Shown here one piece after another: positions 1 to 64,000 of a stretch of 64,000 nt of DNA; within the stretch, counting starts at the first letter, position 1; each line of letters starts with the position of its first letter. The notes below the pieces were generated by a model that saw nothing but the letters and a program-made list of their open reading frames with translations, was not told the DNA's origin and did no database searches. This DNA comes from Christensenellales bacterium. GTDB lineage: Bacteria > Bacillota > Clostridia > Christensenellales > CAG-138. The position numbers and the translations under genes are program-made. Location of the stretch: contig JAXGNN010000001.1 in NCBI GenBank assembly GCA_040767925.1, positions 1,240,285-1,304,284 of the forward strand. The letters run 5' to 3'.

Positions 1-1602
1 CGCGGGATCGTCCACGGCGCGCCACTCGAAGCCTTCCCAGCCGTAATCCCGCTCGTAGAGCGCGGGCTCTTTGCGATAGAAGGCGTTGAGCGCTTTGACG
101 AACTCCCGAAGCGCCGCGTGCTGCGGATAGCCGAGCAGCATCCAGTCGAGCGAGCGGCGGAAGTTCCACTCCGAGAACTGGCCGAACTCGCCCCCCATGA
201 ACAGGAGCTTCTTCCCCGGGTGCGCGTACTGGTACATATAAAGCAGGCGAAGCTGGGCGAACATCTCGTCGTAAGTGCCGGGGAAGCGGCCGATAAGCGA
301 GTTTTTGAGGTGCACGACCTCGTCGTGCGAGAGGGGCAGTATGTAATTCTCCGAAAACGCGTAGCACATGGAGAAGGTGAGCTTGTCGTGGTTGAACCTG
401 CGAAAGTGGCTGTCCATCTTGCAGTAGGAGAGCGTGTCGTTCATCCAGCCCATGTTCCACTTGAAGTTGAAGCCGAGGCCGCCGTCCTCCGGCGGGGCGG
501 TGACGAGCGGGAAGGCCGTGCTCTCCTCCGCGATGAGCAGCGCGCCGGGGCATTCCCGATTGACGGCATGCGCGAGCTCCCGGAAAAAGTCGATGGCGGC
601 GAGGTTTTCGTTGCCCCCGAAGCGGTTGGGCAGCCACTCGTCCTCCCGCCTGCCGTAATCGTAGTAGAGCATGCAGCTCACCGCGTCCACGCGCAAGCCG
701 TCGATGTGGTATTCCTTCAAAAGATACACGGCGTTGGAGATGAGGAAGCTCCTCACCTCGCTGCGCTCGAAATTGAAGAGCAGCGTGCCCCACTGGGGCT
801 GCTCCGCCCGCTTGGGGTCGGGATGCTCGTAGAGCGCGCTGCCGTCGAAGCGGCGAAGGCCGTGCGCGTCCTTTGTAAAATGCGCGGGCACCCAGTCGAC
901 GAACACGCCGACGCCCGCGCGGTGGCAGGCGTTGACGAGCGTTTTGAACTGTTCCGGCGTGCCGTAGCGCGAGGTGACGGAATAGTACCCCGTGACCTGA
1001 TAGCCCCAGCTGTCGTCGAGCGGATGCTCGCACACGGGCATGAGCTCGATGTGCGTGTAGCCCATATCCACGATGTAATCGACGAGCTCGGAGGCGAGGC
1101 GCTCGTAATCGAGTCCGGCCTTCCAAGAGCCGAGGTGCACCTCGTAGACGCTCATGGGCGCCTCGTACACGGGCCTGTCCGGGCGGCGGCGCTTTTCCAT
1201 GTGCACGTCGTCCGTCCAGGCGAAATCCGCGGCGTCCCAGACGACGGAGGCCGTCTCGGGGCGAAGCTGGCTGTAAAACGCAAAGGGGTCGGCCTTGTAG
1301 ATGAGCTCCCCTTTCCTTGTGACGATGGCGTATTTATAAAAGTCGCCGCGGCGGGCGATGCCCACGTGCGCCTGCCAGACGCCCGTCGTCCCGCAGGGCT
1401 TCATGGGGTCCGCGCGCAGGTTCCATCCGTTGAAGCTGCCCACCACGCTCACCGCCCGCGCGTCCGGCGCCCAGACGGCGAAGCGGAACGCCTCGTGCCC
1501 CTCGGGCATCGCGACGCGGTGGCAGCCGAGGGCGCGGTAAGCATAGGCGTTTTTGCCCGTGTTGAACAGATAAAGCTCGTTCTCGTCAAGGTATGCTTTC
1601 AT
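1..1602 (-). CDS. glgB: 1,4-alpha-glucan branching enzyme (3' end runs off the window)
   Basis: Minus-strand translation shows GH13 GlgB motifs VYEVHLGSWK, HIELMPVCEHPLDDSWGYQVTGYY and FKWNMGWMND. ATG at 1602 has a GGGAGGG RBS. Absent from the ORF track because no stop lies in the window. Confidence 0.93.
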   Translation of the reverse strand, partial: MKAYLDENELYLFNTGKNAYAYRALGCHRVAMPEGHEAFRFAVWAPDARAVSVVGSFNGWNLRADPMKPCGTTGVWQAHVGIARRGDFYKYAIVTRKGELIYKADPFAFYSQLRPETASVVWDAADFAWTDDVHMEKRRRPDRPVYEAPMSVYEVHLGSWKAGLDYERLASELVDYIVDMGYTHIELMPVCEHPLDDSWGYQVTGYYSVTSRYGTPEQFKTLVNACHRAGVGVFVDWVPAHFTKDAHGLRRFDGSALYEHPDPKRAEQPQWGTLLFNFERSEVRSFLISNAVYLLKEYHIDGLRVDAVSCMLYYDYGRREDEWLPNRFGGNENLAAIDFFRELAHAVNRECPGALLIAEESTAFPLVTAPPEDGGLGFNFKWNMGWMNDTLSYCKMDSHFRRFNHDKLTFSMCYAFSENYILPLSHDEVVHLKNSLIGRFPGTYDEMFAQLRLLYMYQYAHPGKKLLFMGGEFGQFSEWNFRRSLDWMLLGYPQHAALREFVKALNAFYRKEPALYERDYGWEGFEWRAVDDPA

Positions 1603-1673
1603 TTGCCCTCCCGGTCGCGCATCTGCCCGCATACTTATTTTAACTCAAACGGCGGATATTTGGTAGAAGAATC

Positions 1674-3095
1674 TTACGATCCTTCGCTTCGCCTCCCACA
1701 TGGAGACGCGGCCCGGCCCGCGCTCCTCCCCCCCTCCTCCGCCGCGAGCGCGGCCCGGGTGAGGCGCTCGAGCTCCCCGCCGCTCATGACGGTGGTCCGC
1801 CCCGTCAGGTAGAGCGCGTCGACGGCCTCCTTCACGCGCGCGACCACGGGCGATTTCTTGTCGAGCTTCAGGTTGAAACGGCGGTTGATCCAATAGGCGA
1901 TGCCCGCGAGCCCGCTGTGCGCGTCGACGAGCACCTCGTTTTCCCGCCCGAGGAGAGCGCGCGTATCGAACGCCGTGTAGATCCGCTCGTTCTTCAAAAG
2001 CCCGTCCGCGTGGATGCCCGCGCGCGTGGTGAGGCAGGAATCCCCGACGAAGGGCGTCTGCGGCGGGATGTCGTAGCCGATCTTTTCCCTGAAGTATTCC
2101 GCGATGCGCGTGATGGCGTTGAGGCGCATGCCGCCGTCCTGCCCGCGCAGCGCGCAGTATTCCATCGCCATCGCCTCGAGCGGCACGTTGCCCGCCCGCT
2201 CCCCGATGCCCAAAAGCGAGCAGTTGACGCTCGCCGCGCCGTACAGCCAGGCCGCGGAGGCGTTGACCACGCCCTTGTGGAAGTCGTTATGGCCGTGCCA
2301 CTCGAGCATGTCGCTCGAGATGCCCGCGTCGCGCCGCAGCGCGTGGAGGAGGCCCGGCACGCCGCGCGGCAGCGCCGCCTCGGGATAGGGCACGCCGAGG
2401 CCCAGCGTATCGCAGCAGCGGATCTTGACCGGAACGCCCGCCTCGTCCCCGAGGCGCCTGAGCGCCGAGGCGAAGGGGATCACGAAACCATAGATGTCCG
2501 CGCGGGTGATGTCCTCGAAATGGCAGCGCGGCCGTATCCCCCGCTCCAGCGCCATTTCCACCACAGAGAGGTATTTTTCCATCGCCCCGGCGCGCGTAAG
2601 CTTCATTTTATGGAAGATGTGGTAGTCCGAGCAGGAGACGAGTATGCCCGTTTCGCCGATCCCGAGCTGCCGCACGATCTCGAAATCCTCCTTCGCGGCG
2701 CGGATCCAGGTCGTGATCTCCGGAAAGGCGTAGCCGCGCGCGCGGCAGAGTTCGAGGGCCTTTCTGTCGCGCTCCGTGTAGACGAAAAACTCGCTCTGGC
2801 GGACGACGCCCCGCTCCCCGCCCAGCTCGTGCAGGAGATCGAACAAGCCCACGATCTGCTCGTGCGTGAACGGCGCGCGGGCCTGCTGCCCGTCGCGGAA
2901 TGTGGTGTCGGTGATGAAGATTTCCCCGGGCATGCGCATGGGGATGCCGCCGCCCCCGAAGGCGACCTTGGGCACCTGGTCGAACGCGTAGATTTCGGGA
3001 AACAGGTTCGCCTCGGGCGCGTCGCACAAGGTCGCGGCGCCCCCGGGCGTTTCGCGCAGCAGCCGGGTGTCCTCGTCGAATACGAGCGTGTTCAT
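1674..3095 (-). CDS. Re-citrate synthase (isopropylmalate/homocitrate synthase-like DRE-TIM enzyme)
   Basis: Motifs ITDTTFRDGQQ, SCSDYHIF, IRPRCHFEDITRAD, EWHGHNDF and RAGIHADG recall clostridial Re-citrate synthase. Start MNTLVFDE follows AGGAGG. Confidence 0.85.
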   Translation of the reverse strand: MNTLVFDEDTRLLRETPGGAATLCDAPEANLFPEIYAFDQVPKVAFGGGGIPMRMPGEIFITDTTFRDGQQARAPFTHEQIVGLFDLLHELGGERGVVRQSEFFVYTERDRKALELCRARGYAFPEITTWIRAAKEDFEIVRQLGIGETGILVSCSDYHIFHKMKLTRAGAMEKYLSVVEMALERGIRPRCHFEDITRADIYGFVIPFASALRRLGDEAGVPVKIRCCDTLGLGVPYPEAALPRGVPGLLHALRRDAGISSDMLEWHGHNDFHKGVVNASAAWLYGAASVNCSLLGIGERAGNVPLEAMAMEYCALRGQDGGMRLNAITRIAEYFREKIGYDIPPQTPFVGDSCLTTRAGIHADGLLKNERIYTAFDTRALLGRENEVLVDAHSGLAGIAYWINRRFNLKLDKKSPVVARVKEAVDALYLTGRTTVMSGGELERLTRAALAAEEGGRSAGRAASPCGRRSEGS

Positions 3096-3221
3096 CGGGT
3101 ACCTCCTGTTTTGTATCCTCGTATTATTGTATACATGTATACATTGTATTATATTCGGGAGCGCGCGTTTGTCAACCCCTGAAAGCGGCATATTGCGCGC
3201 GCAAAGGGAGGATGTTAAGAT

Positions 3222-4205
3222 ATGCGCATGAATAGATTGTTTTTCGGCGACTCTTTCGACCCGTGGCGCAACCTCTCGGCTGAGGAGGCGATGTTCGACG
3301 CCCCGGGAGACGCTATGACGCTTTACCTCTGGCAGAACGCGAACACGGTCGTGATCGGCAGGCACCAGAACGCGTGGAAGGAATGCCGCGCCTCCCTGCT
3401 CGAACAGGAGGGCGGCAGGCTCGCGCGGCGCACGACGGGCGGCGGCGCGGTCTATCACGATTTGGGCAACCTGAATTTCACATTCGTCTGCCCCCGGGAA
3501 GCCTACGACCTCGCGCGGCAGACCTCGGTCATCCTCGAGGCGGTGCGCGCGCTGGGCGTCCCCGCGCAGTTCACCGGGCGAAACGACCTCGTAACTTCCG
3601 AGGGCGCGAAATTCTCGGGCAACGCCTTTCGCATGACGAAAACCTCCGCCATGCAGCACGGCACGCTGCTCATCGACGTCGACATGGAAAAGCTTTCGCG
3701 CTACCTCGCGCCCTCGAAGGAAAAGCTGCGCGCCAAGGGCGTGGAGAGCGTGCGCGCGCGCGTGGTCAACCTCCGGGAATACGGGGAGCATATCACGGTC
3801 GATTCGGCGCGCGCGGCCGTAGCGCGGGCGTTCGCGGCGGAATACGGCGCGCATGAGACGCATCGCGTCGGCGACCTCGGCGAGGCGCGCATCGCCGCAT
3901 GCTATGAAAAGCACGCCTCGTGGGACTGGCGCATGGGCGCGACGCCGCAGTTCGACATAGAGCTCGAGACGCGCTTCCCCTGGGGCTCGATCGAGCTGCA
4001 GCTCGACGTGGACCGCGGCTTCGTCCGCCGCGCCGCCGTCTATTCGGACGCGATGGACGAGGCGTTCGTTTCGCGCATCGCACCGGCGCTCGCGGGCGCG
4101 CGGCTCGAGGGCAAAGAGCTTGCGGAACGCGTCAAAACGCTTGAAAACCAGAATATGGAACTCGCGTCGGATATTGGCTTTTGGATTGGCGGCTGCGCGT
4201 TCTGA
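3222..4205 (+). CDS. lplA: Lipoate-protein ligase A
   Basis: Motifs LWQNANTVVIGRHQN, RRTTGGGAVYHDLGNLNFTF, KFSGNAF and HGTLL. Confidence 0.93.
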   Translation: MRMNRLFFGDSFDPWRNLSAEEAMFDAPGDAMTLYLWQNANTVVIGRHQNAWKECRASLLEQEGGRLARRTTGGGAVYHDLGNLNFTFVCPREAYDLARQTSVILEAVRALGVPAQFTGRNDLVTSEGAKFSGNAFRMTKTSAMQHGTLLIDVDMEKLSRYLAPSKEKLRAKGVESVRARVVNLREYGEHITVDSARAAVARAFAAEYGAHETHRVGDLGEARIAACYEKHASWDWRMGATPQFDIELETRFPWGSIELQLDVDRGFVRRAAVYSDAMDEAFVSRIAPALAGARLEGKELAERVKTLENQNMELASDIGFWIGGCAF

Positions 4206-4269
4206 CGCGCCGCATATTGCTTCGCGCCACGGGCAAACTAAAGGCAGTCAATGAAAAGGAGGGTGCGAT

Positions 4270-4446
4270 ATGGCCGGATCCAAAGCAGGAACCCAAACCA
4301 TTGGCTGCCGCGTTTCCAGTTGTCGCTATCACAGCGAGGGGGACGGGTGTTCCCTTTCGAGGATCCAAGTGGAGCCTGTGCCGGGCTGCGACAACGGCAA
4401 GCCCGGTGACGAAAGCCTATGCGGAAGCTACAAATCTCACGACTGA
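4270..4446 (+). CDS. Small Cys-rich DUF1540-like protein (58 aa)
   Basis: AAGGAGGG RBS, then MAGSKAGTQTIGCRVSSCRYHSEGDGCSLSRIQVEPVPGCDNGKPGDESLCGSYKSHD. The CxVxxCxYH...C...IxV...CxSY pattern is typical of DUF1540. A terminator follows. Below the ORF-track length cutoff. Confidence 0.75.
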   Translation: MAGSKAGTQTIGCRVSSCRYHSEGDGCSLSRIQVEPVPGCDNGKPGDESLCGSYKSHD

Positions 4447-4452
4447 CGCGGT

Positions 4453-4483
4453 AAAAAAAGGAGGGCTGGTGCCCTCCTTTTTT
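4453..4483. terminator. Bidirectional intrinsic terminator
   Basis: AAAAAAAGGAGGGC-tggt-GCCCTCCTTTTTT hairpin with A and T tails. Confidence 0.8.
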
Positions 4484-4501
4484 ATTGGACGAACAGGTAA
4501 T

Positions 4502-4563
4502 AATAGTGAATAGTGAATAGTGAATAAGTGCCGGACGAAGGGATTCCGCGAGCGGAATCCCTT
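4502..4563. repeat. ATAGTGA heptamer tandem plus GGGATTCCGC-N-GCGGAATCCC hairpin (sister copy at about 49351-49450)
   Basis: Three tandem AATAGTG units. The hairpin acgaagggattccgc(g/a)agcggaatccc recurs at 49351. Confidence 0.7.
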
Positions 4564-4609
4564 GCGGTCGTTATTCACAATTTACTGTCGGTTGTTGGCC
4601 GAATGCCCG

Positions 4610-5494
4610 TCAATCGGGGATTGACAGGAATTCCACGGGCAGCATCGCGCGCACGGTGAGCAGCGGGTCGACGATCTGGCAGACCGCCACGTCGCACCTC
4701 ATCGAGAGCAGATGCCCCGCCTCGACGCGGTCCATGCCCCGCTCGAGCAGAAGCTCGTAGAGCGCCTGCACGGCGAGGTCCGTGGCCTCGTCGAGCGTTT
4801 TCGCGGAGGCGATCACCATGGCCCTGCCGCCCTCGACGAGGAGGGGGTGCGCGAGCTTCAGGCCCTTGACGGCGCTGACGCGGACGGTCACCTCCCCCGC
4901 CGTCTCAAGGCCGTAACCGAACACCTCGCCGTCTCCCATGAGCGCGTGGAGGTCGCCCATGCCGAGCAGCGCGCCTTCGCAGGCGACCGGGAAATAGATC
5001 GTCGCGCCCTCGACGATACGCGAGCAGTCCATATTGCCGCCGTGCGGCCCCGGGGTGACGGTGGGCACCGCCTCGCCCGCGGGCGCCACGCCGATGACGC
5101 CGATCATGGTCTCCACGGGGATTTTATGCCCCGCGATATGCACGAAGCCGTCGGGATACTCAAAGACGCGAATCGCGTATTCGCCGGGATATTTCTCGAA
5201 CGCGCCCTCGCCGAAATAGGTGCCCATGGCGCCCCAGCCGCGCGTCTTAATGGAGAGGACCTCCACCCTGAGCGCGTCGCCCGGCATCGCGCCCTCGACG
5301 AAGAGGGGCCCCGTCGCGGGGTTCGCCATGCGCTCGTCGTAGGAGCGCGCGCCCGCGCGCGAGACGGCGCCGTCGTAGCAGTCCATCGTTTCGAAAACGA
5401 CGGCGTCCCCGCTCGCGCAGCGCGCGGCGGGCGGGTTGTCTCGGGAGAGGGTATCCGTCTTTTGGGTCGAAGGGATTCTAAGCATGTTTTCCAA
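4610..5494 (-). CDS. Acetamidase/formamidase family protein
   Basis: Motifs NPATGPLFVEGAMPGDAL, PHGGNMDC and GDLHALMGDGEV. Confidence 0.88.
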   Translation of the reverse strand: MENMLRIPSTQKTDTLSRDNPPAARCASGDAVVFETMDCYDGAVSRAGARSYDERMANPATGPLFVEGAMPGDALRVEVLSIKTRGWGAMGTYFGEGAFEKYPGEYAIRVFEYPDGFVHIAGHKIPVETMIGVIGVAPAGEAVPTVTPGPHGGNMDCSRIVEGATIYFPVACEGALLGMGDLHALMGDGEVFGYGLETAGEVTVRVSAVKGLKLAHPLLVEGGRAMVIASAKTLDEATDLAVQALYELLLERGMDRVEAGHLLSMRCDVAVCQIVDPLLTVRAMLPVEFLSIPD

Positions 5495-6362
5495 CCTCCT
5501 TCTGATTCGCTCCGGCCGCGAAGCCGGAAGAGATCGCCCCGTGGGGGCAGACGTGTTTGCATTCGTTGCAGCGGATGCACTCGAGCCCGTCGAGGTCGTG
5601 CGGCGGATCGATGTTCATGGGGCATTTTTTCACGCACAGGCCGCAGCGGGTGCATTTATGCTCGTCGAACTTCATGCGGTAGAAGCTGACCCGGTTGAAA
5701 AAGGAATAAATCGCGCCCAAGGGGCAGAGGAACTTGCAGAAGGGGCGCGAAACGAACAGGCAGAGCAGCAAGATGAACAGAAGAAGCCCGGTCTTCCACG
5801 CGAAGAGCCCGCCCGTCGCCGCGCGCAAATCCCCGTTGGCGAGGACGAGGGGCACACCGCCCTCGAGCGTCCCCGCAGGGCAGATGAGCTTGCAGAACCA
5901 CGGCGTGCTCAGCCCGTACGCGTCCACGAGGAAGATAGGGAGCAGGATCACGAACACCGCCAGCACCGCGTATTTCAAATAGCGCAGCGCTGCATCCGTC
6001 CTCTTTGGGATGTGGAGCTTCTTCGTGCGCACGCGGTTCAATAAATCCTGTATGAAGCCGAACGGGCAGAGGAAGCCGCACACGAGCCTGCCGAAGACGG
6101 CGCCGAAGAAGATGAGAAGCCCCGCGGTATAGAACGCGAAGCCGTGCTTCCATCCGCCAAGTTGCGCCTGCAGCGCGCCGACGGGGCAGGCACCCACCGC
6201 TCCGGGGCAGGAATAGCAGTTGAGCCCGGGGACGCAGACGCTCTTGAGCTTGCCCGTATAGATGGCGCCCTGCGCGAAGTTCTCGAGGCGCGGGTTGGTG
6301 AAAAGCGCGAAGAGCGCCTGGATGACGTGGCGTTTTTTCAGGAAGTTCCAAACGCTTCTCAT
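5478..6362 (-). CDS. Membrane 4Fe-4S binding protein (NapH/FixG-like polyferredoxin)
   Basis: CVPGLNCYSCP, GRLVCGFLCPFG, FCKLICPAG, C-terminal CxxCxxCxxxCP ferredoxin motifs, and TM segments. Confidence 0.88.
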   Translation of the reverse strand: MRSVWNFLKKRHVIQALFALFTNPRLENFAQGAIYTGKLKSVCVPGLNCYSCPGAVGACPVGALQAQLGGWKHGFAFYTAGLLIFFGAVFGRLVCGFLCPFGFIQDLLNRVRTKKLHIPKRTDAALRYLKYAVLAVFVILLPIFLVDAYGLSTPWFCKLICPAGTLEGGVPLVLANGDLRAATGGLFAWKTGLLLFILLLCLFVSRPFCKFLCPLGAIYSFFNRVSFYRMKFDEHKCTRCGLCVKKCPMNIDPPHDLDGLECIRCNECKHVCPHGAISSGFAAGANQKEVGKHA

Positions 6363-6366
6363 GCGC

Positions 6367-6510
6367 TCACCCGATGCCGATGCACTCGAGGCAGATCATG
6401 ACGGCCTTCTTGAGCACGACGAGATACTCCCCGCGAAGGACGCCCACGGCGATGAACGCCGCCCCGAGCAGCAAAAGCGCGTATTTGAGATAAGGCCGAA
6501 GCGTTTTCAT
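6367..6510 (-). CDS. Small membrane CXXC protein (CD1871A-like, 47 aa)
   Basis: MKTLRPYLKYALLLLGAAFIAVGVLRGEYLVVLKKAVMICLECIGIG. The C-terminal CLECIGIG signature sits directly upstream of the 4Fe-4S gene, the usual context for this family. Confidence 0.8.
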   Translation of the reverse strand: MKTLRPYLKYALLLLGAAFIAVGVLRGEYLVVLKKAVMICLECIGIG

Positions 6511-6559
6511 ATTCGGATTATATCATCCCCCGGGCGCGCGTTCCAATACGCGCGCACAT

Positions 6560-7729
6560 TTATCGCAGCGCCGTCGCGCGCGCGGCCCGGCGCTGGGTAT
6601 GTTCGGTCGAAAAAACCAGGATGCCGAAGAGCAAAAGCAGATAGAACGGCCACGCCCCAAGGCCGATGGCCGGCGAGAGCCAGCCGAAGAGCGGGCAGAG
6701 CAGCGTGCCGCCCGCGTAGGCCGAGGCGAACTGCAGTCCCATGACGCCCTGCGAATGCTCCTCGCCGAAGAGCCGCGGCGTCTCGCCGAGGAGCGAGGGG
6801 AAGATGGGCGCGCAGCCGAGGCCGATGAGGCTGAGCGCGACGACCGGCACGTATCCGCCGGCGGGGAGCATGAGCGCCGCCGTGCCCGCGAGGATCAGCC
6901 CGAGGCCCGCGCGCACGAGCGTTTTGCCCGAAAGCTTCAGCGCGGCAAAACCGGAGAGAAACCGCCCCGCCGTGATGCCCAGATAATACATGGCGGCCCA
7001 GCTTGCCGCCGTGTCGGGCGAAACGCCCTTAACGTTCACGAAATAGCTGCTCGCCCAGAGCCCGGCCGTATACTCCGCGCCGCAGTAGGCGAAAAAGGAG
7101 AGGCAGGCGGTGGGTGCTCCGGGGAGCGCGAGAAGGCCGCGCATCGGCACGCGAGGGTGCTCCTTCGCCTCGCCCGCGGGCTTCGAAAACCGCCGCCAGA
7201 GCGGGAAGGAGGCGAACATGAGCGATGCGATGCACAAAAGGGCGAGCGACACCGCGCGGTACGCGCCGTGCCAGTTGAGCTTCGCGAGGTACAGCGACAT
7301 GACCATGGGCCCCGCCGTCGCGCCGATGCCCCAGAAGCAGTGGAGCCAGTTCATGTGGCTCGATTTATAGTGGAGCGCCACGAAGTTGTTGAGCGCCGAG
7401 TCCACCGTGCCCGCGCCGAAGCCGAGCGGCAGCGTCAGGAGCATCAGCGCCCAGAAGCGCGAGATGAAGCTGACGCTCATGAGGGCGACGGAGGTCATGA
7501 GGATGCTCGCCGCGGTGACGGCGGCCGTGCCGAAGCGGCGGATCAGCCGCTCGGAAAGAAGGCTCGAGGCGACCGTGCCCACCGCCCCCACGACGTTCAC
7601 CATACCCGCCACGGAGATGGGCACGCCGAGATCCACGTGGGCGACGGGCCAGGCGGAGCCGAGCAGGGAATCCGGAAGGCCCAGGCCGATGAATGCGATA
7701 TAGATGATGACGAGGAGCAGCGTCGCCAT
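6560..7729 (-). CDS. MFS transporter (fucose permease-like)
   Basis: About 12 hydrophobic segments; motifs LGLPDSLLGSAWP, GAGTVDSALNNFVA and NWLHCFWGIGA. Confidence 0.9.
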   Translation of the reverse strand: MATLLLVIIYIAFIGLGLPDSLLGSAWPVAHVDLGVPISVAGMVNVVGAVGTVASSLLSERLIRRFGTAAVTAASILMTSVALMSVSFISRFWALMLLTLPLGFGAGTVDSALNNFVALHYKSSHMNWLHCFWGIGATAGPMVMSLYLAKLNWHGAYRAVSLALLCIASLMFASFPLWRRFSKPAGEAKEHPRVPMRGLLALPGAPTACLSFFAYCGAEYTAGLWASSYFVNVKGVSPDTAASWAAMYYLGITAGRFLSGFAALKLSGKTLVRAGLGLILAGTAALMLPAGGYVPVVALSLIGLGCAPIFPSLLGETPRLFGEEHSQGVMGLQFASAYAGGTLLCPLFGWLSPAIGLGAWPFYLLLLFGILVFSTEHTQRRAARATALR

Positions 7730-7738
7730 ATTCAGCCC

Positions 7739-8389
7739 CTACGCGCCAAGAAGCGGAATCGCTTCATGGAGGGAGCCGACGAGCGCGAACAGCCCCTGAA
7801 GGTCGGTTTCGTCCGGCGCGCGCAGGTCGGGCACCATGACGGTCTTCATCCCCGCGGCTTTCGCCGCGGCGACGCCGCTTGGCGAATCCTCGAGCGCCAT
7901 GCAGCATGCGGGGGCGACGTCGAGCGCCCTCGCCGCCGCGAGGAAGATATCTGGCGCGGGCTTGCCGAGGGCGACGTCGTCCCCGCAGACGACGGCGTCG
8001 AACCGCCCGGAAAGGCCCGCCATCTCGAGGTTGCGCAAGATCCTTTTCATGGGGCTCGAGGAGGCGACGGCGCGCGGGAGGCGCGACTCGTCGAGCCTGT
8101 CGAGAAGCTCGAAAAGGCCGGGCTTCACGGGGGTGCCGCGGCGCGTCACATAGTCCTCGATATACGCGTCCATGCCCCGCATGGCCGCGGCGAAGTCGAG
8201 CCTGTCGCCGAACGCCCCGAAAAGCGCCTGCCGCGTGCTCTCGGTGTTGAGGCCGAGGAGCCGGAAAAACAGCGCCTCGTCGCCCGCAAGGCCCTGCTTT
8301 TCGAGGGCCTCCATCATGCCGAGGGCGGCCACGCGCTCCGTGTCGAACATGAGGCCGTCCATGTCGAAAATAACCGCTTTGATATCCAT
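7739..8389 (-). CDS. HAD-family phosphatase (beta-PGM-like)
   Basis: Motifs FDMDGLMFDTE, GKPAPDIF and LEDSPSG. Confidence 0.9.
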   Translation of the reverse strand: MDIKAVIFDMDGLMFDTERVAALGMMEALEKQGLAGDEALFFRLLGLNTESTRQALFGAFGDRLDFAAAMRGMDAYIEDYVTRRGTPVKPGLFELLDRLDESRLPRAVASSSPMKRILRNLEMAGLSGRFDAVVCGDDVALGKPAPDIFLAAARALDVAPACCMALEDSPSGVAAAKAAGMKTVMVPDLRAPDETDLQGLFALVGSLHEAIPLLGA

Positions 8390-8468
8390 ACGGATGATTA
8401 TACCGTAAAAATCCGCCCCGGGGAAGTTCTATTAAAAAAGCGGCGATCGCCGCTTTTTTAAAAATCCG

Positions 8469-8702
8469 TTATTCCGTCACGAGGTACGGCCTGAGCCGGT
8501 CGAAATCGGAGGGGTCGCTCACGACCAGCTCCACCGAGGAGATGCGCTCATCCTGGAACATCTGCGTGAGCGCGATGTACTGGCAAAGGGTCGACTTCAG
8601 GTTGAGCCTGTCCCCCTCCTGCGTGACGAGCTCCACGCGGCCCGGGCAGGCGTTGACCGCCGCGAAAAACTGCTTGGGTTCCGTGATGTTGACGATTTTC
8701 AT
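8469..8702 (-). CDS. Small conserved clostridial protein (possible HPr-like fold)
   Basis: 77 aa, with F..VN.C.G.V.L...EGD.LNLKS pattern; operon position. Confidence 0.6.
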   Translation of the reverse strand: MKIVNITEPKQFFAAVNACPGRVELVTQEGDRLNLKSTLCQYIALTQMFQDERISSVELVVSDPSDFDRLRPYLVTE

Positions 8703-8706
8703 CCGC

Positions 8707-9033
8707 TTACTCCCATTCTATGGCGCCCACCGAGGCGAGGTATTCCTCGGCGAAGTCCATGTAATCCTCCGTCAGGCGCATGGCGTACATCCTGTACTGC
8801 GCGAAGCGCCGCTGCATCCCCGCGAAGATGGCTTCATAGGCCGCGTCGTCGTCGTAGACCGCGCCGCTGTCCGCGCCGGACTCGCGCATGTACGCGTCGT
8901 CCAGCTCGAGCATAACGTCCACCATCTGGGGCAGTTCCCCTTCCTTGAGGAAGTCGTAATCCCCCTCGGCGACGAACTTGTCGAGGATATACTTTTTCAG
9001 TTCATTGACGTCCACATCGGCGTACATGATCAC
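8707..9033 (-). CDS. Hypothetical acidic protein
   Basis: Overlaps the pepF stop (ATGA-type coupling), host codon usage, AGGAG RBS. Confidence 0.7.
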   Translation of the reverse strand: MIMYADVDVNELKKYILDKFVAEGDYDFLKEGELPQMVDVMLELDDAYMRESGADSGAVYDDDAAYEAIFAGMQRRFAQYRMYAMRLTEDYMDFAEEYLASVGAIEWE

Positions 9034-10817
9034 ATCTCCTTCATCTGCGCTTCAAAGTCGTCGAGCGTCGCGGCGAACACGTCGAGCGCGGAGAGCACCG
9101 CCTCGGGCTTCGTCAAGTCGACGCCCGCGATCTTCAGTTCCTCGAGCGGGTAGTCGCTGCCGCCGGTCGTGAGGAACTTCAGGTAATTCGCGGCGTCCCC
9201 GGTCTTTAAGATGTTGTCCGCGATGGCGACAGCGCTGCAGAAGCCCGTCGCATACTGGTAAACGTAGAACGCGTTGTAGAAGTGCGGGATGCGCGCCCAC
9301 TCGACGTCCTGGAAATCGTCCACGACGGCGCCCTCGTAATACAGCTCGTTGAGGGAGCGGTAGAGCGAATTGAGGCCCTCCGCCGTGAGCGGCTCGCCCG
9401 CCTCGTACTTCTCGTGCGCCTTCCTCTCGAACTCGGCGAAGAGCGTCTGCCGGAACACGGTCGTGCGGAAGCCCTCGAGGAAGTGGTTGAGCACGTACGC
9501 GCGCCGCGCCGGGTCCTTCTCCGTTTCGAGCAGGTATTTGCATAAAAGCACCTCGTTGACGGTCGAGGCGACCTCGGCGACGAGTATGTGGTAATCGTGG
9601 TTGACGAAGTCCTGCGCCTCGTTGGATTTGTAGGAGTGCATGGCGTGGCCGAGCTCATGCGCCAAAGTGAAGGCGTCGTCCAGCGTGTCGGTGAAGTTCA
9701 AAAGGACGTAGGGGTGCACGCCGTACACGCCGCAGGAGAACGCGCCCGTCGTCTTGCCGCGGTTCTCGTAAACGTCCATCCAGCTGTTCTCGTACGCCCT
9801 GTCGAGCAGCTTCGCGTATCCCTCGCCGAGCGGCGCGAGCGCCTTTTTAACGAGCGCCTTGCTCTCCTCATAGCCGATATGGAAATCCACCTCGGACATC
9901 AGCGGGCAGTAGAGGTCGTACATGTGCAGCTCGTCGAGATTGAGGACGCGCCGTCTGACGGAAAGGTACTGCCTCATCGTGTTAAGGCGCGCGTGGATGG
10001 CCTCCGTGAGGCTGTCGAGCACGCTCACGGGCACGTTGCTGCGAAAGAGCGCCGCCTCGCAGGCGTTCTTATGGCCGCGGACGGACGCGTTGTAACAGTC
10101 GAACTTGACGCTGCCCGCGTAGAGCGCGGCGAAGGTGTTGATATACTTGTTGAACTCGCCGAAATACTTCTCGAACGCCTCGCGGCGCACGCTCCTGACG
10201 TTGCTCTCGCGGTAGACGCCGAAGTTGCCGTGCGTGAGCTGCGCCTGTTCGCCCTTTTCATCGGCGATCGTCGGGAAGGTCATATCGACGCTCGAGAGCA
10301 TCGTAAAGGCGTTGTCCGGCGTCTGCGCGGCGTCCCCGAGCTTCGCGAGCATCAGCTCGCGCTTCGCGTCGAGCGTGTGCGCGCGGGCGCGGCAGACATC
10401 CTCCACCATGTGGCGGTAGGTTTGAAGCCCCGGGGCTTTCATGTATGCGGCGAGCGTCTCCTCCGGGATGGCGAGAAGCTCAGGCGTCAAAAAGGAGGAC
10501 GCGGAACGCGCGGACACGAGAAGGCTCACCGCGCGCGCCTCCATCTTCTGATATTCCGGGTCGGAATTGTCGCCCGCCTTGTGCAGCATGGCGTAAAGAT
10601 ACACGAGCTCAAGCTTCTCGCCGAGCGCCGCGTCCATGTCGAGTGCGCGCTGCAGCGCCTCCGCGCTCCCGCCGAGCGTCCCCTCGAGGGCGGGGATGCC
10701 CTTGATCAGTTCCTCCGTTTCGGCAAACGCCTTCTCCCACGCCTCCCGCGAGGGGAACATGTGGGTGAAATCCCACATAAAGCGCGGGTCCATTTCCTTC
10801 CTTTTCTTAAGCTCCAT
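9030..10817 (-). CDS. pepF: Oligoendopeptidase F (M3B)
   Basis: TLAHELGHAMHS zinc motif, VAEVASTVNE, EWARIPHFY and YVYQYATG. Start MELKKRKEM. Confidence 0.93.
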   Translation of the reverse strand: MELKKRKEMDPRFMWDFTHMFPSREAWEKAFAETEELIKGIPALEGTLGGSAEALQRALDMDAALGEKLELVYLYAMLHKAGDNSDPEYQKMEARAVSLLVSARSASSFLTPELLAIPEETLAAYMKAPGLQTYRHMVEDVCRARAHTLDAKRELMLAKLGDAAQTPDNAFTMLSSVDMTFPTIADEKGEQAQLTHGNFGVYRESNVRSVRREAFEKYFGEFNKYINTFAALYAGSVKFDCYNASVRGHKNACEAALFRSNVPVSVLDSLTEAIHARLNTMRQYLSVRRRVLNLDELHMYDLYCPLMSEVDFHIGYEESKALVKKALAPLGEGYAKLLDRAYENSWMDVYENRGKTTGAFSCGVYGVHPYVLLNFTDTLDDAFTLAHELGHAMHSYKSNEAQDFVNHDYHILVAEVASTVNEVLLCKYLLETEKDPARRAYVLNHFLEGFRTTVFRQTLFAEFERKAHEKYEAGEPLTAEGLNSLYRSLNELYYEGAVVDDFQDVEWARIPHFYNAFYVYQYATGFCSAVAIADNILKTGDAANYLKFLTTGGSDYPLEELKIAGVDLTKPEAVLSALDVFAATLDDFEAQMKEM

Positions 10818-11940
10818 CCTGTCCTCCGTTCTGTTTTTCTTCGGTATGCACGCCGTAAAAATCGTTTCCGTTTTGCGGTTCCGCCGGCGCTTCGAAATGC
10901 GCCTCCTCCGCAGGCTCGCGGAAGGTTTCGCCCTCCCCCTCGCCTTCATCCATGCCGAGCCACGCGCGGCCCTCGAGGCGCACGCGCGCGTCGTAATAGA
11001 GCACGGTGTCGAGCGCGATGGAGAAGAGCGTGCCCAGCACGGCCGCGACGGTCATCGCGAGCGCGGACAGCGCCGCCAACAGGATGAGGGCGGCGAGGGT
11101 GAAGCCGTCGGGAGGCGCCGGCGCCGCGCTGAACACGATCGCAAGCGCGAGAAGCGCGCCGAGCACGGTCTGCGCGGCCATGTTCACCAGCGTCAGGAGC
11201 GCCCTGCAGCCGAGCACGCGGCCGAAGCGCTTCCAGACGAGCTTGATGCTCCTGCCCACGGCGTCGAAGTTGAAGACGCCCTCGTTCGCGGCGACGGGAT
11301 AGACGAAGCAGACGAGGCACTGCCCGCACAGGGTGATCGCCATGCTCAGAACCCCCGTTAAAACGGTGAAGACGATGACGCCCGCGCCGATGCCCGAGAA
11401 CATGTCGAGGGGCGAGCTCCAGGCCGCGGAGCCGAGCGTCGCAGGCAGCACCGAGACGAAGCTGACCACGCCGAGCACCCCGCTTGCGATGCCCGAGACG
11501 ATGGACTGGACGATGCCGACGGCCATCATGCACACGAGAAGGCACAGCGTCGTCGTGAAATACCGCTTGAGCGAGTGCCTGCCCCTTTTAAACAGCATCC
11601 CGCAGGAAGCGCCGTGGGAATACATGCGCGAGGAGAATTCCCCGTAGAGCGTGCCCGTGAAGATCGGCTGGAACAGGAGGATGCTCCCCGCCGAGACCAG
11701 CAGAACGAGCAAAATCGCCGTGACGATGCCCAGCGCGAAGCGCCAGTTCTCGGTGTCGCCCGAGATGACGGCGCCGAGGATCGGGGAGGCCGCGGCGAGC
11801 ATGACCAGCAGCAGAATGAGCTGCATCGCGAGCGTGTAGAGGAAGACACCGCCGAAGTTGCGGCGGATGAGCTTCCAGGAGATGCCGAACACGCCGCGCA
11901 CGGTCAGCGGGCGGATACGGATGGGTCCTTCGAATCGCAT
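10807..11940 (-). CDS. Multi-pass membrane protein (glycerophosphoryl diester phosphodiesterase membrane domain-like)
   Basis: Start MRFEGPIRIRPL after GGAAAGGAG; several TM helices; C-terminal LYYDARVRLEG motif. Confidence 0.65.
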   Translation of the reverse strand: MRFEGPIRIRPLTVRGVFGISWKLIRRNFGGVFLYTLAMQLILLLVMLAAASPILGAVISGDTENWRFALGIVTAILLVLLVSAGSILLFQPIFTGTLYGEFSSRMYSHGASCGMLFKRGRHSLKRYFTTTLCLLVCMMAVGIVQSIVSGIASGVLGVVSFVSVLPATLGSAAWSSPLDMFSGIGAGVIVFTVLTGVLSMAITLCGQCLVCFVYPVAANEGVFNFDAVGRSIKLVWKRFGRVLGCRALLTLVNMAAQTVLGALLALAIVFSAAPAPPDGFTLAALILLAALSALAMTVAAVLGTLFSIALDTVLYYDARVRLEGRAWLGMDEGEGEGETFREPAEEAHFEAPAEPQNGNDFYGVHTEEKQNGGQDGA

Positions 11941-11962
11941 GGGGGCTCCTTTCCAAAGCGCT

Positions 11963-13324
11963 TTATAAGAGCTTCCTTGTCTGTATGTACACGTCGCCGC
12001 TGCCCACGGTGAGCACGAGGTCGCCGGGGCGCGCGTTTTTCTCAAGATAGAGAGCGATCTCCTCGAAGGTCGGCAGGTATACGGCTTTCGTGCCGCCCTC
12101 CAGGATGGCGCACGCCATGTCCCGCGCGTGGACGGTGCCGTCGTCCTTCTCCCGCCCGGGATAGATGTCGGGCACGAGCACCTCGTCCGCGTCGGCAAAG
12201 CAGGTCACGTCACGGACGAACAGCGTTTTGGCGCGGGTGTAGGAATTGCACTGGAACACGCAGTAAAGCTTCCCGTGCCGGACGCGCTTCGCGGCGGCGA
12301 GCGTCGCCGCGATCTCGGCGGGGTGGTGCGCGTAGTCGTGGTAGATCAGGACGCCGTTTTTCTCGCCATAGAATTCAAAGCGCCTGCGCGTGTTTTGAAA
12401 GCGCGCGAGCGCGTCGGCGATTTTCGCCATGTCCGCGCCCGCGTCGAGCGCGACGGCCGCGGCCGCGACGGCGTTGACGACGTTATGCTCGCCCGGCACG
12501 TTGAGCTTTATTCCGCCGAGGGTTTCGCCCGAAAACACCAGGTCGAAGGAGGGGCAGCCGCCTTCGTCGAAGACGACGTTGGCGGGCACATAGTCCGCGT
12601 CGCGGCGCCCGTAGGAAAGCTTCCTCCCCCTGTGCTCCGCGAGGAGCCCTCTGACGCGCGGGTCGTCCGCGCAGCCGAGGAAGAGCCCGTCCTCGGGCAG
12701 GAGCGCCACGAAGCGGCGGAACGCGTCCGTGATATGCTCCATGTCGCCGTAATAGTCGAGGTGGTCGTTGTCGATGTTGTTGACGAGGGCGACGGTGGGC
12801 CGCAGCGTCAGGAAGCTCTCGACATACTCGCACGCCTCGGTGATGAACATCTCGTGCGAGCCGAGGCGCACGCCGCCCTGGAGGTAATCCACGAAGCCGC
12901 CGATGTGCACCGTGGCGTCCATGGCGCCCGTGTCGCAGATGAGCGCGAGCATGGAGGTGATGGTGGTCTTCCCGTGGCAGCCCGCGATGCCCACGACCTT
13001 TTTATAGCCCTCGGTCAGTTGGCCGAGCGCCGCGCTGCGCTCGATCTCGGGGATGCCTCTCTCCCTGGCCGCGACGCGCTCGACGTTGTCGGGCTTCACC
13101 GCGGCGGAATAGAGCACGAGGTCCGCGCCGCCGAGGTTCTTTTCGTCGTGGCCGATCGTCACCGGGATGCCGAGCTCCGCGAGCCTTTGGGTAAACGGGG
13201 AAACGCTTTTATCCGAGCCCTGCACCTCATACTCGCGCGCGCGCAGAATCTGCGCGAGGCCGCTCATGGAGCAGCCGCCGATGCCGATGAGGTGGATGCG
13301 TTTGTGTCCTTCGATATGCGCCAT
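11963..13324 (-). CDS. murC: UDP-N-acetylmuramate--L-alanine ligase
   Basis: Motifs IHLIGIGGCSMSGLA, IAGCHGKTTITSM, NIDNDHLDYY and DYAHHPAEI. Confidence 0.95.
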   Translation of the reverse strand: MAHIEGHKRIHLIGIGGCSMSGLAQILRAREYEVQGSDKSVSPFTQRLAELGIPVTIGHDEKNLGGADLVLYSAAVKPDNVERVAARERGIPEIERSAALGQLTEGYKKVVGIAGCHGKTTITSMLALICDTGAMDATVHIGGFVDYLQGGVRLGSHEMFITEACEYVESFLTLRPTVALVNNIDNDHLDYYGDMEHITDAFRRFVALLPEDGLFLGCADDPRVRGLLAEHRGRKLSYGRRDADYVPANVVFDEGGCPSFDLVFSGETLGGIKLNVPGEHNVVNAVAAAAVALDAGADMAKIADALARFQNTRRRFEFYGEKNGVLIYHDYAHHPAEIAATLAAAKRVRHGKLYCVFQCNSYTRAKTLFVRDVTCFADADEVLVPDIYPGREKDDGTVHARDMACAILEGGTKAVYLPTFEEIALYLEKNARPGDLVLTVGSGDVYIQTRKLL

Positions 13325-13365
13325 GTCCTTCCTTCTCCGCCCGCTTTCTTATTTTCAGAATAGAA

Positions 13366-14196
13366 TTATACCATATTATAGAACGCGCTGCACGAAACGG
13401 CGAAGGGTTCGTCCGAAAAGGCCGCCTTCGCGCGCAGCGTCGCGGCTTCATCCTCAAAGACGCCGAACACCGCGCTGCCGCTGCCCGTCATGGACGCGGC
13501 GAGCGCGCCCGCCCTTTTCATGCGCGAGAGGAGGGATGAAATCTCAGGCACGAGGGAAGAGGCCGCCGGCAAAAGCGCGTTGCCGATGTGGGGGAGGAGC
13601 GCGGCGCGGTCGGAGCGCCTTATGGCGAAGACCGCGCCCCCCGTCGTCCCCGCGGCATACGGGGGAGCGAGCGCGCGGAACACCTCCCGCGTGGAAGCGC
13701 CGCGCTCCGGCTTCACGACGAGGAGGTTGAGCGGGAGCGGCGGGAGCGGCGTTATGACCTCTCCCCTGCCCTCGCACAGCGCGATTCCGCCCTCCATCAG
13801 GAAGGGAACGTCGGACCCGATTTCCAGCGCGAGCGCGCGAAGCTCCGCCCCGCCGAGCGCGCCGCAATGCGCCTGCAGCGCGCGAAGCACCGCCGCCGCG
13901 TCCGCCGACGAGCCGCCGAGCCCCGCCTCGGGCGGGATGCGCCGGATGATCCGCGCGCGCACGCCCGATACGCCGCCCCGCGCGCAGTATTTCTGCGCGG
14001 CTAAAAACGCCGCGCTCCCCAGCGGCAGCGGAGGTTCCGCCTCTATAACTATGCCCCGCGTATCGAATTCAAGCGCGATTTCGTCAAAAATGTCGACGGC
14101 GAGCATGACGGAGCTGAGCTCGTGATAGCCATCCGCCCGTTTGCCCAAAACGTCGAGCGTGAGATTCACCTTCGCGCACGCTTTGATTCGTTCCAT
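13366..14196 (-). CDS. ispE: 4-diphosphocytidyl-2C-methyl-D-erythritol kinase
   Basis: Motifs AKVNLTLDVLGKRADGYHEL, IPPEAGLGGSSADAAA, GSDVPF and MTGSGSAVFG. Confidence 0.95.
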   Translation of the reverse strand: MERIKACAKVNLTLDVLGKRADGYHELSSVMLAVDIFDEIALEFDTRGIVIEAEPPLPLGSAAFLAAQKYCARGGVSGVRARIIRRIPPEAGLGGSSADAAAVLRALQAHCGALGGAELRALALEIGSDVPFLMEGGIALCEGRGEVITPLPPLPLNLLVVKPERGASTREVFRALAPPYAAGTTGGAVFAIRRSDRAALLPHIGNALLPAASSLVPEISSLLSRMKRAGALAASMTGSGSAVFGVFEDEAATLRAKAAFSDEPFAVSCSAFYNMV

Positions 14197-14283
14197 ACCA
14201 GCATTATATACGCCTTCGGCATAAAAATCACGATGGATGTCAATGCTCATGCTAACAATCGGTTTCAGTTCGGAGGGTATACG

Positions 14284-14871
14284 ATGATCAAACGCATTCT
14301 TGCAACCGTACTTTTAGCCGCGCTCTGCCTCGGGGCGGTCTCGCCGGGCAACGAAAACATACTTCGGCTGCACGTCGTCGCCAACAGCGACAGCGCGAAG
14401 GACCAGGCCGTGAAGCTCGCCGTGCGCGACGCGATACTCGCCCATGAGGCGGATATGGCGGCCTGCCGCGACAGCGAACAGGCGAAGGCAACGCTCATGG
14501 CGGACGGCGGGGAGCTGCTCGCCCTCGTGGAACAAACGCTCGCCGAGGAGGGCGCGGACTACGGCGCGCAGCTGGTGCTCGGCATATACGATTTCCCGGA
14601 TCGATCCTACGGGGACGCGTTTTACCCCGCCGGGGAATACGAGGCGCTGCGCGTCGTGCTCGGCGAGGGCGGCGGCCAAAACTGGTGGTGCGTGATGTTT
14701 CCCCCTCTATGCATATTGGAGCTTCCCGACGGGAAAATTGATTATGAGGAGTTGGACGCGGATTTCGAGCTCGACGGGCTCAAATTCAACAGCTTCCTCA
14801 TCAGGCTCATAAAAAGCATAGACGGAGGAAAGCTATGGCAAAGGATACAAGCAATCGTAAATACGCAATAG
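14284..14871 (+). CDS. spoIIR: Stage II sporulation protein R
   Basis: Signal peptide; LRLHVVANSDSAKDQAVKLAVRD; PAGEYEALRVVLGEGGGQNWWCVMFPPLC. Confidence 0.93.
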   Translation: MIKRILATVLLAALCLGAVSPGNENILRLHVVANSDSAKDQAVKLAVRDAILAHEADMAACRDSEQAKATLMADGGELLALVEQTLAEEGADYGAQLVLGIYDFPDRSYGDAFYPAGEYEALRVVLGEGGGQNWWCVMFPPLCILELPDGKIDYEELDADFELDGLKFNSFLIRLIKSIDGGKLWQRIQAIVNTQ

Positions 14872-15530
14872 CGCTTGCGCTGACGCTGGCGCTTTGCCTG
14901 ATCCTGCAGAACGCGGCCTACGCGGCGGCGACCCTGAAGGTCGGCTCGTCGGGGGACGAGGTCGTTTCGCTGCAGACGAAGCTCAAGCGCTGGGGCTACT
15001 ATTCCGGGGCGATCGACGGCAAGTTCGGCGCGAAAACCAGAAGCGCCGTCATCTACTTCCAGCAGAAGAACGGCCTCGTGGCCGACGGCGTCGTGGGCCC
15101 CGCGACGGCAAGGGCGCTGGGGCTGGTGCTCAAGACCTCGAGCTCGGGCTCCGGCAGTTCATCGAACAGCAAGGACGGCGACCTGTATCTCCTCGCGCGG
15201 GTCGTCTACGGGGAGGCGCGCGGCGAGCCCTACAAGGGGCAGGTCGCCGTGGCCGCCGTTGTGCTCAACCGCGTCAAGAGCAGCGAGTTCCCCAACTCCA
15301 TCAGCGGCGTGGTCTACCAGAGCGGCGCGTTCGACGCGGTCAAGGACGGGCAGGTCAACCTGTCGCCGGACGAGACGGCCATCAAAGCCGCCACGGACGC
15401 CATGAACGGCTGGGACCCCACGAACGGATGCCTCTACTATTACAACCCGGCGACGAGCACGAACAAGTGGATGCTCTCGCTCCCCGTCACGCTGTCCATC
15501 GGGCGGCACAACTTCGCATTGGGTAAATGA
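14835..15530 (+). CDS. sleB: Spore cortex-lytic enzyme SleB (PG-binding domain plus Hydrolase_2)
   Basis: N-terminal PG-binding domain; LLARVVYGEARGEPYKGQVAVAAVVLNRV; GWDPTNGCLYYYNP. Confidence 0.93.
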   Translation: MAKDTSNRKYAIALALTLALCLILQNAAYAAATLKVGSSGDEVVSLQTKLKRWGYYSGAIDGKFGAKTRSAVIYFQQKNGLVADGVVGPATARALGLVLKTSSSGSGSSSNSKDGDLYLLARVVYGEARGEPYKGQVAVAAVVLNRVKSSEFPNSISGVVYQSGAFDAVKDGQVNLSPDETAIKAATDAMNGWDPTNGCLYYYNPATSTNKWMLSLPVTLSIGRHNFALGK

Positions 15531-16870
15531 ATATGAGCGAGAAAACGAAAGACATCATCACAAAGGTCATCATCCCGCTGGCGCTCGTCGTCGCGGTCGT
15601 GGCCCTCGCCTTCTGGGGCACGCAGCAGCGCGCGCTCGCGGACGAATACAAGTATACGGCGAGCACCATGTACCGCCGCTCGTTCACGGAGCTGTGCGAC
15701 AACATGAGCCAGCTCCAGATGGCGCTGGGCAAGCTGCGCGTGGTGACAAGCCCCACGCAGAACGTGCTGCTGCTCGACGACATCTGGCGGCTCTCCGGCT
15801 CGTGCGTGAGCCTTCTAAGCCAGCTCCCCACCTCCCACCTCGACACGGGCGAGCTGACCCAGTTCATCACGCGCGTGGGCGATTACGCCCACATCCTCAC
15901 GAAGAAAGCCCTCTCGGGCGAGACGGCCTCCGAGGAGGACTCGAGCCAGCTCGAGCAGCTCTACGCCCGCTGCGGGGAGATCGCGGACAACCTCAACGAG
16001 AGGCTCGCGATCGGCGACATCCCTATGGCCGCCATCACCAACGACGAATACTACACGCAGAGCGACGGCACCTATACGAGCACCGAGGACGAGAGCAAGT
16101 TCCCCACGCTCATCTACGACGGGCCGTTCTCCGAGAGCGCGGAAAAGCAGGAGGCGCGCGGCGTTTCGGGGGACGAGGTCACCGAGGAAAAGGCGCGCGA
16201 GATCGCGATGAAGCTCGCCGAGGTCAGCGAGTTCGACACGTCGGGCTCCTCCGACGGCAGGATCCCCGCGTTCGACTTCCACGGCACGTATGAGGACGGG
16301 CGCGAGGTGGACGTTTCCATCACGAAAAAGGGCGGCATGCTGCTCTGGCTCATGTCCTCCGCGACGGGGACCGCCTCCGGCATCCCCGACGAGGACAAGA
16401 TCGACAAGCTCGTTCAGGCGGGGCTCGACTGGCTCACCAAGCAGGGCTACGAGAGCATGAGGCCGACCTACGCGCAGTATTACGCGGGCTCGGCGCTCAT
16501 CAACTACGCCTATATCGAGAACGACGCCATCGTCTACAACGACCTCATCAAGGTCTGGATCGACGTGGAGACGTTTGAAATCATCGGCGCGGACGCGCGC
16601 AACTACCTGTTCAGCCATACCGAGAGGGATATTTCCGAACCCGCGATCTCCGCCGAGGAGGCCGAGGCGAAGGTGTCCGTCAACCTCGACATCGAGAGCC
16701 GCGAGCTCGCGCTCATCCCCGTCTCGCCCACGCTGGAGCGCCTGTGCTACGAGTTCAAGGGCAAATGCGAGAACGGGGACGAGTACATCGTCTACGTCGA
16801 CGCGGAAACGGGTGAGGAGCAGCAGGTGTTCATGGTGATCCACACCGAAAACGGGCAGCTCACGCTGTGA
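15527..16870 (+). CDS. ypeB: Germination protein YpeB (PepSY domains)
   Basis: N-terminal TM; PTLIYDGPFSE motif; C-terminal LCYEFKG...YVDAETGEE; coupled to sleB. Confidence 0.9.
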   Translation: MNMSEKTKDIITKVIIPLALVVAVVALAFWGTQQRALADEYKYTASTMYRRSFTELCDNMSQLQMALGKLRVVTSPTQNVLLLDDIWRLSGSCVSLLSQLPTSHLDTGELTQFITRVGDYAHILTKKALSGETASEEDSSQLEQLYARCGEIADNLNERLAIGDIPMAAITNDEYYTQSDGTYTSTEDESKFPTLIYDGPFSESAEKQEARGVSGDEVTEEKAREIAMKLAEVSEFDTSGSSDGRIPAFDFHGTYEDGREVDVSITKKGGMLLWLMSSATGTASGIPDEDKIDKLVQAGLDWLTKQGYESMRPTYAQYYAGSALINYAYIENDAIVYNDLIKVWIDVETFEIIGADARNYLFSHTERDISEPAISAEEAEAKVSVNLDIESRELALIPVSPTLERLCYEFKGKCENGDEYIVYVDAETGEEQQVFMVIHTENGQLTL

Positions 16871-16961
16871 GTTGATTGACAAGCACAAAAGAATACTCTA
16901 TGATGAATCAAATCGCACAGTTCCCTATCGACCGTGCGATTTATTCAACCCGGAGGCGCGC

Positions 16962-17390
16962 ATGGAGGAGACCGACCGCCTGACGGAGGCGCTGTGCGTC
17001 CCCGCATGGCGCAAAAAGCCGCCCGCGCTCGATTACGCGGCGCTCGTCCGCCGCGTGCTGGAAACCCTCCCCGAGGCGGGCGAGGCGGACATTTCGACCC
17101 GGGAGGGCTACGCCCTCGCCAAGCTGAAAACCCTTTCGAAAAAACCCCGTCGCGGCTGCCCGGACGACAGGCGGGTGCATGAGGCGCTTTGGCTGTGCGT
17201 CGGCGCGGTCTGTTTCCCGAAGGATGAAAGGCGCAGGGGGGCGCGGCTTCGCGAGGCGTGCGAGGCCGCCCTCGCGCTGACCCGCGGCGTGCCCCCGCGC
17301 GAGCGCGAGGCGTTCCGCGCGCGCCTTAGCGAACCGGCGGACGCCATGGCGCGGCTCATCAGCCGCGCGATCACACGAAAAGGAGAATGA
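16962..17390 (+). CDS. Hypothetical protein
   Basis: ATG after GGAGG; upstream TTGACA...TATGAT promoter at about 16876-16905; in operon with the next genes. Confidence 0.55.
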   Translation: MEETDRLTEALCVPAWRKKPPALDYAALVRRVLETLPEAGEADISTREGYALAKLKTLSKKPRRGCPDDRRVHEALWLCVGAVCFPKDERRRGARLREACEAALALTRGVPPREREAFRARLSEPADAMARLISRAITRKGE

Positions 17391-17394
17391 AGAT

Positions 17395-18048
17395 ATGGAC
17401 ATCAAATGGTATGGCCACAGCTGTTTTCTGATAACGGCCGACGCGGGCACGCGGATCCTCACGGACCCTTACGACCCGAGCGTGGGCTATCCCATGCATA
17501 AAATCGCGTGCGACGCCGTCACCGCGAGCCACGCGCATTTTGACCACGCCTATTTCGACATGTGCGCGGGCGAGCCCATGCGCATCACGGAGCCCGGGGA
17601 ATACGAGTTGGGCGGCGTTTCCATCCTGGGCGTTTCGACCTATCACGACGCGGACGGCGGCGCGCGGCGCGGGAAAAACATCGTGTTCGTCTATGAAATC
17701 GAGGGCATGCGCGTGGTGCACGCGGGCGACCTCGGCGAAATCCCGGATGAGGCAACGCTCGCCCGCATCGGCTCCGCGGACGTGCTGCTCGTGCCCGTGG
17801 GCGGCTACTACACGATCGACCACAACGGCGCGCGGGAGCTTGCCAACAAGCTGCGCCCCAAGGTCGTCATCCCAATGCACTATAAAACAAATGCCGTCGA
17901 CGAGCGCTTCCAGATCAGCGACCTCACGCCCTTCCTCTCCTCGCTGAGCGGCTGCGCGATACACAGGCTGCGCCAGAGCGACTGCGTGCTCACCAGAGAA
18001 AGCCTCGGCGCGGACCGCGTCATCACGCTCGAGTACGCGAAGGAGTAA
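17395..18048 (+). CDS. Metallo-beta-lactamase fold hydrolase
   Basis: Motifs WYGHSCF, SHAHFDH, HAGDLG and IPMHY. Confidence 0.9.
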   Translation: MDIKWYGHSCFLITADAGTRILTDPYDPSVGYPMHKIACDAVTASHAHFDHAYFDMCAGEPMRITEPGEYELGGVSILGVSTYHDADGGARRGKNIVFVYEIEGMRVVHAGDLGEIPDEATLARIGSADVLLVPVGGYYTIDHNGARELANKLRPKVVIPMHYKTNAVDERFQISDLTPFLSSLSGCAIHRLRQSDCVLTRESLGADRVITLEYAKE

Positions 18049-18051
18049 GCC

Positions 18052-18504
18052 ATGCGCCTCTCAGGTTTCCCAAAAGGGTTTGAAAGCGCCGTGGCGCTCA
18101 TCGAGGGGGAATGCGCCGTCGCCGTCTGCCGCGACGGGGAGGTCGTCCATTCGTCCTCCGGGCGCGGCATCGCACCGCTTATCGCGCTTTACGACGCGCA
18201 GCCGGCGCTTCTCTCGGGCGCCGCCGTCGCGGACAAGGTCATCGGCAAGGCCGCGGCGATGATTCTCGTTAAGGCGGGAACGAGCGCCGCCTACGGCGCC
18301 GTCATGAGCGAAACGGGGCGCGATTACCTCCTCTCCCGCGGCGTGACCACGGGCTGCGGCTGCCTCGTCGCGCGCATCGCCAACCGCAGCGGGGACGGGC
18401 TCTGCCCCATCGAGCAGAGCGTGCTCGACGAATTCGACCCGGACGCGGGCCTTGAAAAGATCCGGGCACGGATCGCGGAATTGCAAAGGGCGATGGGCAG
18501 CTGA
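18052..18504 (+). CDS. DUF1893 (TM1506-like) protein
   Basis: GRGIAPL, VADKVIGKAAAMI and IANRSGDGLCPIE signatures. Confidence 0.8.
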   Translation: MRLSGFPKGFESAVALIEGECAVAVCRDGEVVHSSSGRGIAPLIALYDAQPALLSGAAVADKVIGKAAAMILVKAGTSAAYGAVMSETGRDYLLSRGVTTGCGCLVARIANRSGDGLCPIEQSVLDEFDPDAGLEKIRARIAELQRAMGS

Positions 18505-18582
18505 CAATTGACAATTGACAATGGATAATTGACAATTACGAGAATAAAGGACGGCCTCCGCTTGAACGATGTTCGGCGGGGG
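18496..18582 (+). repeat. Composite repeat: (GACAATT)n heptamers plus CGGCCTCCGC(C/T)TGAACGATGTTCGGCGGGG hairpin
   Basis: A near-identical inverted copy lies at 25033-25113. Confidence 0.8.
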
Positions 18583-18614
18583 CTGCTTTTCGCATGGGTC
18601 GGGGATTCGCGCCC

Positions 18615-19280
18615 CTACGGCAAAATCGAAACCCAGGGCACGATCAGGAAATCATAGACGCCGTGGGCGACGATCAGCGAGAGGAGCGTGCAGCCCCTGA
18701 CCTTTTCCCGAAACGCGCAGAAGGCGAAGCCGAGGGCGGCGGTCGTCAGAACCTGAACGAGGCTGCCGCCAAATACGTGGAACAGCCCGAACAGCGCGGA
18801 GGACAGGGCGGCCGCGAACCAGCGGCAATCCCGGATTTCGAGCAACTTGTGGAAAACATAGCCGCGAAAGACGAACTCCTCGACGAGCGACACGGCGAAG
18901 AGCGCATGGGCGAATTCGAAAACGAATTTCCACGGCACCGCATACGCGGTGTTTCCGACGAGACCCCGGAAGCCCAGGAGGATGGGAAGCACGGTCAAAA
19001 CCGCGGACAGGGCCAGCGCGAACAGCGTGCCGACGGCTATCTGCCGCGGGATCCCTTCTTTGCGAAAGCCGACGTCGCTCAGGCGCTTTTTTCCGCGCAG
19101 CATCATGACGCCCGGCGGAAGCATGATCGACCAGTAGGTCAGGAACATCAGCGCCATGCGCAGCGGCAGGGCGAAGCGCATCAAGAGATGCCTGTTGAAC
19201 AGCACGACCCCGTATAAAGCCGCAAAAACGCCCAGCACCGCGACGGTGAGCTCTAAAACGGGCTTTCGGATTTTCGCCAT
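18615..19280 (-). CDS. CPBP (CAAX/Abi) family intramembrane glutamic endopeptidase
   Basis: EEFVFRG, SSALFGLFH and HGVYD motifs; multiple TMs; start MAKIRKP after GGGAGG. Confidence 0.9.
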   Translation of the reverse strand: MAKIRKPVLELTVAVLGVFAALYGVVLFNRHLLMRFALPLRMALMFLTYWSIMLPPGVMMLRGKKRLSDVGFRKEGIPRQIAVGTLFALALSAVLTVLPILLGFRGLVGNTAYAVPWKFVFEFAHALFAVSLVEEFVFRGYVFHKLLEIRDCRWFAAALSSALFGLFHVFGGSLVQVLTTAALGFAFCAFREKVRGCTLLSLIVAHGVYDFLIVPWVSILP

Positions 19281-19425
19281 AACCAACCTCCCGAACCGCC
19301 GGTCGGAGCCGCGCTTAGCCCGGCGGCCGATCATTGTAAGATGCCGTAAGCAAAGTTCCTGTAAAAAACACGCATTGCATATACAGAACCTGTTCCGCTC
19401 CCCCATAATTGTCAATTTTCAATTG

Positions 19426-20058
19426 TCAATTACCGACTGCCCCCATCGCCCAAAGCGCGGAAAAGAGGATGAAGTCGTGGTCGGCGGCGAGGCCGCCCTC
19501 GCCCGGCTTCCCGTACGGGGCAGGTCGCGCGCCGAGGCCGTCGCAGACGACGCGCGCGCGGCACTCGATGCGCGCGGGGCCGGCGAGCGTGACGCGGTAG
19601 GTCTCGGCATGCGCGCTCCGCGCCTCGCGGACGATCCCCTCCACGGCGAACAGCGCGGCGTCGGCGGCGTCGTCCCCCGCGGCGAAGCGGAGGCGCTCCG
19701 GCGGCGCCACGGCGTAATATCCGGTCGAGATGACGCGGGTGCGCGGGTCGCGCCCGACGGTTCCAAAGGCGCCGAATTGCCGAAACGGCAGGCCGGCGAT
19801 GTTTGTTTCCTCCATAAGCTCGCGCGCGGCCGCGTGCTCGAGCTCCTCGTCGAATTCCACGAAGCCGCCGGGCAGCGCCCACTCCCCGATATAGGGGTGA
19901 TTGCGCCTTTTGATCAAAAGCACCGAAAGCCGCGGATTTCTTGTGAAAACCGCCACGTCGACGGTCGCGGACGGGCGGCGGTAAATATTCTCATCGTACG
20001 CGGCGAGAAACTCTTGCAGCGTGCGCCCTTCTTCATCGCGCGTTTCCGGCATTTTCAA
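19426..20058 (-). CDS. NUDIX hydrolase (ADP-ribose pyrophosphatase/NrtR-like N-domain)
   Basis: WALPGGFVEFDEELEHAAARELMEETN Nudix box, GRDPRTRVIS, LAADH. Confidence 0.88.
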   Translation of the reverse strand: MKMPETRDEEGRTLQEFLAAYDENIYRRPSATVDVAVFTRNPRLSVLLIKRRNHPYIGEWALPGGFVEFDEELEHAAARELMEETNIAGLPFRQFGAFGTVGRDPRTRVISTGYYAVAPPERLRFAAGDDAADAALFAVEGIVREARSAHAETYRVTLAGPARIECRARVVCDGLGARPAPYGKPGEGGLAADHDFILFSALWAMGAVGN

Positions 20059-20131
20059 ATACCTCCGCTTTTTTGGCTCTTTCGATTATATCATAACCGT
20101 TGAAAGGCAATATATATAATATGAAATACGC

Positions 20132-21055
20132 TTGGGGGATGATATAATGCGGAGTCAGAAGCTTTTCGCTTTGCAGGGCGAGGTGCGCGGCGCGGCGCGC
20201 CTCGTTTATGGGGATATGGGCGGCACGCTCGCGGTGGAGCTCGTCCCGCGCGAGGCGGACGGATACGAGGCGTGGCTGATTGCGGGCCGCGGGCCCGTTT
20301 TCCACGCGCTGCTCGGCCCCGCGATGACGGCCTCCGTCCCCGCGAACCTGCCCGACGCCGCCGGGGTGTTCATCTCCCGCGCGGGCAGGATCATCGCCAG
20401 CGGAAACAGCGGCCTCCCGCGCGCGGACATGGAAGCCGCCGCGCTGCGCGTGCAGCTCGCGCTCGCCGAGAGCGCAAAAATTCCGCGAGAAGCCGCGGGT
20501 ACAGAGGCTCCTCCTCGCGCCGCGGATGCGGGGACGAACGCAAACGCCGCTGTGAAACCGGAAGCCACAGCCGACGCAAAACCCGCCGCCAACGCGGCGG
20601 CGGCGCCCGCGCACAAAACGCCCCCCGCCGCGGGGAGGAAAAACACCATACCGGCGCATACGGTCGCAAAGACGCCTTTCTCCGTGCCGAGCGTGCAGGC
20701 GCCGGTCGAATCCCGCGACGCGCACGCGGCGCGCGTGCTGCGCGACGCGCACGCGGCGCGCGTGCTGCGCGAGGCGCACGCGGGGCCCGCGGTCAAAAGC
20801 GAGGCCGCGCTCTCGATCGTATCGACGGCGAACCGGCTCTTCAACCCGCGGGAGGCGGAGGAGTCGCAGAACGCCTTCGTGCAAGGCCGTGCGCCGGTGC
20901 AGAAGCCGTCCCAGCAGGGCGCGGGCCCGGGCATGAAGCGAAACATGGCCAACGCGCGGCAGCCCATGCAGCCCGCTCGAAAAAACGCGCCCGTTCCCCC
21001 GTTCGGTCCGCCGCGCTCGAAGGGGCCGCGCAACCGTTCCGGAAGGCCGCGCTGA
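20132..21055 (+). CDS. Hypothetical protein with Ala/Pro-rich low-complexity C-terminus
   Basis: ORF divergent from the NUDIX gene, with an AT-rich upstream region; start codon uncertain (20132 or 20147). Confidence 0.5.
   Translation: MGDDIMRSQKLFALQGEVRGAARLVYGDMGGTLAVELVPREADGYEAWLIAGRGPVFHALLGPAMTASVPANLPDAAGVFISRAGRIIASGNSGLPRADMEAAALRVQLALAESAKIPREAAGTEAPPRAADAGTNANAAVKPEATADAKPAANAAAAPAHKTPPAAGRKNTIPAHTVAKTPFSVPSVQAPVESRDAHAARVLRDAHAARVLREAHAGPAVKSEAALSIVSTANRLFNPREAEESQNAFVQGRAPVQKPSQQGAGPGMKRNMANARQPMQPARKNAPVPPFGPPRSKGPRNRSGRPR
20714..20783 (+). repeat. 27-bp intragenic tandem repeat (RDAHAARVL, about 2.6 copies)
   Basis: cgcgacgcgcacgcggcgcgcgtgctg occurs twice, followed by a partial third copy. 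Confidence 0.85.
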
Positions 21056-21145
21056 GCCACCACCAGATATGGTTGCCGCGCCGGAACCGGGGCACAACGG
21101 CGCCGGAATTGCCTGAAAAAACCAAGCTTTTTCGATGACTTTTCG

Positions 21146-21174
21146 TTGACATCCGGAAACCTGTGTGGTAGATT
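21146..21174 (+). promoter_or_regulatory. Sigma-A promoter for rpmG-secE-nusG
   Basis: TTGACA-17bp-TAGATT with a TG extension. Confidence 0.7.
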
Positions 21175-21265
21175 ATTGAAGGTATCCCCCGCGAGGGGGG
21201 TTTATTTAGGTACGTAGTTTGCGAAAGCGGCGGCAGCGTGCCGTGAAATACAGGAGGTTACCCAA

Positions 21266-21415
21266 ATGCGCGTCAAGATCACATTGGCCTGCACCGAGTG
21301 CAAGCAGAGGAACTACAATACTTTCAAGAACAAGAAAAACGACCCCGACCGGATCGAGTTCAGCAAGTATTGCCGCTTCTGCCGCAAGCACACCCCCCAC
21401 CGGGAAGCCAAGTAA
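21266..21415 (+). CDS. rpmG: 50S ribosomal protein L33 (zinc-binding type)
   Basis: [49 protein letters not shown]; AGGAGG RBS; below the ORF-track cutoff. Confidence 0.97.
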
Positions 21416-21430
21416 GCGGAGGGAAGCAGA

Positions 21431-21757
21431 ATGGCTAAGGAAAAGGAAAAGAGCAAGATATCCAACCTCTTCAAGCGCTGGGGCAAGTTCTTCCGCGAGG
21501 TTTTCGGCGAGCTCAAGAAGGTCACGTGGCCGACCACCAAGGAGCTTGTTTCGTACACCGCGACGGTGCTCGCCTTCATCGCGGTCGTCGCGATCCTCAT
21601 CGGGGTGCTCGACTTCGCCTTCAGCAACGGCTTCAAGGCGCTCAGCACGCTCGACCTCGGCGCCGGCAGCACGCCCGCCGTGACCGCGAGCGCGACCCCC
21701 GCCGCGACTCCCACCCCTGCGGCCGACGCCACGAGCACGCCCGCCGGGACCGAATAA
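21431..21757 (+). CDS. secE: Preprotein translocase subunit SecE
   Basis: FFREVFGELKKVTWPT motif plus a TM segment; lies between rpmG and nusG. Confidence 0.93.
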   Translation: MAKEKEKSKISNLFKRWGKFFREVFGELKKVTWPTTKELVSYTATVLAFIAVVAILIGVLDFAFSNGFKALSTLDLGAGSTPAVTASATPAATPTPAADATSTPAGTE

Positions 21758-21766
21758 GGAGAGGCT

Positions 21767-22285
21767 ATGTCCGAGGAAGCCAAATGGTATGTAGTCCATA
21801 CCTATTCGGGCTACGAGAATAAGGTCAAGGAAGATCTCGAAAAGACCGTGGAGAACCGCAACCTGCAGGATCTGATCCTGGAGGTGAAGTACCCCACGGA
21901 GGAAGTCGTGGAAATGAAGGACTCCAAGAAAAAGGTGGTCCAGCGCAAGCTCTTCCCGGGTTACGTGATGGTCAAGATGATCATGAACGACAACACCTGG
22001 TATGTGGTGCGCAACACCCGCGGCGTCACGGGATTCGTCGGGCCGGGCTCGAAGCCCATCCCCCTCACCGACGAGGAAGTAACGGCGATGGGCGTGGAGC
22101 ACATCCCCATCGAGCTCGACATCGTCGTGGGCGAGAGCGTGCGCGTGGTTTCCGGGCCCCTCGAGAACTTCATCGGCACCGTGGAGGCGCTCGATCCCGA
22201 GAGGCAGAAGGTCAAACTGGTCGTGTCGATGTTCGGCAGGAACACGCCGGTTGAATTGGATTACATCCAGGTGCAAAAACTTTAA
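21767..22285 (+). CDS. nusG: Transcription termination/antitermination factor NusG
   Basis: WYVVHTYSGYENKVK, FPGYV, and KOW-domain MFGRNTPVEL. Confidence 0.97.
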   Translation: MSEEAKWYVVHTYSGYENKVKEDLEKTVENRNLQDLILEVKYPTEEVVEMKDSKKKVVQRKLFPGYVMVKMIMNDNTWYVVRNTRGVTGFVGPGSKPIPLTDEEVTAMGVEHIPIELDIVVGESVRVVSGPLENFIGTVEALDPERQKVKLVVSMFGRNTPVELDYIQVQKL

Positions 22286-22433
22286 GCGATTGACAATTGA
22301 TAATTGACAATGGCTTATTCCGCAGGAAGAAAATCAACCTCATAATAGCTATTCACTATTCACTATTAGCTATTCGTTGATTCATCCCTCGAAGGCAAGT
22401 TAGGTGTATGCCCTTGTTACCAAGGGTTTACAT

Positions 22434-22470
22434 AGTGGGAGGCTCAAGAAAAAAGCCGCTCGCACCACAT
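22434..22470 (+). promoter_or_regulatory. Putative L1-binding autoregulatory RNA site upstream of rplK
   Basis: GTGGGAGGC...GCCGC...ACCAC motif, repeated before rplA. Confidence 0.55.
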
Positions 22471-22491
22471 TATATTTAGGAGGAAATTTCA

Positions 22492-22917
22492 ATGGCAAAG
22501 AAGATCACCGGCTTTGTAAAGCTGCAGATCCCTGCCGGCAAAGCAACGCCAGCGCCGCCGGTCGGTCCGGCGCTGGGCCAGCACCAGGTCAACATCATGG
22601 GCTTCTGCAAGGAGTTCAACGAGCGCACCGCCAAGGACATGGGCCTCATCATCCCCGTCGTCATCACGGTGTATCAGGACCGCACCTTCACCTTCGTGAC
22701 CAAGACCCCGCCCGCCTCCGTGCTCATCAAGAAGTACTCCGGCGTGCAGTCCGGCTCCGGCCGTCCCAATGTGGACAAGGTCGCCAAGATCACCAAGGCG
22801 CAGGTCCACGAGATCGCCGCCCTGAAGATGCCCGACCTCAACGCCGCGAGCATCGAAGCCGCGGAGAGCATGGTGGCCGGTACCGCCCGCAGCATGGGCG
22901 TCACCGTCGTCGACTAA
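22492..22917 (+). CDS. rplK: 50S ribosomal protein L11
   Basis: [22 protein letters not shown]. Confidence 0.98.
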
Positions 22918-22927
22918 GGCCGATAGA

Positions 22928-22958
22928 TGTGGGAGGCCAAAGGCCGCTATTACCACAG
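22928..22958 (+). promoter_or_regulatory. Putative L1-binding autoregulatory RNA site upstream of rplA
   Basis: TGTGGGAGGCC-aaa-GGCCGCTATTACCACA. Confidence 0.6.
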
Positions 22959-22972
22959 GAAGGAAAATAATT

Positions 22973-23662
22973 ATGAAGCATGGCAAAAAGTATCAGGAAA
23001 GCGCAAAGCTGGTCGACCGCCAGAAGTTTTACGATCCGCGCGAGGGCATGGAAGTGGTGATCTCCACCTCCAAGGCCAAGTTTGACGAAACGGTCGAGGC
23101 GAGCATCCGCCTCGGCGTCGACCCCCGCCACGCCGACCAGCAGGTCCGCGGCACGGTGGTCCTCCCGCACGGCACGGGCAAAACCGTCCGCGTGCTGGTC
23201 TTCGCCAAGGGCGAGAAAGCCAAGGAAGCGCAGGACGCCGGCGCGGATTTCGTGGGCGACGACGACCTGATCCGCAAGATCCAGACCGAGAACTGGTTCG
23301 ACTTCGACGTGTGCGTCGCGACCCCGGACATGATGGGTTCGATCGGCAAGATCGCCCGCATGCTCGGCCCCAAGGGCCTCATGCCCAACCCCAAGAGCGG
23401 CACCGTGACGATGGACATCGCCAAGGCCCTCGCGGACATCAAGGCCGGTAAGGTCGAGTACCGCGTGGACAAGACCTCCATCATCCACGTCCCCGTGGGC
23501 AAGGTTTCCTTCGGCCCCGACAAGCTGGCGGAGAACCTCTCCGCGCTGATGGACGCCGTCATCAAGGCGAAGCCTGCCTCCTCCAAGGGCACTTACATCA
23601 AAAGCCTCGTGATCTCGGCGACGATGGGCCCGGGCGTGAAGTTCAACAGCCTCAAGTTTTAA
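22973..23662 (+). CDS. rplA: 50S ribosomal protein L1
   Basis: [37 protein letters not shown]. Confidence 0.98.
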
Positions 23663-23669
23663 GCTTTTG

Positions 23670-23830
23670 TTGACAAGAAGCGGGGCGGTGTGATACACTG
23701 CCCCGTGGAAAATCAAATACGGTTCAGCCGAAGACAGCAGGTGCCGCGACGCGGCTTAATATCCCGCCGAGGTGGATTCGATGCGTATCAGCGCGTCCTT
23801 CATCCTTTGTCTTAGGCAAAGGATTTTATT
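23670..23830 (+). promoter_or_regulatory. rplJ promoter and L10 leader RNA
   Basis: TTGACA...TGATACACT, followed by CCGAAGACAGCAGGTG...TTAATATCCCGCCGAGG, the L10-leader pattern. Confidence 0.75.
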
Positions 23831-23848
23831 TTGCAAGGAGGTGAAACA

Positions 23849-24370
23849 ATGGCAAACATCAAGAACATCGAGATGAAAGCCAAGCAGGTCGAGGAGATCC
23901 GCGAAAAGATCGAAAAAGCCCAGTCCATGGTCGTGTTCGATTACCGCGGCCTCACGGTCGAGGAAGTGACCAATCTCCGCCGCGAAATGCGCGGAGCCAA
24001 CGTCGAGTACGTGGTGCTCAAGAATGGGCTTGTGGAGCGCGCGGCCGAGGCGCTGGGCATCAGCTCCTCCCTCGCCGAGCATCTCAAGGGGCCCTCCGCG
24101 TTCGCGTTCGGGTATAACGATCCCGTCGCGCCCGCGCGGATTCTGCGCGATTCCATCAAGAAATTCAAGAAGTGCGAGATCAAGGGCGGCCTCATCAACG
24201 GCGTCGTATCGGACGCGGCCGCGATGGAAACCCTGGCGGATCTGCCCTCGCGCGAACAGCTCATCGCAAGGCTTTTGGGCAGCATGATGCGGCCCGTATC
24301 CGGCCTCGCCATCGTGCTCGACCAGATCGCCAAGAAGATGGGCGGCGGCGAGCAAGCGGCTGCCGAGTAA
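23849..24370 (+). CDS. rplJ: 50S ribosomal protein L10
   Basis: DYRGLTVEEVTNLRREMR, VLKNGL, LADLPSREQL; AAGGAGGTG RBS. Confidence 0.96.
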   Translation: MANIKNIEMKAKQVEEIREKIEKAQSMVVFDYRGLTVEEVTNLRREMRGANVEYVVLKNGLVERAAEALGISSSLAEHLKGPSAFAFGYNDPVAPARILRDSIKKFKKCEIKGGLINGVVSDAAAMETLADLPSREQLIARLLGSMMRPVSGLAIVLDQIAKKMGGGEQAAAE

Positions 24371-24415
24371 ACTAGGCAAAACGAACAATCCAAACTATTA
24401 CAGGAGGAGAAGAAA

Positions 24416-24787
<372 letters not shown>

Positions 24788-24804
24788 GGCGTTTGCAGGA
24801 ATCG

Positions 24805-24838
24805 AAAACGGCCCCGATCGGAAGATGGGGGCCGTTTT
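24805..24838 (+). terminator. Intrinsic terminator after rplL
   Basis: AAAACGGCCCC...GGGGCCGTTTT. Confidence 0.75.
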
Positions 24839-24867
24839 GCCGTCTCCGAAAGACGGGGCGCATCGGC

Positions 24868-24960
24868 GATGCGGCGGGGACGGTTGGGTTTGTTCTTATG
24901 ATGCGGCGGGGACAGTTCTGCCGGCCGGCGGAAATGCGCCTGGCAAGCGGAACCGTCCCC
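24868..24960. repeat. REP-like GGGGAC(A/G)GTT...AACCGTCCCC palindromic repeats
   Basis: gatgcggcggggac(g/a)gtt occurs twice, then ggaaccgtcccc. The same motifs occur at 34983 and 56788-57030. Confidence 0.6.
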
Positions 24961-25032
24961 TGTTTTCCAAGAAAGGGCGGGTATGAAATCCGCCTATATA
25001 TAGATGCATATCCCCGGCCCATACGAAAAGAA

Positions 25033-25113
25033 ACCCCGCCGAACATCGTTCAGGCGGAGGCCGTTTCTTATTCCTAATAATGTCAGTTGTCAGTTTTCAA
25101 TTGTCAATTGCCC
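25033..25113 (-). repeat. Inverted copy of the 18496 composite heptamer/hairpin element
   Basis: ccccgccgaacatcgttcaggcggaggccg followed by (C/T)AATTGT-type heptamers. Confidence 0.8.
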
Positions 25114-27519
25114 GAAGTACAGCGCCACTTCCCCCTCCGTCATGTCGAAGACATCGACCGCGTCCGCCGCGAGGAGCCCCGCGCGGTCCGCCGCGCGGCC
25201 CGCGCCGTTTCGGACGAAATCGCGCAGCCTCTCCACCTGCTCGCGCCAGCCGTCCATGCTCCTTCGCCAGCGGGCGCACTCGTAGGGCATGTCGGCCTCG
25301 AGCTCCCTCTCCATTTCATCGATGCGGGCGAGCACGTTTTCGCTTGCGAAGGCGGTCGAAAGCGCGTACCCGACGCGCGCGAGGAAGCGCGCGCGGAAGG
25401 ACGCGTTCGTCAGGAGCGCGCGCATGACGACGTTGTTGTGCCCGCGCAGGTTTTTGCGCGCGCCGAGAAGTATGGTAAACGGGTTTCTCGCGGGAGGCTC
25501 GGTGAACGCCCAGTCGAGGTCGAAAAACACCACGCGCCACTTGCCGTCCCCCTCGGACGAGCGGATGTGGCGGATGTTCGCGAAATCGTGGTCCCCGCCG
25601 TATGCGCGGGCGATGTAGTAATCCATGAGGCTGTTCTCGTCGATGCGCGCGAGCGCGTAGGCGCACTTCCCGTCGTCCGACAGGTCGCCGTTTTTTCGGC
25701 AGTAATCGAGCAGCTCGAACCAGGTTTCCCCGTCGCCGCGGATGGCGTAATCCCAGCCCTCGATGACCGACACGGACTCGGGGGATGTGTTCAAGTGGGA
25801 GGCGACGTAGCCTTCCCGCACCCATTCGCGCACGAAGTAGATGCCGAAGTATTGCTCGTTGATGTAGAGGTCGACCGGCCGGTACGCCTGCACGTGGAGC
25901 GTATCCATATCGGCACGGCCGACGAGGGAGGTCATGAGCTCATCCCGGAAAAGGGCGCGCGCCTGGTCCTCGCTGCCGGAGCGCAGCACGAGCGCGTCGA
26001 AGGCGGAGACGCCGAGCCCCGGAAACATGTCGTACTCGAGCGAGCCTGCCCCGTAGATCTTCCTGAACTTCACGCGAAACGACTTCTTGGGGAGTTCCCG
26101 GCTGCCCGCGCCGAAGATGGACACGCCGCAGTTGATCGAGAATTCCTCCCGCCCGTCGATGAAAAGCGAGAGGTTTGCCCGCACCTCGCGGCTGCCAAGG
26201 TAGTTTTCATAGATGCTCCCGCCGCCCGTGATTGTTCCCCGCGGGGCCGTGAGCTTCAATACGGGGAGCGCGTAATCCGGCTCCCCGATGAAGTAGTTGA
26301 ACGCGACGGGCGCGGAGGCCGCCTCCCCGTCGTAGGCGCGGGCGCGCACGGCCAAGGTCGCGGCGATTTGAATGGGCGTCCCGTCGTAGCGCCTGCCGCG
26401 CGTCCGCGAAGGCTCGGCGCCGTTGAGGGTATAGTAGATCTCCCCCTCGCCCGAAAGGGTCAGTTCGACGGGGCCTTCGTACATGCCGGGCGCCACGGAG
26501 GCTTCGGGCGCCTGAAGCGGCGCGCTCCGGCCCTCCGCATTGTCTGCGCCGATGCTCGGCGGCTGGAAGACGGCGTAAAACTCCCCCGCGCGCCCGTAGC
26601 TGACGTTCGATTCGAGCGGCGGCACGAGGAGCGCGTCGGCGATCCTTCCGTCCGCCCCGGTGAGGTAGAGCGCCTCCCCGTCCGCGCCGATTTTAAAGCA
26701 CGCGCCGGAGGAATCCCCCGTCGCGGGGACGACGTAGACGCCGCCGGGTTCGAGCGCGATTTCCGGCAACCGCCAGAGAAAAAGGTCGTCGGCATCGTCC
26801 GAAAGATAATAATCCGAAAGGTCGATCGTCTCTCCTGAGAGGTTTTTCAATTCGATCGCGTCGGGCAGCGCGCCGTTATAGGAAAACGCGCCGCCGTTTT
26901 TCGAGAGCACCTCGTTGATGACGAGCCCGCGCGGCAGCGAGGCGCGGTACGCGGCGTACCCCTCCTCCGTGTTGGGGAAGCCGGGCGTCATAAAGGCGCA
27001 AACGCCCTCCGCGGCGTACGATTCGTTTGGCGCGAGCGCGGGATAGGAAAGCAGATCGGAGGTTTGCCCGCCCGCGAGCGTGACGACCACCTCTCCCCCC
27101 TCCTTGGGCAGGTTGAAGGGGATTTCCTCCCCGCAGTCGAGCACGAGGAAGCCACCCGCTTCGAGGGTCAGCCCGGGCAGCCGGCATTCGTAAGGGTGGA
27201 AGCGGTCGCGCGAAATGTAATAATCGGAAAGGTCGACTTCCCCGTCCGAGGTGTTGAACAGCTCGATCCAGTCCGAGAAGCCCGCGTTCGGATGCGTTTC
27301 GTTGTCCGCAGAAAGCTCGCTGATCATGAGGCTGGCTTCCGCTTCCGGGGCGAACTCCTGCGCCGGGGAAGCGGCGTTTGCCGGGGAAGCGGACGGCATG
27401 GGGGATTGCGCGGCTTCCTCCGCGGCCGCCGCGCAGCCGCACAGCGCGCAAACGAAAAGCCCTCCCGCGAAAAGCAGGGCGAAAGGGAGCAAAAGGCGGC
27501 GGATCCGGCGTGCAGGCAT
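25090..27519 (-). CDS. Secreted CotH-kinase family protein with lamin-tail and Fn3-associated domains
   Basis: Signal peptide; two LTD-like starts (ISELSADN...DWIELFN and INEVLSKN...IELKN); IYYTLNGAEP; CotH motifs LYINEQYFGIY, FFDLDWAF. Confidence 0.85.
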   Translation of the reverse strand: MPARRIRRLLLPFALLFAGGLFVCALCGCAAAAEEAAQSPMPSASPANAASPAQEFAPEAEASLMISELSADNETHPNAGFSDWIELFNTSDGEVDLSDYYISRDRFHPYECRLPGLTLEAGGFLVLDCGEEIPFNLPKEGGEVVVTLAGGQTSDLLSYPALAPNESYAAEGVCAFMTPGFPNTEEGYAAYRASLPRGLVINEVLSKNGGAFSYNGALPDAIELKNLSGETIDLSDYYLSDDADDLFLWRLPEIALEPGGVYVVPATGDSSGACFKIGADGEALYLTGADGRIADALLVPPLESNVSYGRAGEFYAVFQPPSIGADNAEGRSAPLQAPEASVAPGMYEGPVELTLSGEGEIYYTLNGAEPSRTRGRRYDGTPIQIAATLAVRARAYDGEAASAPVAFNYFIGEPDYALPVLKLTAPRGTITGGGSIYENYLGSREVRANLSLFIDGREEFSINCGVSIFGAGSRELPKKSFRVKFRKIYGAGSLEYDMFPGLGVSAFDALVLRSGSEDQARALFRDELMTSLVGRADMDTLHVQAYRPVDLYINEQYFGIYFVREWVREGYVASHLNTSPESVSVIEGWDYAIRGDGETWFELLDYCRKNGDLSDDGKCAYALARIDENSLMDYYIARAYGGDHDFANIRHIRSSEGDGKWRVVFFDLDWAFTEPPARNPFTILLGARKNLRGHNNVVMRALLTNASFRARFLARVGYALSTAFASENVLARIDEMERELEADMPYECARWRRSMDGWREQVERLRDFVRNGAGRAADRAGLLAADAVDVFDMTEGEVALYFGQLTIEN

Positions 27520-27667
27520 AGGCGCTCCGACAGGAAGGATTTACATCATCATACCACAGGCGACGTTTTCCGACAAATCCCGAAAACTTGACAAACCGGC
27601 GGCCCGAAAGGATAATATACCTAAACTTGGAACGATTTTAATGCATATCCATAGGAGGAGGCAATCA

Positions 27668-28864
27668 ATGGGCATCATCAAGGCAATCACCGGCGCCATA
27701 GGCGGCGCGCTCGCCGATTCGTGGCTCGAGGTCGTCGAATGCGGCGACATGGGCAGCGGCACCGTTTTCGCCGGCGGCGTGAAGGTGCGCCAGGGCGACA
27801 GGCGCAACCAGAACGTCAAGGGCACGGCGGACACGGTATCCAACGGCTCCATCATCCACGTCTACGACAACCAGTTCATGATGCTGGTCGACGGAGGCAA
27901 GGTGGTGGACTACACGGCGGAGCCCGGCTACTTCAAGGTGGACAATTCCTCCATGCCTTCCCTCTTCAACGGCCAGTTCGGCGACTCCCTCAAGGAAACC
28001 TTCCAGCGCATCAAGTATGGCGGCACGCCTTCCTCGGCACAGAGGGTGTTCTTCGTCAACCTGCAGGAGATCAAGGGCATCCGCTTCGGCACGCGGAACC
28101 CCATCAACTATTTCGACAGCTTTTATAATTCCGAGCTTTTCCTGCGCGCGCACGGCACCTATTCCATCAAGGTGACCGATCCGCTCAAGTTCTACGCGGA
28201 GGCGATCCCCCGCAACGCCGGGAACGTGGACATCAACGACATCAACGAGCAGTACCTCAACGAGTTCCTCGAAGCGCTGCAGAGCGCCATCAACCAGATG
28301 AGCGCGGACGGCATCCGCATCAGCTTCGTCTCGAGCAAGACGCGCGAGCTCTCGAAGTACATGGCCGACACGCTCGACGCGGACTGGAACCAGCTGCGCG
28401 GCATGCAGGTGCAGGCCGTGGGCATCGGCTCCCTCTCCTACGACGAGGAGAGCCAGAAGCTCATCAACATGCGAAACGCGGGCGCCATGCTCTCCGACCC
28501 CTCCGTGCGCGAGGGCTATGTGCAGGGCGCGATGGCGCGCGGCATCGAGAACGCCGGCAGCAACGAGGCGGGCGCGGGCGCGGCCTTCATGGGCGTGGGC
28601 CTCGCGATGAACGCCTCGGGCAATGTGGCGGGCGCGTTCTCCAGCGCCAACCAGCAGCAGATGCAGAATCAGCAGCAACAGGCGCAGCAGGCGGGCGGCT
28701 GGAAGTGCGCCTGCGGCGCGGACAACGGCGCCAATATGGCCTTCTGCCCGAGCTGCGGCGGCAAGAAGCCCGCGCAGAGCGCGGCGGCGTTCTGCTCCGA
28801 CTGCGGCACGAAGTTTGAGCCAAGCGCGCGCTTCTGCCCCGGATGCGGGAGGAAGCTGCAATAA
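27668..28864 (+). CDS. SPFH/YdjI-like protein with C-terminal double zinc ribbon
   Basis: MGIIKAITG after AGGAGG; NLQEIKGIRFGT, RAHGTYSIKVTDP; WKCACG...FCPSCG...FCSDCG...FCPGCG. Confidence 0.85.
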   Translation: MGIIKAITGAIGGALADSWLEVVECGDMGSGTVFAGGVKVRQGDRRNQNVKGTADTVSNGSIIHVYDNQFMMLVDGGKVVDYTAEPGYFKVDNSSMPSLFNGQFGDSLKETFQRIKYGGTPSSAQRVFFVNLQEIKGIRFGTRNPINYFDSFYNSELFLRAHGTYSIKVTDPLKFYAEAIPRNAGNVDINDINEQYLNEFLEALQSAINQMSADGIRISFVSSKTRELSKYMADTLDADWNQLRGMQVQAVGIGSLSYDEESQKLINMRNAGAMLSDPSVREGYVQGAMARGIENAGSNEAGAGAAFMGVGLAMNASGNVAGAFSSANQQQMQNQQQQAQQAGGWKCACGADNGANMAFCPSCGGKKPAQSAAAFCSDCGTKFEPSARFCPGCGRKLQ

Positions 28865-28879
28865 CTGACGATTGACAAA

Positions 28880-28907
28880 GAAGACCTCCGCCGCGGCGGA
28901 GGTCTTC
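28880..28907. terminator. Hairpin between convergent genes
   Basis: GAAGACCTCCGCCG CGGCGGAGGTCTTC perfect palindrome. Confidence 0.6.
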
Positions 28908-28956
28908 TCCCGTAAAACGGGCGACCGATCATCAAGGCTGAAAGGGGCGCGGGCGC

Positions 28957-30255
28957 TCAAAATATCCGTTCGATTTGGGCCCTTTGTTCAACGATATATC
29001 GGAACATTTTGCGGTTTGTTTTTGCGAGCTGTTTGTATTCCTCCCGGCTTTCAAAGTAGGCGGCGCAAATCATTTCGATCGAGCAGATCACATAGAACAC
29101 CGCCTGTTTTTCGTGCGGGGTCAGCCTGCACACGCTGTCATAGCCGTGCAGTATGCCGCCGAGGATGTCGAGCCAGCAGCCATATCCCTCGTCGCCGGAC
29201 TCGCACAATATGCCGGTCGCGCAATAACAGGGGTCCCACAGGCGAACGTTCACCTCGCTCAAATCGAAGTCGATAAACCCGCTCACCTCGCCCCCGTCGA
29301 ACAGGATATTGCTCGGGTTGGGATCGCGGTGAATAAGCTGCTTTGGCAGTTCGTCATGCAGCTTTCCGAAGGCCGCGGCGTAATCCTCAAAAAAAGCTTC
29401 GTCGAACCCCATGTTCCATTGGACGTTTTGCTGCCGCACGTTCGCAAGCGCCCAATTGGAGACGCTTTGATACAGGTTGACCTCGTCGGGCAGAATCTCC
29501 TTTTGCACCTTCAAAAGCGCCTTATGGAGGCGGGCGATGCTTTCGCCGTATTGTTCAGCGAAGCCGATCCGGTTCGCACCGAATCTGTCCGCTTTGGGGA
29601 GCGGGCCGCCCTTCAGTTTGCGGGTCAATACGAAAAGCTCCTCGCCCTCCAGGTACTCCTCCCCCGCTTTCGTCGATACGGGCAGGGGCGAATGAAAGCC
29701 CTGGCCGGACAGCGCTTTGATGATTTTCAGGTTTTTCATCATCGTTTCCCGTTTTCCGGTTTTCAGGATCAGCTCGCAGCCCACGGTCCAGACGTTTCCT
29801 GAAACCCTCGTTCCGTCCATGACGTAAACATCGCCGATCGGCAGGTCTTTTTCGATCTCCCAGTTCGCGAGGATATTCCTCAGTTCCCTTTCGGTATACA
29901 CGTTTGCCACCTCCGGTTTATTGGGTTTATGACGGTGATAAATCGAGAGATACTTGCGCGGAGAGCAGCCGTAGAGCTTTACGAACGCCTTATAAAACCC
30001 GGCATAGGTATCAAAACCGTACTCCAGCACGACGTCGATCGCCTTCCTCCCATCGGCGATTTCACCGAGCGCATGGTCGAGCCGCCGTTTTAGGATATAC
30101 CCGAGCACGGACGAACCCATCGCCGCGGAAAACAGGCGGCAATAATGAAAGGTCGAATAGTTCGCCATGCGCGCCAGCTCGTCGGCGGTCATGTCGGTTT
30201 TAAGGTTTTGCTCGATGTAATCGAGGCTCGTTTGGATGATTCCGGGCGTTTGCAT
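28957..30255 (-). CDS. AraC-family HTH fused to an APH/homoserine-kinase-type-II phosphotransferase
   Basis: N-terminal LDYIEQNL...LARMANYSTFHYCRLF...YGFDTYAGFYKAFVKLYGCSP; C-terminal IHRDPNPSNILF...GFIDFD; lower GC than neighbours. Confidence 0.85.
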   Translation of the reverse strand: MQTPGIIQTSLDYIEQNLKTDMTADELARMANYSTFHYCRLFSAAMGSSVLGYILKRRLDHALGEIADGRKAIDVVLEYGFDTYAGFYKAFVKLYGCSPRKYLSIYHRHKPNKPEVANVYTERELRNILANWEIEKDLPIGDVYVMDGTRVSGNVWTVGCELILKTGKRETMMKNLKIIKALSGQGFHSPLPVSTKAGEEYLEGEELFVLTRKLKGGPLPKADRFGANRIGFAEQYGESIARLHKALLKVQKEILPDEVNLYQSVSNWALANVRQQNVQWNMGFDEAFFEDYAAAFGKLHDELPKQLIHRDPNPSNILFDGGEVSGFIDFDLSEVNVRLWDPCYCATGILCESGDEGYGCWLDILGGILHGYDSVCRLTPHEKQAVFYVICSIEMICAAYFESREEYKQLAKTNRKMFRYIVEQRAQIERIF

Positions 30256-30396
30256 GGGCGTCTCCCCTCCGTACGGCAGCTTCAGTATACCGCGGAAGGC
30301 TTGCGGGAACATTTCCTGTTTGGTTGTTCTTTACAAATAGTTCGTTCAGAAGTTTGATCTGATTGATGCGAGCTGGCGAAGAGGCGTACGAACCGA

Positions 30397-31152
30397 TTAA
30401 TCCCCGAAGCGGAGCCGGACGACGAACGAGGGCGTCCCGTCGGGCAGCACCGCGCCGCGAAGCAGAAGCGCGCCATCCTTTTCGGCGCGCTCCAGGACGA
30501 GCGCGTCGCCGAGCTTCAGCTCGCGCATGAAATAGACGTCGAGCCTGCGGAGCCTGTCCATCGCCGCGCGCTCGCCTTCCGACATGGCGTCGTAGGCGAT
30601 TTCGCCGTACCGCCTGTTGTTGACGTGGCCGAGGCCGTCGAGCCAGCTCGGGCGGACGCGGCGCTCCTCCACGGGCCGGAAGGCGAGCCCTTCATCTGAA
30701 AAGCGGCTTTCGGCATCGAGGAGCTTTTTCCCCTCGGGAAGGGAGAAACGCGCGTGCACGGAGGAATCCAGGCAGAGCCTTCGCGATTTGACGTCGAGCA
30801 GCGCGAAGAAGCCCGCGCCGCGCATCGCTTCGGTTCCGCTTTCGTCGCGCGCGGTGAAATCGCGCCGGTAGACGGGACCGTGCCTCGCGGCGTGCCACGT
30901 TTGGGCCGTCAGCCTCTCCCCGGCCCTCACCGCCCGGTCGAGGGAAAGGTTCATCGCGATCATCACCCACGCCACGCCGTAGCGCGGCACGATGGTGGGC
31001 ATGTCCATGTCGACGGCCGCCAGGTGCTTCTCGAACAAGGCGGAGAACACCTGCTGGTACGAGGCGATCATGAGCGCGCCGCGCTCGTTGAAGAGCGAGG
31101 TGTCCAGCGTCAGGGGATAGGAATAATCAAGCTCGTTGAGGGAAACGATCAA
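30397..31152 (-). CDS. Acyl-ACP thioesterase family protein
   Basis: Hot-dog fold pattern; VRPSWLDGLGHVNNRRY motif; TTG start after AGGAGG. Confidence 0.85.
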   Translation of the reverse strand: MIVSLNELDYSYPLTLDTSLFNERGALMIASYQQVFSALFEKHLAAVDMDMPTIVPRYGVAWVMIAMNLSLDRAVRAGERLTAQTWHAARHGPVYRRDFTARDESGTEAMRGAGFFALLDVKSRRLCLDSSVHARFSLPEGKKLLDAESRFSDEGLAFRPVEERRVRPSWLDGLGHVNNRRYGEIAYDAMSEGERAAMDRLRRLDVYFMRELKLGDALVLERAEKDGALLLRGAVLPDGTPSFVVRLRFGD

Positions 31153-31224
31153 ATTCTGCCTCCTGAAAACCCGCGGCGGCCGCCGGATGAAAGAGGCCCG
31201 GGAGAGCCCCGGGCCGCCTGTTAT

Positions 31225-31389
31225 TTAAGCTTTCTTCTTCGTGGCCCGGTTGAGTATCGCGACGAACACCCAGATGATGGCGATCACGATGAATATGCCG
31301 AGCATCCCCCTGAGCATGACCATGAGGGATTGGAGCAGCGTTTCAGGCGCCCACTTGAGGGCGATTGCAGAGAGCGAAACGGAAAACAT
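31225..31389 (-). CDS. OadG-related small membrane subunit (54 aa)
   Basis: MFSVSLSAIALKWAPETLLQSLMVMLRGMLGIFIVIAIIWVFVAILNRATKKKA; AGGAGG RBS; directly downstream of the beta subunit. Confidence 0.75.
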   Translation of the reverse strand: MFSVSLSAIALKWAPETLLQSLMVMLRGMLGIFIVIAIIWVFVAILNRATKKKA

Positions 31390-31401
31390 GGCGTTACCTC
31401 C

Positions 31402-32508
31402 TTAGAGCAAGGGTTGTATGAGCGAGATGATGAGCCCGCCCGCGATGACGGACGCGATCTGGCCCGAAACGTTGGCGCCGGCCGCGTGCATGAGAAGGAA
31501 GTTGTCCGGATCCTCCTTGCGGCCCATCTTATGCACCACGCGCGAGGCCATGGGGAACGCCGAGATGCCCGCCGCGCCGATCATGGGGTTGACCTTCTCC
31601 TTGGCGAAGAGGTTCATCAGCTTCGCGAACATCACGCCGCCCACCGTATCGAACACGAAGGCGAAAAGCCCGAGGCCGATGATGGCGAGCGTTTCCACCG
31701 TGACGAACATGTGGGCCTGCATCTTGAAGGCGACCGAGAGGCCGAGCAGCAGCGTGATGAGGTTCGCAAGCTCCTTCTGCGCCGTGGCGGAAAGCCCGCC
31801 CAGCACGCCGCACTCGCGGATGAGGTTGCCGAACATCAAAAAGCCGATCAGCTCCGCGGACTTGGGCGCGATGGTGCCCGCGACGAACGTGACGAAGATC
31901 GGGAAGAGCACGCGCGTGGTCGCCGTGACGTCCTTGGGACGGTAGGGCATACGGATCATGCGCTCCTTCTTCGTGGTGATGGCCTTGATGACCGGCGGCT
32001 GGATGATGGGCACGAGCGCCATGTACGAATACGCGGCGACCATGATGGGCCCCTGATAATGCGAGTTGAAGAACTGCGAAACGAAGATGGCCGTGGGGCC
32101 GTCCGCCGCGCCGATGATGGCGATGGAACCCGCGTCGTTGAGCGCGAAGCCGATGAGGCGCGCGAGCAGCAGCGTGATGAAGATGCCGAACTGCGCCGCC
32201 GCCCCGAAGAGGAACATCTTGGGGTTGGAGAGCAGGGGGCCGAAGTCGATCATCGCGCCGATGCCGATGAAGAGCAGGAGCGGGAACAGCTCCGTCGCGA
32301 TGCCCGCGTTGAACAGGGTCGTGATCGCCTCAAGGTTGATGCCCGGCAGGTTGACCAGCACCGCGCCGAAGCCCATGGGCAGGAGCAGCGCGGGCTCCAT
32401 GTCCTTCCTGATGGCGAGATAGATGAGCGCGCAGCCCACCGCGATCATAACGCCCTGCTGCCAGGTAAAGCCGAGCGCATTGGAAAAAAGGTCGGTAAAG
32501 ATCTCCAA
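31402..32508 (-). CDS. oadB: Na+-translocating decarboxylase beta subunit
   Basis: EPALLLPMGFG, IGAMIDFGPLL, IIGAADGPTAIF, AAYSYMALVPIIQPP, GISAFPMASR. Confidence 0.92.
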   Translation of the reverse strand: MEIFTDLFSNALGFTWQQGVMIAVGCALIYLAIRKDMEPALLLPMGFGAVLVNLPGINLEAITTLFNAGIATELFPLLLFIGIGAMIDFGPLLSNPKMFLFGAAAQFGIFITLLLARLIGFALNDAGSIAIIGAADGPTAIFVSQFFNSHYQGPIMVAAYSYMALVPIIQPPVIKAITTKKERMIRMPYRPKDVTATTRVLFPIFVTFVAGTIAPKSAELIGFLMFGNLIRECGVLGGLSATAQKELANLITLLLGLSVAFKMQAHMFVTVETLAIIGLGLFAFVFDTVGGVMFAKLMNLFAKEKVNPMIGAAGISAFPMASRVVHKMGRKEDPDNFLLMHAAGANVSGQIASVIAGGLIISLIQPLL

Positions 32509-32864
32509 ATCGATAAACCTCCTCCCGTAATAAAAAAGCCCTTACCGCAAAGCGAGCGGTAAAGCCTAACCGATCTTGGCGGAGCCGGCTAATGGCGGCC
32601 GATGCGCTCCGCTGGCGCGCCAAAGCGCGCCGGTTGCTCCCTTTTTACCGGTAATTATAGCAAACGGGGCATGCGCTGTAAAGAGCATAGCGCTTCGCCC
32701 GGCAACAAGATTCGCAATGTCGATCCGGAGGATTCCGTGCGTTTTTTTCGCTTCTTTTTCGCTCTTTGCTGTCGTTTTGCAAGGCTTTTTCCCCATTTTT
32801 CGCCCTCGCCTCCCCCGCGCGTTCCGCGCGCTTTTCCTGCTCCTATATTGCCCTTTTTCTGCGC

Positions 32865-32893
32865 TTGAATTCTTGTTTGCGATCGGTTATACT
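32865..32893 (+). promoter_or_regulatory. Sigma-A-like promoter facing the particle operon
   Basis: TTGAAT-17bp-TATACT. Confidence 0.6.
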
Positions 32894-32897
32894 TTTT

Positions 32898-32997
32898 ATG
32901 GTGGGAGGAGCGGCATGCTCCTCCCATAATCTTTGGTCCGTGCCTGCCGCAAAAGGCACCGGCGCGCGCATCCCGACGGGGTGCGTTTTTTCTTTTT
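32898..32997 (+). ncRNA. Putative structured leader or small RNA (three hairpins ending in an intrinsic terminator)
   Basis: TGGGAGGAGC-ggcat-GCTCCTCCCA; GTGCCT-gccgcaaa-AGGCAC; CGCATCCC-gac-GGGGTGCG followed by TTTTTTCTTTTT. Confidence 0.45.
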
Positions 32998-33054
32998 GGC
33001 GATCGCGGAATCGGGGCCCGCGAGCGCCTGGGATACGCGCCGCAAGGAGACGGG

Positions 33055-33627
33055 ATGAACATGAACAGGGCAAGGCCCGCGGCGGGGGCGCAAAAGGCGC
33101 TTGCCGTCCCGGGCGGAAACGCGGGCGCGGAAGCCATCCGCGCGGAATACGAGAACAGCCCGGAGTACAGGCTGGGCTGCGAGATCATCGATGAGCTCAC
33201 CGAGGCGCTCGGCATCGGCGCGGACGAGGTCGCCGCGATGCTCAGCGCGAAAACGCGCCCCCCGGGCTTCGACATGCTCGGGATGCAGGCGGCAAGCGCG
33301 CTCGAGGCGATGGAGAAGAACGGCCAGCTTTCGCGCGGCGTCGAGGAATACCTCTCTGACGCGAACTTCGTCAAACTCCTCAGGGAAGTGCCCGCGCAGG
33401 TGGCCGTGCGCCTTTCCGACGCGGAAGCCTCGACCAAAAAGGCGAACGAGCGCGTGGGCGCGGAGCGAAGCGCCGGCATCCAGGAGGTGCTCGAGAAACT
33501 CCGGGCGCGCCGCTCCCTCCCCGCGCAGACGCGCGCGGGCGCGACCGCTTCTGCCAAGCCGGATTTCTCCAACATGAGCACGGAGGAGTTCAACGCGTTT
33601 AAGCGCCGCTTCTTCGGCCACCGCTGA
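33055..33627 (+). CDS. Putative capsid scaffolding protein
   Basis: Helical, charged protein directly upstream of the capsid gene; C-terminal PDFSNMSTEEFNAF is typical of scaffolds; AAGGAG RBS. Confidence 0.6.
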   Translation: MNMNRARPAAGAQKALAVPGGNAGAEAIRAEYENSPEYRLGCEIIDELTEALGIGADEVAAMLSAKTRPPGFDMLGMQAASALEAMEKNGQLSRGVEEYLSDANFVKLLREVPAQVAVRLSDAEASTKKANERVGAERSAGIQEVLEKLRARRSLPAQTRAGATASAKPDFSNMSTEEFNAFKRRFFGHR

Positions 33628-33696
33628 AAACCGCGCGGGCGCCGCGGCGAGCAAGCAACGCAACAGCCAATAAGAAAAGCAAGAAAGGGAAAAAAC

Positions 33697-34902
33697 ATGA
33701 GCAACATCAACACGGTCCAAAACACCGCGTCCACGACGCATCTCGGCAAGGACTACTACGACCGCGCGATCCTCGAGGGCGCCCGGACGCGCTTCGTCCA
33801 CGCCAAATACGGCCAGAAGCGCAGCATCCCCCTCAACAACGGCAAGCGGGTGGAGTTTCGCAGGTGGAACCTGTTCGACGTCAACGAGGACATGTGCAAG
33901 CTCGAGGAGGGCGTAACGCCCGCCGGGCAGAGCCTCTCGCAGAGCAGCGTCGAGGCCGAGGTGGAGCAGTACGGCGCGTACGTCGAGCTCTCCGACCTTC
34001 TGGAAGACACGGCCTACGACCAGGTTTCCTCCGACAGCGCGGAACTTCTGGGCGAGCAGCTCGGCACGGTCGTCGAGTGGGTGACGCGCGACGCCATGTG
34101 CGGCGGCAACAACGTGCAGCGCGCGGGCGGCAAGGCTTCGCGCGCGCTCATCGCGGCGGCGGACACCCTCACGACCACGGAGGTGCGCAAAGCCGTGCGC
34201 ACGCTCAAGAAAGCCAAGGCACGCCCGTTCGCCGGCGAGGGGAACCGCAGGCCGCATTTCATCTGCATCTGCTCCCCCGACGCCACCTACGATTTGCAGA
34301 ACGACACGCTCTGGCAGGACGTTTCCAAATACTCCGGCTCGGAGCAGATCTATTCCGGCGAGATCGGCCGCATATTCGGCGTGGTGTTCGTGGAATCCAC
34401 GGAGTCGAAGGTCATCCGCCAGGCGGTGCACACGCAGGTCGCGAGCCACAGCGCGGGCAGCGCCAACGTCGTGGTGGACGAGATTACGGACGCCGCGTTC
34501 GCCTTCCTCTCCCGCGCGGGCGCGAAGGTCACCATCGGCGCGACGGAATACACGGCTTCCTCCGTCGATCAGGGGACGAAGACCATCGCGCTCTCCGCCC
34601 CCGTCGGCTCCGCCATCGCCGCGGACACCTATGTGTACAGCACAGAAGCGGGCGCCGTCAACGCGACGGACAAGACCGCCGCCGACGTGCACTTCTCCCT
34701 CGTGTTCGGCAAGGACGCCTACGGCGTCGTCGACCTCGAGGGGCGCGGCGCGATGCAGAGCATCGTCAAGCCCCGCGGCTCCGCCGGCGCGGACGACCCG
34801 CTCGATCAGCGCTCCACCGTGGGCGCGAAGGTGCCCGCCTACGCGGCCATCATACTCAACGACCTGTGGCTCGTGCGAATCGAGCACGGCGCGAGCGCGT
34901 AA
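33697..34902 (+). CDS. N4-gp56 family major capsid protein
   Basis: YYDRAIL, KYGQKRSIPLNNGKRVEFRR, LEEGVTPAG, QYGAYVELSD, GEIGRIFGVVFVES, FGKDAYG, GSAGADDPLDQRSTVGAK, WLVRIE. Confidence 0.9.
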   Translation: MSNINTVQNTASTTHLGKDYYDRAILEGARTRFVHAKYGQKRSIPLNNGKRVEFRRWNLFDVNEDMCKLEEGVTPAGQSLSQSSVEAEVEQYGAYVELSDLLEDTAYDQVSSDSAELLGEQLGTVVEWVTRDAMCGGNNVQRAGGKASRALIAAADTLTTTEVRKAVRTLKKAKARPFAGEGNRRPHFICICSPDATYDLQNDTLWQDVSKYSGSEQIYSGEIGRIFGVVFVESTESKVIRQAVHTQVASHSAGSANVVVDEITDAAFAFLSRAGAKVTIGATEYTASSVDQGTKTIALSAPVGSAIAADTYVYSTEAGAVNATDKTAADVHFSLVFGKDAYGVVDLEGRGAMQSIVKPRGSAGADDPLDQRSTVGAKVPAYAAIILNDLWLVRIEHGASA

Positions 34903-34931
34903 AATCGATTTTTCGCCACATCCCTTCGTTT

Positions 34932-34961
34932 GCGGGAGGCGGGCATTTGCCCGCCTCCCGC
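34932..34961. other. Perfect GC-rich hairpin after the capsid gene (no U tail)
   Basis: GCGGGAGGCGGGC-attt-GCCCGCCTCCCGC. Confidence 0.6.
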
Positions 34962-35034
34962 GCCCTTCGGCGCGAAGCACCCGGAACCGTCCCCGCGAAT
35001 GCAACGGAAACATAATAGAAAGGAAACGCCATAC

Positions 35035-36750
35035 ATGAAAAACCTGATTTACCACAGCGCGCCCAAGGGCGTACGGACGAGGGAGGAATTGAAGGAGCTC
35101 CAGAAGAACATCGGCGTCGCGCCCGACGGCGTGTGGAGCGCCGCCTCGGAAGCGGCCTACGAAAAGTACCTCGAGAGGTTCAGGGAGCCGATGACCGCCG
35201 CCTATCAGGTGGAAGGCTATTACGCGCCCGGCATGGTGCGCAACCAGAAGGACGTGAAGATGATGCAGGAGCTCCTCGGCAACGTGGCCGTCGACGGCGT
35301 CTGGGGCCCGGAGACCGACTCCGCCTACTGGCAGCGCATCGCGCTCGAGGAGGCGCGGGACAGCGGGAGCGTGCCGGAGGTATCCGCAACGCTCGCTTCC
35401 AGAATCTCAGCGGCGATAGCAAACACCAAGCCCGTGCCGGAAAACGGCATGCTTTTTCCGGCAAAGGCCGCAAGCGGATTGTCTGGAAGCAGATCGTCTG
35501 GATATACCGACAAGCCCCCCATGACTCAATCTTCACCTAACTCCGGGACAGGGCTTGCAGGAAGGATTGCGCAGGGAACAATGCCCAACAACGTTGATAT
35601 GGGCGCGGTTTCGGGCGCGAGCAACAACAAACCTGCAAGTGAAGAGAGCCTGCCGTTTTTCGCCACTCTTGACGCCGTCGATCAATATTACAACCCGCAA
35701 ATCGATGATCTATTAAAGAAGTATCTTTCCCTAAGAGCCGATGCGGGCCTTCGCGGCAAGCCTAAAGGTATCGGGGAGACGGACGACATCAGAGAAGCTT
35801 TACTCGACTATGAGCAGCTCATGGAACAACGTGATATGGCATATACCGGGGTTAAAAACCGCCAGAGAGAGGAGGCTCCTTATAACCCACGCCACAAGCC
35901 GCAGAAAAAGCGCAGCCGTTCTACGGGTGCGAATGAGCCAACGCTGACGGAACAGTTTCTTGAGTCCGAAACGCCGCCGCAAGATTTCATTGATTACATT
36001 TTTGAGTATGCTGATGACAACTACAGGCTTAAGAAAGACTTGATTGATGAATTCTACAACGTTTTCATTCCAACATATGCAGAAGTTTTAAAGGAGAAGA
36101 CGAATTATGTTTTGCCCGAATGGAATCCTTATCCCTATAAAAAACGAGCCATAGTCGTGGTGGACAAGAATAATGATCCTTGGGAGGTGCTAACTTTTAA
36201 TAATCCCGACTATGACGAAATTCTCGATGTGTATTTAGCTATAGAAAATGGGGAAACGCCGAAATTTACATCCTTCGAGTCAGCGACATATCGGCCGCAT
36301 TTTCACAGAACACCAGCTAAGCAATATGGCGAGTTTTCGTATAGTCCATATTTCCTAACAGCATCTGGATATTGTTTCAGTGTATACATGAATGGAGAAT
36401 ATACAAAGACTGCATATGTGGGTAATGAAATACCTTATGACGTTCAAATCGATGTAGATAAGAGAAAAATCTCAACATATCTTGAAGATATTGAAAAAAA
36501 CTATCTTTTCGAAGTGTTGCCTCAAGCGGTGCTTTCTTTTACAACAAATGCAGCGCTTGAGTATGCCGGCATGAGCGAGTATGATGTCGAGCGTTTTAAC
36601 AATGTCATGGAACTATATGAAATGTCGCAGCCTGAGCCAGCTTTTCCAGAGATACAATACAAAGCCGAGTACGAAATATACGTGTCAGTTAAAGTATACA
36701 ATAGTCGGCATCCTAACGGCAAGTGGGTGGAAGGGTTTGGCATAGAATAA
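35035..36750 (+). CDS. Putative polymorphic toxin/effector: two N-terminal PG-binding-like DGVW repeats, S/G/P linker, AT-rich unknown C-terminal domain
   Basis: Start MKNLIYH after GAAAGGA; repeats ..LQKNIGVAPDGVWS..AAY and ..MQELLGNVAVDGVWGPETDSAY; GC drops after about 35400. Confidence 0.65.
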   Translation: MKNLIYHSAPKGVRTREELKELQKNIGVAPDGVWSAASEAAYEKYLERFREPMTAAYQVEGYYAPGMVRNQKDVKMMQELLGNVAVDGVWGPETDSAYWQRIALEEARDSGSVPEVSATLASRISAAIANTKPVPENGMLFPAKAASGLSGSRSSGYTDKPPMTQSSPNSGTGLAGRIAQGTMPNNVDMGAVSGASNNKPASEESLPFFATLDAVDQYYNPQIDDLLKKYLSLRADAGLRGKPKGIGETDDIREALLDYEQLMEQRDMAYTGVKNRQREEAPYNPRHKPQKKRSRSTGANEPTLTEQFLESETPPQDFIDYIFEYADDNYRLKKDLIDEFYNVFIPTYAEVLKEKTNYVLPEWNPYPYKKRAIVVVDKNNDPWEVLTFNNPDYDEILDVYLAIENGETPKFTSFESATYRPHFHRTPAKQYGEFSYSPYFLTASGYCFSVYMNGEYTKTAYVGNEIPYDVQIDVDKRKISTYLEDIEKNYLFEVLPQAVLSFTTNAALEYAGMSEYDVERFNNVMELYEMSQPEPAFPEIQYKAEYEIYVSVKVYNSRHPNGKWVEGFGIE

Positions 36751-36752
36751 AA

Positions 36753-37346
36753 TCAATTCGGATATGTAAAAGCCCTCGTATACCCATGAGAAAGGCGCGA
36801 ATATATAACCGTGCGCACCTGAAGGCCAGTTTTATTTGTTACATCGCCAAACGACAGCCGGTTAAGATATCTATAATCCAGAAAAAAGACACTGAAGGAG
36901 TCTTCCGTCCATGTGAATGGTTCCAACTCATAGACACTATGTTCACGTTCATCCTTCGATGCATATTTGAAAAAAGCGCTGTAGAGATACTCGTTTATTG
37001 CAATTAGCCTCGTAGGCTCACTATATACGCTTACCGTTTCATCTATGCGGATTGCGTAAACTATGCCATCCCGCTCACGGCTGTAAACACGAAAGCAAAT
37101 ATCCTCATCGCCTATTACCGGCACGATACGGCACACAATGCCGTTACTGATACAAAATGAATTGTCGGTGATAGTATCATCCAGTTCAATGCCATCGGGA
37201 GAATTCCCCGCATTGAAACGCTCGATAAACTCGGAAGAATTCTTTATACCGGGCAGTACCTGGTCAAAGTATGTGGAGAGCAGCAACCACATAAGTCCCA
37301 GAATTATTGTTGCGCCAGCAATCCACCAAAAGAGCTTTTTGCGCAT
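36753..37346 (-). CDS. Membrane-anchored AT-rich protein, candidate immunity for the 35035 effector
   Basis: MRKKLFWWIAGATIILGLMWLLL N-terminal TM after GGGGGA; its stop is 2 nt from the effector stop; similarly low GC. Confidence 0.6.
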   Translation of the reverse strand: MRKKLFWWIAGATIILGLMWLLLSTYFDQVLPGIKNSSEFIERFNAGNSPDGIELDDTITDNSFCISNGIVCRIVPVIGDEDICFRVYSRERDGIVYAIRIDETVSVYSEPTRLIAINEYLYSAFFKYASKDEREHSVYELEPFTWTEDSFSVFFLDYRYLNRLSFGDVTNKTGLQVRTVIYSRLSHGYTRAFTYPN

Positions 37347-37601
37347 ATCTTCATCCCCCTGTGAGCAAAGGATATATGCGCTGCCGAAAAATGTCAACGG
37401 GAAGGATCTCGCGAACCCCTTTCCTCTGAACTGCATCTCGGAACTCGATCGCGCAATAAGCCGAAAGACAACTGAGATGCAGTTCATTTTGCTGATATCT
37501 ATTATATACATGTAGGCAAGCAGAAGGCCGATGCGCGCTTGCCCCTCCGTTGACAAATTAGTTGGGACAACAGTATACTCATGGCAACACCACGCCCAAA
37601 C

Positions 37602-37995
37602 CCCAACTCCATCAGGAAACGATCCTCCTGGCATTGATGAGGCCCATGGCGAGCGCAACAAACCGGCCGACCGTGCGCCCGGAACCACAGCCGTACTTTG
37701 GCAAAGGAAACCGCAGCCCCCGAAAAGACGCCGATCCAGGCCGATTACGAGGCGCTGAAGCGCTTTTCCTACCGGGACATCAGCGACAAGCCCTCCGTCT
37801 ACGAGGAACCCGGCACGGGAAGGACGAGGCCGCCGAAGGAAGGAGATACGTCGAAAGGCAGCGACGGCCGGTCTGATTTCTCTACCAATAAGGACGCTGT
37901 GATTGTATACGCGAGCAACCTGCTCAATCTGACGACCGCGAGAGAGAACAAAGAGGCGTGCTGTAACCTGTACTCGGTGATGGTCGATGGGAAAA
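37602..37995 (+). repeat. About 400-bp direct repeat, copy 1 (5' flank of toxin cassette)
   Basis: Near-identical to 39285-39677 (cccaactccatcaggaaacg...gggaaaag). Confidence 0.92.
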
Positions 37996-38522
37996 GATAT
38001 TACTTTACTGGTGAGGTTTTTATAGGCGAATATGGCAACGTGGTTACTCCATATTTAGCCGATTCATTATGGGAACGGTTGTATGTTTACCTAGTGGGGC
38101 TGTCCTATTTCAATCCAGTTAAATACGAAGGATTTATGCACTCACATCCATACTCTAGCAGTTCTGAAAGTTTTTCTAATCCGGACAGCGTTGTTGCATT
38201 TCTTTCGGGCGATATTTACCTTACAACACAAAGCGGTCGGATTAAAAAATTAACCGCAAAAGAGGCATGGGATAGCAAGTTCTCGAACCCGCCATCCAAA
38301 TCCTATAATGGCCTTTCCAGTATTGACACTACCTATGTGAGGAATATAAACGAAGGCTATATTCCAAATGACAATGATGTTATCGTAGCTCAAGTAAAAC
38401 AACGATACGATGAGGAACTTTCTTCTTTTCTGGAACTGCTTTTACAGGGTATGATTGAGGCTTCAGAAGATAGATATGAAAAACTTAGTGAAGAAGGTAA
38501 AAGATATGATTACAACAAATAA
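37602..38522 (+). pseudogene. Orphan toxin C-terminal cassette 1, DUF4329/JAB-like, with a +1 frameshift near 37703
   Basis: NKEACCNLY...EGFMHSHPY...FSNPD...IYLTTQSG. It reads ggcaaagg where copy 2 reads ggcaagg, which splits ORFs 37562 and 37698. No convincing RBS or start. Confidence 0.65.
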
Positions 38523-39234
38523 AGCACCAAAACACAGTAAGATCATTTTTTTATGTATCCTTCTCGCCTTGTTGTTCTCAGGTTGTATGATTGATGCCGA
38601 TGATAGGCTAACGTCAATGATGTTAATCAAGCCTCCCGATAAGATCATTTATTCCGTCGGACAGGATGATAAAATTGACGTTGGGGGCGCGGTTGTGCGA
38701 ACGCATCAGGATGTCATAAATCCTGAGGGCTTTTATCTTGAAAGAATCCTTTCTCATTTTGAGCAGAGCTATATACATACCAATACAGATTTTCAAAAAG
38801 CGGGCGTATATACGGTATTCGTCGCCCATAAGCGGTGGTTTTTCTTCTGGAAGGTTTATTTTCAATACACCATACAGGTCGTTTCTTTGGAAACCTATAG
38901 CCCTCAACCGGCAACGGAATTAGACTTTTATGCAAGAGATGCCGAATCAACCAAGTGTATAAATACCAGCGCCTATATGCTTGTTCCTCCACTCAACATC
39001 ATTTACCCTGTTGGTTATACAGGCGAAATCGACCTGTCGGGCATAGTAGTAAAACCGGCAAAAGGCTTATTCCCGAAGGAATATAACATCACAGATCTCG
39101 ACTACACGCTCGAGAGCGACGTGGACTTCAACACGCCGGGGAATTACATTGTGAAGGTGTTTTTCACGGACGACAGGGGGCGGGATTTATGGTTCTGCTT
39201 CACCGTGGCGGTCGCGGAGCCGGTGGAGAGGTAA
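38506..39234 (+). CDS. Lipoprotein with two bacterial Ig-like domains, candidate immunity protein 1
   Basis: Lipobox LLFSGC; KPPDKIIYSVG...TDFQKAGVYTVFV and PPLNIIYPVG...VDFNTPGNYIVKV repeats; overlaps the toxin stop. Confidence 0.7.
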   Translation: MITTNKAPKHSKIIFLCILLALLFSGCMIDADDRLTSMMLIKPPDKIIYSVGQDDKIDVGGAVVRTHQDVINPEGFYLERILSHFEQSYIHTNTDFQKAGVYTVFVAHKRWFFFWKVYFQYTIQVVSLETYSPQPATELDFYARDAESTKCINTSAYMLVPPLNIIYPVGYTGEIDLSGIVVKPAKGLFPKEYNITDLDYTLESDVDFNTPGNYIVKVFFTDDRGRDLWFCFTVAVAEPVER

Positions 39235-39236
39235 GC
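39082..39236 (+). repeat. About 155-bp direct repeat, copy 1 (3' flank of cassette)
   Basis: Near-identical to 40935-41089. Confidence 0.92.
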
Positions 39237-39284
39237 GTGGATGGATGTAGATACGGCAGCCTTGGGAAACCGGGGCTGCCGAAT

Positions 39285-39677
39285 CCCAACTCCATCAGGA
39301 AACGATCCTCCCGGCATTGATGCGCCCCATGGCGGGCGCATCAAACCGGCCGACCGTGCGCCCGGAGGCGCAGCCGTACTTTGGCAAGGAAACCGCAGCC
39401 CTCGAAAAGACGCCGATCCAGGCCGATTACGAGGCGCTCAAGCGCTTTTCCTACCGGGATATCAGCGACAGGCCCTCCGTCTACGAGGAACCCGGCACGG
39501 GAAGGACGAGGCCGCCGAAGGAAGGAGATACGTCGAAAGGCAGCGACGGCCGGCCTGATTTCTCTACCAATAAGGACGCTGTGATTGTATATGCCAGCAA
39601 CCTGCTCAACCTGACGACCGCGAGAGAAAACAAAGAGGCGTGCTGTAATCTGTACTCGGTGATGATCGACGGGAAAA
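39285..39677 (+). repeat. About 400-bp direct repeat, copy 2
   Basis: Matches 37602-37995. Confidence 0.92.
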
Positions 39678-40363
39678 GGCACTATTTCACTGGCGAAATC
39701 TTCGTAGGCGAGTTGGACAATGTGATCGTACCATATCTATCGGATGCTTTATGGGAATGGGAAAATACTTTTCTTAATGGACTTCTCGATTCCAAACGGA
39801 TTACCTATGAAGGGTTTATGCACTCGCATCCATATGATAATGTTTCCGATACGTACTCGGGAGGAATCGGAGATACCGCTGTTGCGATGCTTTCCGGTAA
39901 TATCTATCTCACAACACCTAAGGGGCATATCTACGACTTGGTACGGCCGGAAGAGATTATAAATGAATTGCTTAGAGCCAAGGGCGGGATTATGAGTTCT
40001 GCATTAACGCAAGCCCCGGCGAACGCCAAAGATGTCAAGGATTATCAGGACGCCCTGATCGCTTTAAAAGGATGGTTTAAGAATCCGCCGGAAGTGCCGT
40101 ATAACAACCTTCACAGCGTTGATACTACTGGTATTAGCATCTATAATCAAGTATATGATCGCAACATGCCTAAGGTTATCATAAATCTAGTCCAGCGTTA
40201 CTGGGAAAAAGAACATGGGCCCCTCGGCTTTGACTTATATGAAGCATATAAAAACCCAGGTTACCTTTTTGATGAACTCCGGCAGCAGCTCGGCCTTTTT
40301 GCAGAAGAAGCGGAACGGCAATACTACGAAAACGGAGGATCTCTAGATTATGGCAGCAAATAA
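39317..40363 (+). CDS. Orphan toxin C-terminal cassette 2, DUF4329/JAB-like
   Basis: Same conserved leader as cassette 1, then EGFMHSHPY...YSGGIGD...IYLTTPKG. The frame stays open upstream to a stop at 39248, with no clear RBS. Confidence 0.65.
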   Translation: MMRPMAGASNRPTVRPEAQPYFGKETAALEKTPIQADYEALKRFSYRDISDRPSVYEEPGTGRTRPPKEGDTSKGSDGRPDFSTNKDAVIVYASNLLNLTTARENKEACCNLYSVMIDGKRHYFTGEIFVGELDNVIVPYLSDALWEWENTFLNGLLDSKRITYEGFMHSHPYDNVSDTYSGGIGDTAVAMLSGNIYLTTPKGHIYDLVRPEEIINELLRAKGGIMSSALTQAPANAKDVKDYQDALIALKGWFKNPPEVPYNNLHSVDTTGISIYNQVYDRNMPKVIINLVQRYWEKEHGPLGFDLYEAYKNPGYLFDELRQQLGLFAEEAERQYYENGGSLDYGSK

Positions 40364-41087
40364 GCCTATAGTACGTTTCTTAGTTGTTTTAATAAGCGTT
40401 CTTCTAGCCTTGCTGCTCACAAGCTGCTCCGTACTTCCCGATTATCGTATGCAAGCCTTAATGTTGGTGAAACCTCCCGATAAACTGATTTATGTGATTA
40501 GACAGGATCAGAAACTGAACGCAAGCGGTGGGAGAATTATAGAGTACGCTGATTTTAATGGCGGTCGCCATGTGAAAATCAGCCTAGAATCATATGACTA
40601 TGATGCTTATGACGGGAAGTACTTTCACACAAACGCAAATCTCATTAGAGAGGGGACGTATATAGTCTCAATCGCCAAAAGGCATCTGTTTTTCTTCTGG
40701 AAGCGTTACTTCCAATTTACGATTCAGGTTGTTTCCCCAGGAAAATACAATGTCGATTCCTGTGTTCCCGAAGATGACTTCACATACGAGGAACTCGAGC
40801 CGACATATTGTGAAAACGCCACCGCCTACATGCTTACTCCTCCCTCAAACATTATTTATCCGGTAGGACATGAAGGTGCAATCGACCTTTCTGGTCTCGT
40901 AGTAAAGCCGGTAGAGGGAATGTTCGTGGAACCTTATAACATCACAGATCTCGACTACACGCTCGAAGGCGACGTGGACTTCAACACGCCCGGGAATTAC
41001 ATTGTGAAGGTGTTTTTCACGGACGACAGGGGGCGGGATTTATGGTTCTGCTTCACCGTGGCGGTAGCGGAGCCGGTGGAGGAGTAA
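40350..41087 (+). CDS. Lipoprotein with two bacterial Ig-like domains, candidate immunity protein 2
   Basis: Lipobox LLLTSC; paralog of 38506 with a divergent N-half and near-identical C-terminus; overlaps the toxin stop. Confidence 0.7.
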   Translation: MAANKPIVRFLVVLISVLLALLLTSCSVLPDYRMQALMLVKPPDKLIYVIRQDQKLNASGGRIIEYADFNGGRHVKISLESYDYDAYDGKYFHTNANLIREGTYIVSIAKRHLFFFWKRYFQFTIQVVSPGKYNVDSCVPEDDFTYEELEPTYCENATAYMLTPPSNIIYPVGHEGAIDLSGLVVKPVEGMFVEPYNITDLDYTLEGDVDFNTPGNYIVKVFFTDDRGRDLWFCFTVAVAEPVEE

Positions 41088-41089
41088 GT
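40935..41089 (+). repeat. About 155-bp direct repeat, copy 2
   Basis: Matches 39082-39236. Confidence 0.92.
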
Positions 41090-41143
41090 GCCTTATCCAT
41101 TCCTAAGGCAACCGCCCAAAATAGAATACGCGATCCGGTAAGG

Positions 41144-41167
41144 ACGGCTCCGCAGGGGGCCGTTTTT
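41144..41167 (+). terminator. Intrinsic terminator after the toxin/immunity array
   Basis: ACGGCTCC-gcag-GGGGCCGT followed by TTTT. Confidence 0.6.
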
Positions 41168-41243
41168 ATATGCCCGCATCCGCCGGCCCCGACACGGGCG
41201 GAAACGGCAAAAAAACGGGGAAACCCGAAACGAGGAGGATTCC

Positions 41244-41525
41244 ATGGATTATCTCAACGAGAACGAGATCGACAAGATCTCCGGGGACACGGGACGCGCG
41301 CTCGCCGCGCAGAGGAAGGTGAGCATCGTTATCGCACAATCGCCCGACGGCGCGCCGTGGGAGGGCTGCCTCAACGGCTACTTCTTCCGCATCCGGCGCG
41401 GGGTGCCCGTGGAGGTGCCGGAGGCCATCGCGGAATTGATCGGCGAGAACGCGCGCGTCACGGAGCTTGCCAAAGCCGCGATCCGCGAATACAGGGCCGG
41501 GCGCGGCAAAAAGCTCTCGGCGTAA
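41244..41525 (+). CDS. Phage-type hypothetical protein
   Basis: GAGGAGG RBS; LNGYFFRIRRGVPVEVPEAIAELI motif recalls small genes found after N4-gp56-type capsids. Confidence 0.65.
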   Translation: MDYLNENEIDKISGDTGRALAAQRKVSIVIAQSPDGAPWEGCLNGYFFRIRRGVPVEVPEAIAELIGENARVTELAKAAIREYRAGRGKKLSA

Positions 41526-41537
41526 GGAGGGATTGGA

Positions 41538-42083
41538 ATGACGCTCAACGACATCATCGTCTCCGCCCTCGCGCAGCTCGACCGCGGACACGACGCGCAG
41601 ACGCTCGACGTGTGGCGCGACAAGCTCACGCGCTTCGCCAACGACGCTTTGATCGACCTCGCATCCGCGGCGCAGCCGCGAAGAACCGAAACCGCAACGA
41701 TCGCGGGCGGGCGGCTCGACATCGGTGCGCTCGATCGGCCTTGCCTCAAGGTGCTTTTTGTCAGAAAAGACGGAAAAGCCCTCCCCTTCCGCCGCGGGGA
41801 GAACCCGGGCGAGCTCTTTGTCGAAAACGCGGCGGACGGCGAAATTAAAATCACCTACGCCTTCGCGCCGAGGGAGCTTTCCGCCGCGACCGACGTTCCG
41901 GAACTGCCCCTCCCCTGCCACGCGCTGATCGTGACCTACGTCGTGGGGCGCGAGCGCGCCTCGGGCGACGTCTCCGTGCAGCGCGGCGGCAACGTCTACT
42001 TCCAGATGTACGAGGCCGGAAAGCACATGCTTCGCCCCGGCCTCGGCAGCCCCGACGAATACAAAATCGTCAACAGGTGGTGA
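41538..42083 (+). CDS. Putative head-tail adaptor protein
   Basis: MTLNDII start, ITY..P.EL...TD.PELP..CH.LIV.Y pattern of podoviral adaptors; gene position. Confidence 0.6.
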   Translation: MTLNDIIVSALAQLDRGHDAQTLDVWRDKLTRFANDALIDLASAAQPRRTETATIAGGRLDIGALDRPCLKVLFVRKDGKALPFRRGENPGELFVENAADGEIKITYAFAPRELSAATDVPELPLPCHALIVTYVVGRERASGDVSVQRGGNVYFQMYEAGKHMLRPGLGSPDEYKIVNRW

Positions 42084-42088
42084 GGGCG

Positions 42089-43513
42089 ATGTCGGTGAAG
42101 ATTTTCAGGATCGACGAGTTCTACGGCATCGACCAGTCCCGCGACGAGAACGCGATCCCCTTCTCCATGCGCCCCGACGCCTGCAACATGGACACGGAAA
42201 ACGGCGCGCTCGCCGTCGCGAAAGGCTATGCGCGTCACATCCCCGCGCCCGTCCCCGGGGAGGGAGAAATCCACGCGCTGTGCGTCTACGCGAGAAGCGC
42301 GGGCGACATGTTCGTATGCGCCGCGGGCGAGAGCCTCTGCGCGTGGGACGGCGAAAGCTGGCGGGAGGTCTATACCTACGAAGGCGGCCTCGCCCTGCAC
42401 CGCTTCGACTTCGAGCAGGCGCAGATCGGCGGCACGGACTACCTCGTCGTCGGTTGCGGGGAGAGGCGGCTCGTCAAGTTCGACGGGACCTCGGCGACGC
42501 TTTTCGGCAGCAGCGAGGAGGCGAGCGACATCCACGCGCTGTACCTTTCGATGTACCGGGGAAGGCTCTTCGCGGCGGGCGACCCCGATAACCCCAACCG
42601 GCTCTATTGGAGCCAGCTTCCCGGCAGCGGAAGGAGCATCGAATCCTGGGGGCCGGTCGAGGCTTCCCCCAACGTGGAGGGCGGGCACGCGGAAGTGGGC
42701 AGCATCGCGAGCGATCCCATATTGGGCCTCGCCGCGCTCTCCAACCAGCTCGTCATCTTCAAGAAGCACAGCATCTACCGGCTCCTCGGCGACAGGCCCG
42801 GCAACTTCACCATCGAGGAGGTCGATTCCCGCGCCGAGCGCACGGCGAACACGGCCGTGGTCAAATGCGGGGACGCGCTCTATTTCATGACGGCGGGCGG
42901 CATGTGTTGCTTCAACGGCGTGACAGCCGAACCCATGCGGGACGCGCGGCGCATCCGGAACATCCTCGCGGCGGCGGACGTTTCCCGCTCGATGGGCGCG
43001 CTGTGCCGCGACAGGCTATATTTTTCGCTTGAGGACGCGCAGGGCGGCGCGCTCGTGGAATACGACCTCGTGCGCGGGACCTACATGCTGCGGCGCGGCT
43101 TTCACGTACGGGGCCTCGCCGCGCGGGATGGGAAACTCTACCTCGTCGACGCCGCGCGGCACGTCTGCCGCTTCAACGAGGGGGGCACCTACGACGGCGC
43201 GCCGATTTCCGCCTGGTGGCGTACGCCGGAAAGCGACCTTCGCGAGAAAAGCGCCGTCAAGGGAATGCGCGCGCTGTACCTGCGCGGCAATTCCGACGCG
43301 CGCGCGTCCGCGACGCTCGTGGACGTCAAAACGGGCAACATCACGGAAACGCACAGGCTGCTTCTGCCCGAGGGCGGGAGCGCGGTGCTCGAGGTGCCCC
43401 TGAAGAACGAGGGGCGCACGTTCAGCCTTCGCTTCTACAACGAAGCGGGCGGGCATTTTTCCATCAACTCGGGCGCCGAAATCGAATTCGAACAGAAAAG
43501 GAGGACCATCTGA
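42089..43513 (+). CDS. Putative short-tail nozzle/stabilisation protein (beta-propeller-like)
   Basis: F.GID start, C.NMD...GAL, YRGRLF.AG...NRLYWS, LVIFK..SIY motifs, as in P22 gp10/T7 gp12-like proteins. Confidence 0.6.
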   Translation: MSVKIFRIDEFYGIDQSRDENAIPFSMRPDACNMDTENGALAVAKGYARHIPAPVPGEGEIHALCVYARSAGDMFVCAAGESLCAWDGESWREVYTYEGGLALHRFDFEQAQIGGTDYLVVGCGERRLVKFDGTSATLFGSSEEASDIHALYLSMYRGRLFAAGDPDNPNRLYWSQLPGSGRSIESWGPVEASPNVEGGHAEVGSIASDPILGLAALSNQLVIFKKHSIYRLLGDRPGNFTIEEVDSRAERTANTAVVKCGDALYFMTAGGMCCFNGVTAEPMRDARRIRNILAAADVSRSMGALCRDRLYFSLEDAQGGALVEYDLVRGTYMLRRGFHVRGLAARDGKLYLVDAARHVCRFNEGGTYDGAPISAWWRTPESDLREKSAVKGMRALYLRGNSDARASATLVDVKTGNITETHRLLLPEGGSAVLEVPLKNEGRTFSLRFYNEAGGHFSINSGAEIEFEQKRRTI

Positions 43514-43707
43514 TGGCGCTTGACATGCGCGCGCTCTATTACATCGCGCTCGCCGCGCTCGCCGCGGATGCGAACGGCGGGCAGGAATACGAGAAAAACC
43601 GGGCGATCGAAAACTGCCTCAATCAGAACTTCACGATCATGGCGCAGAAGATCGCCGAGCTGGAGGCGCGCCTCAGTTCGGTTGAAAACGCGCTGGGCTC
43701 CCTGTGA
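43513..43707 (+). CDS. Small coiled-coil virion-associated protein
   Basis: TGATG coupling to the upstream gene, GGAGG RBS; LNQNF...KIAELEARL. Confidence 0.55.
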   Translation: MALDMRALYYIALAALAADANGGQEYEKNRAIENCLNQNFTIMAQKIAELEARLSSVENALGSL

Positions 43708-43722
43708 GCGAAAGGAGGAACT

Positions 43723-44619
43723 ATGGCAAGCTATTCTCTCAAAGGTTACGCGACGCCTTCGGGCGTCGACAGCCGCGAGAAGGTCAAGGACTACCAAAGG
43801 ATGCTCGGCGTCACGGCGGACGGCATCTGGGGCCCCGTCACGCAGGCGGCGTACGAGAGGTATAACGCGGGCATATACGGCATGTCCAGCCCGTTCGGCG
43901 CCGCGGGAGACGCGTTCCCGAAATATTACGAGGCCATCCGCGGGATGATCGCCGCGCCGGGCGTTTCGGTGAGCGTCCCCTCCCGCGAGGAGATCGCGCG
44001 GGATTACGCGGAGGCCCTGCGCCCCGGCGTGGACCTCGCGATCCAAACCCGGCGAAGGCGCGGCGAGGAGGCGATGGCCGAGATCGACGCGGACGCGGCC
44101 TCCCGCGGGATGGCGGCCTCCACCTACGTGAGCTCCATGAAGGAGCGCGAGGGGGACGACGTCGAGGGGGACGTGTCCATGATGGAGGCGCAGTATACGG
44201 CGACGCTCGCGGAGCGCATCGCCGCCGCGCTCGAGCATTATTCTTCGCTCGAGTTCGAGGCGGCGCGCACGAACGCGCAGATGGCGCAGAGCGCAGGCAG
44301 CGCCGCGGCGGGCATCGCCATGCAGTGGTACCAGAGCTATCTTAACGGCATGGGCGTCGCGGGCGTCGCGCCCTCGGGCACCTGGGAAGAACCGCGGCTC
44401 TCCCCCGAGGATTATCTCGAATATGTGGCGCTGCTCGGCGCCGCGGGCAGGCGGGAACTGTTCTATTCCCCGTCGGAGGAGTGGGCGAAAAGGCGGGAGG
44501 AGCTCATCGAGGCGCTCGGGCGAGAGCGCTACGAGGCGCTCAAACGCCAGTACGCATACGCGACCGGTTCGGGCGCGACGAGCGCGGGAGGTAGGCTATG
44601 GCAGAACAGCACGAAGTGA
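43723..44619 (+). CDS. Putative internal/ejection virion protein with an N-terminal PG-binding-like DGIWG repeat
   Basis: AAGGAGG RBS; YQRMLGVTADGIWGPVTQAAY; helical body with AASRGM..S motif; sits after the nozzle gene. Confidence 0.55.
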   Translation: MASYSLKGYATPSGVDSREKVKDYQRMLGVTADGIWGPVTQAAYERYNAGIYGMSSPFGAAGDAFPKYYEAIRGMIAAPGVSVSVPSREEIARDYAEALRPGVDLAIQTRRRRGEEAMAEIDADAASRGMAASTYVSSMKEREGDDVEGDVSMMEAQYTATLAERIAAALEHYSSLEFEAARTNAQMAQSAGSAAAGIAMQWYQSYLNGMGVAGVAPSGTWEEPRLSPEDYLEYVALLGAAGRRELFYSPSEEWAKRREELIEALGRERYEALKRQYAYATGSGATSAGGRLWQNSTK

Positions 44620-45725
44620 AGAAGCGCTTTGAAATCGCGCTCGACATCAGCCGCCCCATCTCCAACCGCGCGTTCACGCTCGTCGAGGGGGATACGGGGA
44701 ACGAGCTGATCATCTCCCTCGCCGACGACGGCGAGCCCGTGGACCTCGCGGGCTGCCGCGTGATGGCGCTCTTCTCCAAATCGGACGGGACGACCGTTTC
44801 GCAGGACAGCGGCACCGAACAGAACGGCATAACGCTCGGCGGGGACGCGGGCAACGTGATTTCGATCGATCTTTTCGCCTCCTCTTTCGCGCCCGGCATG
44901 GTGGAGTGCGAGATACAGATCTACTCGGGCGCGGCGCTCGCGACCCTCGTCACAAGCGCGAAGTTCAACTTCCGCTGCCGCAGGAGCATACTCAACGCGG
45001 ACACCATCGCGGCCGTGCCCGAATACCCGCTGTTGACCTCGCTGCTCGCGGACACGATAGCGCTCTCGGCCCAAACCGCCCTGGCGCTGAACGAGGCGCA
45101 GGCGGCCATCGATGCCGCCGGGACGGGCGAGGCCGCGCGGAACGCCGCGGAAGCCGCCCGCGCCGGCGCCGAAGACGCGAGAGGCGCGGCGGAAACGGCG
45201 CGCATCGGCGCGGAAACGGCGCGCGCGGGGGCGGAAATCGCACGCGCGTCGGCCGAGCTTGCGCGCGCGCAAGGCTATCTCGCGCTCGAGAACCGGCTCG
45301 ACGCAGCCATCGGCGACGCGGACGGGCTCGTGGCGGAGCTGGAAGCGGCCGTGGAGACCCTCCCCGAGATCGCGGAAATCTCCGGCATACTCATGGGGGA
45401 CGGCGCGGGCAACGTGCGCGCCGCCGCGGCGAACGCGGATTACTACGAGCCGCCGCTTCGCGCGCATGATCTCAGCGTCGCGACCGGCGCGTGGGCCGAC
45501 GACGCGACCTACGCGGCCTACCCCAAGCGCGCCGCGGTTTTTGTCGCGGGGGCCGCGGCGGACATGGTGCCGGAGGTGACGTTCGCGCTCGCGGACGCCG
45601 TGTCCGGTCTTTTGGCGCCGGTCGCCGAAACGTACGCGGGCGGCGTATATCTCTACGCCGCGGAAACCCCGGCGGCGGTCGTGACGATCAGGACCCTGAC
45701 CTTCTGGAAGGCGGTGGGCGCATGA
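44598..45725 (+). CDS. BppU-like baseplate/fibre protein with coiled-coil repeats
   Basis: EGDTGNEL.I.L.DDGEPVDL.G......FSKSDGT N-domain; AETAR heptads. Confidence 0.7.
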   Translation: MAEQHEVKKRFEIALDISRPISNRAFTLVEGDTGNELIISLADDGEPVDLAGCRVMALFSKSDGTTVSQDSGTEQNGITLGGDAGNVISIDLFASSFAPGMVECEIQIYSGAALATLVTSAKFNFRCRRSILNADTIAAVPEYPLLTSLLADTIALSAQTALALNEAQAAIDAAGTGEAARNAAEAARAGAEDARGAAETARIGAETARAGAEIARASAELARAQGYLALENRLDAAIGDADGLVAELEAAVETLPEIAEISGILMGDGAGNVRAAAANADYYEPPLRAHDLSVATGAWADDATYAAYPKRAAVFVAGAAADMVPEVTFALADAVSGLLAPVAETYAGGVYLYAAETPAAVVTIRTLTFWKAVGA

Positions 45726-46558
45726 TCGGCAGGACGAACGCGACTTCGGGCGGCTCCTCCCTGGTAAAGGGGGGAGCCGTCCTCGCCTCCCACAGCGCGG
45801 GCGCTCCCGGCATGACCGACCGCGGCGTCGTGACGCTCGGCGACGGGAAGCAGTACCGCCTGCTGGAAATCAAGCAGAGCGGGACGCTGAGCTTCAACGC
45901 CGCGCAGCTTAAAAAAGGCATCCGCGCGGATGTCTGCGTCGTAAGCGGCGGGCAGGGCGGCGGACGCGGCGGAGCGAATCACGGCGGCTACGGCGGAAGG
46001 ATGCTCAATCTGTACGGGCTGCTTCTGGACGATTTGAGCGTGGTGATCGGAGCCGGGGGCGCGGGCGCCGCTTCCAGCAATTATGGATCGCTGGGAGGTC
46101 AGTCCACGCTCAGGCGCGCTTCCGACGCGGGCGCCATGGGGCCGATCCCCGGCGTCGGCACAGGCGGCGGCCGGGGAGGCTACTCTTCATCGCAGGGCGC
46201 GTATCAATTTGGCGACGCAATCGGCAAAAAGCCTTTCGACGACGCGTCCTATTTCAGCCCGCATTGCGGCGGCGGAGGCGGCGGCGCGTACAGCCCCGGA
46301 GGCGGCGGCAACTACACGGGCGGCGCGGGCGGGACGAACGGCGGAGACGGCGCGCATCGCATCTCCGTGGGTTCCCCGCAGGGGCAGCCTGGGCCGGCGG
46401 GCGACGCAAGCGCCGGCGCGGGCGGGGCCTACAACGCCGCCGGAGCGGCCGCCTCTTACTATGGCGGCGGCGGAGGCGGCGGCGGATCGAACGGCACCAC
46501 GGACCGGAACGGCGGCAACGGCTATCAGGGCGTCGTCTGGGTCCGGATTCCGGCGTAA
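45722..46558 (+). CDS. Glycine-rich tail-fibre/receptor-binding protein
   Basis: MIGRTNA start coupled to the upstream stop; DVCVVSGGQGGG, VVIGAGGAG, GGGGGG, GYQGVVWVR Gly-rich domain. Confidence 0.7.
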   Translation: MIGRTNATSGGSSLVKGGAVLASHSAGAPGMTDRGVVTLGDGKQYRLLEIKQSGTLSFNAAQLKKGIRADVCVVSGGQGGGRGGANHGGYGGRMLNLYGLLLDDLSVVIGAGGAGAASSNYGSLGGQSTLRRASDAGAMGPIPGVGTGGGRGGYSSSQGAYQFGDAIGKKPFDDASYFSPHCGGGGGGAYSPGGGGNYTGGAGGTNGGDGAHRISVGSPQGQPGPAGDASAGAGGAYNAAGAAASYYGGGGGGGGSNGTTDRNGGNGYQGVVWVRIPA

Positions 46559-46567
46559 GGAGGGAAT

Positions 46568-46801
46568 ATGAAAGCGGCGGTTATCAAAGAAAGTGCGGTC
46601 ACGAACATCATCGTCGCAAAGGAGGAGGTGTACGCCGAGTTGGAAACGGCGCTCGGCGCGCGCCTCGTTTGCGTGGACGGGACGGAGTGCGGCATCGGCT
46701 GGACGACGGAGGACGGCGGGGCGAGCTTCACCGCCCCCGCGTCGGAGCCGGAGGCCGATTATGAACAGATCATCGACATATTGACCGGGGAGGTGGAGTA
46801 G
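46568..46801 (+). CDS. Small tail-fibre-associated phage protein
   Basis: AAGGAGG RBS; A.I....VTNIIV...GIGW.....F..P pattern. Confidence 0.6.
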   Translation: MKAAVIKESAVTNIIVAKEEVYAELETALGARLVCVDGTECGIGWTTEDGGASFTAPASEPEADYEQIIDILTGEVE

Positions 46802-47041
46802 ATGCCCATCCGCACGACCGACGCGGCGCGCGCGTGGCGCGCGGAGCAGCAGCGGGCGTTCGCGGCGCTTCGCGCGCTGCTCGCGCTGCCCGCCTGGGCG
46901 GAGCTCGATTCGGGCGCCGCGATCCCCCTCGGCATGAAGGCGCGCTTTCGCCTGAAAACCTACGAATGCGTGAGCGCGCACGCGAAGGCGCTCGCGAGGT
47001 CCCCGCTCAACGCGGAATTCTGGAAGGAGGTTGCCGAATGA
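46802..47041 (+). CDS. Small phage protein (chitin-binding-like C-terminus)
   Basis: GGAGGTGG RBS; YECVSAH......P.....W motif. Confidence 0.5.
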   Translation: MPIRTTDAARAWRAEQQRAFAALRALLALPAWAELDSGAAIPLGMKARFRLKTYECVSAHAKALARSPLNAEFWKEVAE

Positions 47042-47820
47042 GCAGAACATCGGATTTCATCGCCTGGCTCACGGCGCGGCGGGGCGCGGCCTACGTGTGG
47101 GGCGCGCAGGGGCAGGAGGCGCGTCCCGACGGGAGCGTTATCCTCGACGGGAAGCGCGTTTCCGCCTCGTGGGAAAGCTGGGTGGACGCCCGCGAGAACA
47201 GCGGCGAGAACGCGAGGCGCGCGAAGGAGTATATCAGAAAGCGGCTTGAAGCGGGGGACGGCAACGTCCCCTGCTTCGACTGCAGCGGCCTTCTCATGCG
47301 CTACCTCAAGGACGTCAAGGGCTATTTCCCCGAAGACAAAAGCGCGGCGGGGCTCCTCGCCGCGTGCAAAGAGATCGCAAGGGGCGCGCTCACGCCCGGG
47401 CATCTCCTGTTTCGCCACAACGGCAAAAAGGCGCATCACGTGGGCGTCTACCTCGGGGACGGCCTGGCGATCGAGGCGCAGGGAAGGAGCGCGGGCGTCG
47501 TGATCCGCCCGCTCGACGCGTCCGGCGCAAACTACTGGAACCGCTTCGGCGCGCTCCCCTGCCTCGCTGAAGACGGCGCAAAAGCCGCCCCGAGGCAGAC
47601 CCGCTTCGCCGTATGCGCGGGGGGAAGCGTCAACGTGCGCAAAGCTCCCGGCACGGAACACGCGGCGTTGGCGGTCGCGCACAAGGGCGATCCCATGCTC
47701 TTCCTCCCTTCGGCGGAGAAGGACTGGGGGCAGGTCGCAATTTTCCATGCGGGAGGGCTTGTCACAGGTTACATGCATGTGAAATATATTGATTGTATAG
47801 AGGGAGGCATTGAACAATGA
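47038..47820 (+). CDS. Endolysin: NlpC/P60 peptidase plus SH3b domain
   Basis: YVWGAQG, FDCSGL, HVGVYLGDG, then VNVRKAPGT...W......GYM...YI. Confidence 0.85.
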   Translation: MSRTSDFIAWLTARRGAAYVWGAQGQEARPDGSVILDGKRVSASWESWVDARENSGENARRAKEYIRKRLEAGDGNVPCFDCSGLLMRYLKDVKGYFPEDKSAAGLLAACKEIARGALTPGHLLFRHNGKKAHHVGVYLGDGLAIEAQGRSAGVVIRPLDASGANYWNRFGALPCLAEDGAKAAPRQTRFAVCAGGSVNVRKAPGTEHAALAVAHKGDPMLFLPSAEKDWGQVAIFHAGGLVTGYMHVKYIDCIEGGIEQ

Positions 47821-48293
47821 CTGCAAAAACACTCGAATGGATCAAAGCGGCTTTCGCAACCCTTGGCGGCATCGCCGCGTACCTGTGGGGTCCGTGGGAC
47901 TCCCTGTGCATGACGCTCGTCGCCTTCGTGGCGATCGATTACATCACCGGCATCACCAAAGCTGCCGTCCTCAAACAGCTGGACAGCTCCGTGGGCTTTC
48001 AGGGGCTGCTCAAAAAGCTCTTCATATTCGCCCTCGTTGCGCTCGCCACGATGATCGACCGGATCATCCCCGAGGCGAACAGCGCCATACGCTCCGCGGT
48101 AATGGTGTTCTACATCGCGAACGAAGGGCTGAGCATCCTCGAAAACGCCGGGGAAATGGGGCTTCCGCTGCCCAAAGTGCTCAAGAACGCGCTTCATAAG
48201 CTGGGCGGCTCCGACGAAACGAAGCCCGGTGAAACCGAAGACGCGAAGGCCGGCGAAAACGAGAACAACCAAAACGACGAAAACAAAACGTAA
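47817..48293 (+). CDS. Phage holin (toxin secretion/phage lysis holin family)
   Basis: IDYITG, LDSSVGFQGLLKK, FYIANEGLSILENAGEMGLPLP. Confidence 0.9.
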   Translation: MTAKTLEWIKAAFATLGGIAAYLWGPWDSLCMTLVAFVAIDYITGITKAAVLKQLDSSVGFQGLLKKLFIFALVALATMIDRIIPEANSAIRSAVMVFYIANEGLSILENAGEMGLPLPKVLKNALHKLGGSDETKPGETEDAKAGENENNQNDENKT

Positions 48294-48307
48294 GCCGACA
48301 CCGCCTC

Positions 48308-48347
48308 AAAACCCGCGCCGTGATCCTTGTCCGGCGCGGGTTTTTCG
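48308..48347 (+). terminator. Terminator closing the particle operon
   Basis: AAAACCCGCGCCG...CGGCGCGGGTTTTT. Confidence 0.75.
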
Positions 48348-48387
48348 TTTATAATGATATATCCAAGGGATTACGCGCGGAGGGAAC

Positions 48388-49314
48388 ATGCTGCGAAAAG
48401 AGCTTACCGCCTACTACGCGGCGGCGCGCGCGCGCGCGCTGCAAAAATACGACGCGCGAAGGAGCGAAACGCACGCCGCCATCCCCCGCCTCGCTGAAAT
48501 CGAGATTGAGATGCGGGAAGCCGCGTTCCACCTCGCCATCGGCCTGCGCTCCGCGCCGGATAAGGCGGCTTACCGTCAAACGGTGGACGAAAAGCTGAAA
48601 AGCCTTTCTATGGAGCGCGCGCGGCTGCTCGCGGACCACGGGCACGCGCCGGATTATCTTGAAATTCCCTACGAATGCCCCCGCTGCAGCGACACGGGCT
48701 GCCTGCCCGACGGTGCGCTCTGCCCCTGCGCGCGGGAAAAGCTGCTTTCGCTCAAATACGCCTCCTCCGGCCTCGCGCCGGACGCGCGCTTCGAGCTGTT
48801 CAGCGCCTCGATCTATAAAAACGCCGAGCAGAAGCGGCGCAGCCTGCGCGCGAGGGAGCTCTGCGAGCTGTTCGCGGGCGAGCTCGCGCTCAACGGCGCG
48901 CCGGGCCTCATCCTCATGGGCGAGACGGGCGTGGGCAAAACGTATCTCCTCGACTGCATCGGCCGCCGCGCGCTCGAGCGCGGGCGGAGCGTGCAGAAGT
49001 ACACGGCTTACAACATCGTCGACATGATGCTGCGCGCCGTGCGCGAGCGCGCCTCCGCCGCCGACCTGTGCGAGCCGGAGCTTCTGTTGATCGACGACCT
49101 CGGCACCGAGCCGATGATCCCCTCCATCACCTTCGAGGCGCTCTTCGCCGCCATCAACGAGCGCGGCAACGCCGGGCGGGCGACGGTCGTCGCGACCAAC
49201 CTCGACCGCGCGGAGATCCTCGACAATTACGGGGAGCGCATCTTCTCCCGCCTCTTTTCGCAGAAGGGATACAGCGTGATCGAGCTTAAAGGGCATGACC
49301 TTCGGGTCAATTGA
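48388..49314 (+). CDS. DnaC/IstB-like AAA+ ATPase with zinc finger
   Basis: YECPRCSDTG...CPC; Walker A GETGVGKT; LLLIDDLGTE; ATNL; YGERIFSRL. Confidence 0.85.
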   Translation: MLRKELTAYYAAARARALQKYDARRSETHAAIPRLAEIEIEMREAAFHLAIGLRSAPDKAAYRQTVDEKLKSLSMERARLLADHGHAPDYLEIPYECPRCSDTGCLPDGALCPCAREKLLSLKYASSGLAPDARFELFSASIYKNAEQKRRSLRARELCELFAGELALNGAPGLILMGETGVGKTYLLDCIGRRALERGRSVQKYTAYNIVDMMLRAVRERASAADLCEPELLLIDDLGTEPMIPSITFEALFAAINERGNAGRATVVATNLDRAEILDNYGERIFSRLFSQKGYSVIELKGHDLRVN

Positions 49315-49350
49315 CGCGCTGCGCCAACTGGCTTAGCGAATAACTGCTGC

Positions 49351-49475
49351 ACGAAGGGATTCCGCAAGCGGAATCCCCGATTTTATGCGCTTTTCCCCGC
49401 CGCAGCGGAAAGCTATTCACGATTCACTATTCGCTATTCGCTATTCGCTAGAGAATTGACAAATTCATTGTCAGT
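49351..49475. repeat. Hairpin plus (TATTC(A/G)C)n heptamer tract
   Basis: acgaagggattccgcaagcggaatccc, as at 4535, and gctattcacgattcactattcgctattcgctattcgcta. Confidence 0.7.
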
Positions 49476-50217
49476 TCTCCATGATCGGCCCTCCGCGGCG
49501 GACGACGGGCGAATCCCAGTAGCGCAGTTCGCCGCCGTACTTTTCGGCGATGCGGATGGCGCGCGTGGTCAGGGCGTCGATCTCGGCCTTCTCGAGCGTC
49601 GCGAGGCGCACGATGGCGACGCCGTAGGCGAGCTCATGGTCCGGCTCATAGACGGGTTTCGCGATGGCGAAGCCCGAAAGCCGCGCCTGCTCGGAAAAGA
49701 GCAGCATGATGCTCTCCGTCGCGAAGAACAGCGAGAGGGTGACGCGGCGAAGGCTCGCGGCATTGTCCCCGTTCTTGCGCAGAAGGGCGATCTGGTCCCC
49801 GTTGCGCTCGGTCTGGAGCTTGGCGGCGTCCGGATAGAGCAGCGAGCGGTAGGTCACCCACTCCGGCTCCTCCGCGCCGCCCGCGCGACAGAGCAATATG
49901 CGCTCGCGGTCCGCGATTTCGTCGAGGAGCTTCTTTAGCCGCCTCTCCTGCGCGTAGAAATAGAACTGCCTTTGCGCGCCGATCCCGATCGATCCCGCGT
50001 ACAGGCACGCGCTTTGCTTGAGGAAGCCCTTTTTCAGGCTCTCCGCGCGCGCGGATTCGATGGCGCTCAGGGAGTGCGCCTCGCGGCGACGGCTTTCGCA
50101 GCTCAGGTACAGAAGCACCGGCCATTCCGCAGAGGGAATGTCCGCAAGCTCCATATCGACCTCGAAGCGCGCCATAGCGCCCTCGATGGGCCAATCATAC
50201 CCGAACCACTGCGCCAT
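49471..50217 (-). CDS. DUF695 / RraB-like domain protein
   Basis: RQFYFY, EPEW..Y...LYP, L.KNGD....R, and C-terminal GG....W pattern. Confidence 0.65.
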   Translation of the reverse strand: MAQWFGYDWPIEGAMARFEVDMELADIPSAEWPVLLYLSCESRRREAHSLSAIESARAESLKKGFLKQSACLYAGSIGIGAQRQFYFYAQERRLKKLLDEIADRERILLCRAGGAEEPEWVTYRSLLYPDAAKLQTERNGDQIALLRKNGDNAASLRRVTLSLFFATESIMLLFSEQARLSGFAIAKPVYEPDHELAYGVAIVRLATLEKAEIDALTTRAIRIAEKYGGELRYWDSPVVRRGGPIMEN

Positions 50218-50219
50218 TT

Positions 50220-52007
50220 TTACTCAAGCACGGCCTTGATCCTGCGCACGCCGGCGCTGGAGGCCTCCTCTTTCTTGATTTTAAAGCTGCCGAGCTCGCC
50301 CGTGCGGGAAGCGTGCGGCCCGCCGCAGATTTCCTTGGAGAAGTTGCCCATGGTGTATACCTTGACGCGCTCGCTGTACTTGTCGCCGAAAAGGCCCATG
50401 GCGCCCTCGGCGCGGGCCTCTTCCACGGACATCTCGACGCAGGTGATCTCAGCGTCCTCCCTGATGGCGGCGTTGACGAGGCGCTCGACCTCTAAGAGCT
50501 CCTCCTCGGTCAGCTTGCGCTCGAAGCTGAAGTCGAAGCGCAGCCTCTCCGCCGTGATGTTGCTGCCCTTCTGCGCGACGCTGTCGCCCAGCACTTTGCG
50601 AAGCGCGGCCTGCAAAAGGTGCGTCGCCGTGTGCAGGCGCGCCGTCTGCTCGCCCGTGTCGGCAAGGCCGCCCTTGAAGCGCTGCTCCGCGCCCGCCTGC
50701 GACTTCCTCTGGTGCTCGGCGAACGCCTCCTCGAAGCCCTTCGCGTCGACCGAAAGGCCGTTTTCCGCGGCCATCTCCTCTGTAAACTCGATGGGGAAGC
50801 CGTAGGTGTCGTAAAGATGGAAGGCGGTGACGCCGTCGATGACGCCGCCGGGGAAGTTGGCCTTCACGCGCTCGAACTCGCGCATGCCGTTTTTGAGCGT
50901 GCGCTGGAAGCGGGCCTCCTCGCGGGAAAGCTCCTCGGTGATTTTATTGCGGTTCTGCTCCAGCTCGGGATACACCTTGCCGTAGCGTTCGATCACGGCC
51001 TCAGCGACGTGCTTCAGGCTGTCCTGCGGCATGTCGAGCTGCATGGCGTAGCGGATGGCGCGGCGGATGAGCCGCCTTAGGATATACCCCTGGTCGATGT
51101 TCGAGGGCGTGACGCCGCGCGGGTCGCCGATGATGAAGCTCGCGCAGCGGACATGGTCCGCGATGATGCGAAAGGCGCGGACGGTCGCGTCGCTGTCCTT
51201 ATAATTCTTCCGGGAAAGCTCCGCGATCCTCGCGATGATGCCGGTAAACGCGTCCGTATCGAACACGCTCTCGGCGCCCTGCAACGTGGCGATCGTGCGG
51301 TCGAGCCCCATGCCGGTGTCGACGTTCTTCTGGGAGAGCGGCTCGAACCTGCCCTCGCCCAGCTTGTTGTATTCCATAAAGACGTTGTTCCAGATTTCAA
51401 GGTACTTCCCGCAGGAGCACGAGGGGTTGCACTCCGCGCAGCACGCGGGCTTGCCCGTGTCGTAGAAGATCTCCGTATCCGGCCCGCAGGGGCCCGTCAT
51501 GCCCGCGGGGCCCCACCAGTTATCCTTCTTGCCGAGGAAGAAGATATGCGCGGGGTCCGCGCCCATCTCGACCCAGCGGTCGTGCGCCGCGACGTCGCGC
51601 GGCGCGTCCGCGTCGCCCGCGAAGCAGGTGAAATAGAGCTTTTCCTTCGGGATGCCGAGCCACTTCTCATCCGTGAGGAACTCCCAGCTCCACGCGATGG
51701 ACTCGCGCTTGAAGTAGTCCCCGAGAGACCAGTTGCCGAGCATCTCGAAGAAGGTGCAGTGCGAGGAATCGCCCACCTCGTCGATGTCGCACGTGCGCAC
51801 GCACTTCTGCACGTCCGCGAGCCTCCTGCCCGCGGGATGCTTCTCGCCCATCAGGTACGGCACGAGGGGGTGCATGCCCGCGGTCGTGAACAGCACCGTG
51901 GGGTCGTTTTCCGGTATGAGCGAAGCCGAGGGGATGATGGCGTGCCCCCGCTCGGCAAAGAATTTAAGGTAGAGCTCGCGAAGCCCGTCCGAGGTCAAGT
52001 TGCGCAT
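50220..52007 (-). CDS. alaS: Alanine--tRNA ligase (short form without C-Ala domain)
   Basis: DPTVLFTTAGM, HCTFFEMLGNWSLGDYFK, VDTGMGLDR, HTATHLL, EICGGPH, GVRRIKA. Confidence 0.96.
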   Translation of the reverse strand: MRNLTSDGLRELYLKFFAERGHAIIPSASLIPENDPTVLFTTAGMHPLVPYLMGEKHPAGRRLADVQKCVRTCDIDEVGDSSHCTFFEMLGNWSLGDYFKRESIAWSWEFLTDEKWLGIPKEKLYFTCFAGDADAPRDVAAHDRWVEMGADPAHIFFLGKKDNWWGPAGMTGPCGPDTEIFYDTGKPACCAECNPSCSCGKYLEIWNNVFMEYNKLGEGRFEPLSQKNVDTGMGLDRTIATLQGAESVFDTDAFTGIIARIAELSRKNYKDSDATVRAFRIIADHVRCASFIIGDPRGVTPSNIDQGYILRRLIRRAIRYAMQLDMPQDSLKHVAEAVIERYGKVYPELEQNRNKITEELSREEARFQRTLKNGMREFERVKANFPGGVIDGVTAFHLYDTYGFPIEFTEEMAAENGLSVDAKGFEEAFAEHQRKSQAGAEQRFKGGLADTGEQTARLHTATHLLQAALRKVLGDSVAQKGSNITAERLRFDFSFERKLTEEELLEVERLVNAAIREDAEITCVEMSVEEARAEGAMGLFGDKYSERVKVYTMGNFSKEICGGPHASRTGELGSFKIKKEEASSAGVRRIKAVLE

Positions 52008-52166
52008 ACGTCGTTCTTCTCCTTGATAATTCACACTTTGTTCGTGATTATTCAGTATATCCCAATCGCCCGCGCCTTGTCAACGCGCGCCGGCGCGGGT
52101 ATAATGAGCCATGATATCCCCACGCCATTGGATCGTCGAGCGATATTCAGCGAAGGCGAAGAACGA

Positions 52167-53084
52167 ATGAAAGTACGCGCATACAGGGGCTTTCGCAGCC
52201 CCAAGGACAGGAAAAAACGCAGGTTCAGCCCCATCACCTTCCGCGGAGAGGAGGGCAGGACGCCCCGGCGGGTGCTCTTCACCGCGCTCGGCGCCGCGTT
52301 GCTGCTCGTCGTGCTCATCGCGACGCGCTCCGAGCCCGCGCTGATGAACAGCGCGGAGGTCGCGACGGTTTGGGACAGGGGCGTGCTGCGCGTGGGCGTG
52401 CGCGCGGACATGCCCGGCATGGCCATGGACGGCGAGGGGCTTGAAATCGAGCTCGCGCGCCTGCTCGCCGAGCGGATCATGCGCGCGGACAATTCCTGGC
52501 CGGGCGGGCAGCCGGTGGAACTCGTGCCTGTGAACGCCATGAGCGTCGCGGCGAAGCTCTCCGACGGCAGCATAGACGCCGCCGTCTGCCTCATGCCCGC
52601 AAACGCGTATTCCGGATACGCGTACTCCCGCGCGTACTATACGGACACGATCCATTTCCTCACGCGCGCGGGCGAGAAGGGGACGCCGATCCAAAACATC
52701 AAAATCGGCTGCCTCCAGTCGGCGAGCGGCACGAGCCTGTACGTCCCCTCGGGCGCCGTCTACAACGCGCTCGCGGCCTACGTCGAGGCGCACCCGGACG
52801 ACGGGCTTGCGGAAAGCATCGTCGCATACGCCTCCTACGAGGATCTGTTCCGCGGTCTTCTCGCGGGCGAAGTCGCGGCCGTCGCGCTCGACGGGCTGAC
52901 GCTTGGGAAATACAGGGACAGCTACGCCTTCGAGGTGAGCCCCGCAACCGTCGGCAGCGTCAGCTACGCGATCGCCTGCCTCAACGAGGCCTCCGCGATC
53001 GCCTCCATCGCCGACATGATGCTCTCCGACATGGAATCGGACGGCACGCTCGCCTCGCTGAAAGAAAAATACGGATTGAACTGA
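52167..53084 (+). CDS. Amino-acid ABC-type substrate-binding domain protein (family 3)
   Basis: N-terminal TM; RGVLRVGV, GLEIELARLLA, L.DGSIDA, DGTLASLKEKYGL. Confidence 0.75.
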   Translation: MKVRAYRGFRSPKDRKKRRFSPITFRGEEGRTPRRVLFTALGAALLLVVLIATRSEPALMNSAEVATVWDRGVLRVGVRADMPGMAMDGEGLEIELARLLAERIMRADNSWPGGQPVELVPVNAMSVAAKLSDGSIDAAVCLMPANAYSGYAYSRAYYTDTIHFLTRAGEKGTPIQNIKIGCLQSASGTSLYVPSGAVYNALAAYVEAHPDDGLAESIVAYASYEDLFRGLLAGEVAAVALDGLTLGKYRDSYAFEVSPATVGSVSYAIACLNEASAIASIADMMLSDMESDGTLASLKEKYGLN

Positions 53085-53179
53085 TCTATTGGCTTAAAAT
53101 TTACACGGCGCCCAAAATGCAAAAATCGAATTTGAATCCCGAAAACGGTACTTAGGTGCCGTTTTCGCCTTTTTGGCCG

Positions 53180-53235
53180 TTGCCCGGGCCCGTCCGGCGT
53201 GATAGAATGCGCCTACAAACACGAACATATATTCT
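53180..53235 (+). promoter_or_regulatory. Sigma-A promoter with a downstream LexA (Cheo) box-like operator
   Basis: TTGCCC-17bp-TAGAAT (TG-extended), then CGAAC-ATAT-ATTC at 53222-53234, one mismatch to GAAC-N4-GTTC. Confidence 0.65.
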
Positions 53236-53256
53236 ATTTTTAGGAGGAAACAGAAG

Positions 53257-53787
53257 ATGAAAAGAAAGGATTACGGCATCGAGAACATGATGGTGCTGCC
53301 GGAGACGCGCTCCGCGCGCGGGCGGAACAGCCATGTGGTCACGCGCGAGGAGGCGCGCTCGGCCGCCTACGCCGCGACGGAACGCCGCCTCCATCAGATG
53401 AAGCTCATCCGCGCCCGCATCGAGGACGCGAAGGAGGAGCTTGCGGAACTGGAGAACCTGGGCGTCGAGGCGCTGCGGGAGCACTCCTCGTCGCTCGTGC
53501 GCCTCCTCCGCCCCGGCATGCGCCTCGATCCCGAGGAGGTGCACGCCGCGCAGATGGCCTACCTGCGCTCCCGCCTCGCGGCGGACGAGCGCGAGATCCG
53601 CAAGATGACCGTGGCCATGGAGTGCGTCAAGGACGACCCGTACTTCCCAGCCCTCGACATGCGCTACGCGCGCGGCATGACGGACGCAGAGATCGCCGAA
53701 AAGCTCGCCTGCGACAAGACCACCGTCGCCCGCCACAGGAAGATGCTCGTCAGGGACCTCTCCGTGCGGCTCTACGGGGTGATCTAG
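53257..53787 (+). CDS. ArpU/RinA-like phage late-gene activator (sigma-70 region 4-type HTH)
   Basis: Coiled coil plus C-terminal MRY..GMTDAEIAEKLACDKTTVARHRKMLV..L...LYG; AGGAGG RBS. Confidence 0.7.
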   Translation: MKRKDYGIENMMVLPETRSARGRNSHVVTREEARSAAYAATERRLHQMKLIRARIEDAKEELAELENLGVEALREHSSSLVRLLRPGMRLDPEEVHAAQMAYLRSRLAADEREIRKMTVAMECVKDDPYFPALDMRYARGMTDAEIAEKLACDKTTVARHRKMLVRDLSVRLYGVI

Positions 53788-53788
53788 C

Positions 53789-55135
53789 ATGTGCGCGACG
53801 CTCCTTCTTCGCGGCGCGCCCAACCCGCGGCAGGCGGAGTTCTTCGTCTCGGGCGCGCGGCACACGGCCTACGGCGGCGCGCGCGGCGGCGGCAAAAGCT
53901 GGGCCATGCGAAGGAAGCTCGTGCTCCTTGCGCTGGCGACGCCGGAGTTGAACGCGCTGCTCATCCGGCGCACGCTCCCGGAGCTTCGCGAGAACCATTT
54001 AATCCCGCTCATGCGGGAGCTTGCGGGCGCCGCCCGCTACAACGCGAGCGAGCGCGTGTTCCGCTTCCCCAACGGCGCGCGGCTGCGCCTTGGCTACTGC
54101 GACGGGCAAAACGACGTCTATCAGTATCAGGGGCAGGAGTACGACGCCATCGGCATGGAGGAGGCCACGCACTTCACCGAGGAGCAGATGCGCTTCCTCA
54201 CCACCTGCAACCGCACCGTCAAACACGGTTTCCGCCCCAGGATGTACTACACCTGCAACCCCGGCAACGTGGGCCACGGCTGGGTCAAGCGGCTGTTCAT
54301 CGACCGCCTCTACGAGAACGGCGAGCGCCCCGAGGACTACCGCTTCATCCCCGCGCGGGTGTGGGACAACAAAGTTCTTCTCGCGGCCGACCCGGACTAC
54401 GTCCGCGCGCTCGAGAGCCTGCCGGAGGATTTGCGCCGCGCCTACCTCGACGGGGACTGGGACGTACACGCGGGTCAGTATTTCAGGGAGTTCTCGCGGC
54501 AGAGGCACGTCGTCGAGCCCTTCGAGCTCCCGCTATGGTGGAAGCGCTTCCGCTCCATGGACTGGGGCTACAACGACCCCTGCTGCGTGCTGTGGCACGC
54601 CGCGGACGGCGACGGACGCGTCTATACCTACCGCGAGCTGTATGTGCGCGCCGTGCGGGCGGACGAGGTCGCCGCGCGCGTGCGCGCCCTCTCGGAGGGC
54701 GAGAAGATCGCCTACACCGTGGCGAGCCCGGACATGTGGCAGAAGCGCGGCGCGGTGCTGAAGGCGGAGGGGGGCTTCGAAGGGGAGAGCATCGCGGAGC
54801 TGTTCGCGAAGTCCGGCGTGCCCCTCACGCCCGCGGACAACGCGCGCGTGGCGGGCTGGCAGCGGGTGAGGAGCTACCTCGCTTTGGCACAGGACGGCCT
54901 GCCGCTCTGGCAGGTGTTTGCCGGCTGCGGGGAACTCATCCGCACGCTCCCCATGCTCACCTATTCCCGGCACGACCGCGAGGACGCGGCGGACGGGGAC
55001 GACCACGCGCCGGAGGCGCTGCGCTACGCGCTCATGTCCCGCCCGCGCCGCAGCGCCGCGCCCGGGGAGGCGGTCAGGCGCGCCTACGACCCACTCTCGA
55101 TCGGGGCGCAGACAAGGGATTTCATGAATCGGTAA
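53789..55135 (+). CDS. Terminase large subunit
   Basis: PNPRQ adenine motif, YGGARGGGKS Walker A, YQGQEYDAIGMEEATHF Walker B, YTCNPG, SMDWGYNDP and DHAPEALRY nuclease motifs. Confidence 0.93.
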   Translation: MCATLLLRGAPNPRQAEFFVSGARHTAYGGARGGGKSWAMRRKLVLLALATPELNALLIRRTLPELRENHLIPLMRELAGAARYNASERVFRFPNGARLRLGYCDGQNDVYQYQGQEYDAIGMEEATHFTEEQMRFLTTCNRTVKHGFRPRMYYTCNPGNVGHGWVKRLFIDRLYENGERPEDYRFIPARVWDNKVLLAADPDYVRALESLPEDLRRAYLDGDWDVHAGQYFREFSRQRHVVEPFELPLWWKRFRSMDWGYNDPCCVLWHAADGDGRVYTYRELYVRAVRADEVAARVRALSEGEKIAYTVASPDMWQKRGAVLKAEGGFEGESIAELFAKSGVPLTPADNARVAGWQRVRSYLALAQDGLPLWQVFAGCGELIRTLPMLTYSRHDREDAADGDDHAPEALRYALMSRPRRSAAPGEAVRRAYDPLSIGAQTRDFMNR

Positions 55136-55157
55136 ATCATAAAAGGAGGATATTGAA

Positions 55158-56747
55158 ATGAACAAGGCCGAACAGACGCGCGTTGAAAGGCTCTACGCGC
55201 TTTTTGAGGAATACCGAAACGCCTACGCCGCGGAGTGGGAGCGGCTCGACAAATGCGAGCGCCTCTACCGCGGCGCGCACTGGGAGGATGTGCCCGTGAA
55301 GGACGCGAACGAGCCGCGCCCCGTGACGCCCATCATCCAATCCACGGTGGAGAACATCCGCGCGGACCTCATGGATCAGCTTCCCGAGGCGGTCGTCACC
55401 GCCGACGCGCCGGAAAACGGCGCGGTCGCCGAGGCGCTCACGGCGCTCCTCGCCGAAAACCACCGCAGGGGCCGCTTCGAGAAGGAATACGCGAACCTGC
55501 TGCACGACCTCGCCGTGGGCGGTTACATGGTGATGGAAACGGGCTACGACGAGAGCGAGAACAACGGCCTCGGCGCGGCGTTCATCCGCCACGCGGACGC
55601 GCACAACGTGCTCTTCGACCCGCTTGCGGCGGACATACAGGATTCCCGCGCCGTCTTCAAGCTCGCCCCCTATCCCGAGGAATGGTTCCGCGCGCATTTT
55701 TCCAAAAAGTTTGAGGAGATGGTTTCCGATCCCGTGACGATCGTGCCGCGGCGCGACGGATACCTCAACCGCGGCAACGGGAACGAACTGCTCCTTCTCG
55801 AGTGCTGGGAGCGCGAGTACGACCCCGAACTTCGCATCCATCGCGTGCACATGGCGAAGCTCGCGGGCGGCGTACTGCTCGAGGACAGCCGGGAGCTGAA
55901 GCCCGAGGGCTATTTCGCGCACGGGCGCTACCCGTTCGTCGTGACGCCGCTCTTCACGAGGAAGGGCACCGCGCTCGGCTACGGCTTCGCGGACATGTTC
56001 GAAACGCAGCAGCGCTACTCCGACAAGCTCGACCAGATCATTTTAAAAAACGCGCTCATGGCCTCGCACAACAAGCTCCTTGTCACGGGCGCTTCCGGCT
56101 TCGACGTGGACGACCTTCGCGACTGGTCGCGCGAGGTGCACCGAGGGGACAGCCTCGGCGGCGTGACGTGGTTCCCCACCCCTCCCCTGCCCGCCTACGT
56201 CGCGGGCTTCGCCCGCGCCATCCGCGACGGCGTAAAGGAGGAATCCGGCGCGACGGACTTCTCCCGCGGGGAGACCTACGGCGGCGTGACGGCGGCGGCC
56301 GCCATCGCCGCGCTGCAGGAGGCCTCCGGCAAGCGCGCGCGCATGGTGGCGCGCGTGGCGCACGGCGCGTTCGAGGAGGCGGTGCGCATGGAAATCGAGG
56401 TGGAGCGCGAGTTCTGCGCCTTCCCGCGGACGGTGAAGCTGCAGAACGGCAAAACGGCCTCCTTCTCGGGCGAGGACATGTACGTTCTCACGGGGCTCAA
56501 AAACCGCCTGCCCATCGAATTCGCCGTCACCGTGAAGGCGCAGCGCGAGAACCGCTTCACGGTTGCCGCGCACAACGAAACCGTCATGGGGCTCGTGCGC
56601 CTCAATATGATTTCGCCGGACGTCGGCCTCGAGCTCATGATGTTCGAGGGTAAGCGGCAGGCGCTCGACATGATGAAGCGCAGGACGGCCGCAATGGGCA
56701 GCCAGTTGACCGCAAACCGGCCGACGGAATCGCCGGGTGCGTTTTAG
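55158..56747 (+). CDS. Portal protein (P22/podovirus-like)
   Basis: Follows TerL; LYRGAHW...PIIQSTVEN, LFDP.A.DIQD, LLECW, YPFV, SGA.DFSRG....GVTAAAAIAALQEA. Confidence 0.82.
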   Translation: MNKAEQTRVERLYALFEEYRNAYAAEWERLDKCERLYRGAHWEDVPVKDANEPRPVTPIIQSTVENIRADLMDQLPEAVVTADAPENGAVAEALTALLAENHRRGRFEKEYANLLHDLAVGGYMVMETGYDESENNGLGAAFIRHADAHNVLFDPLAADIQDSRAVFKLAPYPEEWFRAHFSKKFEEMVSDPVTIVPRRDGYLNRGNGNELLLLECWEREYDPELRIHRVHMAKLAGGVLLEDSRELKPEGYFAHGRYPFVVTPLFTRKGTALGYGFADMFETQQRYSDKLDQIILKNALMASHNKLLVTGASGFDVDDLRDWSREVHRGDSLGGVTWFPTPPLPAYVAGFARAIRDGVKEESGATDFSRGETYGGVTAAAAIAALQEASGKRARMVARVAHGAFEEAVRMEIEVEREFCAFPRTVKLQNGKTASFSGEDMYVLTGLKNRLPIEFAVTVKAQRENRFTVAAHNETVMGLVRLNMISPDVGLELMMFEGKRQALDMMKRRTAAMGSQLTANRPTESPGAF

Positions 56748-57077
56748 GTAGGGGCGGATTCCATATCCGCCCGGTTCTTTCCGGATCCGGGGACAGTTCC
56801 GCGCGACAGAGGGTGATATTCCTTCGAGCGGGAGCGCCGCTATAAGGAAGCGGCAAGCGACGAAACCCGCCGCAGGACTGTTCCCGCCGCACCGAACCCC
56901 GCCGCGGGTGAGGGTTTCATTTCCTCTCGGGTCGCCGGGGACAGTTCTGCCCTTTTTCGCCCATCCATCTTCCTGACGGCGTCTTACGGGTTCCGTCGCA
57001 CAGCGCCCTCCCGCACGCAGAACCGTCCCCGAAACGCATACGAAAGCGGCCCTCGCTTTTCAGCGGAGGCCGCTCTT
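56748..57077. repeat. Cluster of REP-like palindromes
   Basis: GTAG-GGGCGGATT-cc-ATATCCGCCC; cggggacagttc twice and cagaaccgtcccc; terminal hairpin at 57042-57077. Confidence 0.6.
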
Positions 57078-57106
57078 GCTGATCGAACGTTCAACGGAGG
57101 GATTGC

Positions 57107-58288
57107 TTACGCGCGGACCTTTTTGACGGTCACGACCGCGGCGGCGGCGAGCGCGAGAACGATCATCGCGAAGCCGACCACGGTGGAAGCGTCACCGGTC
57201 TGCGGGGGCGCGACCGACGGGTTTACGACGGCCGGATAGCCCGCTGGGAAGACGACGGTCGCCTTGTTGGAGAATTTCGGGAGAAGGTTCGCGATGATGA
57301 GTTCCTCGTTCATATACTTGACGGAGCCGTCCCACTTGAAGCCGAGCGAGCCCATGAAGAAGTCGTACATCTCCTTGAGATCGGCATAATCGTCGTCCCC
57401 CTCCTGGACGGAGACGCCGAGGGCTTTAAACGCGATCCTGCCGTTCGCGTCGAGGAACACCTGGTAAGGGGGGGTTTCCTCGAGGAAGGAGAAGAGGCTT
57501 CCAAGGAAGATGCGTTGGATCTTATCGTTGTCGTCGACGTCGAAAATCAGCGCGTACGGCTCTTCACCCATAACCAGATACTGACCCATAAACATATACT
57601 CGCCGAATTCCGTTAAGTCGGCAAACGTATAGGCCGCTACGAGCACTTTGGACTGATAGATGTAGAGCGGATTGGGGGGTATAACGGCAGAGGCGGCAAG
57701 CTGCGGCTGCTCCTGGTTCATGCTCCACAGGCCGGTCTTGAGGGAAACCTCCACGCTCGCGACGACCTCCTTGTCCGACGCGGCGGCGAACACGAACATG
57801 GCCTCGATATCCACGGGCTTATCTTCGAGCCAAACCGGGAAACTGACGCTGAACACGTTCTTGTCTGCCGGGTCGAGCGGGTTGAGCGCGGGATAGTAGT
57901 TCACATCGTCAGCCAGCAAGTCGACCTCCGCGACGGCCTTCACGTTGGTGATGGTGTAGGTCACCGTCAGCATGATGTACTCGAACAGCACATCCGGGTA
58001 GAGCGCCTGTGCGTCGTCGTACGAAGGAAGCGTCACCTGGAAATGCACGCGGCCGAGCGTGTCCTTCACGATGCCCTTCTTATCGTCCCACTTGGCGAAA
58101 TACCTGCCGTCCGCGGCATAGCCGGAAGAAGCGGAGGCGTAATACTCATACTTCTCGGCGCTGAGGACAAAGTCCTCATAATCCCCGGGTTTGGGCTCGG
58201 GCTTGTCCCAGCCGGAGGCGGCGAGCGCGGGCAAAGCGAGCGCGAAGGCCATGGCGAACACCAGGATGGCGGCAAAGATCCTCTTCAT
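57107..58288 (-). CDS. Secreted cell-wall-anchored surface protein, paralog A
   Basis: Signal peptide MKRIFAAILVFAMAFALALPALA; C-terminal PPQTGD plus hydrophobic stretch plus KKVRA sorting signal. Confidence 0.8.
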   Translation of the reverse strand: MKRIFAAILVFAMAFALALPALAASGWDKPEPKPGDYEDFVLSAEKYEYYASASSGYAADGRYFAKWDDKKGIVKDTLGRVHFQVTLPSYDDAQALYPDVLFEYIMLTVTYTITNVKAVAEVDLLADDVNYYPALNPLDPADKNVFSVSFPVWLEDKPVDIEAMFVFAAASDKEVVASVEVSLKTGLWSMNQEQPQLAASAVIPPNPLYIYQSKVLVAAYTFADLTEFGEYMFMGQYLVMGEEPYALIFDVDDNDKIQRIFLGSLFSFLEETPPYQVFLDANGRIAFKALGVSVQEGDDDYADLKEMYDFFMGSLGFKWDGSVKYMNEELIIANLLPKFSNKATVVFPAGYPAVVNPSVAPPQTGDASTVVGFAMIVLALAAAAVVTVKKVRA

Positions 58289-58519
58289 AAAAACGGCTCT
58301 CCTCGAATTTAAAATGACCGGCGCGCCGCCGGAGGGTTTCGTGGGATGATGTGACAATAACTGCATATTTTTTATATCGTAACATCGCCGGTTTAGGTTG
58401 TCAACAATTTGTGAACCCTTTTTCATATGCGAACCGCTGCCCGCCGGCGGAAAGAGAGCGGCCTCCGCCATTCGGCGGGGCCGCTCTTGCCAATCGGGTG
58501 ATCCCAACAGGGGAATTGC

Positions 58520-59683
58520 TTACGCGCGGACCTTTTTGACGATCACGACCGCGGCGGCGGCGAGCGCGAGAACGATCATCGCGAAGCCGACCGCGGTGGA
58601 AGCGTCACCGGTCTGCGGGGGCGCGACCGACGGATTTACGACGGCCGGATAGCCCGCCGGGAAGACGACGGTCGCCTTGCTGGAGAATTTCGGCAGAAGG
58701 TTCGCGATGATGAGCTCCTCGTTCATGTACTTGGTGGTGCCGTCCCACTTGAAGCCGAGCGAACCCATGAAGAAATCGTACATTTTCTTGAGATCGGCAT
58801 AATCATCATCCCCCTCCTGGACGGAGACGTCGAGGTATTTAAACGCGATCCTGCCGTTCACATCGAGGAACACCTGATAATAATCATAGCCGTATCCGGA
58901 TCCTGAAACAGGAGAAACGTAAATGCGCTGAATCCTGTCGTCGTCGTCGACATCGAATATCAGGGCGTTGCCCTCTTCATCCACGAACAGAAACTCGCCG
59001 TAAGCCGCGTCCGAACCGAACGTATATGCCGCCATGAGCGTCTTAGACTGGTAGATATAGTGCGGATTGGGGGGTATAACGATAGAGGCGGCAAGCTGCG
59101 GCTGCTCCTGGTTCATGCTCCACAGGCCGGTCTTGAGGGAAACCTCCACGCTCGCGACGACCTCCTTGTCCAACGCGGCGGCGAACACGAACATGGCCTC
59201 GATATCCACGGGCTCTTCTTCAAGCCCAACCGGGAAACTGACGCTGAACACGTTCTTGTCAGCCGGATCGAGAGAATTGAGCGCGGGGTAGTAGTTCACA
59301 TCGTCGGCGAGCAGGTCGACCTCCGCGACGGCCTTCACGTTGGTGATGGTGTAGGTCACCGTCATGAAGATGCCCTCGAACATCACGTTCGGGTAGAGCG
59401 CCTTCGCGTCGTCGTACGAAGGAAGCGTCACCTGGAAATGAACGCGGCCGAGCGTGTCCTTCACGATGCCCTTCTTGTCGTCCCACCTGGCGAAATACCT
59501 GCCGTCGGCGGGATAGCCGGAGGAAGCGGAGGCGTAATACTCATACTTCTCGGCGCTGAGGACAAAGTCCTCATAATCCCCGGGTTTGGGCTCGGGCTTG
59601 TCCCAGCCGGAGGCGGCGAGCGCGGGCAAAGCGAGCGCGAAGGCCATGGCGAACACCAGGATGGCGGCAAAGATCCTCTTCAT
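58520..59683 (-). CDS. Secreted cell-wall-anchored surface protein, paralog B
   Basis: Tandem duplicate of 57107-58288, including the upstream region. Confidence 0.8.
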   Translation of the reverse strand: MKRIFAAILVFAMAFALALPALAASGWDKPEPKPGDYEDFVLSAEKYEYYASASSGYPADGRYFARWDDKKGIVKDTLGRVHFQVTLPSYDDAKALYPNVMFEGIFMTVTYTITNVKAVAEVDLLADDVNYYPALNSLDPADKNVFSVSFPVGLEEEPVDIEAMFVFAAALDKEVVASVEVSLKTGLWSMNQEQPQLAASIVIPPNPHYIYQSKTLMAAYTFGSDAAYGEFLFVDEEGNALIFDVDDDDRIQRIYVSPVSGSGYGYDYYQVFLDVNGRIAFKYLDVSVQEGDDDYADLKKMYDFFMGSLGFKWDGTTKYMNEELIIANLLPKFSSKATVVFPAGYPAVVNPSVAPPQTGDASTAVGFAMIVLALAAAAVVIVKKVRA

Positions 59684-59974
59684 AGAAATGACTCCCCTCG
59701 AATTTAAAATAACCGGCACGCCGCCGGAGGGTTCCATGCTGATGTGACAAATAATGTATACTTAATATAATCGTAACACCGCGGTTTCGGATTGTCAACA
59801 ATCTGTGAACTTCGCTTAAAAATCGCGGAGATTGCCGCTGCAGGCCGCATGATGATGCGAAATAGTAGATAATATATACGGTGCGCGGAGCATTGAATCG
59901 ACCAGCCCGGCGTGATAAAATCAGGCTGGTATCATGGACTTATCTGAAATACGCATTCCGGAGGCACAGGGCGC

Positions 59975-61789
59975 ATGGAAAGAGAAATTATGAGCGGCAA
60001 CGAGGCCGTCGCGCGCGGCGTGTACGAGGCGGGCTGCAGGGTCGCCTCGGCCTATCCCGGCACGCCGAGTACCGAAATGCTCGAGAACATCGGCGAAAAG
60101 TATAAAAACGACATCTACTGCACCTGGGCTTCCAACGAGAAGACCGCGGTGGAGATCGCCTCCGGCGCGTCCATCGGCGGTGCGCGGGCCTTCGCCGCGA
60201 TGAAGCACGTGGGCATGAACGTCGCCGCCGACCCGATTTTCACCATGGCGTACATGGGCGTCAACGGCGGCTTCGTCTTCGTGAGCGCGGACGATCCCGG
60301 CTGCCACAGCTCGCAGAACGAGCAGGACAACCGCCTTTACGCCGCGCACGCGAAGATCGGCATGATGGAGCCTTCCGATTCTCAGGAGTGCAAGGACTAT
60401 GCGAAGGCCGCGTTTGAACTTTCCGAGCGCTTCGACACGCTCATGATGCTTCGCATGACGACGCGCGTCTGCCATTCCAAGAGCATGGTGACGCTCGAAC
60501 CGCGCGCGGACGTGCCCGTCAGAAAGTACGAGCGCCGCCCCGAGAAGTTCGCCATGCTGCCCGCCCACGCGCGCGCGCGCCACGTCGCGCGCGAGGCGCT
60601 GCTTCAAGAGCTTGAGGAATACGCCGACGACTGCCTCTTCAACCGCGTGGAGGCGGCCGAGGGCGAGAGCGGCATCGGCATCGTCACCTCCGGCGTCTGC
60701 TACCAGCACGCGAAGGAAGTGTTCGGCGGCGCGGCGCACTACCTCAAGCTCGGCCTCACCTATCCCCTGCCGCGAAAGCTCATCCGCACATTCTGCGCCA
60801 AACATAAAACCATACTTATTATCGAGGAAAACGACCCGTACCTCGAGAACGCCGTGCGCGCCGAGGGCTTCACAGGCTGCATCGGCAAGGAGAGGCTCCC
60901 CATCTGCGGCGAGCTCGACGCCCGCGTCATCCGCGACGCGTTTTCGCCGCTTTTTCCTTCTTTATTAAACGAATCTCCCGAGGGGTACGGCAAGGCCGAG
61001 GCCGCCGCCCCGCCGCGCCCCCCGGTGCTGTGCGCGGGCTGCCCGCACAGGGGCTTCTTCTACGCGGTGAGCCGCTATGTCAGCAAGCCCGCGGGCATCG
61101 TGCCCTGCGGGGACATCGGCTGCTACACGCTGGGCATCAACGCGCCGCTCAACGCGCTCGATACGACGATCTGCATGGGCAGCGGCATCTCCTCCATCAT
61201 CGGCATGGCGAAGGCGCTCGAGCTGCAGGGGGATAAGCGAAAGGCGCTCGGCTGCCTCGGCGACTCGACCTTCTTCCACAGCGGCATCGTGTCGCTCATC
61301 GACGCCGTGCACACGAACGCCAACGTGATCGCCTGCATACTCGACAACTCCATCACCGCCATGACGGGCCACCAGGAGAACCCCGGCACCGAGAGGAACC
61401 TCATGGGCGAAGCCTCGCCCGTCGTCGACATCGAGCGCCTCGTGCTCGCCACGGGCATTTCCCCCGAGCGCGTGCGCGTGGTCGATCCGCTCGACCTCGC
61501 GGCGGTGCAGCAGGCGCTCGAGGAGGGGCTGAAAACACAAGGTCTTTTCGTCATCATCACCAAGCGGCCCTGCGCGCTCATCAAGGAGGTCATGCGCAGG
61601 AACGCGGGCAGGCACTGCCGGGTGGACCGCGACAAGTGCCGCAGTTGCAGGATGTGCCTCAGGATCGGCTGCCCCGCAATCGCCTTCGTGGAGGGCAAAT
61701 CCGAAATCACGGACCCCGCCTCCTGCACGGGCTGCGGGCTCTGCATCCAGATGTGCAAATTCGACGCGATCGAAAGGGTGGGCGGCTGA
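59975..61789 (+). CDS. iorA: Indolepyruvate:ferredoxin oxidoreductase alpha subunit
   Basis: GNEAVARG, YPGTPSTE, MKHVGMNVAAD, RPPVLCAGCPHR, GDIGCYTLG, GDSTFFHSG, C-terminal ferredoxin. Confidence 0.95.
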   Translation: MEREIMSGNEAVARGVYEAGCRVASAYPGTPSTEMLENIGEKYKNDIYCTWASNEKTAVEIASGASIGGARAFAAMKHVGMNVAADPIFTMAYMGVNGGFVFVSADDPGCHSSQNEQDNRLYAAHAKIGMMEPSDSQECKDYAKAAFELSERFDTLMMLRMTTRVCHSKSMVTLEPRADVPVRKYERRPEKFAMLPAHARARHVAREALLQELEEYADDCLFNRVEAAEGESGIGIVTSGVCYQHAKEVFGGAAHYLKLGLTYPLPRKLIRTFCAKHKTILIIEENDPYLENAVRAEGFTGCIGKERLPICGELDARVIRDAFSPLFPSLLNESPEGYGKAEAAAPPRPPVLCAGCPHRGFFYAVSRYVSKPAGIVPCGDIGCYTLGINAPLNALDTTICMGSGISSIIGMAKALELQGDKRKALGCLGDSTFFHSGIVSLIDAVHTNANVIACILDNSITAMTGHQENPGTERNLMGEASPVVDIERLVLATGISPERVRVVDPLDLAAVQQALEEGLKTQGLFVIITKRPCALIKEVMRRNAGRHCRVDRDKCRSCRMCLRIGCPAIAFVEGKSEITDPASCTGCGLCIQMCKFDAIERVGG

Positions 61790-61790
61790 T

Positions 61791-62369
61791 ATGGCAAAGA
61801 GCATACTGCTCGTGGGCGTGGGCGGCCAGGGGACGATCCTCATCTCGAAAATACTCACCGCGGGCCTCATCGAGATGGGCTTTCAGGTGAAGATGAGCGA
61901 GATCCACGGCATGAGCCAGCGGGGCGGCAGCGTCACCACGCAGATCAAGTACGGCGACGTTGTTTACGCGCCGAACATCGGCCTCGCCGAGGCGGACACG
62001 GTCATTTCCTTCGAGAAGGCTGAGGCGCTGCGCGCGCTGCCTTACCTGAAAAAAGGCGGCACGCTCATTACGGACGAAAGGGAAATCCACCCGATCACCG
62101 TCCTCTCGGGCGCGGCGAGCTACCCGCACGACGCGATCGCGGCGCTAAAAAAGGTCGTCGACCCCGGCAAGCTCATCGTCATCCGCGCGGCGGAAACGGC
62201 CAAAGCGCTCGGCAACATCCGCGCGCAGAACATCGTGCTGCTCGGCGCGCTCGTCCGGGCATTGAAGCTCGAGGGCGTTGACTGGAAGGGGCTCGTCGCC
62301 CGATACGTCCCCGAGAAGGCGAAGGACATGAACCTCGCCGCGTTCGAAGCGGGCTACAACATGGAATAA
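61791..62369 (+). CDS. iorB: Indolepyruvate:ferredoxin oxidoreductase beta subunit
   Basis: GVGGQGTIL, SEIHGMSQRGGSV. Confidence 0.95.
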   Translation: MAKSILLVGVGGQGTILISKILTAGLIEMGFQVKMSEIHGMSQRGGSVTTQIKYGDVVYAPNIGLAEADTVISFEKAEALRALPYLKKGGTLITDEREIHPITVLSGAASYPHDAIAALKKVVDPGKLIVIRAAETAKALGNIRAQNIVLLGALVRALKLEGVDWKGLVARYVPEKAKDMNLAAFEAGYNME

Positions 62370-62402
62370 CCCCCCGGCGAGCGGGAGGATTGCGAGGCAT
62401 CC

Positions 62403-63329
62403 ATGCATTTCAACTCCTATGAGGACATCGTTTCCGCCTGCCGCAAGCGCGCCGAGCGGCGCGTGATGGCCATCGCGGGCGCCGAGGACGCGCCCGTCAT
62501 CGAGGCCGCGCTCCACGCGTGGGACGAGGGCATCGCGGAGCCCATATTCGTGGGCAACGCGGCGAAGATCAAAGAACTCTTGCGCAGGGCCGGGCGCAAC
62601 CCTTCGGCGTGCGGCGTCGTGCACGCGGAGGAAGCGCAGGAGGCGCAGCGCGCGGTCGAGCTCGTCAAGGACGGCAGCGCGAACCTGCTGATGAAGGGCT
62701 TCATCGAGACGCGGGAGCTTCTTCGCCCCGTGGTCGCCAAGGAGAACGACCTTCGCACCGGCAAGCTCATGAGCCATGTCGTCTTTTTCGGCGGCGTGCC
62801 CAACTGCAAGAAGCTCATCATCAGCTCCGACGGCGGCATGGTCATGTATCCGACGCTCGAAGATAAGGTGGGCATCATCGAAAACGCCGTGGACACCCTG
62901 ATCAAAATGGGCTACGCGAACCCGAGCGTCGCGGTGCTGTGCGCCATAGAGGCCGTGAACCCCAAGATGAAGGAATCGGTCGAGGCGGCCGAGCTTCGCC
63001 GGATGAACCTCGAGGGAACCATAAAAAACTGCACGGTGTACGGCCCCATCTCCTACGACATCGCCATGAACGCGGACATCGCGCGGCACAAGGGATACGA
63101 CTGCCCGCACTGCGGCGATTTCGACGTGCTCATCACGCCCGACATGAACAGCGGCAACATAATGGGCAAATGCCTCATCGTCACCGCGAGCGCGAAGATG
63201 GCGGGCGTGATCGTGGGCGCGCGCGCGCCCATCGTGCTCACCTCGCGCGGCTCCTCCGCCGAGGAAAAGTTCAACTCCATCGCCATCGCCGCGCTGATGG
63301 CGGCGGGGACGAGGGCAATTGACAATTGA
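62403..63329 (+). CDS. ptb: Phosphate butyryltransferase / phosphate acyltransferase
   Basis: LLMKG, LMSHV, SDGGM..YPTLEDK..II.NAV, E.VNPKM, GARAPIVLTSR. Confidence 0.85.
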   Translation: MHFNSYEDIVSACRKRAERRVMAIAGAEDAPVIEAALHAWDEGIAEPIFVGNAAKIKELLRRAGRNPSACGVVHAEEAQEAQRAVELVKDGSANLLMKGFIETRELLRPVVAKENDLRTGKLMSHVVFFGGVPNCKKLIISSDGGMVMYPTLEDKVGIIENAVDTLIKMGYANPSVAVLCAIEAVNPKMKESVEAAELRRMNLEGTIKNCTVYGPISYDIAMNADIARHKGYDCPHCGDFDVLITPDMNSGNIMGKCLIVTASAKMAGVIVGARAPIVLTSRGSSAEEKFNSIAIAALMAAGTRAIDN

Positions 63330-63350
63330 TAATTGAGAATACTGAGTTAG

Positions 63351-64000
63351 CAGACCAAGTGCAACAGCAGTAGGGGAAAAAGGGAGTGACCCAGGAGGCA
63401 AGGCCTTGTAAAATGGGAGTTGCAAGACAAACCATAACAAGGAGGCGCCCGATGGATCACTACAGACATCTTAGCACAAAAGAACGAGAGATCACAATGG
63501 TTGAGCAAGGGAAAGCGATGAGCGTGCGGGCGATCGCCCGCACGCTTGGGCGCAGCCCGTCGACCATCAGCCGGGAGCTTCGCCGGAATCAAAACCGGGA
63601 CGGCAGCTACAGCGCGTCCGCTGCAAACATCAGTTATTTGAAGCGGCGCGCTGCCTGCCATCGGCCAAGTATTTTCGCGAACCAAACAGCAAGAGCATAT
63701 GTAGAAGAACTGATTAAGCGGAAATGGTCGCCGGAACAGATCGCGGGCCGGGCGAAGCTGGACGGATATCCGATACCGTTTTCATACAGCAGCATATATA
63801 GAGGGATCGACCACAAGCTCATTGCGCTGACGGACAAGCACGACCTGCGGCTCAAATGGCATTACAAGCGACGAAAGGCGCGTAAGCTGACCAAATGGGA
63901 GAACGTTACCGGAATTCACGAACGCCCGGAAGAGGTGAACGCCCGTACCCAGTTCGGGCATTGGGAAAGCGATACCGTGCTTGGCCAAAGGAAAACAGGC
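63351..64000 (+). mobile_element. IS30-family insertion sequence (left part)
   Basis: Composition switch at about 63351 (cagaccaagtgcaacagc); transposase ORF follows; exact left end uncertain. Confidence 0.8.
63452..64000 (+). CDS. IS30-family transposase (runs off the window)
   Basis: MDHYRHLSTKERE...SVRAIARTLGRSPSTISRELRRN, WSPEQIAGR, IHERPEEVNAR..FGHWESDTV; AAGGAGG RBS. Confidence 0.92.
   Translation, partial: MDHYRHLSTKEREITMVEQGKAMSVRAIARTLGRSPSTISRELRRNQNRDGSYSASAANISYLKRRAACHRPSIFANQTARAYVEELIKRKWSPEQIAGRAKLDGYPIPFSYSSIYRGIDHKLIALTDKHDLRLKWHYKRRKARKLTKWENVTGIHERPEEVNARTQFGHWESDTVLGQRKTG

Follow-up and report, generated by a model that had tools for sequence, protein, structure and literature searches.

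A split podovirus-like gene set that co-diverges with its host in a family of Christensenellales

Known particle systems and the present locus

Gene transfer agents (GTAs) of the RcGTA type have a long history of vertical inheritance under purifying selection, are devoid of functions for self-transfer and are encoded at more than one locus; RcGTA itself is of siphovirus type, having an HK97-type head and a tape measure. PBSX of Bacillus subtilis, a phage-like element of a Gram-positive chromosome, has a contractile tail, acts as a killer particle, packages DNA of the host and lyses the cell that makes it. Podoviruses of the P22, SU10 and T7 type are autonomous phages of approximately 40 kb or more, equipped with replication and regulation modules.

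In Clostridia, the FpGTA of Faecalibacterium prausnitzii (Nat Commun 2026;17:2046, PMC12946183) is encoded by two operons and forms podovirus-like particles which package 8.4-8.9 kb of host DNA. The head locus consists of ten ORFs (TerS, TerL, portal, scaffold, capsid and conserved hypotheticals), and the tail, fibre and lysis genes make up a second locus. In the same study, 'Christensenellaceae' MAGs accounted for 3 of 25 events of GTA-like packaging, and the locus behind them was not named (PMC12946183). RcGTA-type GTAs occur in Alphaproteobacteria (PMC10883770, PMC9632790).

Here, we report a computational analysis of a stretch of 64,000 nucleotides (hereafter, the window) from a Christensenellales bacterium (assembly GCA_040767925.1, contig JAXGNN010000001.1, positions 1,240,285 to 1,304,284), for which an earlier note based on the sequence alone had proposed a split, domesticated particle system, possibly a new clostridial GTA or a toxin-delivery particle. 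Coordinates are counted from the first nucleotide of the window, and features lie on the forward strand unless stated otherwise.

The element resembles FpGTA in placing head and packaging genes of short-tailed-phage type on a Clostridia chromosome unaccompanied by other phage functions, in being near-ubiquitous inside its host group, and in the form it takes in one complete relative (G116), a compact 8.5-kb core of ten ORFs that has the FpGTA architecture, the comparison being one of architecture and not of protein sequence. It differs in belonging to another order of Clostridia. FpGTA is cut between a head operon and a tail-lysis operon, whereas the cut here falls between the lysis and DnaC-like genes and a regulator-TerL-portal unit, with alaS in the gap; FpGTA has a TerS, whereas a sigma-region-4-like protein stands at the TerS position here and a TerS is not recognisable; and FpGTA particles with their packaged DNA were observed, whereas the window element is known from its genes alone. 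The FpGTA precedent makes a podovirus-like, GTA-like element in Clostridia a kind already known (PMC12946183).

P22, SU10 and T7-type podoviruses share the nozzle fold (P22 gp10, SU10, T7 gp12), the SU10_adaptor family and the P22/SU10 portal families, and the nearest cultured capsid relative, that of Bacillus phage Pascal, is 36% identical; the window set, in contrast to these phages, amounts to approximately 11-15 kb of phage-derived genes split by host genes. Like RcGTA-type agents, the element combines apparent vertical inheritance, purifying selection, a lack of self-transfer functions and multiple loci, and host-side regulation would be expected; it is however podovirus-like with an N4-gp56-type capsid, in contrast to the siphovirus-like, HK97-type RcGTA with its tape measure. 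It shares with PBSX the status of a Gram-positive chromosomal phage-like element, DNA packaging and producer lysis being only predicted for the window element, and differs in that genes for a sheath, a tube or a tape measure were not found, the earlier note having likewise seen no tape measure.

Gene content of the two blocks

Profile matches and the nozzle fold confirmed a virion gene set in two blocks, block 1 at 33055-49314 and block 2 at 53257-56747, with genes for a DUF695/RraB protein, AlaRS and a solute-binding protein between them; the individual genes are at the positions given in the earlier note. Block 1 carries scaffold, capsid, adaptor, nozzle, fibre-like, endolysin, holin and DnaC-like ATPase genes and block 2 a sigma-region-4-like regulator, TerL and portal; together they cover head, connector, nozzle, packaging motor and lysis in full. 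A Shine-Dalgarno-like motif precedes 12 of the 18 gene starts examined, in keeping with the good ribosome-binding sites noted earlier. A consensus scan of the sequence between the host OAD-beta gene and the scaffold gene returned a promoter-like site at 32865-32893 and hairpins of terminator type at 32901-32986, where the transcription unit of block 1 possibly has its left edge.

The first gene of block 1 (33055-33627, 190 aa) had no match in family searches and is a putative scaffold gene by position and conservation; in relatives it always lies immediately 5' of the capsid gene, and its dN/dS against genome G010 is 0.27. The adjacent gene (33697-34902, 401 aa) encodes a major capsid protein of the N4-gp56 family (phrog_1357, E 1.1e-62; TIGR04387 capsid_maj_N4, 228.5 bits, cut-off 60) and is named 'N4-gp56 family major capsid protein' in public sources. 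A small conserved protein, p93 (41244-41525), gave no match in the family search but always precedes the adaptor in relatives, and is a candidate head-completion or connector protein. The head-to-tail adaptor (41538-42083) matched PF24175 SU10_adaptor (E 8.7e-7, 30 bits, cut-off 27). The product of the next gene (42077-43513, 478 aa) was assigned as tail nozzle or hub from its AlphaFold model (pLDDT 90.9), of which the top Foldseek matches in the PDB were podovirus tail nozzle/hub chains (Pa223, E 9e-23, TM 0.79; P22 gp10, E 2.9e-16; SU10; T7 gp12).

Three ORFs with PG_binding_1 and Gly_rich_2 domains follow at 43723-46558 and have a putative fibre role. The conserved p298 (43723-44619), a tail-associated candidate with a PG_binding_1-like N-terminus (PF01471, E 3.3e-5), comes after the nozzle in most relatives; p375 (44598-45725) had weak PHROG matches, one of them to a virion structural protein; and the glycine-rich-domain protein (PF21722 Gly_rich_2, E 7e-9), listed as an ORF from 45491, is likely to start at about 45722, as judged from its translation, and ends at 46558. 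A small protein, p77 (46568-46801; phrog_14370, E 6e-4), precedes the lysis genes, which encode an endolysin with NlpC/P60 peptidase and SH3 domains (46834-47820; PF00877, E 4.7e-13; PF08239) and a holin (47817-48293; phrog_199, E 1.2e-27). Block 1 ends with a DnaC/IstB-like AAA+ ATPase gene (48388-49314; phrog_50, E 5.5e-32; PF01695), the only replication-type gene of the element, which has a dN/dS of 0.19, follows the holin gene in G008, G010, L025, L028 and L030-L032, and has a terminator-like hairpin 3' of it (49356-49377).

The interval between the blocks holds host genes: a DUF695 and RraB gene identified by domain match (49471-50217, reverse strand), which also adjoins alaS in G010 and G125; alaS itself (50220-52034, reverse strand; 604 aa; PF01411, E 4.7e-141); and a solute-binding protein gene (SBP_bac_3, from approximately 52300 to 53084; PF00497 on the C-terminal part of the frame 51153-53084) that holds the equivalent position in G010 and G125. 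The alaS gene, called essential in the earlier note, is the only catalytic-domain copy in the 2.71-Mb genome, where one of two tRNA-synt_2c matches exceeded the cut-off; AlaRS is of about 600 aa in all 30 family genomes compared.

Block 2 opens with a regulator-like gene, reg176 (53257-53787; phrog_36, E 1.9e-9), whose modelled product (pLDDT 80) has two long helices and a C-terminal sigma-70-region-4-like helix-turn-helix. The earlier label of 'activator' is plausible as a putative one; the best Foldseek matches, all sigma factors, are weak (E 0.4-1; 3hug_K, TM 0.65). The protein, which has no relation to the gp3-like TerS found in other clades, is a candidate late activator occupying the TerS position. 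Searches of G000, G010, G008 and G125 for a small terminase were negative, so that packaging competence is assumed. TerL (53789-55135; phrog_979, E 3.7e-52; PF03237) and portal (55158-56747; phrog_156, E 3.5e-45; P22_portal/SU10_portal) complete the block. Evidence from RNA is weak: the matches in one metatranscriptome were to small contigs only (8 pieces among those listed, 136-325 nt), for which DNA carry-over is possible.

A means of mobility is missing. As the earlier note had observed, there is neither an integrase nor an att site: none of the 11 tyrosine-recombinase and 7 serine-recombinase matches of the genome falls inside the window, and no direct repeat of at least 16 nt brackets block 1 or block 2. 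The window also contains no tRNA genes.

Conservation and co-divergence with the host

Of 120 sampled genomes from the same family, 106, representing 46 of 50 genera, carried the capsid gene, almost always in a single intact copy. Among family genomes at least 90% complete the count was 76 of 83, and 7 of the 14 genomes that lacked the gene were of this completeness. The nozzle gene occurred in 100 of the 120, together with the capsid gene in 99, and 13 genomes had neither. TerL was present in 22 of 24 family genomes, and portal, TerL and capsid genes were each found in 30 of 30 genomes of a chosen panel, the tree panel having been picked from genomes that carry the element. In-frame stops affected 2 of 30 portal matches and three nozzle matches. 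In other families of the order the capsid gene was detected in 37 of 239 genomes, every match being at most 52% identical.

Chromosomal neighbours recur across genera. The OAD-beta gene lies immediately 5' of scaffold-capsid in seven loci (L023, L024, L026, L027, L033, L035 and L037) and a few kb away in two more (L032 and L058), while capsid identity over the loci with this neighbour falls from 92% to 58%; alaS lies 2-5 kb from TerL or portal in G000, G010, G125, G137, G105 and G075, and in G008 rpoB is on the contig that carries the element. The independent MAG G010 has exactly the split layout of the window, which is therefore not a misassembly, and a contig from another study (run X3) spans AlaRS, the solute-binding protein, the regulator and TerL (51731-53882). 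In many other genomes the element genes are dispersed over several contigs, or host genes intervene and put tens of kb between them (28 kb in G008), and in G116 the ten-ORF core has host genes on either side and the p375 homologue, a fibre-like gene, is 77 kb away. The order is broken in ways that differ between clades, with layout classes tracking clades, and some orders are circular permutations of each other (TerS-TerL-portal-capsid onwards, against capsid through holin to TerL-portal), which could in principle have come from separate integrations.

The element co-diverges with host genes and stays under purifying selection. A tree of capsid, TerL and portal had 21 of 26 splits in common with an AlaRS and RpoB tree of the same 29 genomes, whereas relabelled trees shared a mean of 0.27 and a maximum of 3 (1000 trials). 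Mantel correlations of TerL and portal with AlaRS and RpoB were 0.82-0.89, values reached in none of 1000 permutations, beside 0.92 between AlaRS and RpoB themselves; agreement with the host was lower for the capsid gene alone (18 of 26 splits, r 0.58-0.59). Every element gene tested had a dN/dS within 0.05-0.42, namely 0.05-0.26 when capsid, TerL and portal were compared over 10 pairs of genomes and 0.15-0.42 for all 15 genes compared between G000 and G010. Between the latter two, dS of the element genes (0.35-1.14) is within the range of neighbouring host genes (0.39-0.86). In the two closest pairs (G060-G097 and G001-G012), however, element dS of 0.26-0.36 exceeds host dS of 0.06-0.16, which suggests strain-to-strain allele exchange or a weaker codon constraint. 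Synteny, trees and dN/dS, the computational tests that the earlier note had proposed, all favour its view of a host-maintained element rather than a prophage.

Nature of the particle

We consider the element to be, with fair probability, a vertically inherited, podovirus-derived particle system that has long been owned by its host and is of the GTA or viriform kind in the manner of FpGTA. The GTA-like reading is preferred to that of a prophage because the head, tail, packaging and lysis set is kept intact and appears to be inherited with the host throughout a family of anaerobic Clostridia. Its ancestor would have been a podovirus whose capsid was of N4-gp56 type and which was endogenised in a forebear of this Christensenellales-type family and thereafter inherited with the chromosome, retained by selection and fragmented; DUF695/RraB, alaS and the solute-binding protein gene may mark an old break point, where the ancestral circular order passed from the DnaC-like gene to the regulator-TerL-portal unit. 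A subpopulation of cells would turn the genes on, probably via the sigma-region-4-like protein encoded just 5' of TerL. Procapsids would then be assembled from scaffold, portal and capsid protein, filled with host DNA by headful packaging through TerL, and closed by the adaptor, nozzle and fibre-like proteins; the lack of a recognisable small terminase in this lineage would fit packaging without a specific site. Holin and the NlpC/P60 endolysin would lyse the producer, and the released particles would carry DNA to related cells.

Conservation, co-divergence and selection would equally suit any host-beneficial particle, and a domesticated job other than gene transfer, such as a PBSX-type killer or lysis particle, programmed lysis with release of DNA and public goods, or protein delivery, is the rival that survives best, although we hold it to be unlikely. 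The lysis module and the PG-binding N-terminus of a tail protein are conserved, and for FpGTA, too, its authors leave this question undecided (PMC12946183). Against it, TerL and portal are conserved as much as the capsid gene, so that DNA packaging itself appears to be selected; genes for sheath, tube and tape measure were not found; and a PHROGs scan of 28 window ORFs together with Pfam and NCBIfam returned no toxin- or effector-like family, which leaves the toxin-delivery option of the earlier note with no support.

A lineage of functional temperate phages, co-speciating with the hosts and integrating at fixed sites while its integrase, lysogeny and replication genes are encoded elsewhere, would account for the permuted gene orders, the retention of a DnaC-like gene and, through re-infection, the higher dS of the closest pairs. 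This is very improbable given the scattering of genes in G008 and G116, the mere 8.5 kb of core between host genes in the latter, the integrase-free window, the distance of the nearest cultured phage capsid and the fact that IMG/VR gave only three close matches, all to short or host-like contigs. Neutral decay of one or two ordinary defective prophage remnants beside alaS has as little in its favour: the missing integrase, broken order and inserted foreign low-GC DNA agree with it, as do in-frame stops or gene loss in a few relatives, but it is largely refuted by the family-wide distribution of single intact copies and by the dN/dS values, and it is incompatible with all head, tail and lysis ORFs remaining open across genomes whose RpoB differs by as much as 28%. 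The host genes on the same contigs contradict the idea that a single common phage contaminated the MAGs. A capsid-forming satellite (cf-PICI-like) relying on a helper phage would likewise be small with its own capsid, portal and terminase genes, but the element has adaptor, nozzle, fibre-like and lysis genes of its own, is fixed and split in the chromosome, and yielded no integrase, replication initiator, primase or flanking direct repeats, which leaves this reading the slightest chance of all.

The GC content that the earlier note called host-like is so (GC3 0.74-0.93) except at 35000-41100, where GC drops to 38-48%, compared with 60% genome-wide. This low-GC stretch of approximately 6 kb inside block 1 is an insert specific to the lineage and consists of duplicated lipoprotein genes, not of recognisable virion genes. 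Its tandem duplication (37596-41088; repeat families D1, D4 and D6) comprises two units, each encoding a first protein with no assigned function (37698-38522 and 39317-40363) and a second, predicted lipoprotein with a signal peptide and Cys in the translation (38455-39234 and 40350-41087). The paralogue pairs are 52-59% identical, and the duplication was found in the closest relatives only. The preceding ORF, p606 (34930-36750, likely start ATG at 35035), had no match in family searches and no usable lead in the Atlas; its N-terminus is high in GC and the rest low, and residues 38-80 share 42% identity with the N-terminus encoded by the gene at 43723. The p606 product is possibly a fibre or spike whose distal part was exchanged.

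Particle genes on either side of a host synthetase gene

The source genome (G000; 2.71 Mb, 60% GC, three contigs) carries the particle genes, here called the element, in two blocks. Block 1 (33055-49314, + strand) is bounded upstream by the host gene OAD-beta (31402-32508, - strand) and starts with a 190-aa protein assigned as scaffold by its position, followed by the major capsid protein of the N4-gp56 family. The capsid assignment, which public sources also give, is supported by a match to phrog_1357 (E = 1.1e-62) and by 228.5 bits to the equivalog model TIGR04387 against a curated cut-off of 60. After a low-GC insert come p93, a conserved 93-aa protein (41244-41525), an SU10-type adaptor recognised by its domain family, a 478-aa nozzle, three fibre-like ORFs with PG_binding_1 and Gly_rich_2 domains, a 77-aa ORF, an endolysin with NlpC/P60 and SH3 domains, a holin (phrog_199, E = 1.2e-27) and finally, by family matches, a DnaC/IstB-like ATPase. 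Three host genes follow, namely DUF695+RraB (- strand), AlaRS (604 aa; 50220-52034, - strand) and a solute-binding protein (+ strand). Block 2 (53257-56747), downstream of the solute-binding protein, consists of a 176-aa regulator-like protein (reg176, 53257-53787), TerL and the portal.

This agrees with the gene list of the earlier note, in which the name 'nozzle' is now also backed by the fold of a predicted model (pLDDT 90.9). Its best PDB matches were podovirus nozzle or hub proteins (Pa223, E = 9e-23, TM 0.79; P22 gp10, E = 2.9e-16), with further matches to SU10 and T7 gp12. No sheath, tube or tape-measure family was found among the 28 window ORFs scanned; with adaptor and nozzle present and no long-tail gene found in these ORFs, the set is that of a short-tailed phage. 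The good ribosome-binding sites reported earlier were seen in part, a Shine-Dalgarno-like motif preceding 12 of the 18 gene starts examined. Host-like composition holds for the conserved genes (GC3 0.74-0.93) but not for the insert. The proposal of a toxin-delivery particle was not borne out, as no toxin-like or effector-like family was found in the ORFs scanned. Upstream of the element, a large host protein (25090-27519, - strand) combines CotH kinase, lamin-tail and chitobiase-C domains. Directly downstream of the portal lie two tandem paralogues of 466 and 405 aa (57107-59737, - strand) with DNA repeats 91-94% identical; they matched no Pfam or PHROG family and have no homologue at the same position in G010, a related genome described below.

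The insert occupies 6.3 kb between the capsid gene and p93 at 38-48% GC. In the stretch 37596-41088 a unit of two genes is duplicated in tandem; its second gene has, in both copies, a signal peptide that ends in Cys and thus encodes a predicted lipoprotein. Since three lipoprotein genes of this type occur in G010, and in more distant members of the genus p93 comes straight after the capsid gene, the insert is recent and variable. The first 80 residues of another insert protein, p606 (34930-36750), resemble the N-terminus of p298 (43723-44619), with 42% identity over 43 residues. Neither p606 nor the other insert proteins matched a Pfam, PHROG or NCBIfam family, and an Atlas look-up with p606 scored 0.79, under its own chance range. 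The insert may serve in receptor binding or exclusion, or may be mere cargo.

None of the 11 tyrosine and 7 serine recombinase matches of the whole genome falls in the window, no direct repeats of at least 16 nt bracketing either block were found (the long repeats seen are internal duplications), and the window holds no tRNA gene. The absence of an integrase and of att-like repeats was therefore upheld. The reported lack of a phage replication module was upheld except for one gene, the DnaC-like ATPase being the sole replication-type gene of the set. What the chromosome carries is thus a phage-derived set of genes for head, tail, packaging and lysis that lacks replication, excision and integration functions of its own; judged from these genes, the element as it stands is not a mobile prophage. 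A molecule holding the whole set would measure roughly 15-24 kb.

The split layout is real and not a misassembly. G010, a separately assembled MAG ('Firmicutes bacterium ADurb.Bin248') with a capsid 89% identical to that of the window, matches this order at every gene from OAD-beta to the portal, with alaS again between the blocks. One contig from another study (sequencing run X3) reaches from AlaRS through the solute-binding protein and the regulator into the first part of TerL (51731-53882); other contigs cover 46515-49119 and 41382-45181. Runs X3 and X9 also show many small 'joints'; their sides are 20-44 nt long at 90% likeness, and other organisms or repeats most likely account for them.

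AlaRS gave the sole tRNA-synt_2c match above cut-off in the genome and is about 600 aa long in all 30 family genomes examined, which identifies it as a host gene and not as phage cargo. The usual enzyme has about 870 residues; across those 30 genomes the C-terminal part is apparently lacking. The genome has one further tRNA-synt_2c match, below threshold, within a frame of 433 aa at G000:C3:187716-187916.

Descent and gene order in relatives

The source organism, which has Christensenella sp. UBA1685, Candidatus Pelethousia and Clostridium sp. CAG:138 among its named relatives, belongs to a Christensenellales-type family. Within this family the capsid gene turned up in 106 of the 120 sampled genomes (76 of the 83 with a completeness of 90% or more) and in 46 of 50 genera, nearly always as a single copy and with no stop in any listed match, and the nozzle in 100 of the 120. 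Capsid and nozzle occur together in 99 genomes; 13 have neither, 7 the capsid only and 1 the nozzle only. All genomes of a 30-genome panel have portal, TerL, capsid and AlaRS, a figure that carries no information on prevalence, as the panel was picked among carriers of the element.

A tree of capsid, TerL and portal shared 21 of 26 splits with a tree of AlaRS and RpoB (29 genomes); when the trees were relabelled at random 1000 times, the mean number shared was 0.27 and the highest 3. The genomes were taken from carriers, a choice that does not bias congruence. Four of the five host splits that were not shared had support of 59 or less and the fifth 94. Distances for TerL and portal correlated with those for AlaRS and RpoB at r = 0.82-0.89, against 0.92 between the two host proteins; the capsid alone was less congruent with the host (r = 0.58-0.59; 18 of 26 splits). 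By the Nei-Gojobori method, dN/dS of capsid, TerL and portal was 0.05-0.26 in ten genome pairs (AlaRS and RpoB, 0-0.13), and in the comparison of G000 with G010 it was 0.15-0.42 for each of the 15 element genes compared, among them genes for tail, lysis, the DnaC-like protein and the regulator. In this pair dS of the element genes (0.35-1.14) overlapped that of neighbouring host genes (0.39-0.86). The trees are consistent with vertical descent and the ratios indicate purifying selection, so that the element is inherited vertically, diverges with its host and is maintained, apart from the capsid-only tree and two closest pairs. In those pairs (G060-G097 and G001-G012) element-gene dS was 0.26-0.36 against 0.06-0.16 for AlaRS and RpoB, two to five times higher; we read this, the main irregularity, as allele exchange between strains or weaker codon constraint.

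Host neighbours of the element recur across genera. OAD-beta is the gene directly upstream of scaffold and capsid at seven named loci spread over several genera, and at two others it lies within a few kb, with capsid identities from 92% down to 58%; the distance from alaS to TerL or portal is 2-5 kb in G000, G010, G125, G137, G105 and G075. Classes of gene order track the clades of the tree. One clade (G021, G023, G049, G050, G116, G060, G097 and G099) has the canonical order TerS-TerL-portal-scaffold-capsid-p93-adaptor-nozzle, and the holin query matched in only one of five genomes of this clade, so that its lysis module was not found. TerL stands apart from portal and capsid in G018, G022, G075 and G052; in the window's genus and several others it is TerL together with portal that is separate from the capsid block. 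The core in the complete genome G116 is a cluster of ten ORFs and 8.5 kb with ordinary host genes on either side, and a homologue of the fibre-like p375 (44598-45725 in the window) lies 77 kb from it; in G008 the two parts lie 28 kb apart on the contig that also carries rpoB. The broken order reported earlier, with alaS dividing the set, thus has counterparts in the separate loci of G008 and G116. A working phage genome could not be so scattered with every piece intact.

These results weigh against a functional temperate prophage: the window holds no integrase or att sites, host genes lie inside the set and relatives have it in separate loci. Nor is the distribution the patchy one of such a phage, given the capsid counts within the family and in the rest of the order, where the query matched 37 of 239 genomes at identities never above 52%. 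A capsid-forming satellite is less tenable still, since cf-PICI-like satellites carry an integrase and their own replication initiator and are not known to have tail genes, and here the window holds no integrase and nozzle, adaptor and fibre-like genes are present. The virome and IMG/VR contigs with distant capsid relatives (L305, L306, L278 and L279) are ordinary phage fragments and gave no sign of a small free phage. The finding of the earlier note is real, and its interpretation as a host-maintained particle system stood up to the synteny, gene-tree and dN/dS comparisons that it had proposed.

Packaging genes and relation to known systems

Across the panel the position just upstream of TerL is held by two unrelated kinds of gene. 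A gp3-like candidate small terminase occurs in 10 of the 30 genomes (in G116 it matched PF16677 at E = 8e-6, below cut-off) and an HTH protein of the reg176 type in 9, which belong to the window's genus and one sister genus. Between the two no similarity was found (BLASTP E = 0.36; hhalign probability of relatedness 0.1%); the gp3-like profile had no match in G000, G010, G008 or G125, and the reg176 profile nothing convincing in G116, G097 or G023. PDB sequence searches with reg176 and both alignments returned nothing below E = 0.04. The predicted model of reg176 (pLDDT 80) shows a pair of long helices and, at the C-terminus, a bundle of three helices, and its best PDB matches, although weak (E = 0.4-1; 3hug_K, TM 0.65 over 71 columns), were sigma-factor region 4 domains. 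This likeness fits the family matches of reg176, to phrog_36 'transcriptional regulator' and weakly to GerE. As to regulation, a sigma-region-4-like protein is thus encoded upstream of TerL, and the promoter-like sites are those of a consensus scan alone. From the model we read reg176 as a candidate late activator, in a lineage without a recognisable TerS; alternatively, reg176 may itself act as the TerS.

Apart from a few isolated cases, gene transfer agents (GTAs) were for long known almost exclusively in Alphaproteobacteria. According to the accessible part of a 2026 study, GTA-like packaging is common in gut Clostridia, with genes assigned only in Faecalibacterium (PMC12946183). The GTA of that genus, FpGTA, is there described as encoded by two operons 125 kb apart, with capsids of about 40 nm, no visible tails and 8.4-8.9 kb of packaged host DNA; 'Christensenellaceae' MAGs account for 3 of 25 events of GTA-like packaging, and their gene cluster is not named in that part of the text (PMC12946183). 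It was the sole relevant paper in a search of the literature on gene transfer agents and 'Christensenell', and no paper on the present element was found in the literature searched. Like FpGTA as described there, the element has podovirus-like structural genes in a set divided among chromosomal loci. The break points of the split differ from those of FpGTA. The FpGTA-type TerS, encoded upstream of TerL, lacks an obvious DNA-binding domain; in the panel that position is taken by the gp3-like candidate in 10 genomes and by the HTH protein in 9.

The element is best filed as a family-wide, GTA-like system derived from a podovirus, of the kind first shown in Faecalibacterium; the 'new clostridial GTA' of the earlier note therefore stands as a new family-wide candidate and not as a new kind. 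That its particles transfer DNA is what we infer. A fuller reading, which we offer tentatively and at rather less than even confidence, is that a podovirus with an N4-gp56 capsid was domesticated anciently, at the age of the family (46 or more genera) and possibly independently of FpGTA. It would be an active GTA in the whole of a Christensenellales family that is common in the gut and in anaerobic digesters, and would supply the genetic basis, so far without a name, for the GTA-like packaging of 'Christensenellaceae' in faecal virus-like particles. On the same reading, the window's lineage would package without TerS under a sigma-like activator and swap low-GC surface-protein cassettes beside the capsid gene.

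The element offers a concrete, family-wide candidate GTA locus for a second clostridial order, together with comparative data on co-divergence, stepwise fragmentation of a cluster and replacement of a small terminase by an unrelated protein. Whether abundant, mostly uncultured anaerobes exchange DNA through particles of their own, how a host dismantles a podovirus and yet keeps it, and whether packaging specificity went with TerS can now be tested directly.

Distant homologues, a possible loss and second copies

In other families of the order the capsid gene often has a distant homologue, 38-52% identical and frequently shorter (a frame of about 320 aa), as in 8 of 10 genomes of family f27, 4 of 4 of f18 and 5 of 10 of f26. 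These could be further conserved elements or reflect an older common origin. Four of the seven capsid-only genomes within the family belong to one genus, and their capsid match, 37-40% identical, is probably that of another phage. G015, of the window's genus and 94% complete, has TerL at 81% identity and no capsid match, and may have lost part of the set. The complete family genome G091 carries capsid and nozzle twice, about 26 kb apart (C1:2538361-2542567 and 2564180-2567760), with capsid identities of 66% and 56%; a second set that has diverged in this way is rare.

Follow-up and report, generated by a model that had tools for sequence, protein, structure and literature searches.

A polymorphic-toxin-type gene with N-terminal peptidoglycan-binding-type modules inside an apparent podovirus-like GTA cluster

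In a 64,000-nucleotide stretch of bacterial DNA (hereafter the window), the gene at 35035-36750 on the plus strand encodes a 571-aa effector of the polymorphic-toxin type, an assignment that is well supported. The N-terminus of this effector carries two copies of a module that also begins the product of a particle-cluster gene at 43723-44619. Judged by sequence comparison, the module forms a subfamily of the PG_binding_1/3 half-domain that is distinct and nearly always N-terminal. In our view, targeting of both proteins to the cell wall is a likelier role for it than loading of the toxin into a particle.

The effector gene, orphan cassettes and immunity candidates

The effector ORF starts with an ATG at 35035, 8-9 nt downstream of an RBS-like AAAGGA sequence. 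By inspection, its N-terminus shows no signal peptide or hydrophobic leader. The N-terminal ~150 residues are kept in homologues, which diverge beyond this point, and the 3′ part of the gene is low in GC. Close relatives were found to combine the conserved N-terminal part with unrelated C-terminal ends. Thus, the differences between P0061 and P0062 are confined to the last ~150 aa, and the toxins L131 and P0067 are 90% identical over residues 1-345 and end differently. Homologues P0063 to P0066 and a protein of genome G402 have ~150 N-terminal residues in common with the effector, followed by a JAB domain, and the representative P0200 consists of two modules and Ntox44. An alternative end of the effector, starting after 36261, was found in another metagenome and in P0062.

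The C-terminal region of the effector (CT-B, 35935-36750, plus strand) contains a weak motif common to P0062, P0068 and the L131 and L132 toxins. When five relatives were aligned, this motif was seen but no obvious catalytic residues. Pfam and the Atlas search returned no recognised family for this end; the best Atlas score, 0.77, corresponded to no family and is not informative. PHROGs gave no match for the effector, the cassettes and immunity candidates described below or the 43723-44619 product, and NCBIfam gave no name for any effector, cassette, immunity or particle protein.

Orphan toxin-end cassettes lie downstream of the effector. The first (37698-38522, plus strand) lacks the module and comprises a linker and a Tox-JAB-2-like domain with an E...HSH...S..D motif; in tblastn, the C-termini of P0063, P0065 and P0066 match window positions 37574-38408. 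The second (39317-40363, plus strand), also Tox-JAB-2-like, is 54% identical to residues 177-524 of P0065. The cassettes as a whole extend over 37574-38522 and 39287-40363, and GC spikes at 37601-37800 and 39201-39400 mark their conserved pre-toxin stretch. Neither PF14220 nor PF15659 matched the orphan cassettes at E<0.01 in Pfam. The model of the P0065 C-terminal domain matches JAMM/MPN folds (Foldseek 5cw4, E 5e-4; VIA 5ld9, Z 8.4), and the second cassette obtained Atlas scores of 0.91 with DUF4329 and 0.89 with Toxin-JAB1. As judged from these models, the orphan cassettes carry a JAB fold.

Cassette exchange is also visible. In G402, the same JAB cassette is fused to modules; in G401, a TAG stop precedes it, and in the window it stands alone as an orphan. 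Contigs of other metagenomes contain joints 37687->39371 and 39281->40348 as well as modules joined toward the JAB cassette. These recombinant or deletion joints come from contigs of three other studies.

Three anchored proteins are candidates for the cognate immunity functions. The first is encoded convergently to the effector (36753-37346, minus strand, promoter-like site at 37397-37369 on the same strand); it has 197 aa and an N-terminal hydrophobic helix that would anchor it to the membrane. Its SxEFxxxFN motif also occurs in convergent genes following the CT-B toxins in L131 and L132. The gene at 38455-39234 (plus strand) encodes a lipoprotein-type candidate with a hydrophobic leader and an LFSGC lipobox, and its homologues follow JAB cassettes in G401, G402 and L165. 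Its paralogue at 40350-41087 (plus strand) has a leader ending in an LTSC lipobox. The putative immunity roles are drawn from gene position, from paralogy and from anchors recognised by inspection.

The preliminary description had called the product of 35035-36750 an effector. This label is borne out by the conserved N-terminus, the swappable C-termini, the two orphan JAB-fold cassettes, the anchored immunity candidates and the recombinant joints found elsewhere.

The locus was compared with known toxin systems. In the part of the survey of Zhang et al. (2012, PMC3482391) used here, the motif given for Tox-JAB-2 (DUF4329) is E, HSH, S, D; the cassettes share this motif together with the JAMM/MPN fold, and the Atlas clusters that they resemble are DUF4329 and Toxin-JAB1. 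In the same part of the survey, the immunity protein of Tox-JAB-1 is a lipoprotein and a nuclease role is suggested for toxin JAB domains. In contrast to the Tox-JAB systems, the immunity candidates of the window are Ig-like-looking lipoproteins, not Imm-NTF2 or Imm65, and the suggested nuclease role poorly matches their outward-facing position. CDI (cdiA-CT/cdiI) and Rhs loci likewise have downstream pairs of toxin end and immunity gene without the N-terminal part. As in these systems, the cassettes share a pre-toxin stretch and recombine with one another and with the main gene. The locus described here departs from them in its delivery part, in its Gram-positive host and in lying inside a phage-derived operon.

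The N-terminal module

Copy R1 of the module (residues 1-50) is encoded by 35035-35184 and copy R2 (residues 54-107) by 35194-35355, both on the plus strand. In BLASTP, effector residues 3-45 are identical to residues 5-47 of the 43723-44619 product at 18 of 43 positions (42%, E 1e-9), and effector residues 55-98 to its residues 2-44 at 20 of 44 positions (45%, E 2e-8). The likeness between the effector repeats and the N-terminus of the particle-cluster protein, which the preliminary description had pointed out, is therefore real, and the three sequences that it aligned are those of the ORF translations. Within the 2.7-Mb source genome, these two proteins are the only module carriers, the third match having an E value of 0.67.

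A PG-binding-1 signature had also been noticed in the SleB protein of the window (14835-15530). This protein indeed contains a full PG_binding_1 domain (78.7 bits, profile positions 1-57). However, the three window copies of the module scored 59.4 (R1), 67.6 (R2) and 96.4 bits on a first local module profile whereas SleB scored 9.6 bits on a 40-sequence profile, and SleB matches the two module proteins at E values of 0.001-0.09 only. Chance or generic PG_binding_1 likeness is ruled out by the BLASTP E values and by these profile scores. As first proposed, the shared stretch is thus a specific, extended and N-terminal version of the motif. A recent copying of the effector repeats from the resident 43723-44619 gene was also rejected: with their counterparts in the G401 orthologue, R1 and R2 share 57% and 76% identity, but only 38-40% with the module of the 43723-44619 product.

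The match of both window proteins to PF01471 is limited to the second half of the domain (profile positions 27-56), with 24.4 bits for the 43723-44619 product and 17.7 bits for the whole effector, as compared to a gathering cut-off of 23. Among 40 module copies scanned singly, 35 match PG_binding_1 and 16 match PG_binding_3 at E<0.01, always by the second half. The whole three-helix PG_binding_1 domain of ~57 residues is therefore absent, the matches covering positions ~27-56 only. In the AF2 model, the module is formed of two helices and a short N-terminal strand. The best PDB matches of the module profile are the wall-binding domains of a GH108-type 'secretion activator' protein, an endolysin, an L,D-transpeptidase and SleB.

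With PG_binding_1 (PF01471) and PG_binding_3 (PF09374), found in SleB, endolysins and L,D-transpeptidases, the module shares a Q..LGV..DG.WG..T..A core and a helix-loop-helix. It differs from PG_binding_1 in that the first helix gives way to a conserved extension, (M)AxYxLxGYxxPxGV. Unlike the canonical domain, it almost always stands at residue 1, is often in tandem and is well separated in score.

A profile search retrieved a full-length module in 52 of 147 new top representatives, mostly at residue 1 and often in 2-6 copies; the first module begins within the first 10 residues in 47 of the 52. Among 35 module proteins, the module precedes at least eight unrelated C-terminal types, one of them Ntox44. 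The profile therefore recovers more than generic PG-binding proteins, and the carriers recur in the same capsid/adaptor clusters. Nine module-toxin loci have a readable context, and five of them adjoin particle genes. The toxin gene follows the capsid gene in G000, G401 and G402, follows the portal gene in G282 and precedes the scaffold gene in G086. The other four lie away from any particle gene; the neighbourhood is conjugative-type in L131, and housekeeping or otherwise non-particle in L259 and L260. The module also heads NlpC/P60 hydrolases encoded beside gyrB/gyrA in L127 and L130.

The particle cluster and its post-nozzle protein

The effector gene lies in a head-tail operon. The first gene of this operon (33055-33627, plus strand), a GC3-biased ORF, is scaffold-like; its homologues stand directly before the capsid gene in 38 loci and it has no Pfam or PHROG family match. 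The major capsid protein (33697-34902, plus strand) was identified by phrog_1357 (E 1.1e-62) and Pfam Phage_capsid_3. We found 286 relatives of this protein and kept 80 species loci, across which its identity ranges from 61 to 92%. Behind the toxin island come a conserved small gene (41244-41525, plus strand), which adjoins the capsid gene with a gap of <0.5 kb in most of the 80 capsid-centred loci, and a head-tail adaptor (41538-42083, plus strand; Pfam SU10_adaptor, E 8.7e-7). The toxin gene or island is absent in 77 of these 80 loci.

The next gene (42077-43513, plus strand) matches phrog_3287 'virion structural protein' (E 1.3e-15) and phrog_511 'internal virion protein' (E 2.8e-10). The preliminary description had placed a nozzle gene before 43723-44619. 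The gene does lie behind an SU10-type adaptor, its identity as a nozzle being given by position only. Tail and lysis genes follow 43723-44619 (44598-48293, plus strand): BppU_N, Gly-rich, two small ORFs, an NlpC/P60-SH3 lysin and a holin, on the basis of Pfam BppU_N, Gly_rich_2, NLPC_P60+SH3_3 and Phage_holin_4_1. A second operon (53257-56747, plus strand) contains a terS-like gene, the large terminase and the portal (Terminase_6N; P22/SU10 portal; PHROGs 979 and 156). Between the two operons lie DnaC-like, RraB-like, AlaX-like and SBP genes, whose order is that of G401, and the portal gene of the window is followed by minus-strand genes for sortase-anchored proteins.

The cluster occupies the same chromosomal site in other genomes. 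An OAD beta gene stands directly before the scaffold gene in G000, G401, G402, L058, L071, L073, L075-L078, L083, L187, L190, L200, L216 and L235. The cluster genes have diverged like the flanking host genes; between G401 and the window, capsid, portal and TerL are 85-89% identical and the host OAD beta, AlaX-like and RraB-like proteins 79-88%. Between 33 and 57 kb, Pfam and PHROGs revealed no integrase, repressor or replication module, except for the DnaC-like ATPase. The recurrence of site and gene order in many species, the host-type genes within the cluster and the lack of an integrase match make an ordinary integrated prophage with attP between portal and scaffold unlikely. From its genes, the cluster looks like a chromosomally fixed GTA-like element of the podovirus type.

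The FpGTA of Faecalibacterium, a podovirus-like gene transfer agent (GTA; PMC12946183), and PBSX of Bacillus subtilis are likewise phage-derived clusters with two operons (packaging/head and tail/lysis). They have no integration or replication modules; in the window, the DnaC-like ATPase was the only match of this sort. The operon split is however elsewhere, the window having scaffold to holin on one side and terS-TerL-portal on the other. The part of the FpGTA account used here gives a particle size of about 40 nm, reports GTA-like DNA packaging for Christensenellaceae too, in organisms other than this one, and mentions no toxin locus.

The product of 43723-44619 (plus strand, 298 aa) is a conserved post-nozzle protein with the module at residues 1-52 (43723-43878), followed by a long helical hairpin and a helical C-terminal domain. 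It has 58 homologues of ~300 aa. The AF2 model of the family (mean pLDDT 83.8) had no PDB match at E<=0.001 in a fold search. Against BFVD, it matched uncharacterised proteins of podoviral, 'internal virion' and 'DNA transfer' kinds with E values of 4e-3 at best, too weakly for naming the protein. In 38 of 84 loci encoding the body of this family, the module is replaced by another N-terminus at the same post-nozzle gene place. The module is thus not needed for the family to hold its place and, by this sequence comparison, is dispensable for it. Other post-nozzle proteins also start with the module, namely a 339-aa protein in L007/L008, proteins in L088 and L092 and a DUF7934 protein in L172. 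For the 554-aa L088 protein, a C-terminal lytic transglycosylase had been guessed from the sequence; Pfam gave no match and the idea was dropped.

Possible roles of the module

We propose that the two ~50-aa module copies, as truncated and extended PG_binding_1/3 relatives, would dock the toxin on peptidoglycan, and that a ~200-aa linker, probably disordered, would carry the exchangeable C-terminal toxin. Since the effector lacks a signal peptide and its gene is enclosed by the capsid gene on one side and the next head gene on the other, the toxin would probably be made along with particles and freed when the holin and endolysin of the cluster lyse the producer. It may then bind neighbouring Gram-positive walls and act at the envelope, with kin protected by the membrane- or lipid-anchored immunity proteins encoded beside each cassette. 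The 43723-44619 protein would carry one module because a particle protein, too, must hold peptidoglycan, probably when the particle meets the recipient wall. A common module would then mean a same target, not a same loading route. We give this proposal as a whole, from wall docking to lysis release, envelope action and a shared target, an even chance of being correct.

Docking is favoured by the PG_binding_1/3 and wall-domain PDB matches of the module, by the modules on wall-acting NlpC/P60 proteins in L127 and L130 and on the toxins of L131, L259 and L260, with no particle genes nearby, and by the dispensability of the module for the particle protein. In the part of PMC3482391 consulted, PGB1 and LysM domains of toxins are also regarded as likely to serve adhesion. 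Envelope action is suggested by the lipobox or membrane anchor of the immunity candidates, and lysis release by the missing hydrophobic leader and by the holin and lysin genes in the same cluster. On the other side, the match extends to just half of the PG_binding_1 fold, and the whole effector stays below the Pfam cut-off. Moreover, a plain wall-binding domain need not start at residue 1, yet 47 of 52 representatives have it near there; this strict placement could point to a role of a free N-terminus in export or loading.

The preliminary description had left open a packaging/ejection or a cell-wall-docking module; docking fits better and packaging is not supported. It had further proposed that the module recruits the toxin to the virion as MuF or PAAR do elsewhere. 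That proposal is not supported, in view of the 38 module-less loci of the 43723-44619 family, the gyrase-side NlpC/P60 carriers, toxins at non-particle loci and G161. In this 92% complete genome, which encodes two multi-module toxins, no capsid was found with the capsid protein of the window as the single query.

Even so, the module might be an address that brings both proteins into a podovirus-like particle, the toxin being ejected via the tail into the wall compartment of the recipient. We consider this unlikely. It has in its favour that module-toxin loci adjoin particle genes at three different positions in five genomes, from which a functional tie to the particle may be argued; this adjacency may be explained by co-expression alone or, equally, by packaging. 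In G282, the toxin gene directly follows the portal gene, as muf genes do in the part of PMC5576092 used here. The extreme N-terminal place of the module, the several different post-nozzle proteins that start with it and a long low-confidence linker suited to portal-channel passage also agree with particle loading, and outward-facing immunity would equally suit a toxin freed into the wall compartment on ejection. Furthermore, four MAGs with the toxin away from particle genes (L235, L241, L250 and L089) also contain an element with a module-bearing 43723-44619 homologue. Against this stand the module-less particle-protein homologues, the NlpC/P60 carriers in housekeeping neighbourhoods, the four of nine toxin loci away from particle genes, G161 and the absence of any MuF-type family match. 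If the particles were of the ~40 nm reported for FpGTA in the consulted part of PMC12946183, they would probably have little room for a 571-aa passenger. A complex prediction with portal, scaffold and effector residues 1-110 gave no answer (score 0.01) and speaks neither for nor against binding.

The effector resembles MuF polymorphic toxins, as described in the parts of Jamet et al. (2017, PMC5576092) and PMC3482391 used here, by its conserved N-terminal part with variable toxin ends, its place among head/packaging genes of a phage-derived element, its lack of a signal peptide and its adjacent immunity genes. However, its N-terminus belongs to a type made of an array of 1-6 copies of a PG_binding-type half-domain, and Pfam found no MuF domain (PF04233/PF06152) at E<0.01. 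Its gene follows the capsid gene and not the portal gene, only the G282 relative doing so; four of nine relatives with readable context are outside particle clusters, and the immunity candidates face outward.

In a more far-reaching version, to which we attach slightly less credence still, the module would be the loading and wall-anchoring tag of a domesticated podovirus-like GTA particle working as a kin-discriminating injector with exchangeable payloads. The structural ejection-type protein and, in some lineages, swappable toxins would then enter the capsid via the module, and toxins encoded at other sites of the genome would be loaded in trans. Such a particle would be a PBSX-like killer, with cassette recombination and lipoprotein immunity determining its specificity.

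That the module or its first ~15 residues (MASYYLxGY...) serve as an export leader for a non-classical, for instance holin-dependent, route, with wall binding as a secondary property, appears improbable. The strict N-terminal place without a signal peptide across toxins, NlpC/P60 and particle proteins would fit such a leader, as would the N-terminal extension, the part not common to PG_binding_1. In the contexts read, however, no export machinery is conserved beside these genes, the AF2 model packs the first residues onto the module as a short strand rather than a free peptide, and internal repeats keep the extension though they cannot serve as N-terminal leaders.

Head fibre or decoration genes stand directly after the capsid gene in some phages. 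The place of 35035-36750 directly after the capsid gene and its C-terminal domain without a catalytic motif might accordingly suggest a protein that decorates head or tail, sticking particles to walls by its modules and ending in a variable receptor-binding part; this is highly improbable, since the alternative C-termini are JAB-fold and Ntox44 toxin domains, a small membrane-anchored protein stands behind each cassette, orphan cassettes and their recombination are hallmarks of toxin loci, and absence from 77 of 80 capsid-centred loci shows the toxin gene to be no regular component of the particle.

The N-terminal delivery part is the basis on which polymorphic toxins are classed. The present ones form a class with an array of a special peptidoglycan-binding-type half-domain and no signal peptide, found so far in Clostridia-type metagenome genomes. 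No earlier description of module-array toxins as a class was found in a literature search or in the part of the 2012 survey used here (PMC3482391), which mentions PGB1 only as a possible adhesion domain. The nesting of the toxin locus in an apparent relative of the podovirus-like GTAs of gut anaerobes links two topics. If release were coupled to lysis, as in the wall-docking proposal, making GTAs would at the same time set free a bacteriocin against which kin are protected; if the toxin were loaded into particles, GTAs could serve as its carriers. Both possibilities matter for the question of why GTA-like elements persist. The module profile, together with the cassette structure, further offers a practical route to new envelope-acting toxin/immunity pairs in uncultured Gram-positive anaerobes.

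A minor observation concerns expression of the toxin island. RNA contigs of metatranscriptome X20, which may stem from DNA and give at most a weak hint of transcription, cover 35032-35183, 36990-37126, 40672-40822 and a few short pieces at 98-100% identity.

The shared repeat and its family

The effector gene (35035-36750; ATG start at 35035, RBS-like AAAGGA upstream) codes for 571 residues. It belongs to a 2.7-Mb, high-GC genome of a spore-forming bacterium of Clostridia type, and the window holds SpoIIR, SleB/YpeB and ribosomal protein genes. The preliminary description had aligned two N-terminal repeats of the effector with the N-terminus of the 298-residue product of 43723-44619, a protein of a conserved particle cluster. 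This similarity was confirmed: effector residues 3-45 are 42% identical to residues 5-47 of the 43723 protein (E 1e-9), and residues 55-98 are 45% identical to its residues 2-44 (E 2e-8). Chance or a generic PG_binding_1 likeness was rejected, as SleB of the window, which carries the full domain (78.7 bits), matches both proteins weakly (E 0.001-0.09). The Pfam PG_binding_1 match is limited to the second half of the domain in both proteins and reaches 24.4 bits in the 43723 protein and 17.7 bits in the effector, the cut-off being 23 bits. A search of the window's own genome gave no module gene besides these two. Right after the capsid stop codon, ahead of the effector gene, lies a strong hairpin (34934-34959) that is GC-rich and has no T-run; it could dampen read-through from the capsid gene, which is highly expressed.

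Forty module copies from the window and the loci of relatives were aligned over 53 positions, giving the consensus MAxYxLxGYTxPxGVxSxxxVKxxQxxLGVxADGIWGPxTQAAY. PG_binding_1 matched 35 of the 40 copies and PG_binding_3 matched 16 (E<0.01), without exception by the second half of the domain. Wall-binding domains (7dnp, the 7rum endolysin, 4lpq, 1lbu and SleB, 6tci) gave the best sequence matches in the PDB, over positions 17-49 only. Judged from these alignments, the ~16 residues at the module's start are specific to this subfamily. The module takes the form of a short strand and two helices in an AF2 prediction for the 43723 family (mean pLDDT 83.8).

Searched against 1.84 billion representatives, the module profile matched 6779 proteins at E<=0.001. 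Among the best 150, 147 were new; 52 of these carried the full-length module and 95 the generic core only, so that the profile finds more than generic PG-binding proteins. The first module starts within residues 1-10 in 47 of the 52, and about 35 of them have 2-6 copies. A Pfam scan of 36 of the 52 identified Ntox44 (P0200), an amidase (P0081) and a rotamase domain (P0201), the others giving PG-binding matches only. All-against-all BLAST of the C-terminal parts of 35 module proteins distinguished at least eight unrelated types. Module matches at E<=1e-8 occurred in 22 of 401 sampled genomes of the order and in 6 of 20 other genomes of the window's family. The module is also found at the head of several further post-nozzle proteins and of NlpC/P60 proteins adjoining gyrB/gyrA. 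In two of the latter (L127 8865-10289, L130 6320-8212), it stands at residue 1 before a long middle and a C-terminal NlpC/P60 domain; these genes are chromosomal and conserved beside gyrB, gyrA and the CCA-adding enzyme gene, and inspection of their products revealed no signal peptide.

A polymorphic toxin locus

Only six relatives of the effector were found among 5.8 billion proteins. P0061 is 94% identical over the whole length, P0062 follows the effector up to about residue 430 and differs beyond, and P0063-P0066 have the first ~150 residues in common with it, followed by another C-terminal domain. The 35035 product, previously described as an effector, is thus a polymorphic toxin, with a kept N-terminus and differing C-termini. 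Two copies of the P0063-P0066-type domain, both lacking the N-terminal part, lie further downstream in the window as orphan cassettes 1 (37574-38522) and 2 (39287-40363). Each is followed by a small gene for an immunity candidate (38455-39234 and 40350-41087); the two products are paralogues, in which inspection shows a hydrophobic leader with a lipobox (LFSGC in the first, LTSC in the second). Behind the effector, a convergent gene (36753-37346, minus strand) encodes a 197-residue membrane-anchored protein, whose motif recurs in convergent genes behind the L131 and L132 toxins, which have the same kind of end. Across 36000-41000, GC falls from about 0.62-0.70 to 0.35-0.48, with spikes at conserved pre-toxin stretches.

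The AF2 model of P0065 has a mean pLDDT of 59, with 73-87 in the modules, below 50 in the linker (119-275) and about 60-90 in the C-terminal domain. Two aligners matched this last domain to JAMM/MPN proteins: Foldseek returned 5cw4 at E 5e-4, with JAMM proteins making up nearly all of the top 50, and VIA returned 5ld9 (Z 8.4, rmsd 3.1 over 120 residues). Atlas look-alike clusters of the JAB cassette were DUF4329 (0.91) and Toxin-JAB1 (0.89). The JAB cassettes conserve E...HSH...S..D, the motif given for Tox-JAB-2 (DUF4329) by Zhang et al. 2012 (PMC3482391).

The locus recurs in two sister genomes. In G402, modules and JAB domain are fused in a single intact gene behind the capsid gene. In G401, this fusion is broken between linker and JAB domain by a single in-frame TAG (L056 2364-2366), and three immunity paralogues come behind it; at locus L260, the toxin end is out of frame with the six-module N-terminus. 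Both breaks could reflect pseudogenes, assembly errors or read-through. DNA contigs of three other studies (digester, wastewater and sludge metagenomes) contained a cassette 1/cassette 2 recombinant (37687 to 39371, 17 letters in common), loss of cassette 2 (39281 to 40348), a module region running toward a JAB cassette (35319 to 39634, intervening sequence not known) and a P0062-type alternative end after 36261. Over 345 N-terminal residues, P0067 shares 90% identity with the L131 toxin, yet their ends differ.

The particle cluster and the placement of module toxins

In a highly conserved set, (terS-)TerL-portal-scaffold-capsid-small gene-adaptor-'nozzle'-43723, the 43723 gene comes next to the post-adaptor structural gene, on its downstream side. 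The 43723 family consists of ~300-residue proteins with module, long helical hairpin and helical end. The module is present at 46 of 84 loci encoding the family's body; at the other 38, most of them from Christensenellaceae, the body carries another N-terminus. The window's lineage has the set as two separate operons, 33055-49314 (scaffold to holin, plus a DnaC-like gene) and 53257-56747 (terS-TerL-portal), with RraB-like, AlaX-like and SBP host-type genes between them in the same order as in G401. Within this stretch, a long ORF with SBP_bac_3 (51153-53084, plus strand) overlaps the AlaX-like gene (50220-52034, minus strand) by about 880 bases; its true start is probably much further downstream, since the Pfam match begins at residue 412. 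Right of the portal gene, two paralogous proteins (57107-58507 and 58520-59737, both minus strand) have weak C-terminal NPXTG/LPXTG sortase-anchor matches; three such paralogues stand at the same place in G401, and one lies between the DnaC-like and RraB-like genes at L087.

Capsid relatives occur in 286 species genomes, with 61-92% identity in the 80 species loci kept. The OAD beta gene directly precedes the scaffold gene in the window's genome, G401, G402 and at least 12 more distant genomes. No integrase, repressor or polymerase was found among the window's genes. With its constant site, its widely kept capsid and no match to these three kinds of gene, the cluster 33055-56747 looks like a domesticated, chromosomally fixed podovirus-derived element. 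PMC12946183 describes two such operons for FpGTA, the podovirus-like GTA (gene transfer agent) of Faecalibacterium, and reports GTA-like packaging in Christensenellaceae too; the window's cluster, known from its genes, resembles that description in its podovirus type and its two operons. Such a fixed GTA-like cluster might prove of wider interest than the shared repeat itself. At L214, L215, L219, L227 and L232, the order is rearranged: scaffold, capsid, 43723-like, BppU-like, lysin and holin come first, and small gene, adaptor and 'nozzle' follow about 5 kb further on.

The window, G401 and G402 have a 6-kb island between the capsid gene and the one that follows. Among 80 capsid-centred loci surveyed, two (G401, G402) have the effector island and one more an immunity gene only. 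In three relatives, the island between capsid and next head gene also holds a gene (L054 1108-2754, L056 5756-7399, L058 3523-5160) for a ~548-residue protein with ABC-type ATPase motifs, ABC-F-like as read by eye; this host-type gene within a structural operon is absent from the window. In G282 (L165, G282:C26, 5731-15143; terS, TerL, portal, toxin), a 523-residue toxin with an 80-residue N-terminus of no assigned family, one module and a JAB-type end lies directly after the portal gene, as MuF toxins of phages do; behind it come fragments of cassettes and three immunity candidates that look Ig-like and are membrane-anchored. In G086 (L164, G086:C75, 94-5455, minus strand), a 582-residue module protein with a glycine-rich C-terminus is followed by two paralogous ~90-residue membrane proteins directly upstream of a scaffold-like gene; this locus belongs to a second, more distant cluster with scaffold-like, capsid (43-52% identical) and adaptor genes.

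The L131/L258 toxin lies among relaxase, NikA, ArdC and sortase genes with no particle genes near. Off particle genes too are the toxins of L259 (among purA, purB and nrdD) and L260 (beside BlaR/BlaI-type, ParB and aconitase genes). The L132 toxin, likewise away from particle genes, adjoins the OAD operon, with a contig end 555 bp off on its other side. G161 (92% complete) has two multi-module toxins on short contigs, and a capsid search there gave no match. In all, five of nine toxin loci with readable context are beside particle genes, at three different positions, and four are not.

Possible roles of the module

The reading we favour, at roughly even confidence, is wall docking with toxin release coupled to lysis. 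The module would dock the toxin on the cell wall, and lysis by the cluster's holin and lysin would set it free. This is favoured because the module belongs to the PG-binding superfamily, is carried both by wall hydrolases and by toxins whose immunity candidates face outward, can be missing from 43723-family proteins and is not confined to particle clusters, and because the toxin lacks a leader and lies in an operon ending in holin and lysin genes. The dispensability and the wider distribution also weigh against the earlier proposal that the shared module recruits the toxin to the particle. As a tag that loads the toxin as cargo into the podovirus-like particle, which we consider unlikely, the module would fit the repeated insertion of toxin loci beside head genes, the portal-adjacent case of G282 and its strict N-terminal place. 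An export leader is less likely again than loading and docking, and an adhesin role of the effector is very improbable.

Orphan cassettes of polymorphic toxins, MuF toxins borne by phages, Tox-JAB-2 and podovirus-like GTAs are already known, and PMC3482391 mentions PGB1 in toxins as a domain that might serve adhesion. A search of openly available article texts yielded no description of module-headed toxins. What is new is a toxin family that lacks a signal peptide and is defined by the multi-copy PG-binding half-module at its N-terminus, the presence of this module in both a toxin and a conserved particle protein, and the location of such a toxin locus inside a GTA-like operon.

Follow-up and report, generated by a model that had tools for sequence, protein, structure and literature searches.

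Closest described systems

Among the closest described counterparts of the locus analysed here are the MuF polymorphic toxins of temperate phages (Jamet et al. 2017, PMC5576092; Bxa and Apk2, PMC11699363). As characterised in these reports, they are encoded in Firmicutes by phage-derived elements, within or beside the module for head formation or packaging, and combine a constant N-terminal carrier lacking a classical secretion signal with C-terminal tips that vary. Small immunity genes come after the toxin gene. The island found in the window (the whole stretch of 64,000 nucleotides of Christensenellales DNA that was analysed) shares these features. However, its carrier is a pair of peptidoglycan-binding-like repeats and not a MuF domain, its slot lies after the capsid gene and not beside the portal gene, its protectors are lipoproteins or membrane-anchored rather than small cytoplasmic proteins, and its host element looks like a family-wide GTA-like cluster rather than a temperate phage.

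Like the Rhs and CDI loci surveyed by Zhang et al. (2012, PMC3482391), the locus has a candidate full toxin with tandem tip-immunity modules behind it, each retaining a short upstream conserved piece, and together with its relatives it shows a sharp identity break at the tip junction and poly-immunity arrays. The same JAB domain also occurs on an Rhs protein (P0132). In contrast to the loci described in that survey, no known trafficking region (Rhs, filamentous haemagglutinin, LXG or another) is present in the window proteins, a low-complexity linker stands in place of a fixed motif at the junction, and the full-length gene has no DNA in common with its orphans. The E, H[ST]H, S, D signature and the occurrence on toxin tips are also those given for Tox-JAB-2/DUF4329 and Tox-JAB-1 in the same survey, the available account of which pairs Tox-JAB-1 with the lipoprotein immunity protein Imm65, reports it only from Bacteroidetes Rhs proteins and proposes a nuclease role for toxin JAB domains. 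The candidate immunity lipoproteins of the window recall the Tox-JAB-1/Imm65 pair, whereas the window domains score below the Pfam DUF4329 threshold and the lipoproteins match no Pfam immunity family. Gram-negative Rhs proteins with DUF4329 tips, predicted to be nucleases, are described there with cytoplasmic-type immunity (PMC3482391), so that outward-facing protectors are unusual for this domain.

The host element can be likened by gene content to FpGTA, a gene transfer agent of Faecalibacterium that resembles podoviruses (PMC12946183), with podovirus-type terminase, portal, scaffold and capsid as well as fibre, holin and endolysin. Each is conserved within one lineage of anaerobic Firmicutes and distributed over separate loci, but toxin cassettes are not mentioned in the available description of FpGTA.

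An AT-rich island in the structural operon

The island (~6 kb, 35.0-41.1 kb) contains six genes and is flanked on one side by a capsid gene of podovirus type and on the other by an SU10-type adaptor gene. The features of the region are:

33697-34902, plus strand: major capsid gene, left flank of the slot (Phage_capsid_3, E 4.7e-9)
34903-35034, plus strand: capsid-ORF-A spacer, two GC-rich hairpins without U-tract, then the ORF-A ribosome-binding site
35035-36750, plus strand: ORF-A, 571 aa
36753-37346, minus strand: ORF-B, 197 aa, convergent with ORF-A
37596-38003, plus strand: 5' handle of module 1, GC-rich and conserved, linker remnant and first part of the JAB region
37698-38522, plus strand: JAB1, 274 aa
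38506-39234, plus strand: Lipo1, 242 aa from ATG 38506
39317-40363, plus strand: JAB2, 348 aa
40350-41087, plus strand: Lipo2, 245 aa
41244-42083, plus strand: 93-aa gene and SU10-type adaptor, right flank of the slot
41538-42083: SU10_adaptor match (E 8.7e-7)
43723-44619, plus strand: p298, conserved structural-module protein, 298 aa (PG_binding_1, 24.4 bits versus a cut-off of 23)

The GC content, 0.62-0.70 in the flanks, drops to 0.37-0.48 within 35.75-37.25, 37.75-38.75 and 39.5-40.75 kb, confirming the AT-richer island that the original prediction had placed between the capsid gene and the adaptor region. GC3 is 0.92 in the capsid gene, 0.84 in the adaptor and 0.78 in codons 1-200 of ORF-A, versus 0.43 in codons 237-571 of ORF-A, 0.46 in ORF-B, 0.34-0.45 in the 3' parts of the JAB genes and 0.44 in lipoprotein domain 1. 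Because of these drops, the host-like 5' end and foreign 3' part that had been noticed in ORF-A hold for each cassette too. The spacer upstream of ORF-A has a minimum free energy of -50.8 kcal/mol (z -3.76), and 0 of 200 shuffles fold as well.

The capsid is 36% identical to that of Bacillus phage Pascal and 32% to those of Paenibacillus podoviruses, and 204 of the 239 family genomes contain a homologue. The host element is probably not an ordinary prophage and is better read as a GTA-like cluster that is family-wide and probably domesticated. A separate NlpC/P60-SH3 endolysin and a holin are encoded in it, as is p298, which has homologues in most family genomes and whose first ~45 residues resemble the N-terminal repeats of the toxin (E 2e-6 to ORF-A residues 7-47, also in local alignments).

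The distance from capsid to adaptor was 273-537 bp in eight and 3023-6639 bp in three of the 11 genomes of the genus with both genes on one contig. Two more genomes, G099 and G093, have a filled slot that is truncated by the end of a contig, so that the slot is empty in 8 of 13 assessable genomes. In two relatives (G090 and G088) the 93-aa gene comes directly after the capsid gene. Sequence comparison supports the island as an accessory insertion.

A putative carrier with exchanged C-termini

ORF-A has a ribosome-binding site (AAAGGA) 9-12 nt upstream of its ATG and begins with two peptidoglycan-binding-like repeats (35044-35358), followed by a low-complexity linker and, from about 35743, the foreign C-terminal part. 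It has no signal peptide (KD19 maximum 1.0), and its C-terminus contains no recognised toxin domain and has only two relatives. One metagenome contig matches ORF-A up to 35744 and diverges after this point. Among relatives, the ORF-A-type N-terminus is kept at 100% identity to sharp breakpoints, beyond which the C-termini are unrelated: P0003 and P0012 are identical to about residue 210 and then at most 30%, P0010 and P0011 to about residue 390 and then at most 33%, and P0005 and P0006 to about residue 150. The search for a constant N-terminus with varying C-termini, suggested in the original prediction, therefore revealed abrupt C-terminal replacement. Furthermore, the N-terminus is fused to a JAB domain in P0003 and P0005-P0009, and in G089 and G099 the fusion lies at the same capsid-adaptor slot. 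ORF-A is a candidate full-length polymorphic toxin, and the claim that it is not MuF-based was borne out, no Pfam scan giving any MuF match.

ORF-B has a ribosome-binding site (GGGGGA before the ATG), an N-terminal membrane anchor (KD19 2.13 at residue 5) and a promoter-like site at 37397-37369 with 10 of 12 matches, although such sites overall barely exceed chance (13 found versus 8.8 ± 2.8). As the immunity gene for ORF-A it stays a weak candidate: it lies on the minus strand, which had gone unstated, it is unrelated to the lipoproteins, it matches nothing in Pfam, PHROG or NCBIfam, and it has no homologue in the 238 other genomes of the family (present in 1 of 239).

The JAB-lipoprotein modules

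Downstream there are two tandem modules, in each of which a JAB-like gene overlaps a lipoprotein gene (the Lipo1 start overlaps the JAB1 stop by 17 nt, and Lipo2 overlaps the JAB2 stop by 14 nt). Two toxin-immunity pairs had been announced and both cassettes are present, but they are paralogues of a single type, 58% identical over their whole length, and not two different tips. The handle of module 1 is 89-95% identical to 39279-39685 in module 2. Compared along their length, the modules are 90-99% identical in the 5' handle. Identity drops to 13-62% across the 3' part of the JAB gene and the first lipoprotein domain and is 77-98% in the second, indicating that the variable toxin and variable immunity parts are contiguous. 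Both JAB orphans start inside the linker and have no ribosome-binding site. JAB2 (AF2 model with pLDDT 79) retains ~25 codons of linker, and JAB1, with a TTG start and no N-terminal domain, carries relative to JAB2 a 1-bp frame-shifting insertion that cuts off the linker remnant. They look like displaced orphan toxin tips. ORF-A and the cassettes have no common sequence, which makes recombination between them impossible as they stand.

The lipoprotein genes do have ribosome-binding sites (GGAGGA before the Lipo2 ATG) and lipoboxes, FSGC in Lipo1 (read from the sequence) and LTSC in Lipo2. Lipo1 consists of two tandem repeat domains, the first variable and the second conserved. A KD19 scan located an N-terminal hydrophobic segment in ORF-B, both lipoproteins and 8 of 8 immunity-like proteins of the sister genus g43, and none in the toxins. 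We regard Lipo1 and Lipo2 as candidate immunity proteins.

The E...HSHPY...S...D motif described originally was upheld, with E, H-x-H and S invariant and D nearly invariant in 22 aligned JAB sequences, and E, H, H, S and D all invariant in 13. The DUF4329 assignment is below threshold: JAB1 reached 13.2 bits (E 0.089) against the Pfam cut-off of 28.6, and matches to DUF4329 and Prok-JAB were all weak (5 and 2 of 13 members, respectively; best E 8.3e-5). In P0132 the JAB domain comes after RHS repeats (RHS_repeat E 7e-17), and in P0076 and P0091 it comes after an Rhs-core-end motif.

In g43, a full toxin after the portal gene is followed by arrays of membrane-anchored homologues of lipoprotein domain 1 (145-175 aa), interleaved with JAB fragments, and in G100 only an immunity-like gene is kept. 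Two extra paralogues in G089 are, in domain 1, 63-65% identical to the G099 cognate versus 42-45% to their own neighbour. With swapped C-termini, N-terminus-JAB fusions, linker-bearing orphans and a JAB domain on an Rhs protein, the predicted architecture of full toxin, immunity and orphan cassettes is recognisable. Judging from the JAB1 insertion and an in-frame stop in the G089 toxin gene, parts of these loci are decaying.

Proposed function and alternatives

We consider it rather probable that the island, set into the late structural operon of a conserved particle cluster of podovirus descent, is an accessory locus of polymorphic toxin and immunity genes. ORF-A would be the current full-length toxin, in which a disordered linker joins the peptidoglycan-binding-like carrier to a C-terminal part that can be replaced. 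The ancestor would have been an N-terminus-JAB fusion plus lipoprotein, as still found in two sister genomes. Recombination in the linker would have brought the new C-terminus and ORF-B, leaving the old tips downstream as poorly translated orphans, while the lipoprotein genes of the displaced modules would remain translatable. Having no secretion signal, ORF-A, produced with the late genes, would exit when holin and endolysin lyse a producing subpopulation, or possibly on the particle, and its N-terminus would attach to neighbouring cells at their exposed wall. The JAB-type tips would be zinc-metallohydrolase-like domains most likely acting at the envelope, since the protectors would sit on the outer face of the membrane, and the lipoproteins would protect kin, variable domain 1 binding or blocking the tip.

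Colicins and S-type pyocins are bacteriocins without signal peptide that are released when a producing subpopulation lyses, immunity being expressed in the kin. The proposed model has these same three traits, but differs in that a phage-like particle cluster would cause the lysis, that replacement of the tip makes the toxin polymorphic and that immunity faces outward.

A MuF-like effector carried by the particle seems unlikely, although several observations agree with it. Through the repeats shared with p298 the toxin would be packaged in the particle or attached to it, the tip would act inside the attacked cell, e.g. as a nuclease, and the membrane-anchored proteins would block entry, not the enzyme. 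The similarity of the ORF-A N-terminus to p298, the structural-operon position, the g43 toxin directly after the portal gene (the usual MuF place in the description of PMC5576092), the nuclease role proposed for toxin JAB domains (PMC3482391) and the missing secretion signal all suit such an effector. Nevertheless, it lacks a MuF domain, the peptidoglycan-binding carrier and outward-facing protectors better fit extracellular action, and the eight empty slots make the gene dispensable for the particle.

More doubtful is an aid to infection instead of a weapon, i.e. a particle-associated cell-wall hydrolase with exchangeable catalytic domains, with the lipoproteins as exclusion factors inhibiting the hydrolase that an incoming particle brings. 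The peptidoglycan-binding-like N-terminus, late-operon position and extracytoplasmic partners would be expected, and a hydrolase-inhibitor arms race would also yield variable modules. However, absence from 8 of the 13 assessable elements indicates that it is not needed for particle function, the JAB domain occurs on Rhs toxins, toxin loci typically contain orphan fragments of tips and arrays of immunity genes, and the cluster already has its NlpC/P60 endolysin. Decaying cargo without present function, the remnants of a moron being lost, is very improbable: the JAB1 frame-shifting insertion, the stop in the G089 toxin, the JAB orphans without ribosome-binding sites and a variant without JAB2 in another study's metagenome would fit, but all six ORFs are open, the catalytic-type residues are invariant, the lipoprotein genes keep ribosome-binding sites and lipoboxes, and the island or parts of it are present in runs of 7 studies.

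If the reading of the island as a toxin locus with swappable tips is true, making particles and lysing the cell may at the same time serve as warfare between bacteria.

The island between the capsid and adaptor genes

The insert found at 35.0-41.1 kb of the window has a podovirus-type capsid gene on its left and a 93-aa gene plus an SU10-type adaptor on its right. Comparison with related genomes and metagenomic proteins largely supports, at the level of sequence, that it is a polymorphic toxin-immunity locus. The capsid-adjacent polymorphic toxin locus of the original prediction is supported by breakpoints, fusions and orphan modules, and several of its details had to be corrected. The genes of the island are:

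35035-36750, plus strand: ORF-A, 571 aa
36753-37346, minus strand: ORF-B, 197 aa
37698-38522, plus strand: JAB1, JAB-like candidate toxin tip
38506-39234, plus strand: Lipo1, lipoprotein
39317-40363, plus strand: JAB2, JAB-like candidate toxin tip
40350-41087, plus strand: Lipo2, lipoprotein

The GC content of the flanks (0.62-0.70) falls to 0.37-0.48 in three stretches within 35.75-40.75 kb. GC3 follows the same course, with 0.92 in the capsid gene and 0.84 in the adaptor against 0.46 in ORF-B, and several genes of the island are themselves mosaics: ORF-A goes from 0.78 (codons 1-200) to 0.43 (codons 237-571), the JAB genes from 0.74-0.76 in their 5' parts to 0.34-0.45 in the remainders, and the lipoprotein genes from 0.44 in domain 1 to 0.61-0.62 in domain 2. 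Both profiles show a sharp island and bear out the AT-richer stretch that had been described in the structural operon. The 132-nt spacer between the capsid gene and ORF-A contains two strong GC-rich hairpins without a U-tract (z -3.76). None of the six island proteins had a match in PHROGs or NCBIfam. In the RNA run X20 short contigs were found on the 5' end of ORF-A, on ORF-B and on Lipo2; being RNA-library contigs with tiny shares, they were not counted as expression.

ORF-A and its relatives

The first ~110 residues of ORF-A consist of two repeats with sub-threshold Pfam matches to PG_binding_1 and PG_binding_3. The PG_binding_1 (PF01471) score of ORF-A itself is 17.7 bits against a cut-off of 23, and its multi-repeat relatives are clearly above this value, from 25 to 76 bits (P0015 25.0, P0019 67.7 and P0020 76.0 bits). 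Among 12 aligned relatives PG_binding_3 was found in nine and PG_binding_1 in eight, with E values up to 1. ORF-A gave no match to Rhs, LXG, WXG or MuF domains and has no hydrophobic N-terminus, that is, it carries none of the recognised N-terminal trafficking or secretion domains of polymorphic toxin systems. The MuF (phage head morphogenesis) domain was also missing from Pfam scans of the relatives of ORF-A and of the toxins of the g43 type (from a sister genus), in agreement with the earlier claim that the system is not MuF-based. A role of ORF-A as the endolysin of the cluster was rejected, since a separate NlpC/P60-SH3 endolysin and a holin exist. The conserved 298-aa structural-module protein p298 (window 43723-44619) begins with a 'GY.P.GV...E.K..Q..LGV..DG.WG' unit, as in the two repeats of the toxin, and p298 homologues make up most of the 68 family genomes (out of 239) matched in a search with the toxin N-terminus.

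The relatives of ORF-A, drawn from 5.8 billion proteins, have the ORF-A N-terminus in common and then diverge abruptly. Identity profiles showed that P0003 and P0012 are 100% identical up to about residue 210, and P0010 and P0011 up to about residue 390, both pairs being unrelated beyond; in P0005 and P0006 the switch takes place at about residue 150. In six proteins (P0003 and P0005-P0009) the ORF-A-type N-terminus is fused to a JAB domain, and one metagenome contig from another study tracks ORF-A up to 35744 and diverges after that point. The conserved N-terminus with varying C-termini that the original prediction had proposed to look for in relatives was found in the three pairs and in alignment A1, and together with the contig end at 35744 it provides the sharp breakpoints into unrelated C-termini by which polymorphic toxins are recognised.

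The C-terminal half of ORF-A and ORF-B had no match in Pfam, PHROGs or NCBIfam. An atlas look-up with residues 300-571 of P0010 (94% identical to ORF-A) peaked at a score of 0.79, EndoU and RNase-A-type toxin clusters reaching 0.75-0.76. Such scores are too low for a usable lead, and an RNase identity is not claimed for this region. ORF-A DNA showed no similarity above chance to that of the downstream cassettes, and ORF-B, a weak candidate for the immunity gene of ORF-A, is unrelated to the lipoprotein profile.

The JAB-lipoprotein modules

JAB1-Lipo1 and JAB2-Lipo2 are a tandem duplication. Over their full length the two JAB proteins are 58% identical and the two lipoproteins 54%, so that the cassettes are diverged copies of one type and not two toxin classes. 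The two toxin-CT/immunity pairs originally described were confirmed as modules. At the DNA level they share a GC-rich 5' handle (37596-37996) with 90-99% identity; the stretch that begins at the JAB catalytic region and ends with lipoprotein domain 1 has 13-62%, and lipoprotein domain 2 again 77-98%. The variable portions of the JAB gene and its neighbour are thus contiguous, with a conserved handle on either side. Each lipoprotein gene has a ribosome-binding site and starts 14-17 nt before the JAB stop codon, and both JAB genes are devoid of such a site. Furthermore, both JAB proteins align from mid-linker on to the proteins in which N-terminus and JAB domain are fused (A1); a 1-bp insertion in JAB1 severs the linker remnant that JAB2 still reads. 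Judging by these features they look like displaced orphan tips, and orphan tip-immunity cassettes downstream of a full gene, a known trait of polymorphic toxin loci, are found both in the two window modules and in three loci of g43.

At 37764 and 39287, metagenome contigs from other studies depart from the conserved handles. In one wastewater contig 21 letters of other sequence link 39281 to 40348, and this natural variant has a Lipo1-like gene and Lipo2 and lacks JAB2. With the exception of this bridging contig, parts of the island without cover in the sequencing runs X5 and X7 were not scored as absent. JAB2 had no match among INPHARED phages, and the IMG/VR scans and the metagenome contig scan produced no confirmed locus that would give the gene context of P0003 and P0012.

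Regarding the JAB domain, E, HxH, S and D are invariant in 13 sequences, and in a set of 22 E, H, H and S are invariant with D at 90% or more. The pattern E ... H[ST]H ... S ... D is the signature given for Tox-JAB-2/DUF4329 by Zhang et al. 2012 (PMC3482391), and the JAB domain of the window carries it. The proposed DUF4329/JAB-like nature stands for the signature residues and not for the Pfam family: DUF4329 (PF14220) scored 13.2 bits in JAB1 (E 0.089), far below the gathering cut-off of 28.6 bits, was not detected by Pfam in JAB2, and matched five of the 13 domain sequences with a best E of 8.3e-5. The AlphaFold2 model of the JAB2 tip, examined for a JAB/MPN fold, was reasonably confident (pLDDT 79, pTM 0.66). 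In it E30 precedes a strand, H92 and H94 come at the end of one and D109 is on the helix that follows, which may correspond to the JAMM arrangement. When 1.84 billion representatives were searched with a profile, 126 matched, about 30 of them across the JAB region by our reading of the table; 20 of these were aligned, leaving out short fragments. Among these 20, P0132 has RHS repeats (E 7e-17) ahead of the JAB domain, and P0076 and P0091 have the Rhs-core-end motif in the same position. PDB sequence searches found no match with alignment A2 and only spurious repeat matches to designed propellers with alignment A7.

Lipoproteins as candidate immunity proteins

Lipo1 and Lipo2 contain two homologous repeats of ~100 aa each, and their sole outside match was a weak one to an internalin domain. 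Lipo1 (FSGC), Lipo2 (LTSC) and the first paralogue of genome G089 (LSGC), of the same genus, have hydrophobic N-termini and lipoboxes, the signal peptide and cysteine that mark bacterial lipoproteins; in three further paralogues there is an anchor and the cysteine is lacking. As candidate immunity genes, the lipoprotein genes are adjacent to the JAB genes, overlap them by start and stop codons and form one contiguous variable block with them. JAB identity and domain-1 identity correlate with r 0.58 over six non-independent comparisons of four loci. In addition, domain 1 of the two extra G089 paralogues is 63-65% identical to the cognate protein of another genome of the genus (G099) versus 42-45% to its own neighbour, as one would expect if they were orphan immunity genes directed at the allele of a neighbour.

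There is a precedent for a JAB tip with a lipoprotein protector, since Tox-JAB-1 pairs with the lipoprotein immunity Imm65 (PMC3482391). The DUF4329 tips of Gram-negative Rhs proteins are predicted nucleases with cytoplasmic-type immunity, in contrast to the outward-facing partners of the window.

Distribution in the genus and family

The capsid and adaptor genes are each present in 13 of the 16 genus genomes and on one contig in 11. In eight of these 11 (G088, G090, G094-G097, G101 and G102) the gap between them is 273-537 bp, which fits the 93-aa gene only, as confirmed for G088 and G090; it grows to 3023 bp in G100, 6335 bp in G089 and 6639 bp in the genome of the window. The G089 slot contains an N-terminus-JAB gene, three lipoprotein paralogues and an ABC-F gene, and that of G100 one lipoprotein paralogue and an ABC-F gene and nothing else. 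In G099 the N-terminus-JAB gene (517 aa) is intact and a lipoprotein paralogue lies at the contig end; G093 has two lipoprotein paralogues, also at a contig end. The N-terminus-JAB gene of G089 has one in-frame stop (locus L006, about 10745) where the metagenome protein P0008 has W; the three immunity-like genes of G089 are intact. The ABC-F type ATPase gene (~540 aa) adjoins the immunity-like genes in both slots and is missing from the island of the window:

L006, 14161-15783: ABC-F type ATPase gene, slot of G089
L038, 5203-6834, minus strand: ABC-F type ATPase gene, slot of G100

At the other side, the scaffold-capsid end has the same host genes as neighbours in the window and in G089, G099 and G100, and not in G088 and G090: a gene of the oxaloacetate decarboxylase beta type and, in G089 as well, a thioesterase gene.

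28957-32508 of the window: host genes at the scaffold-capsid end, found also in loci L006, L007 and L038

The lipoprotein profile matched 12 of the 239 family genomes, five of them belonging to g43. There, a protein of 523-623 aa made up of a single peptidoglycan-binding-like repeat, a central region and a JAB domain is located directly after the portal gene. Downstream of it come four to nine genes for membrane-anchored proteins of 130-175 aa that are homologous to lipoprotein domain 1. In L054 these proteins measure 145-175 aa, with a hydrophobic segment at the N-terminus of eight out of eight. In three loci JAB fragments are interspersed among the immunity-like genes:

L053 (G142:C26), 8621-13811: g43 toxin-immunity locus
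L054 (G141:C27), 6210-13741: g43 toxin-immunity locus
L055 (G140:C32), 6969-11496: g43 toxin-immunity locus

These portal-side loci indicate that the system is recurrent and that its position is not bound to the capsid gene.

The host element

The element that carries the island is probably not an ordinary prophage. Its capsid gene was found in 204 of the 239 family genomes (110 of 123 high-quality ones) and in 46 of 50 genera, nearly always as a single copy and with 60-92% identity among the matches listed; such single-copy, lineage-wide conservation of a head gene is what characterises gene transfer agents (GTAs) like FpGTA, the podovirus-like agent of Faecalibacterium (PMC12946183). No integrase was found among the subset of window ORFs scanned, and a DnaC/IstB-like ORF is present. 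The phage-type genes of the window are in two groups, separated by an AlaRS-type and an RraB/DUF695 gene, both of host type:

33055-48293: cluster of podovirus-type head, tail and lysis genes, up to the end of the holin gene at 48293
53257-56747: second group, with the terminase-portal pair at 53789-56747

The AlaRS-type ORF (50220-52034, minus strand, 604 aa) has the class II alanyl-tRNA synthetase catalytic domain along with the second additional domain of such enzymes, and is shorter than the usual bacterial AlaRS. In another genus, four complete genomes have the terminase gene on the strand of the capsid gene and at a distance of 3-4 kb from it. This spacing agrees with operon I of FpGTA, as shown in Faecalibacterium, whose genes run in the order TerS-TerL-portal-scaffold-capsid (PMC12946183). 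From this conservation and layout, from which the term GTA-like is derived, the host cluster probably represents a vertically inherited FpGTA-like gene transfer agent and not a prophage.

Proposed working and significance

Judged by its genes, the locus appears to be a polymorphic toxin-immunity system of non-MuF type, lodged in a podovirus-derived and probably GTA-like cluster that is family-wide. ORF-A, downstream of the capsid gene and without a secretion signal, would be made with the late operon and would leave the producing subpopulation by lysis, the simplest exit given the lack of such a signal and the holin and NlpC/P60-SH3 endolysin of the cluster itself. The peptidoglycan-binding carrier and the outward-facing partners suggest that the target is the envelope of neighbouring cells, where the toxin would be neutralised by the variable domain 1 of the lipoproteins. 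Alternatively, the toxin might be particle-borne, as the resemblance of its repeats to the N-terminus of p298 suggests. Quite unlikely, in our estimate, is the extended version in which the cluster would be a GTA whose particles the toxin rides through the repeats shared with p298, the particle being a kin-discriminating device and tip replacement and immunity arrays marking GTA compatibility groups; were it true, recipients with the matching outward-facing lipoprotein would survive and receive DNA, and adsorbing non-kin would be damaged at the envelope. The titles and abstracts searched contained nothing that links GTA production and altruistic lysis with interbacterial antagonism and kin discrimination.

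The JAB tip and its lipoprotein are an experimentally easy pair to learn what toxin-type JAB domains cleave, no experimentally established target having been found in the literature, as far as its texts were available. To our knowledge, phage-borne polymorphic toxins were so far known as MuF fusions. The locus would add a second carrier, peptidoglycan-binding-like repeats, with outward-facing lipoprotein or membrane-anchored partners, that occupies two slots, one behind the capsid gene and the other behind the portal gene, of a podovirus-derived element kept in about 85% of the genomes of an anaerobic Firmicutes family. If this element is a GTA, as FpGTA suggests, GTA production and altruistic lysis would be tied to interbacterial antagonism and kin discrimination.
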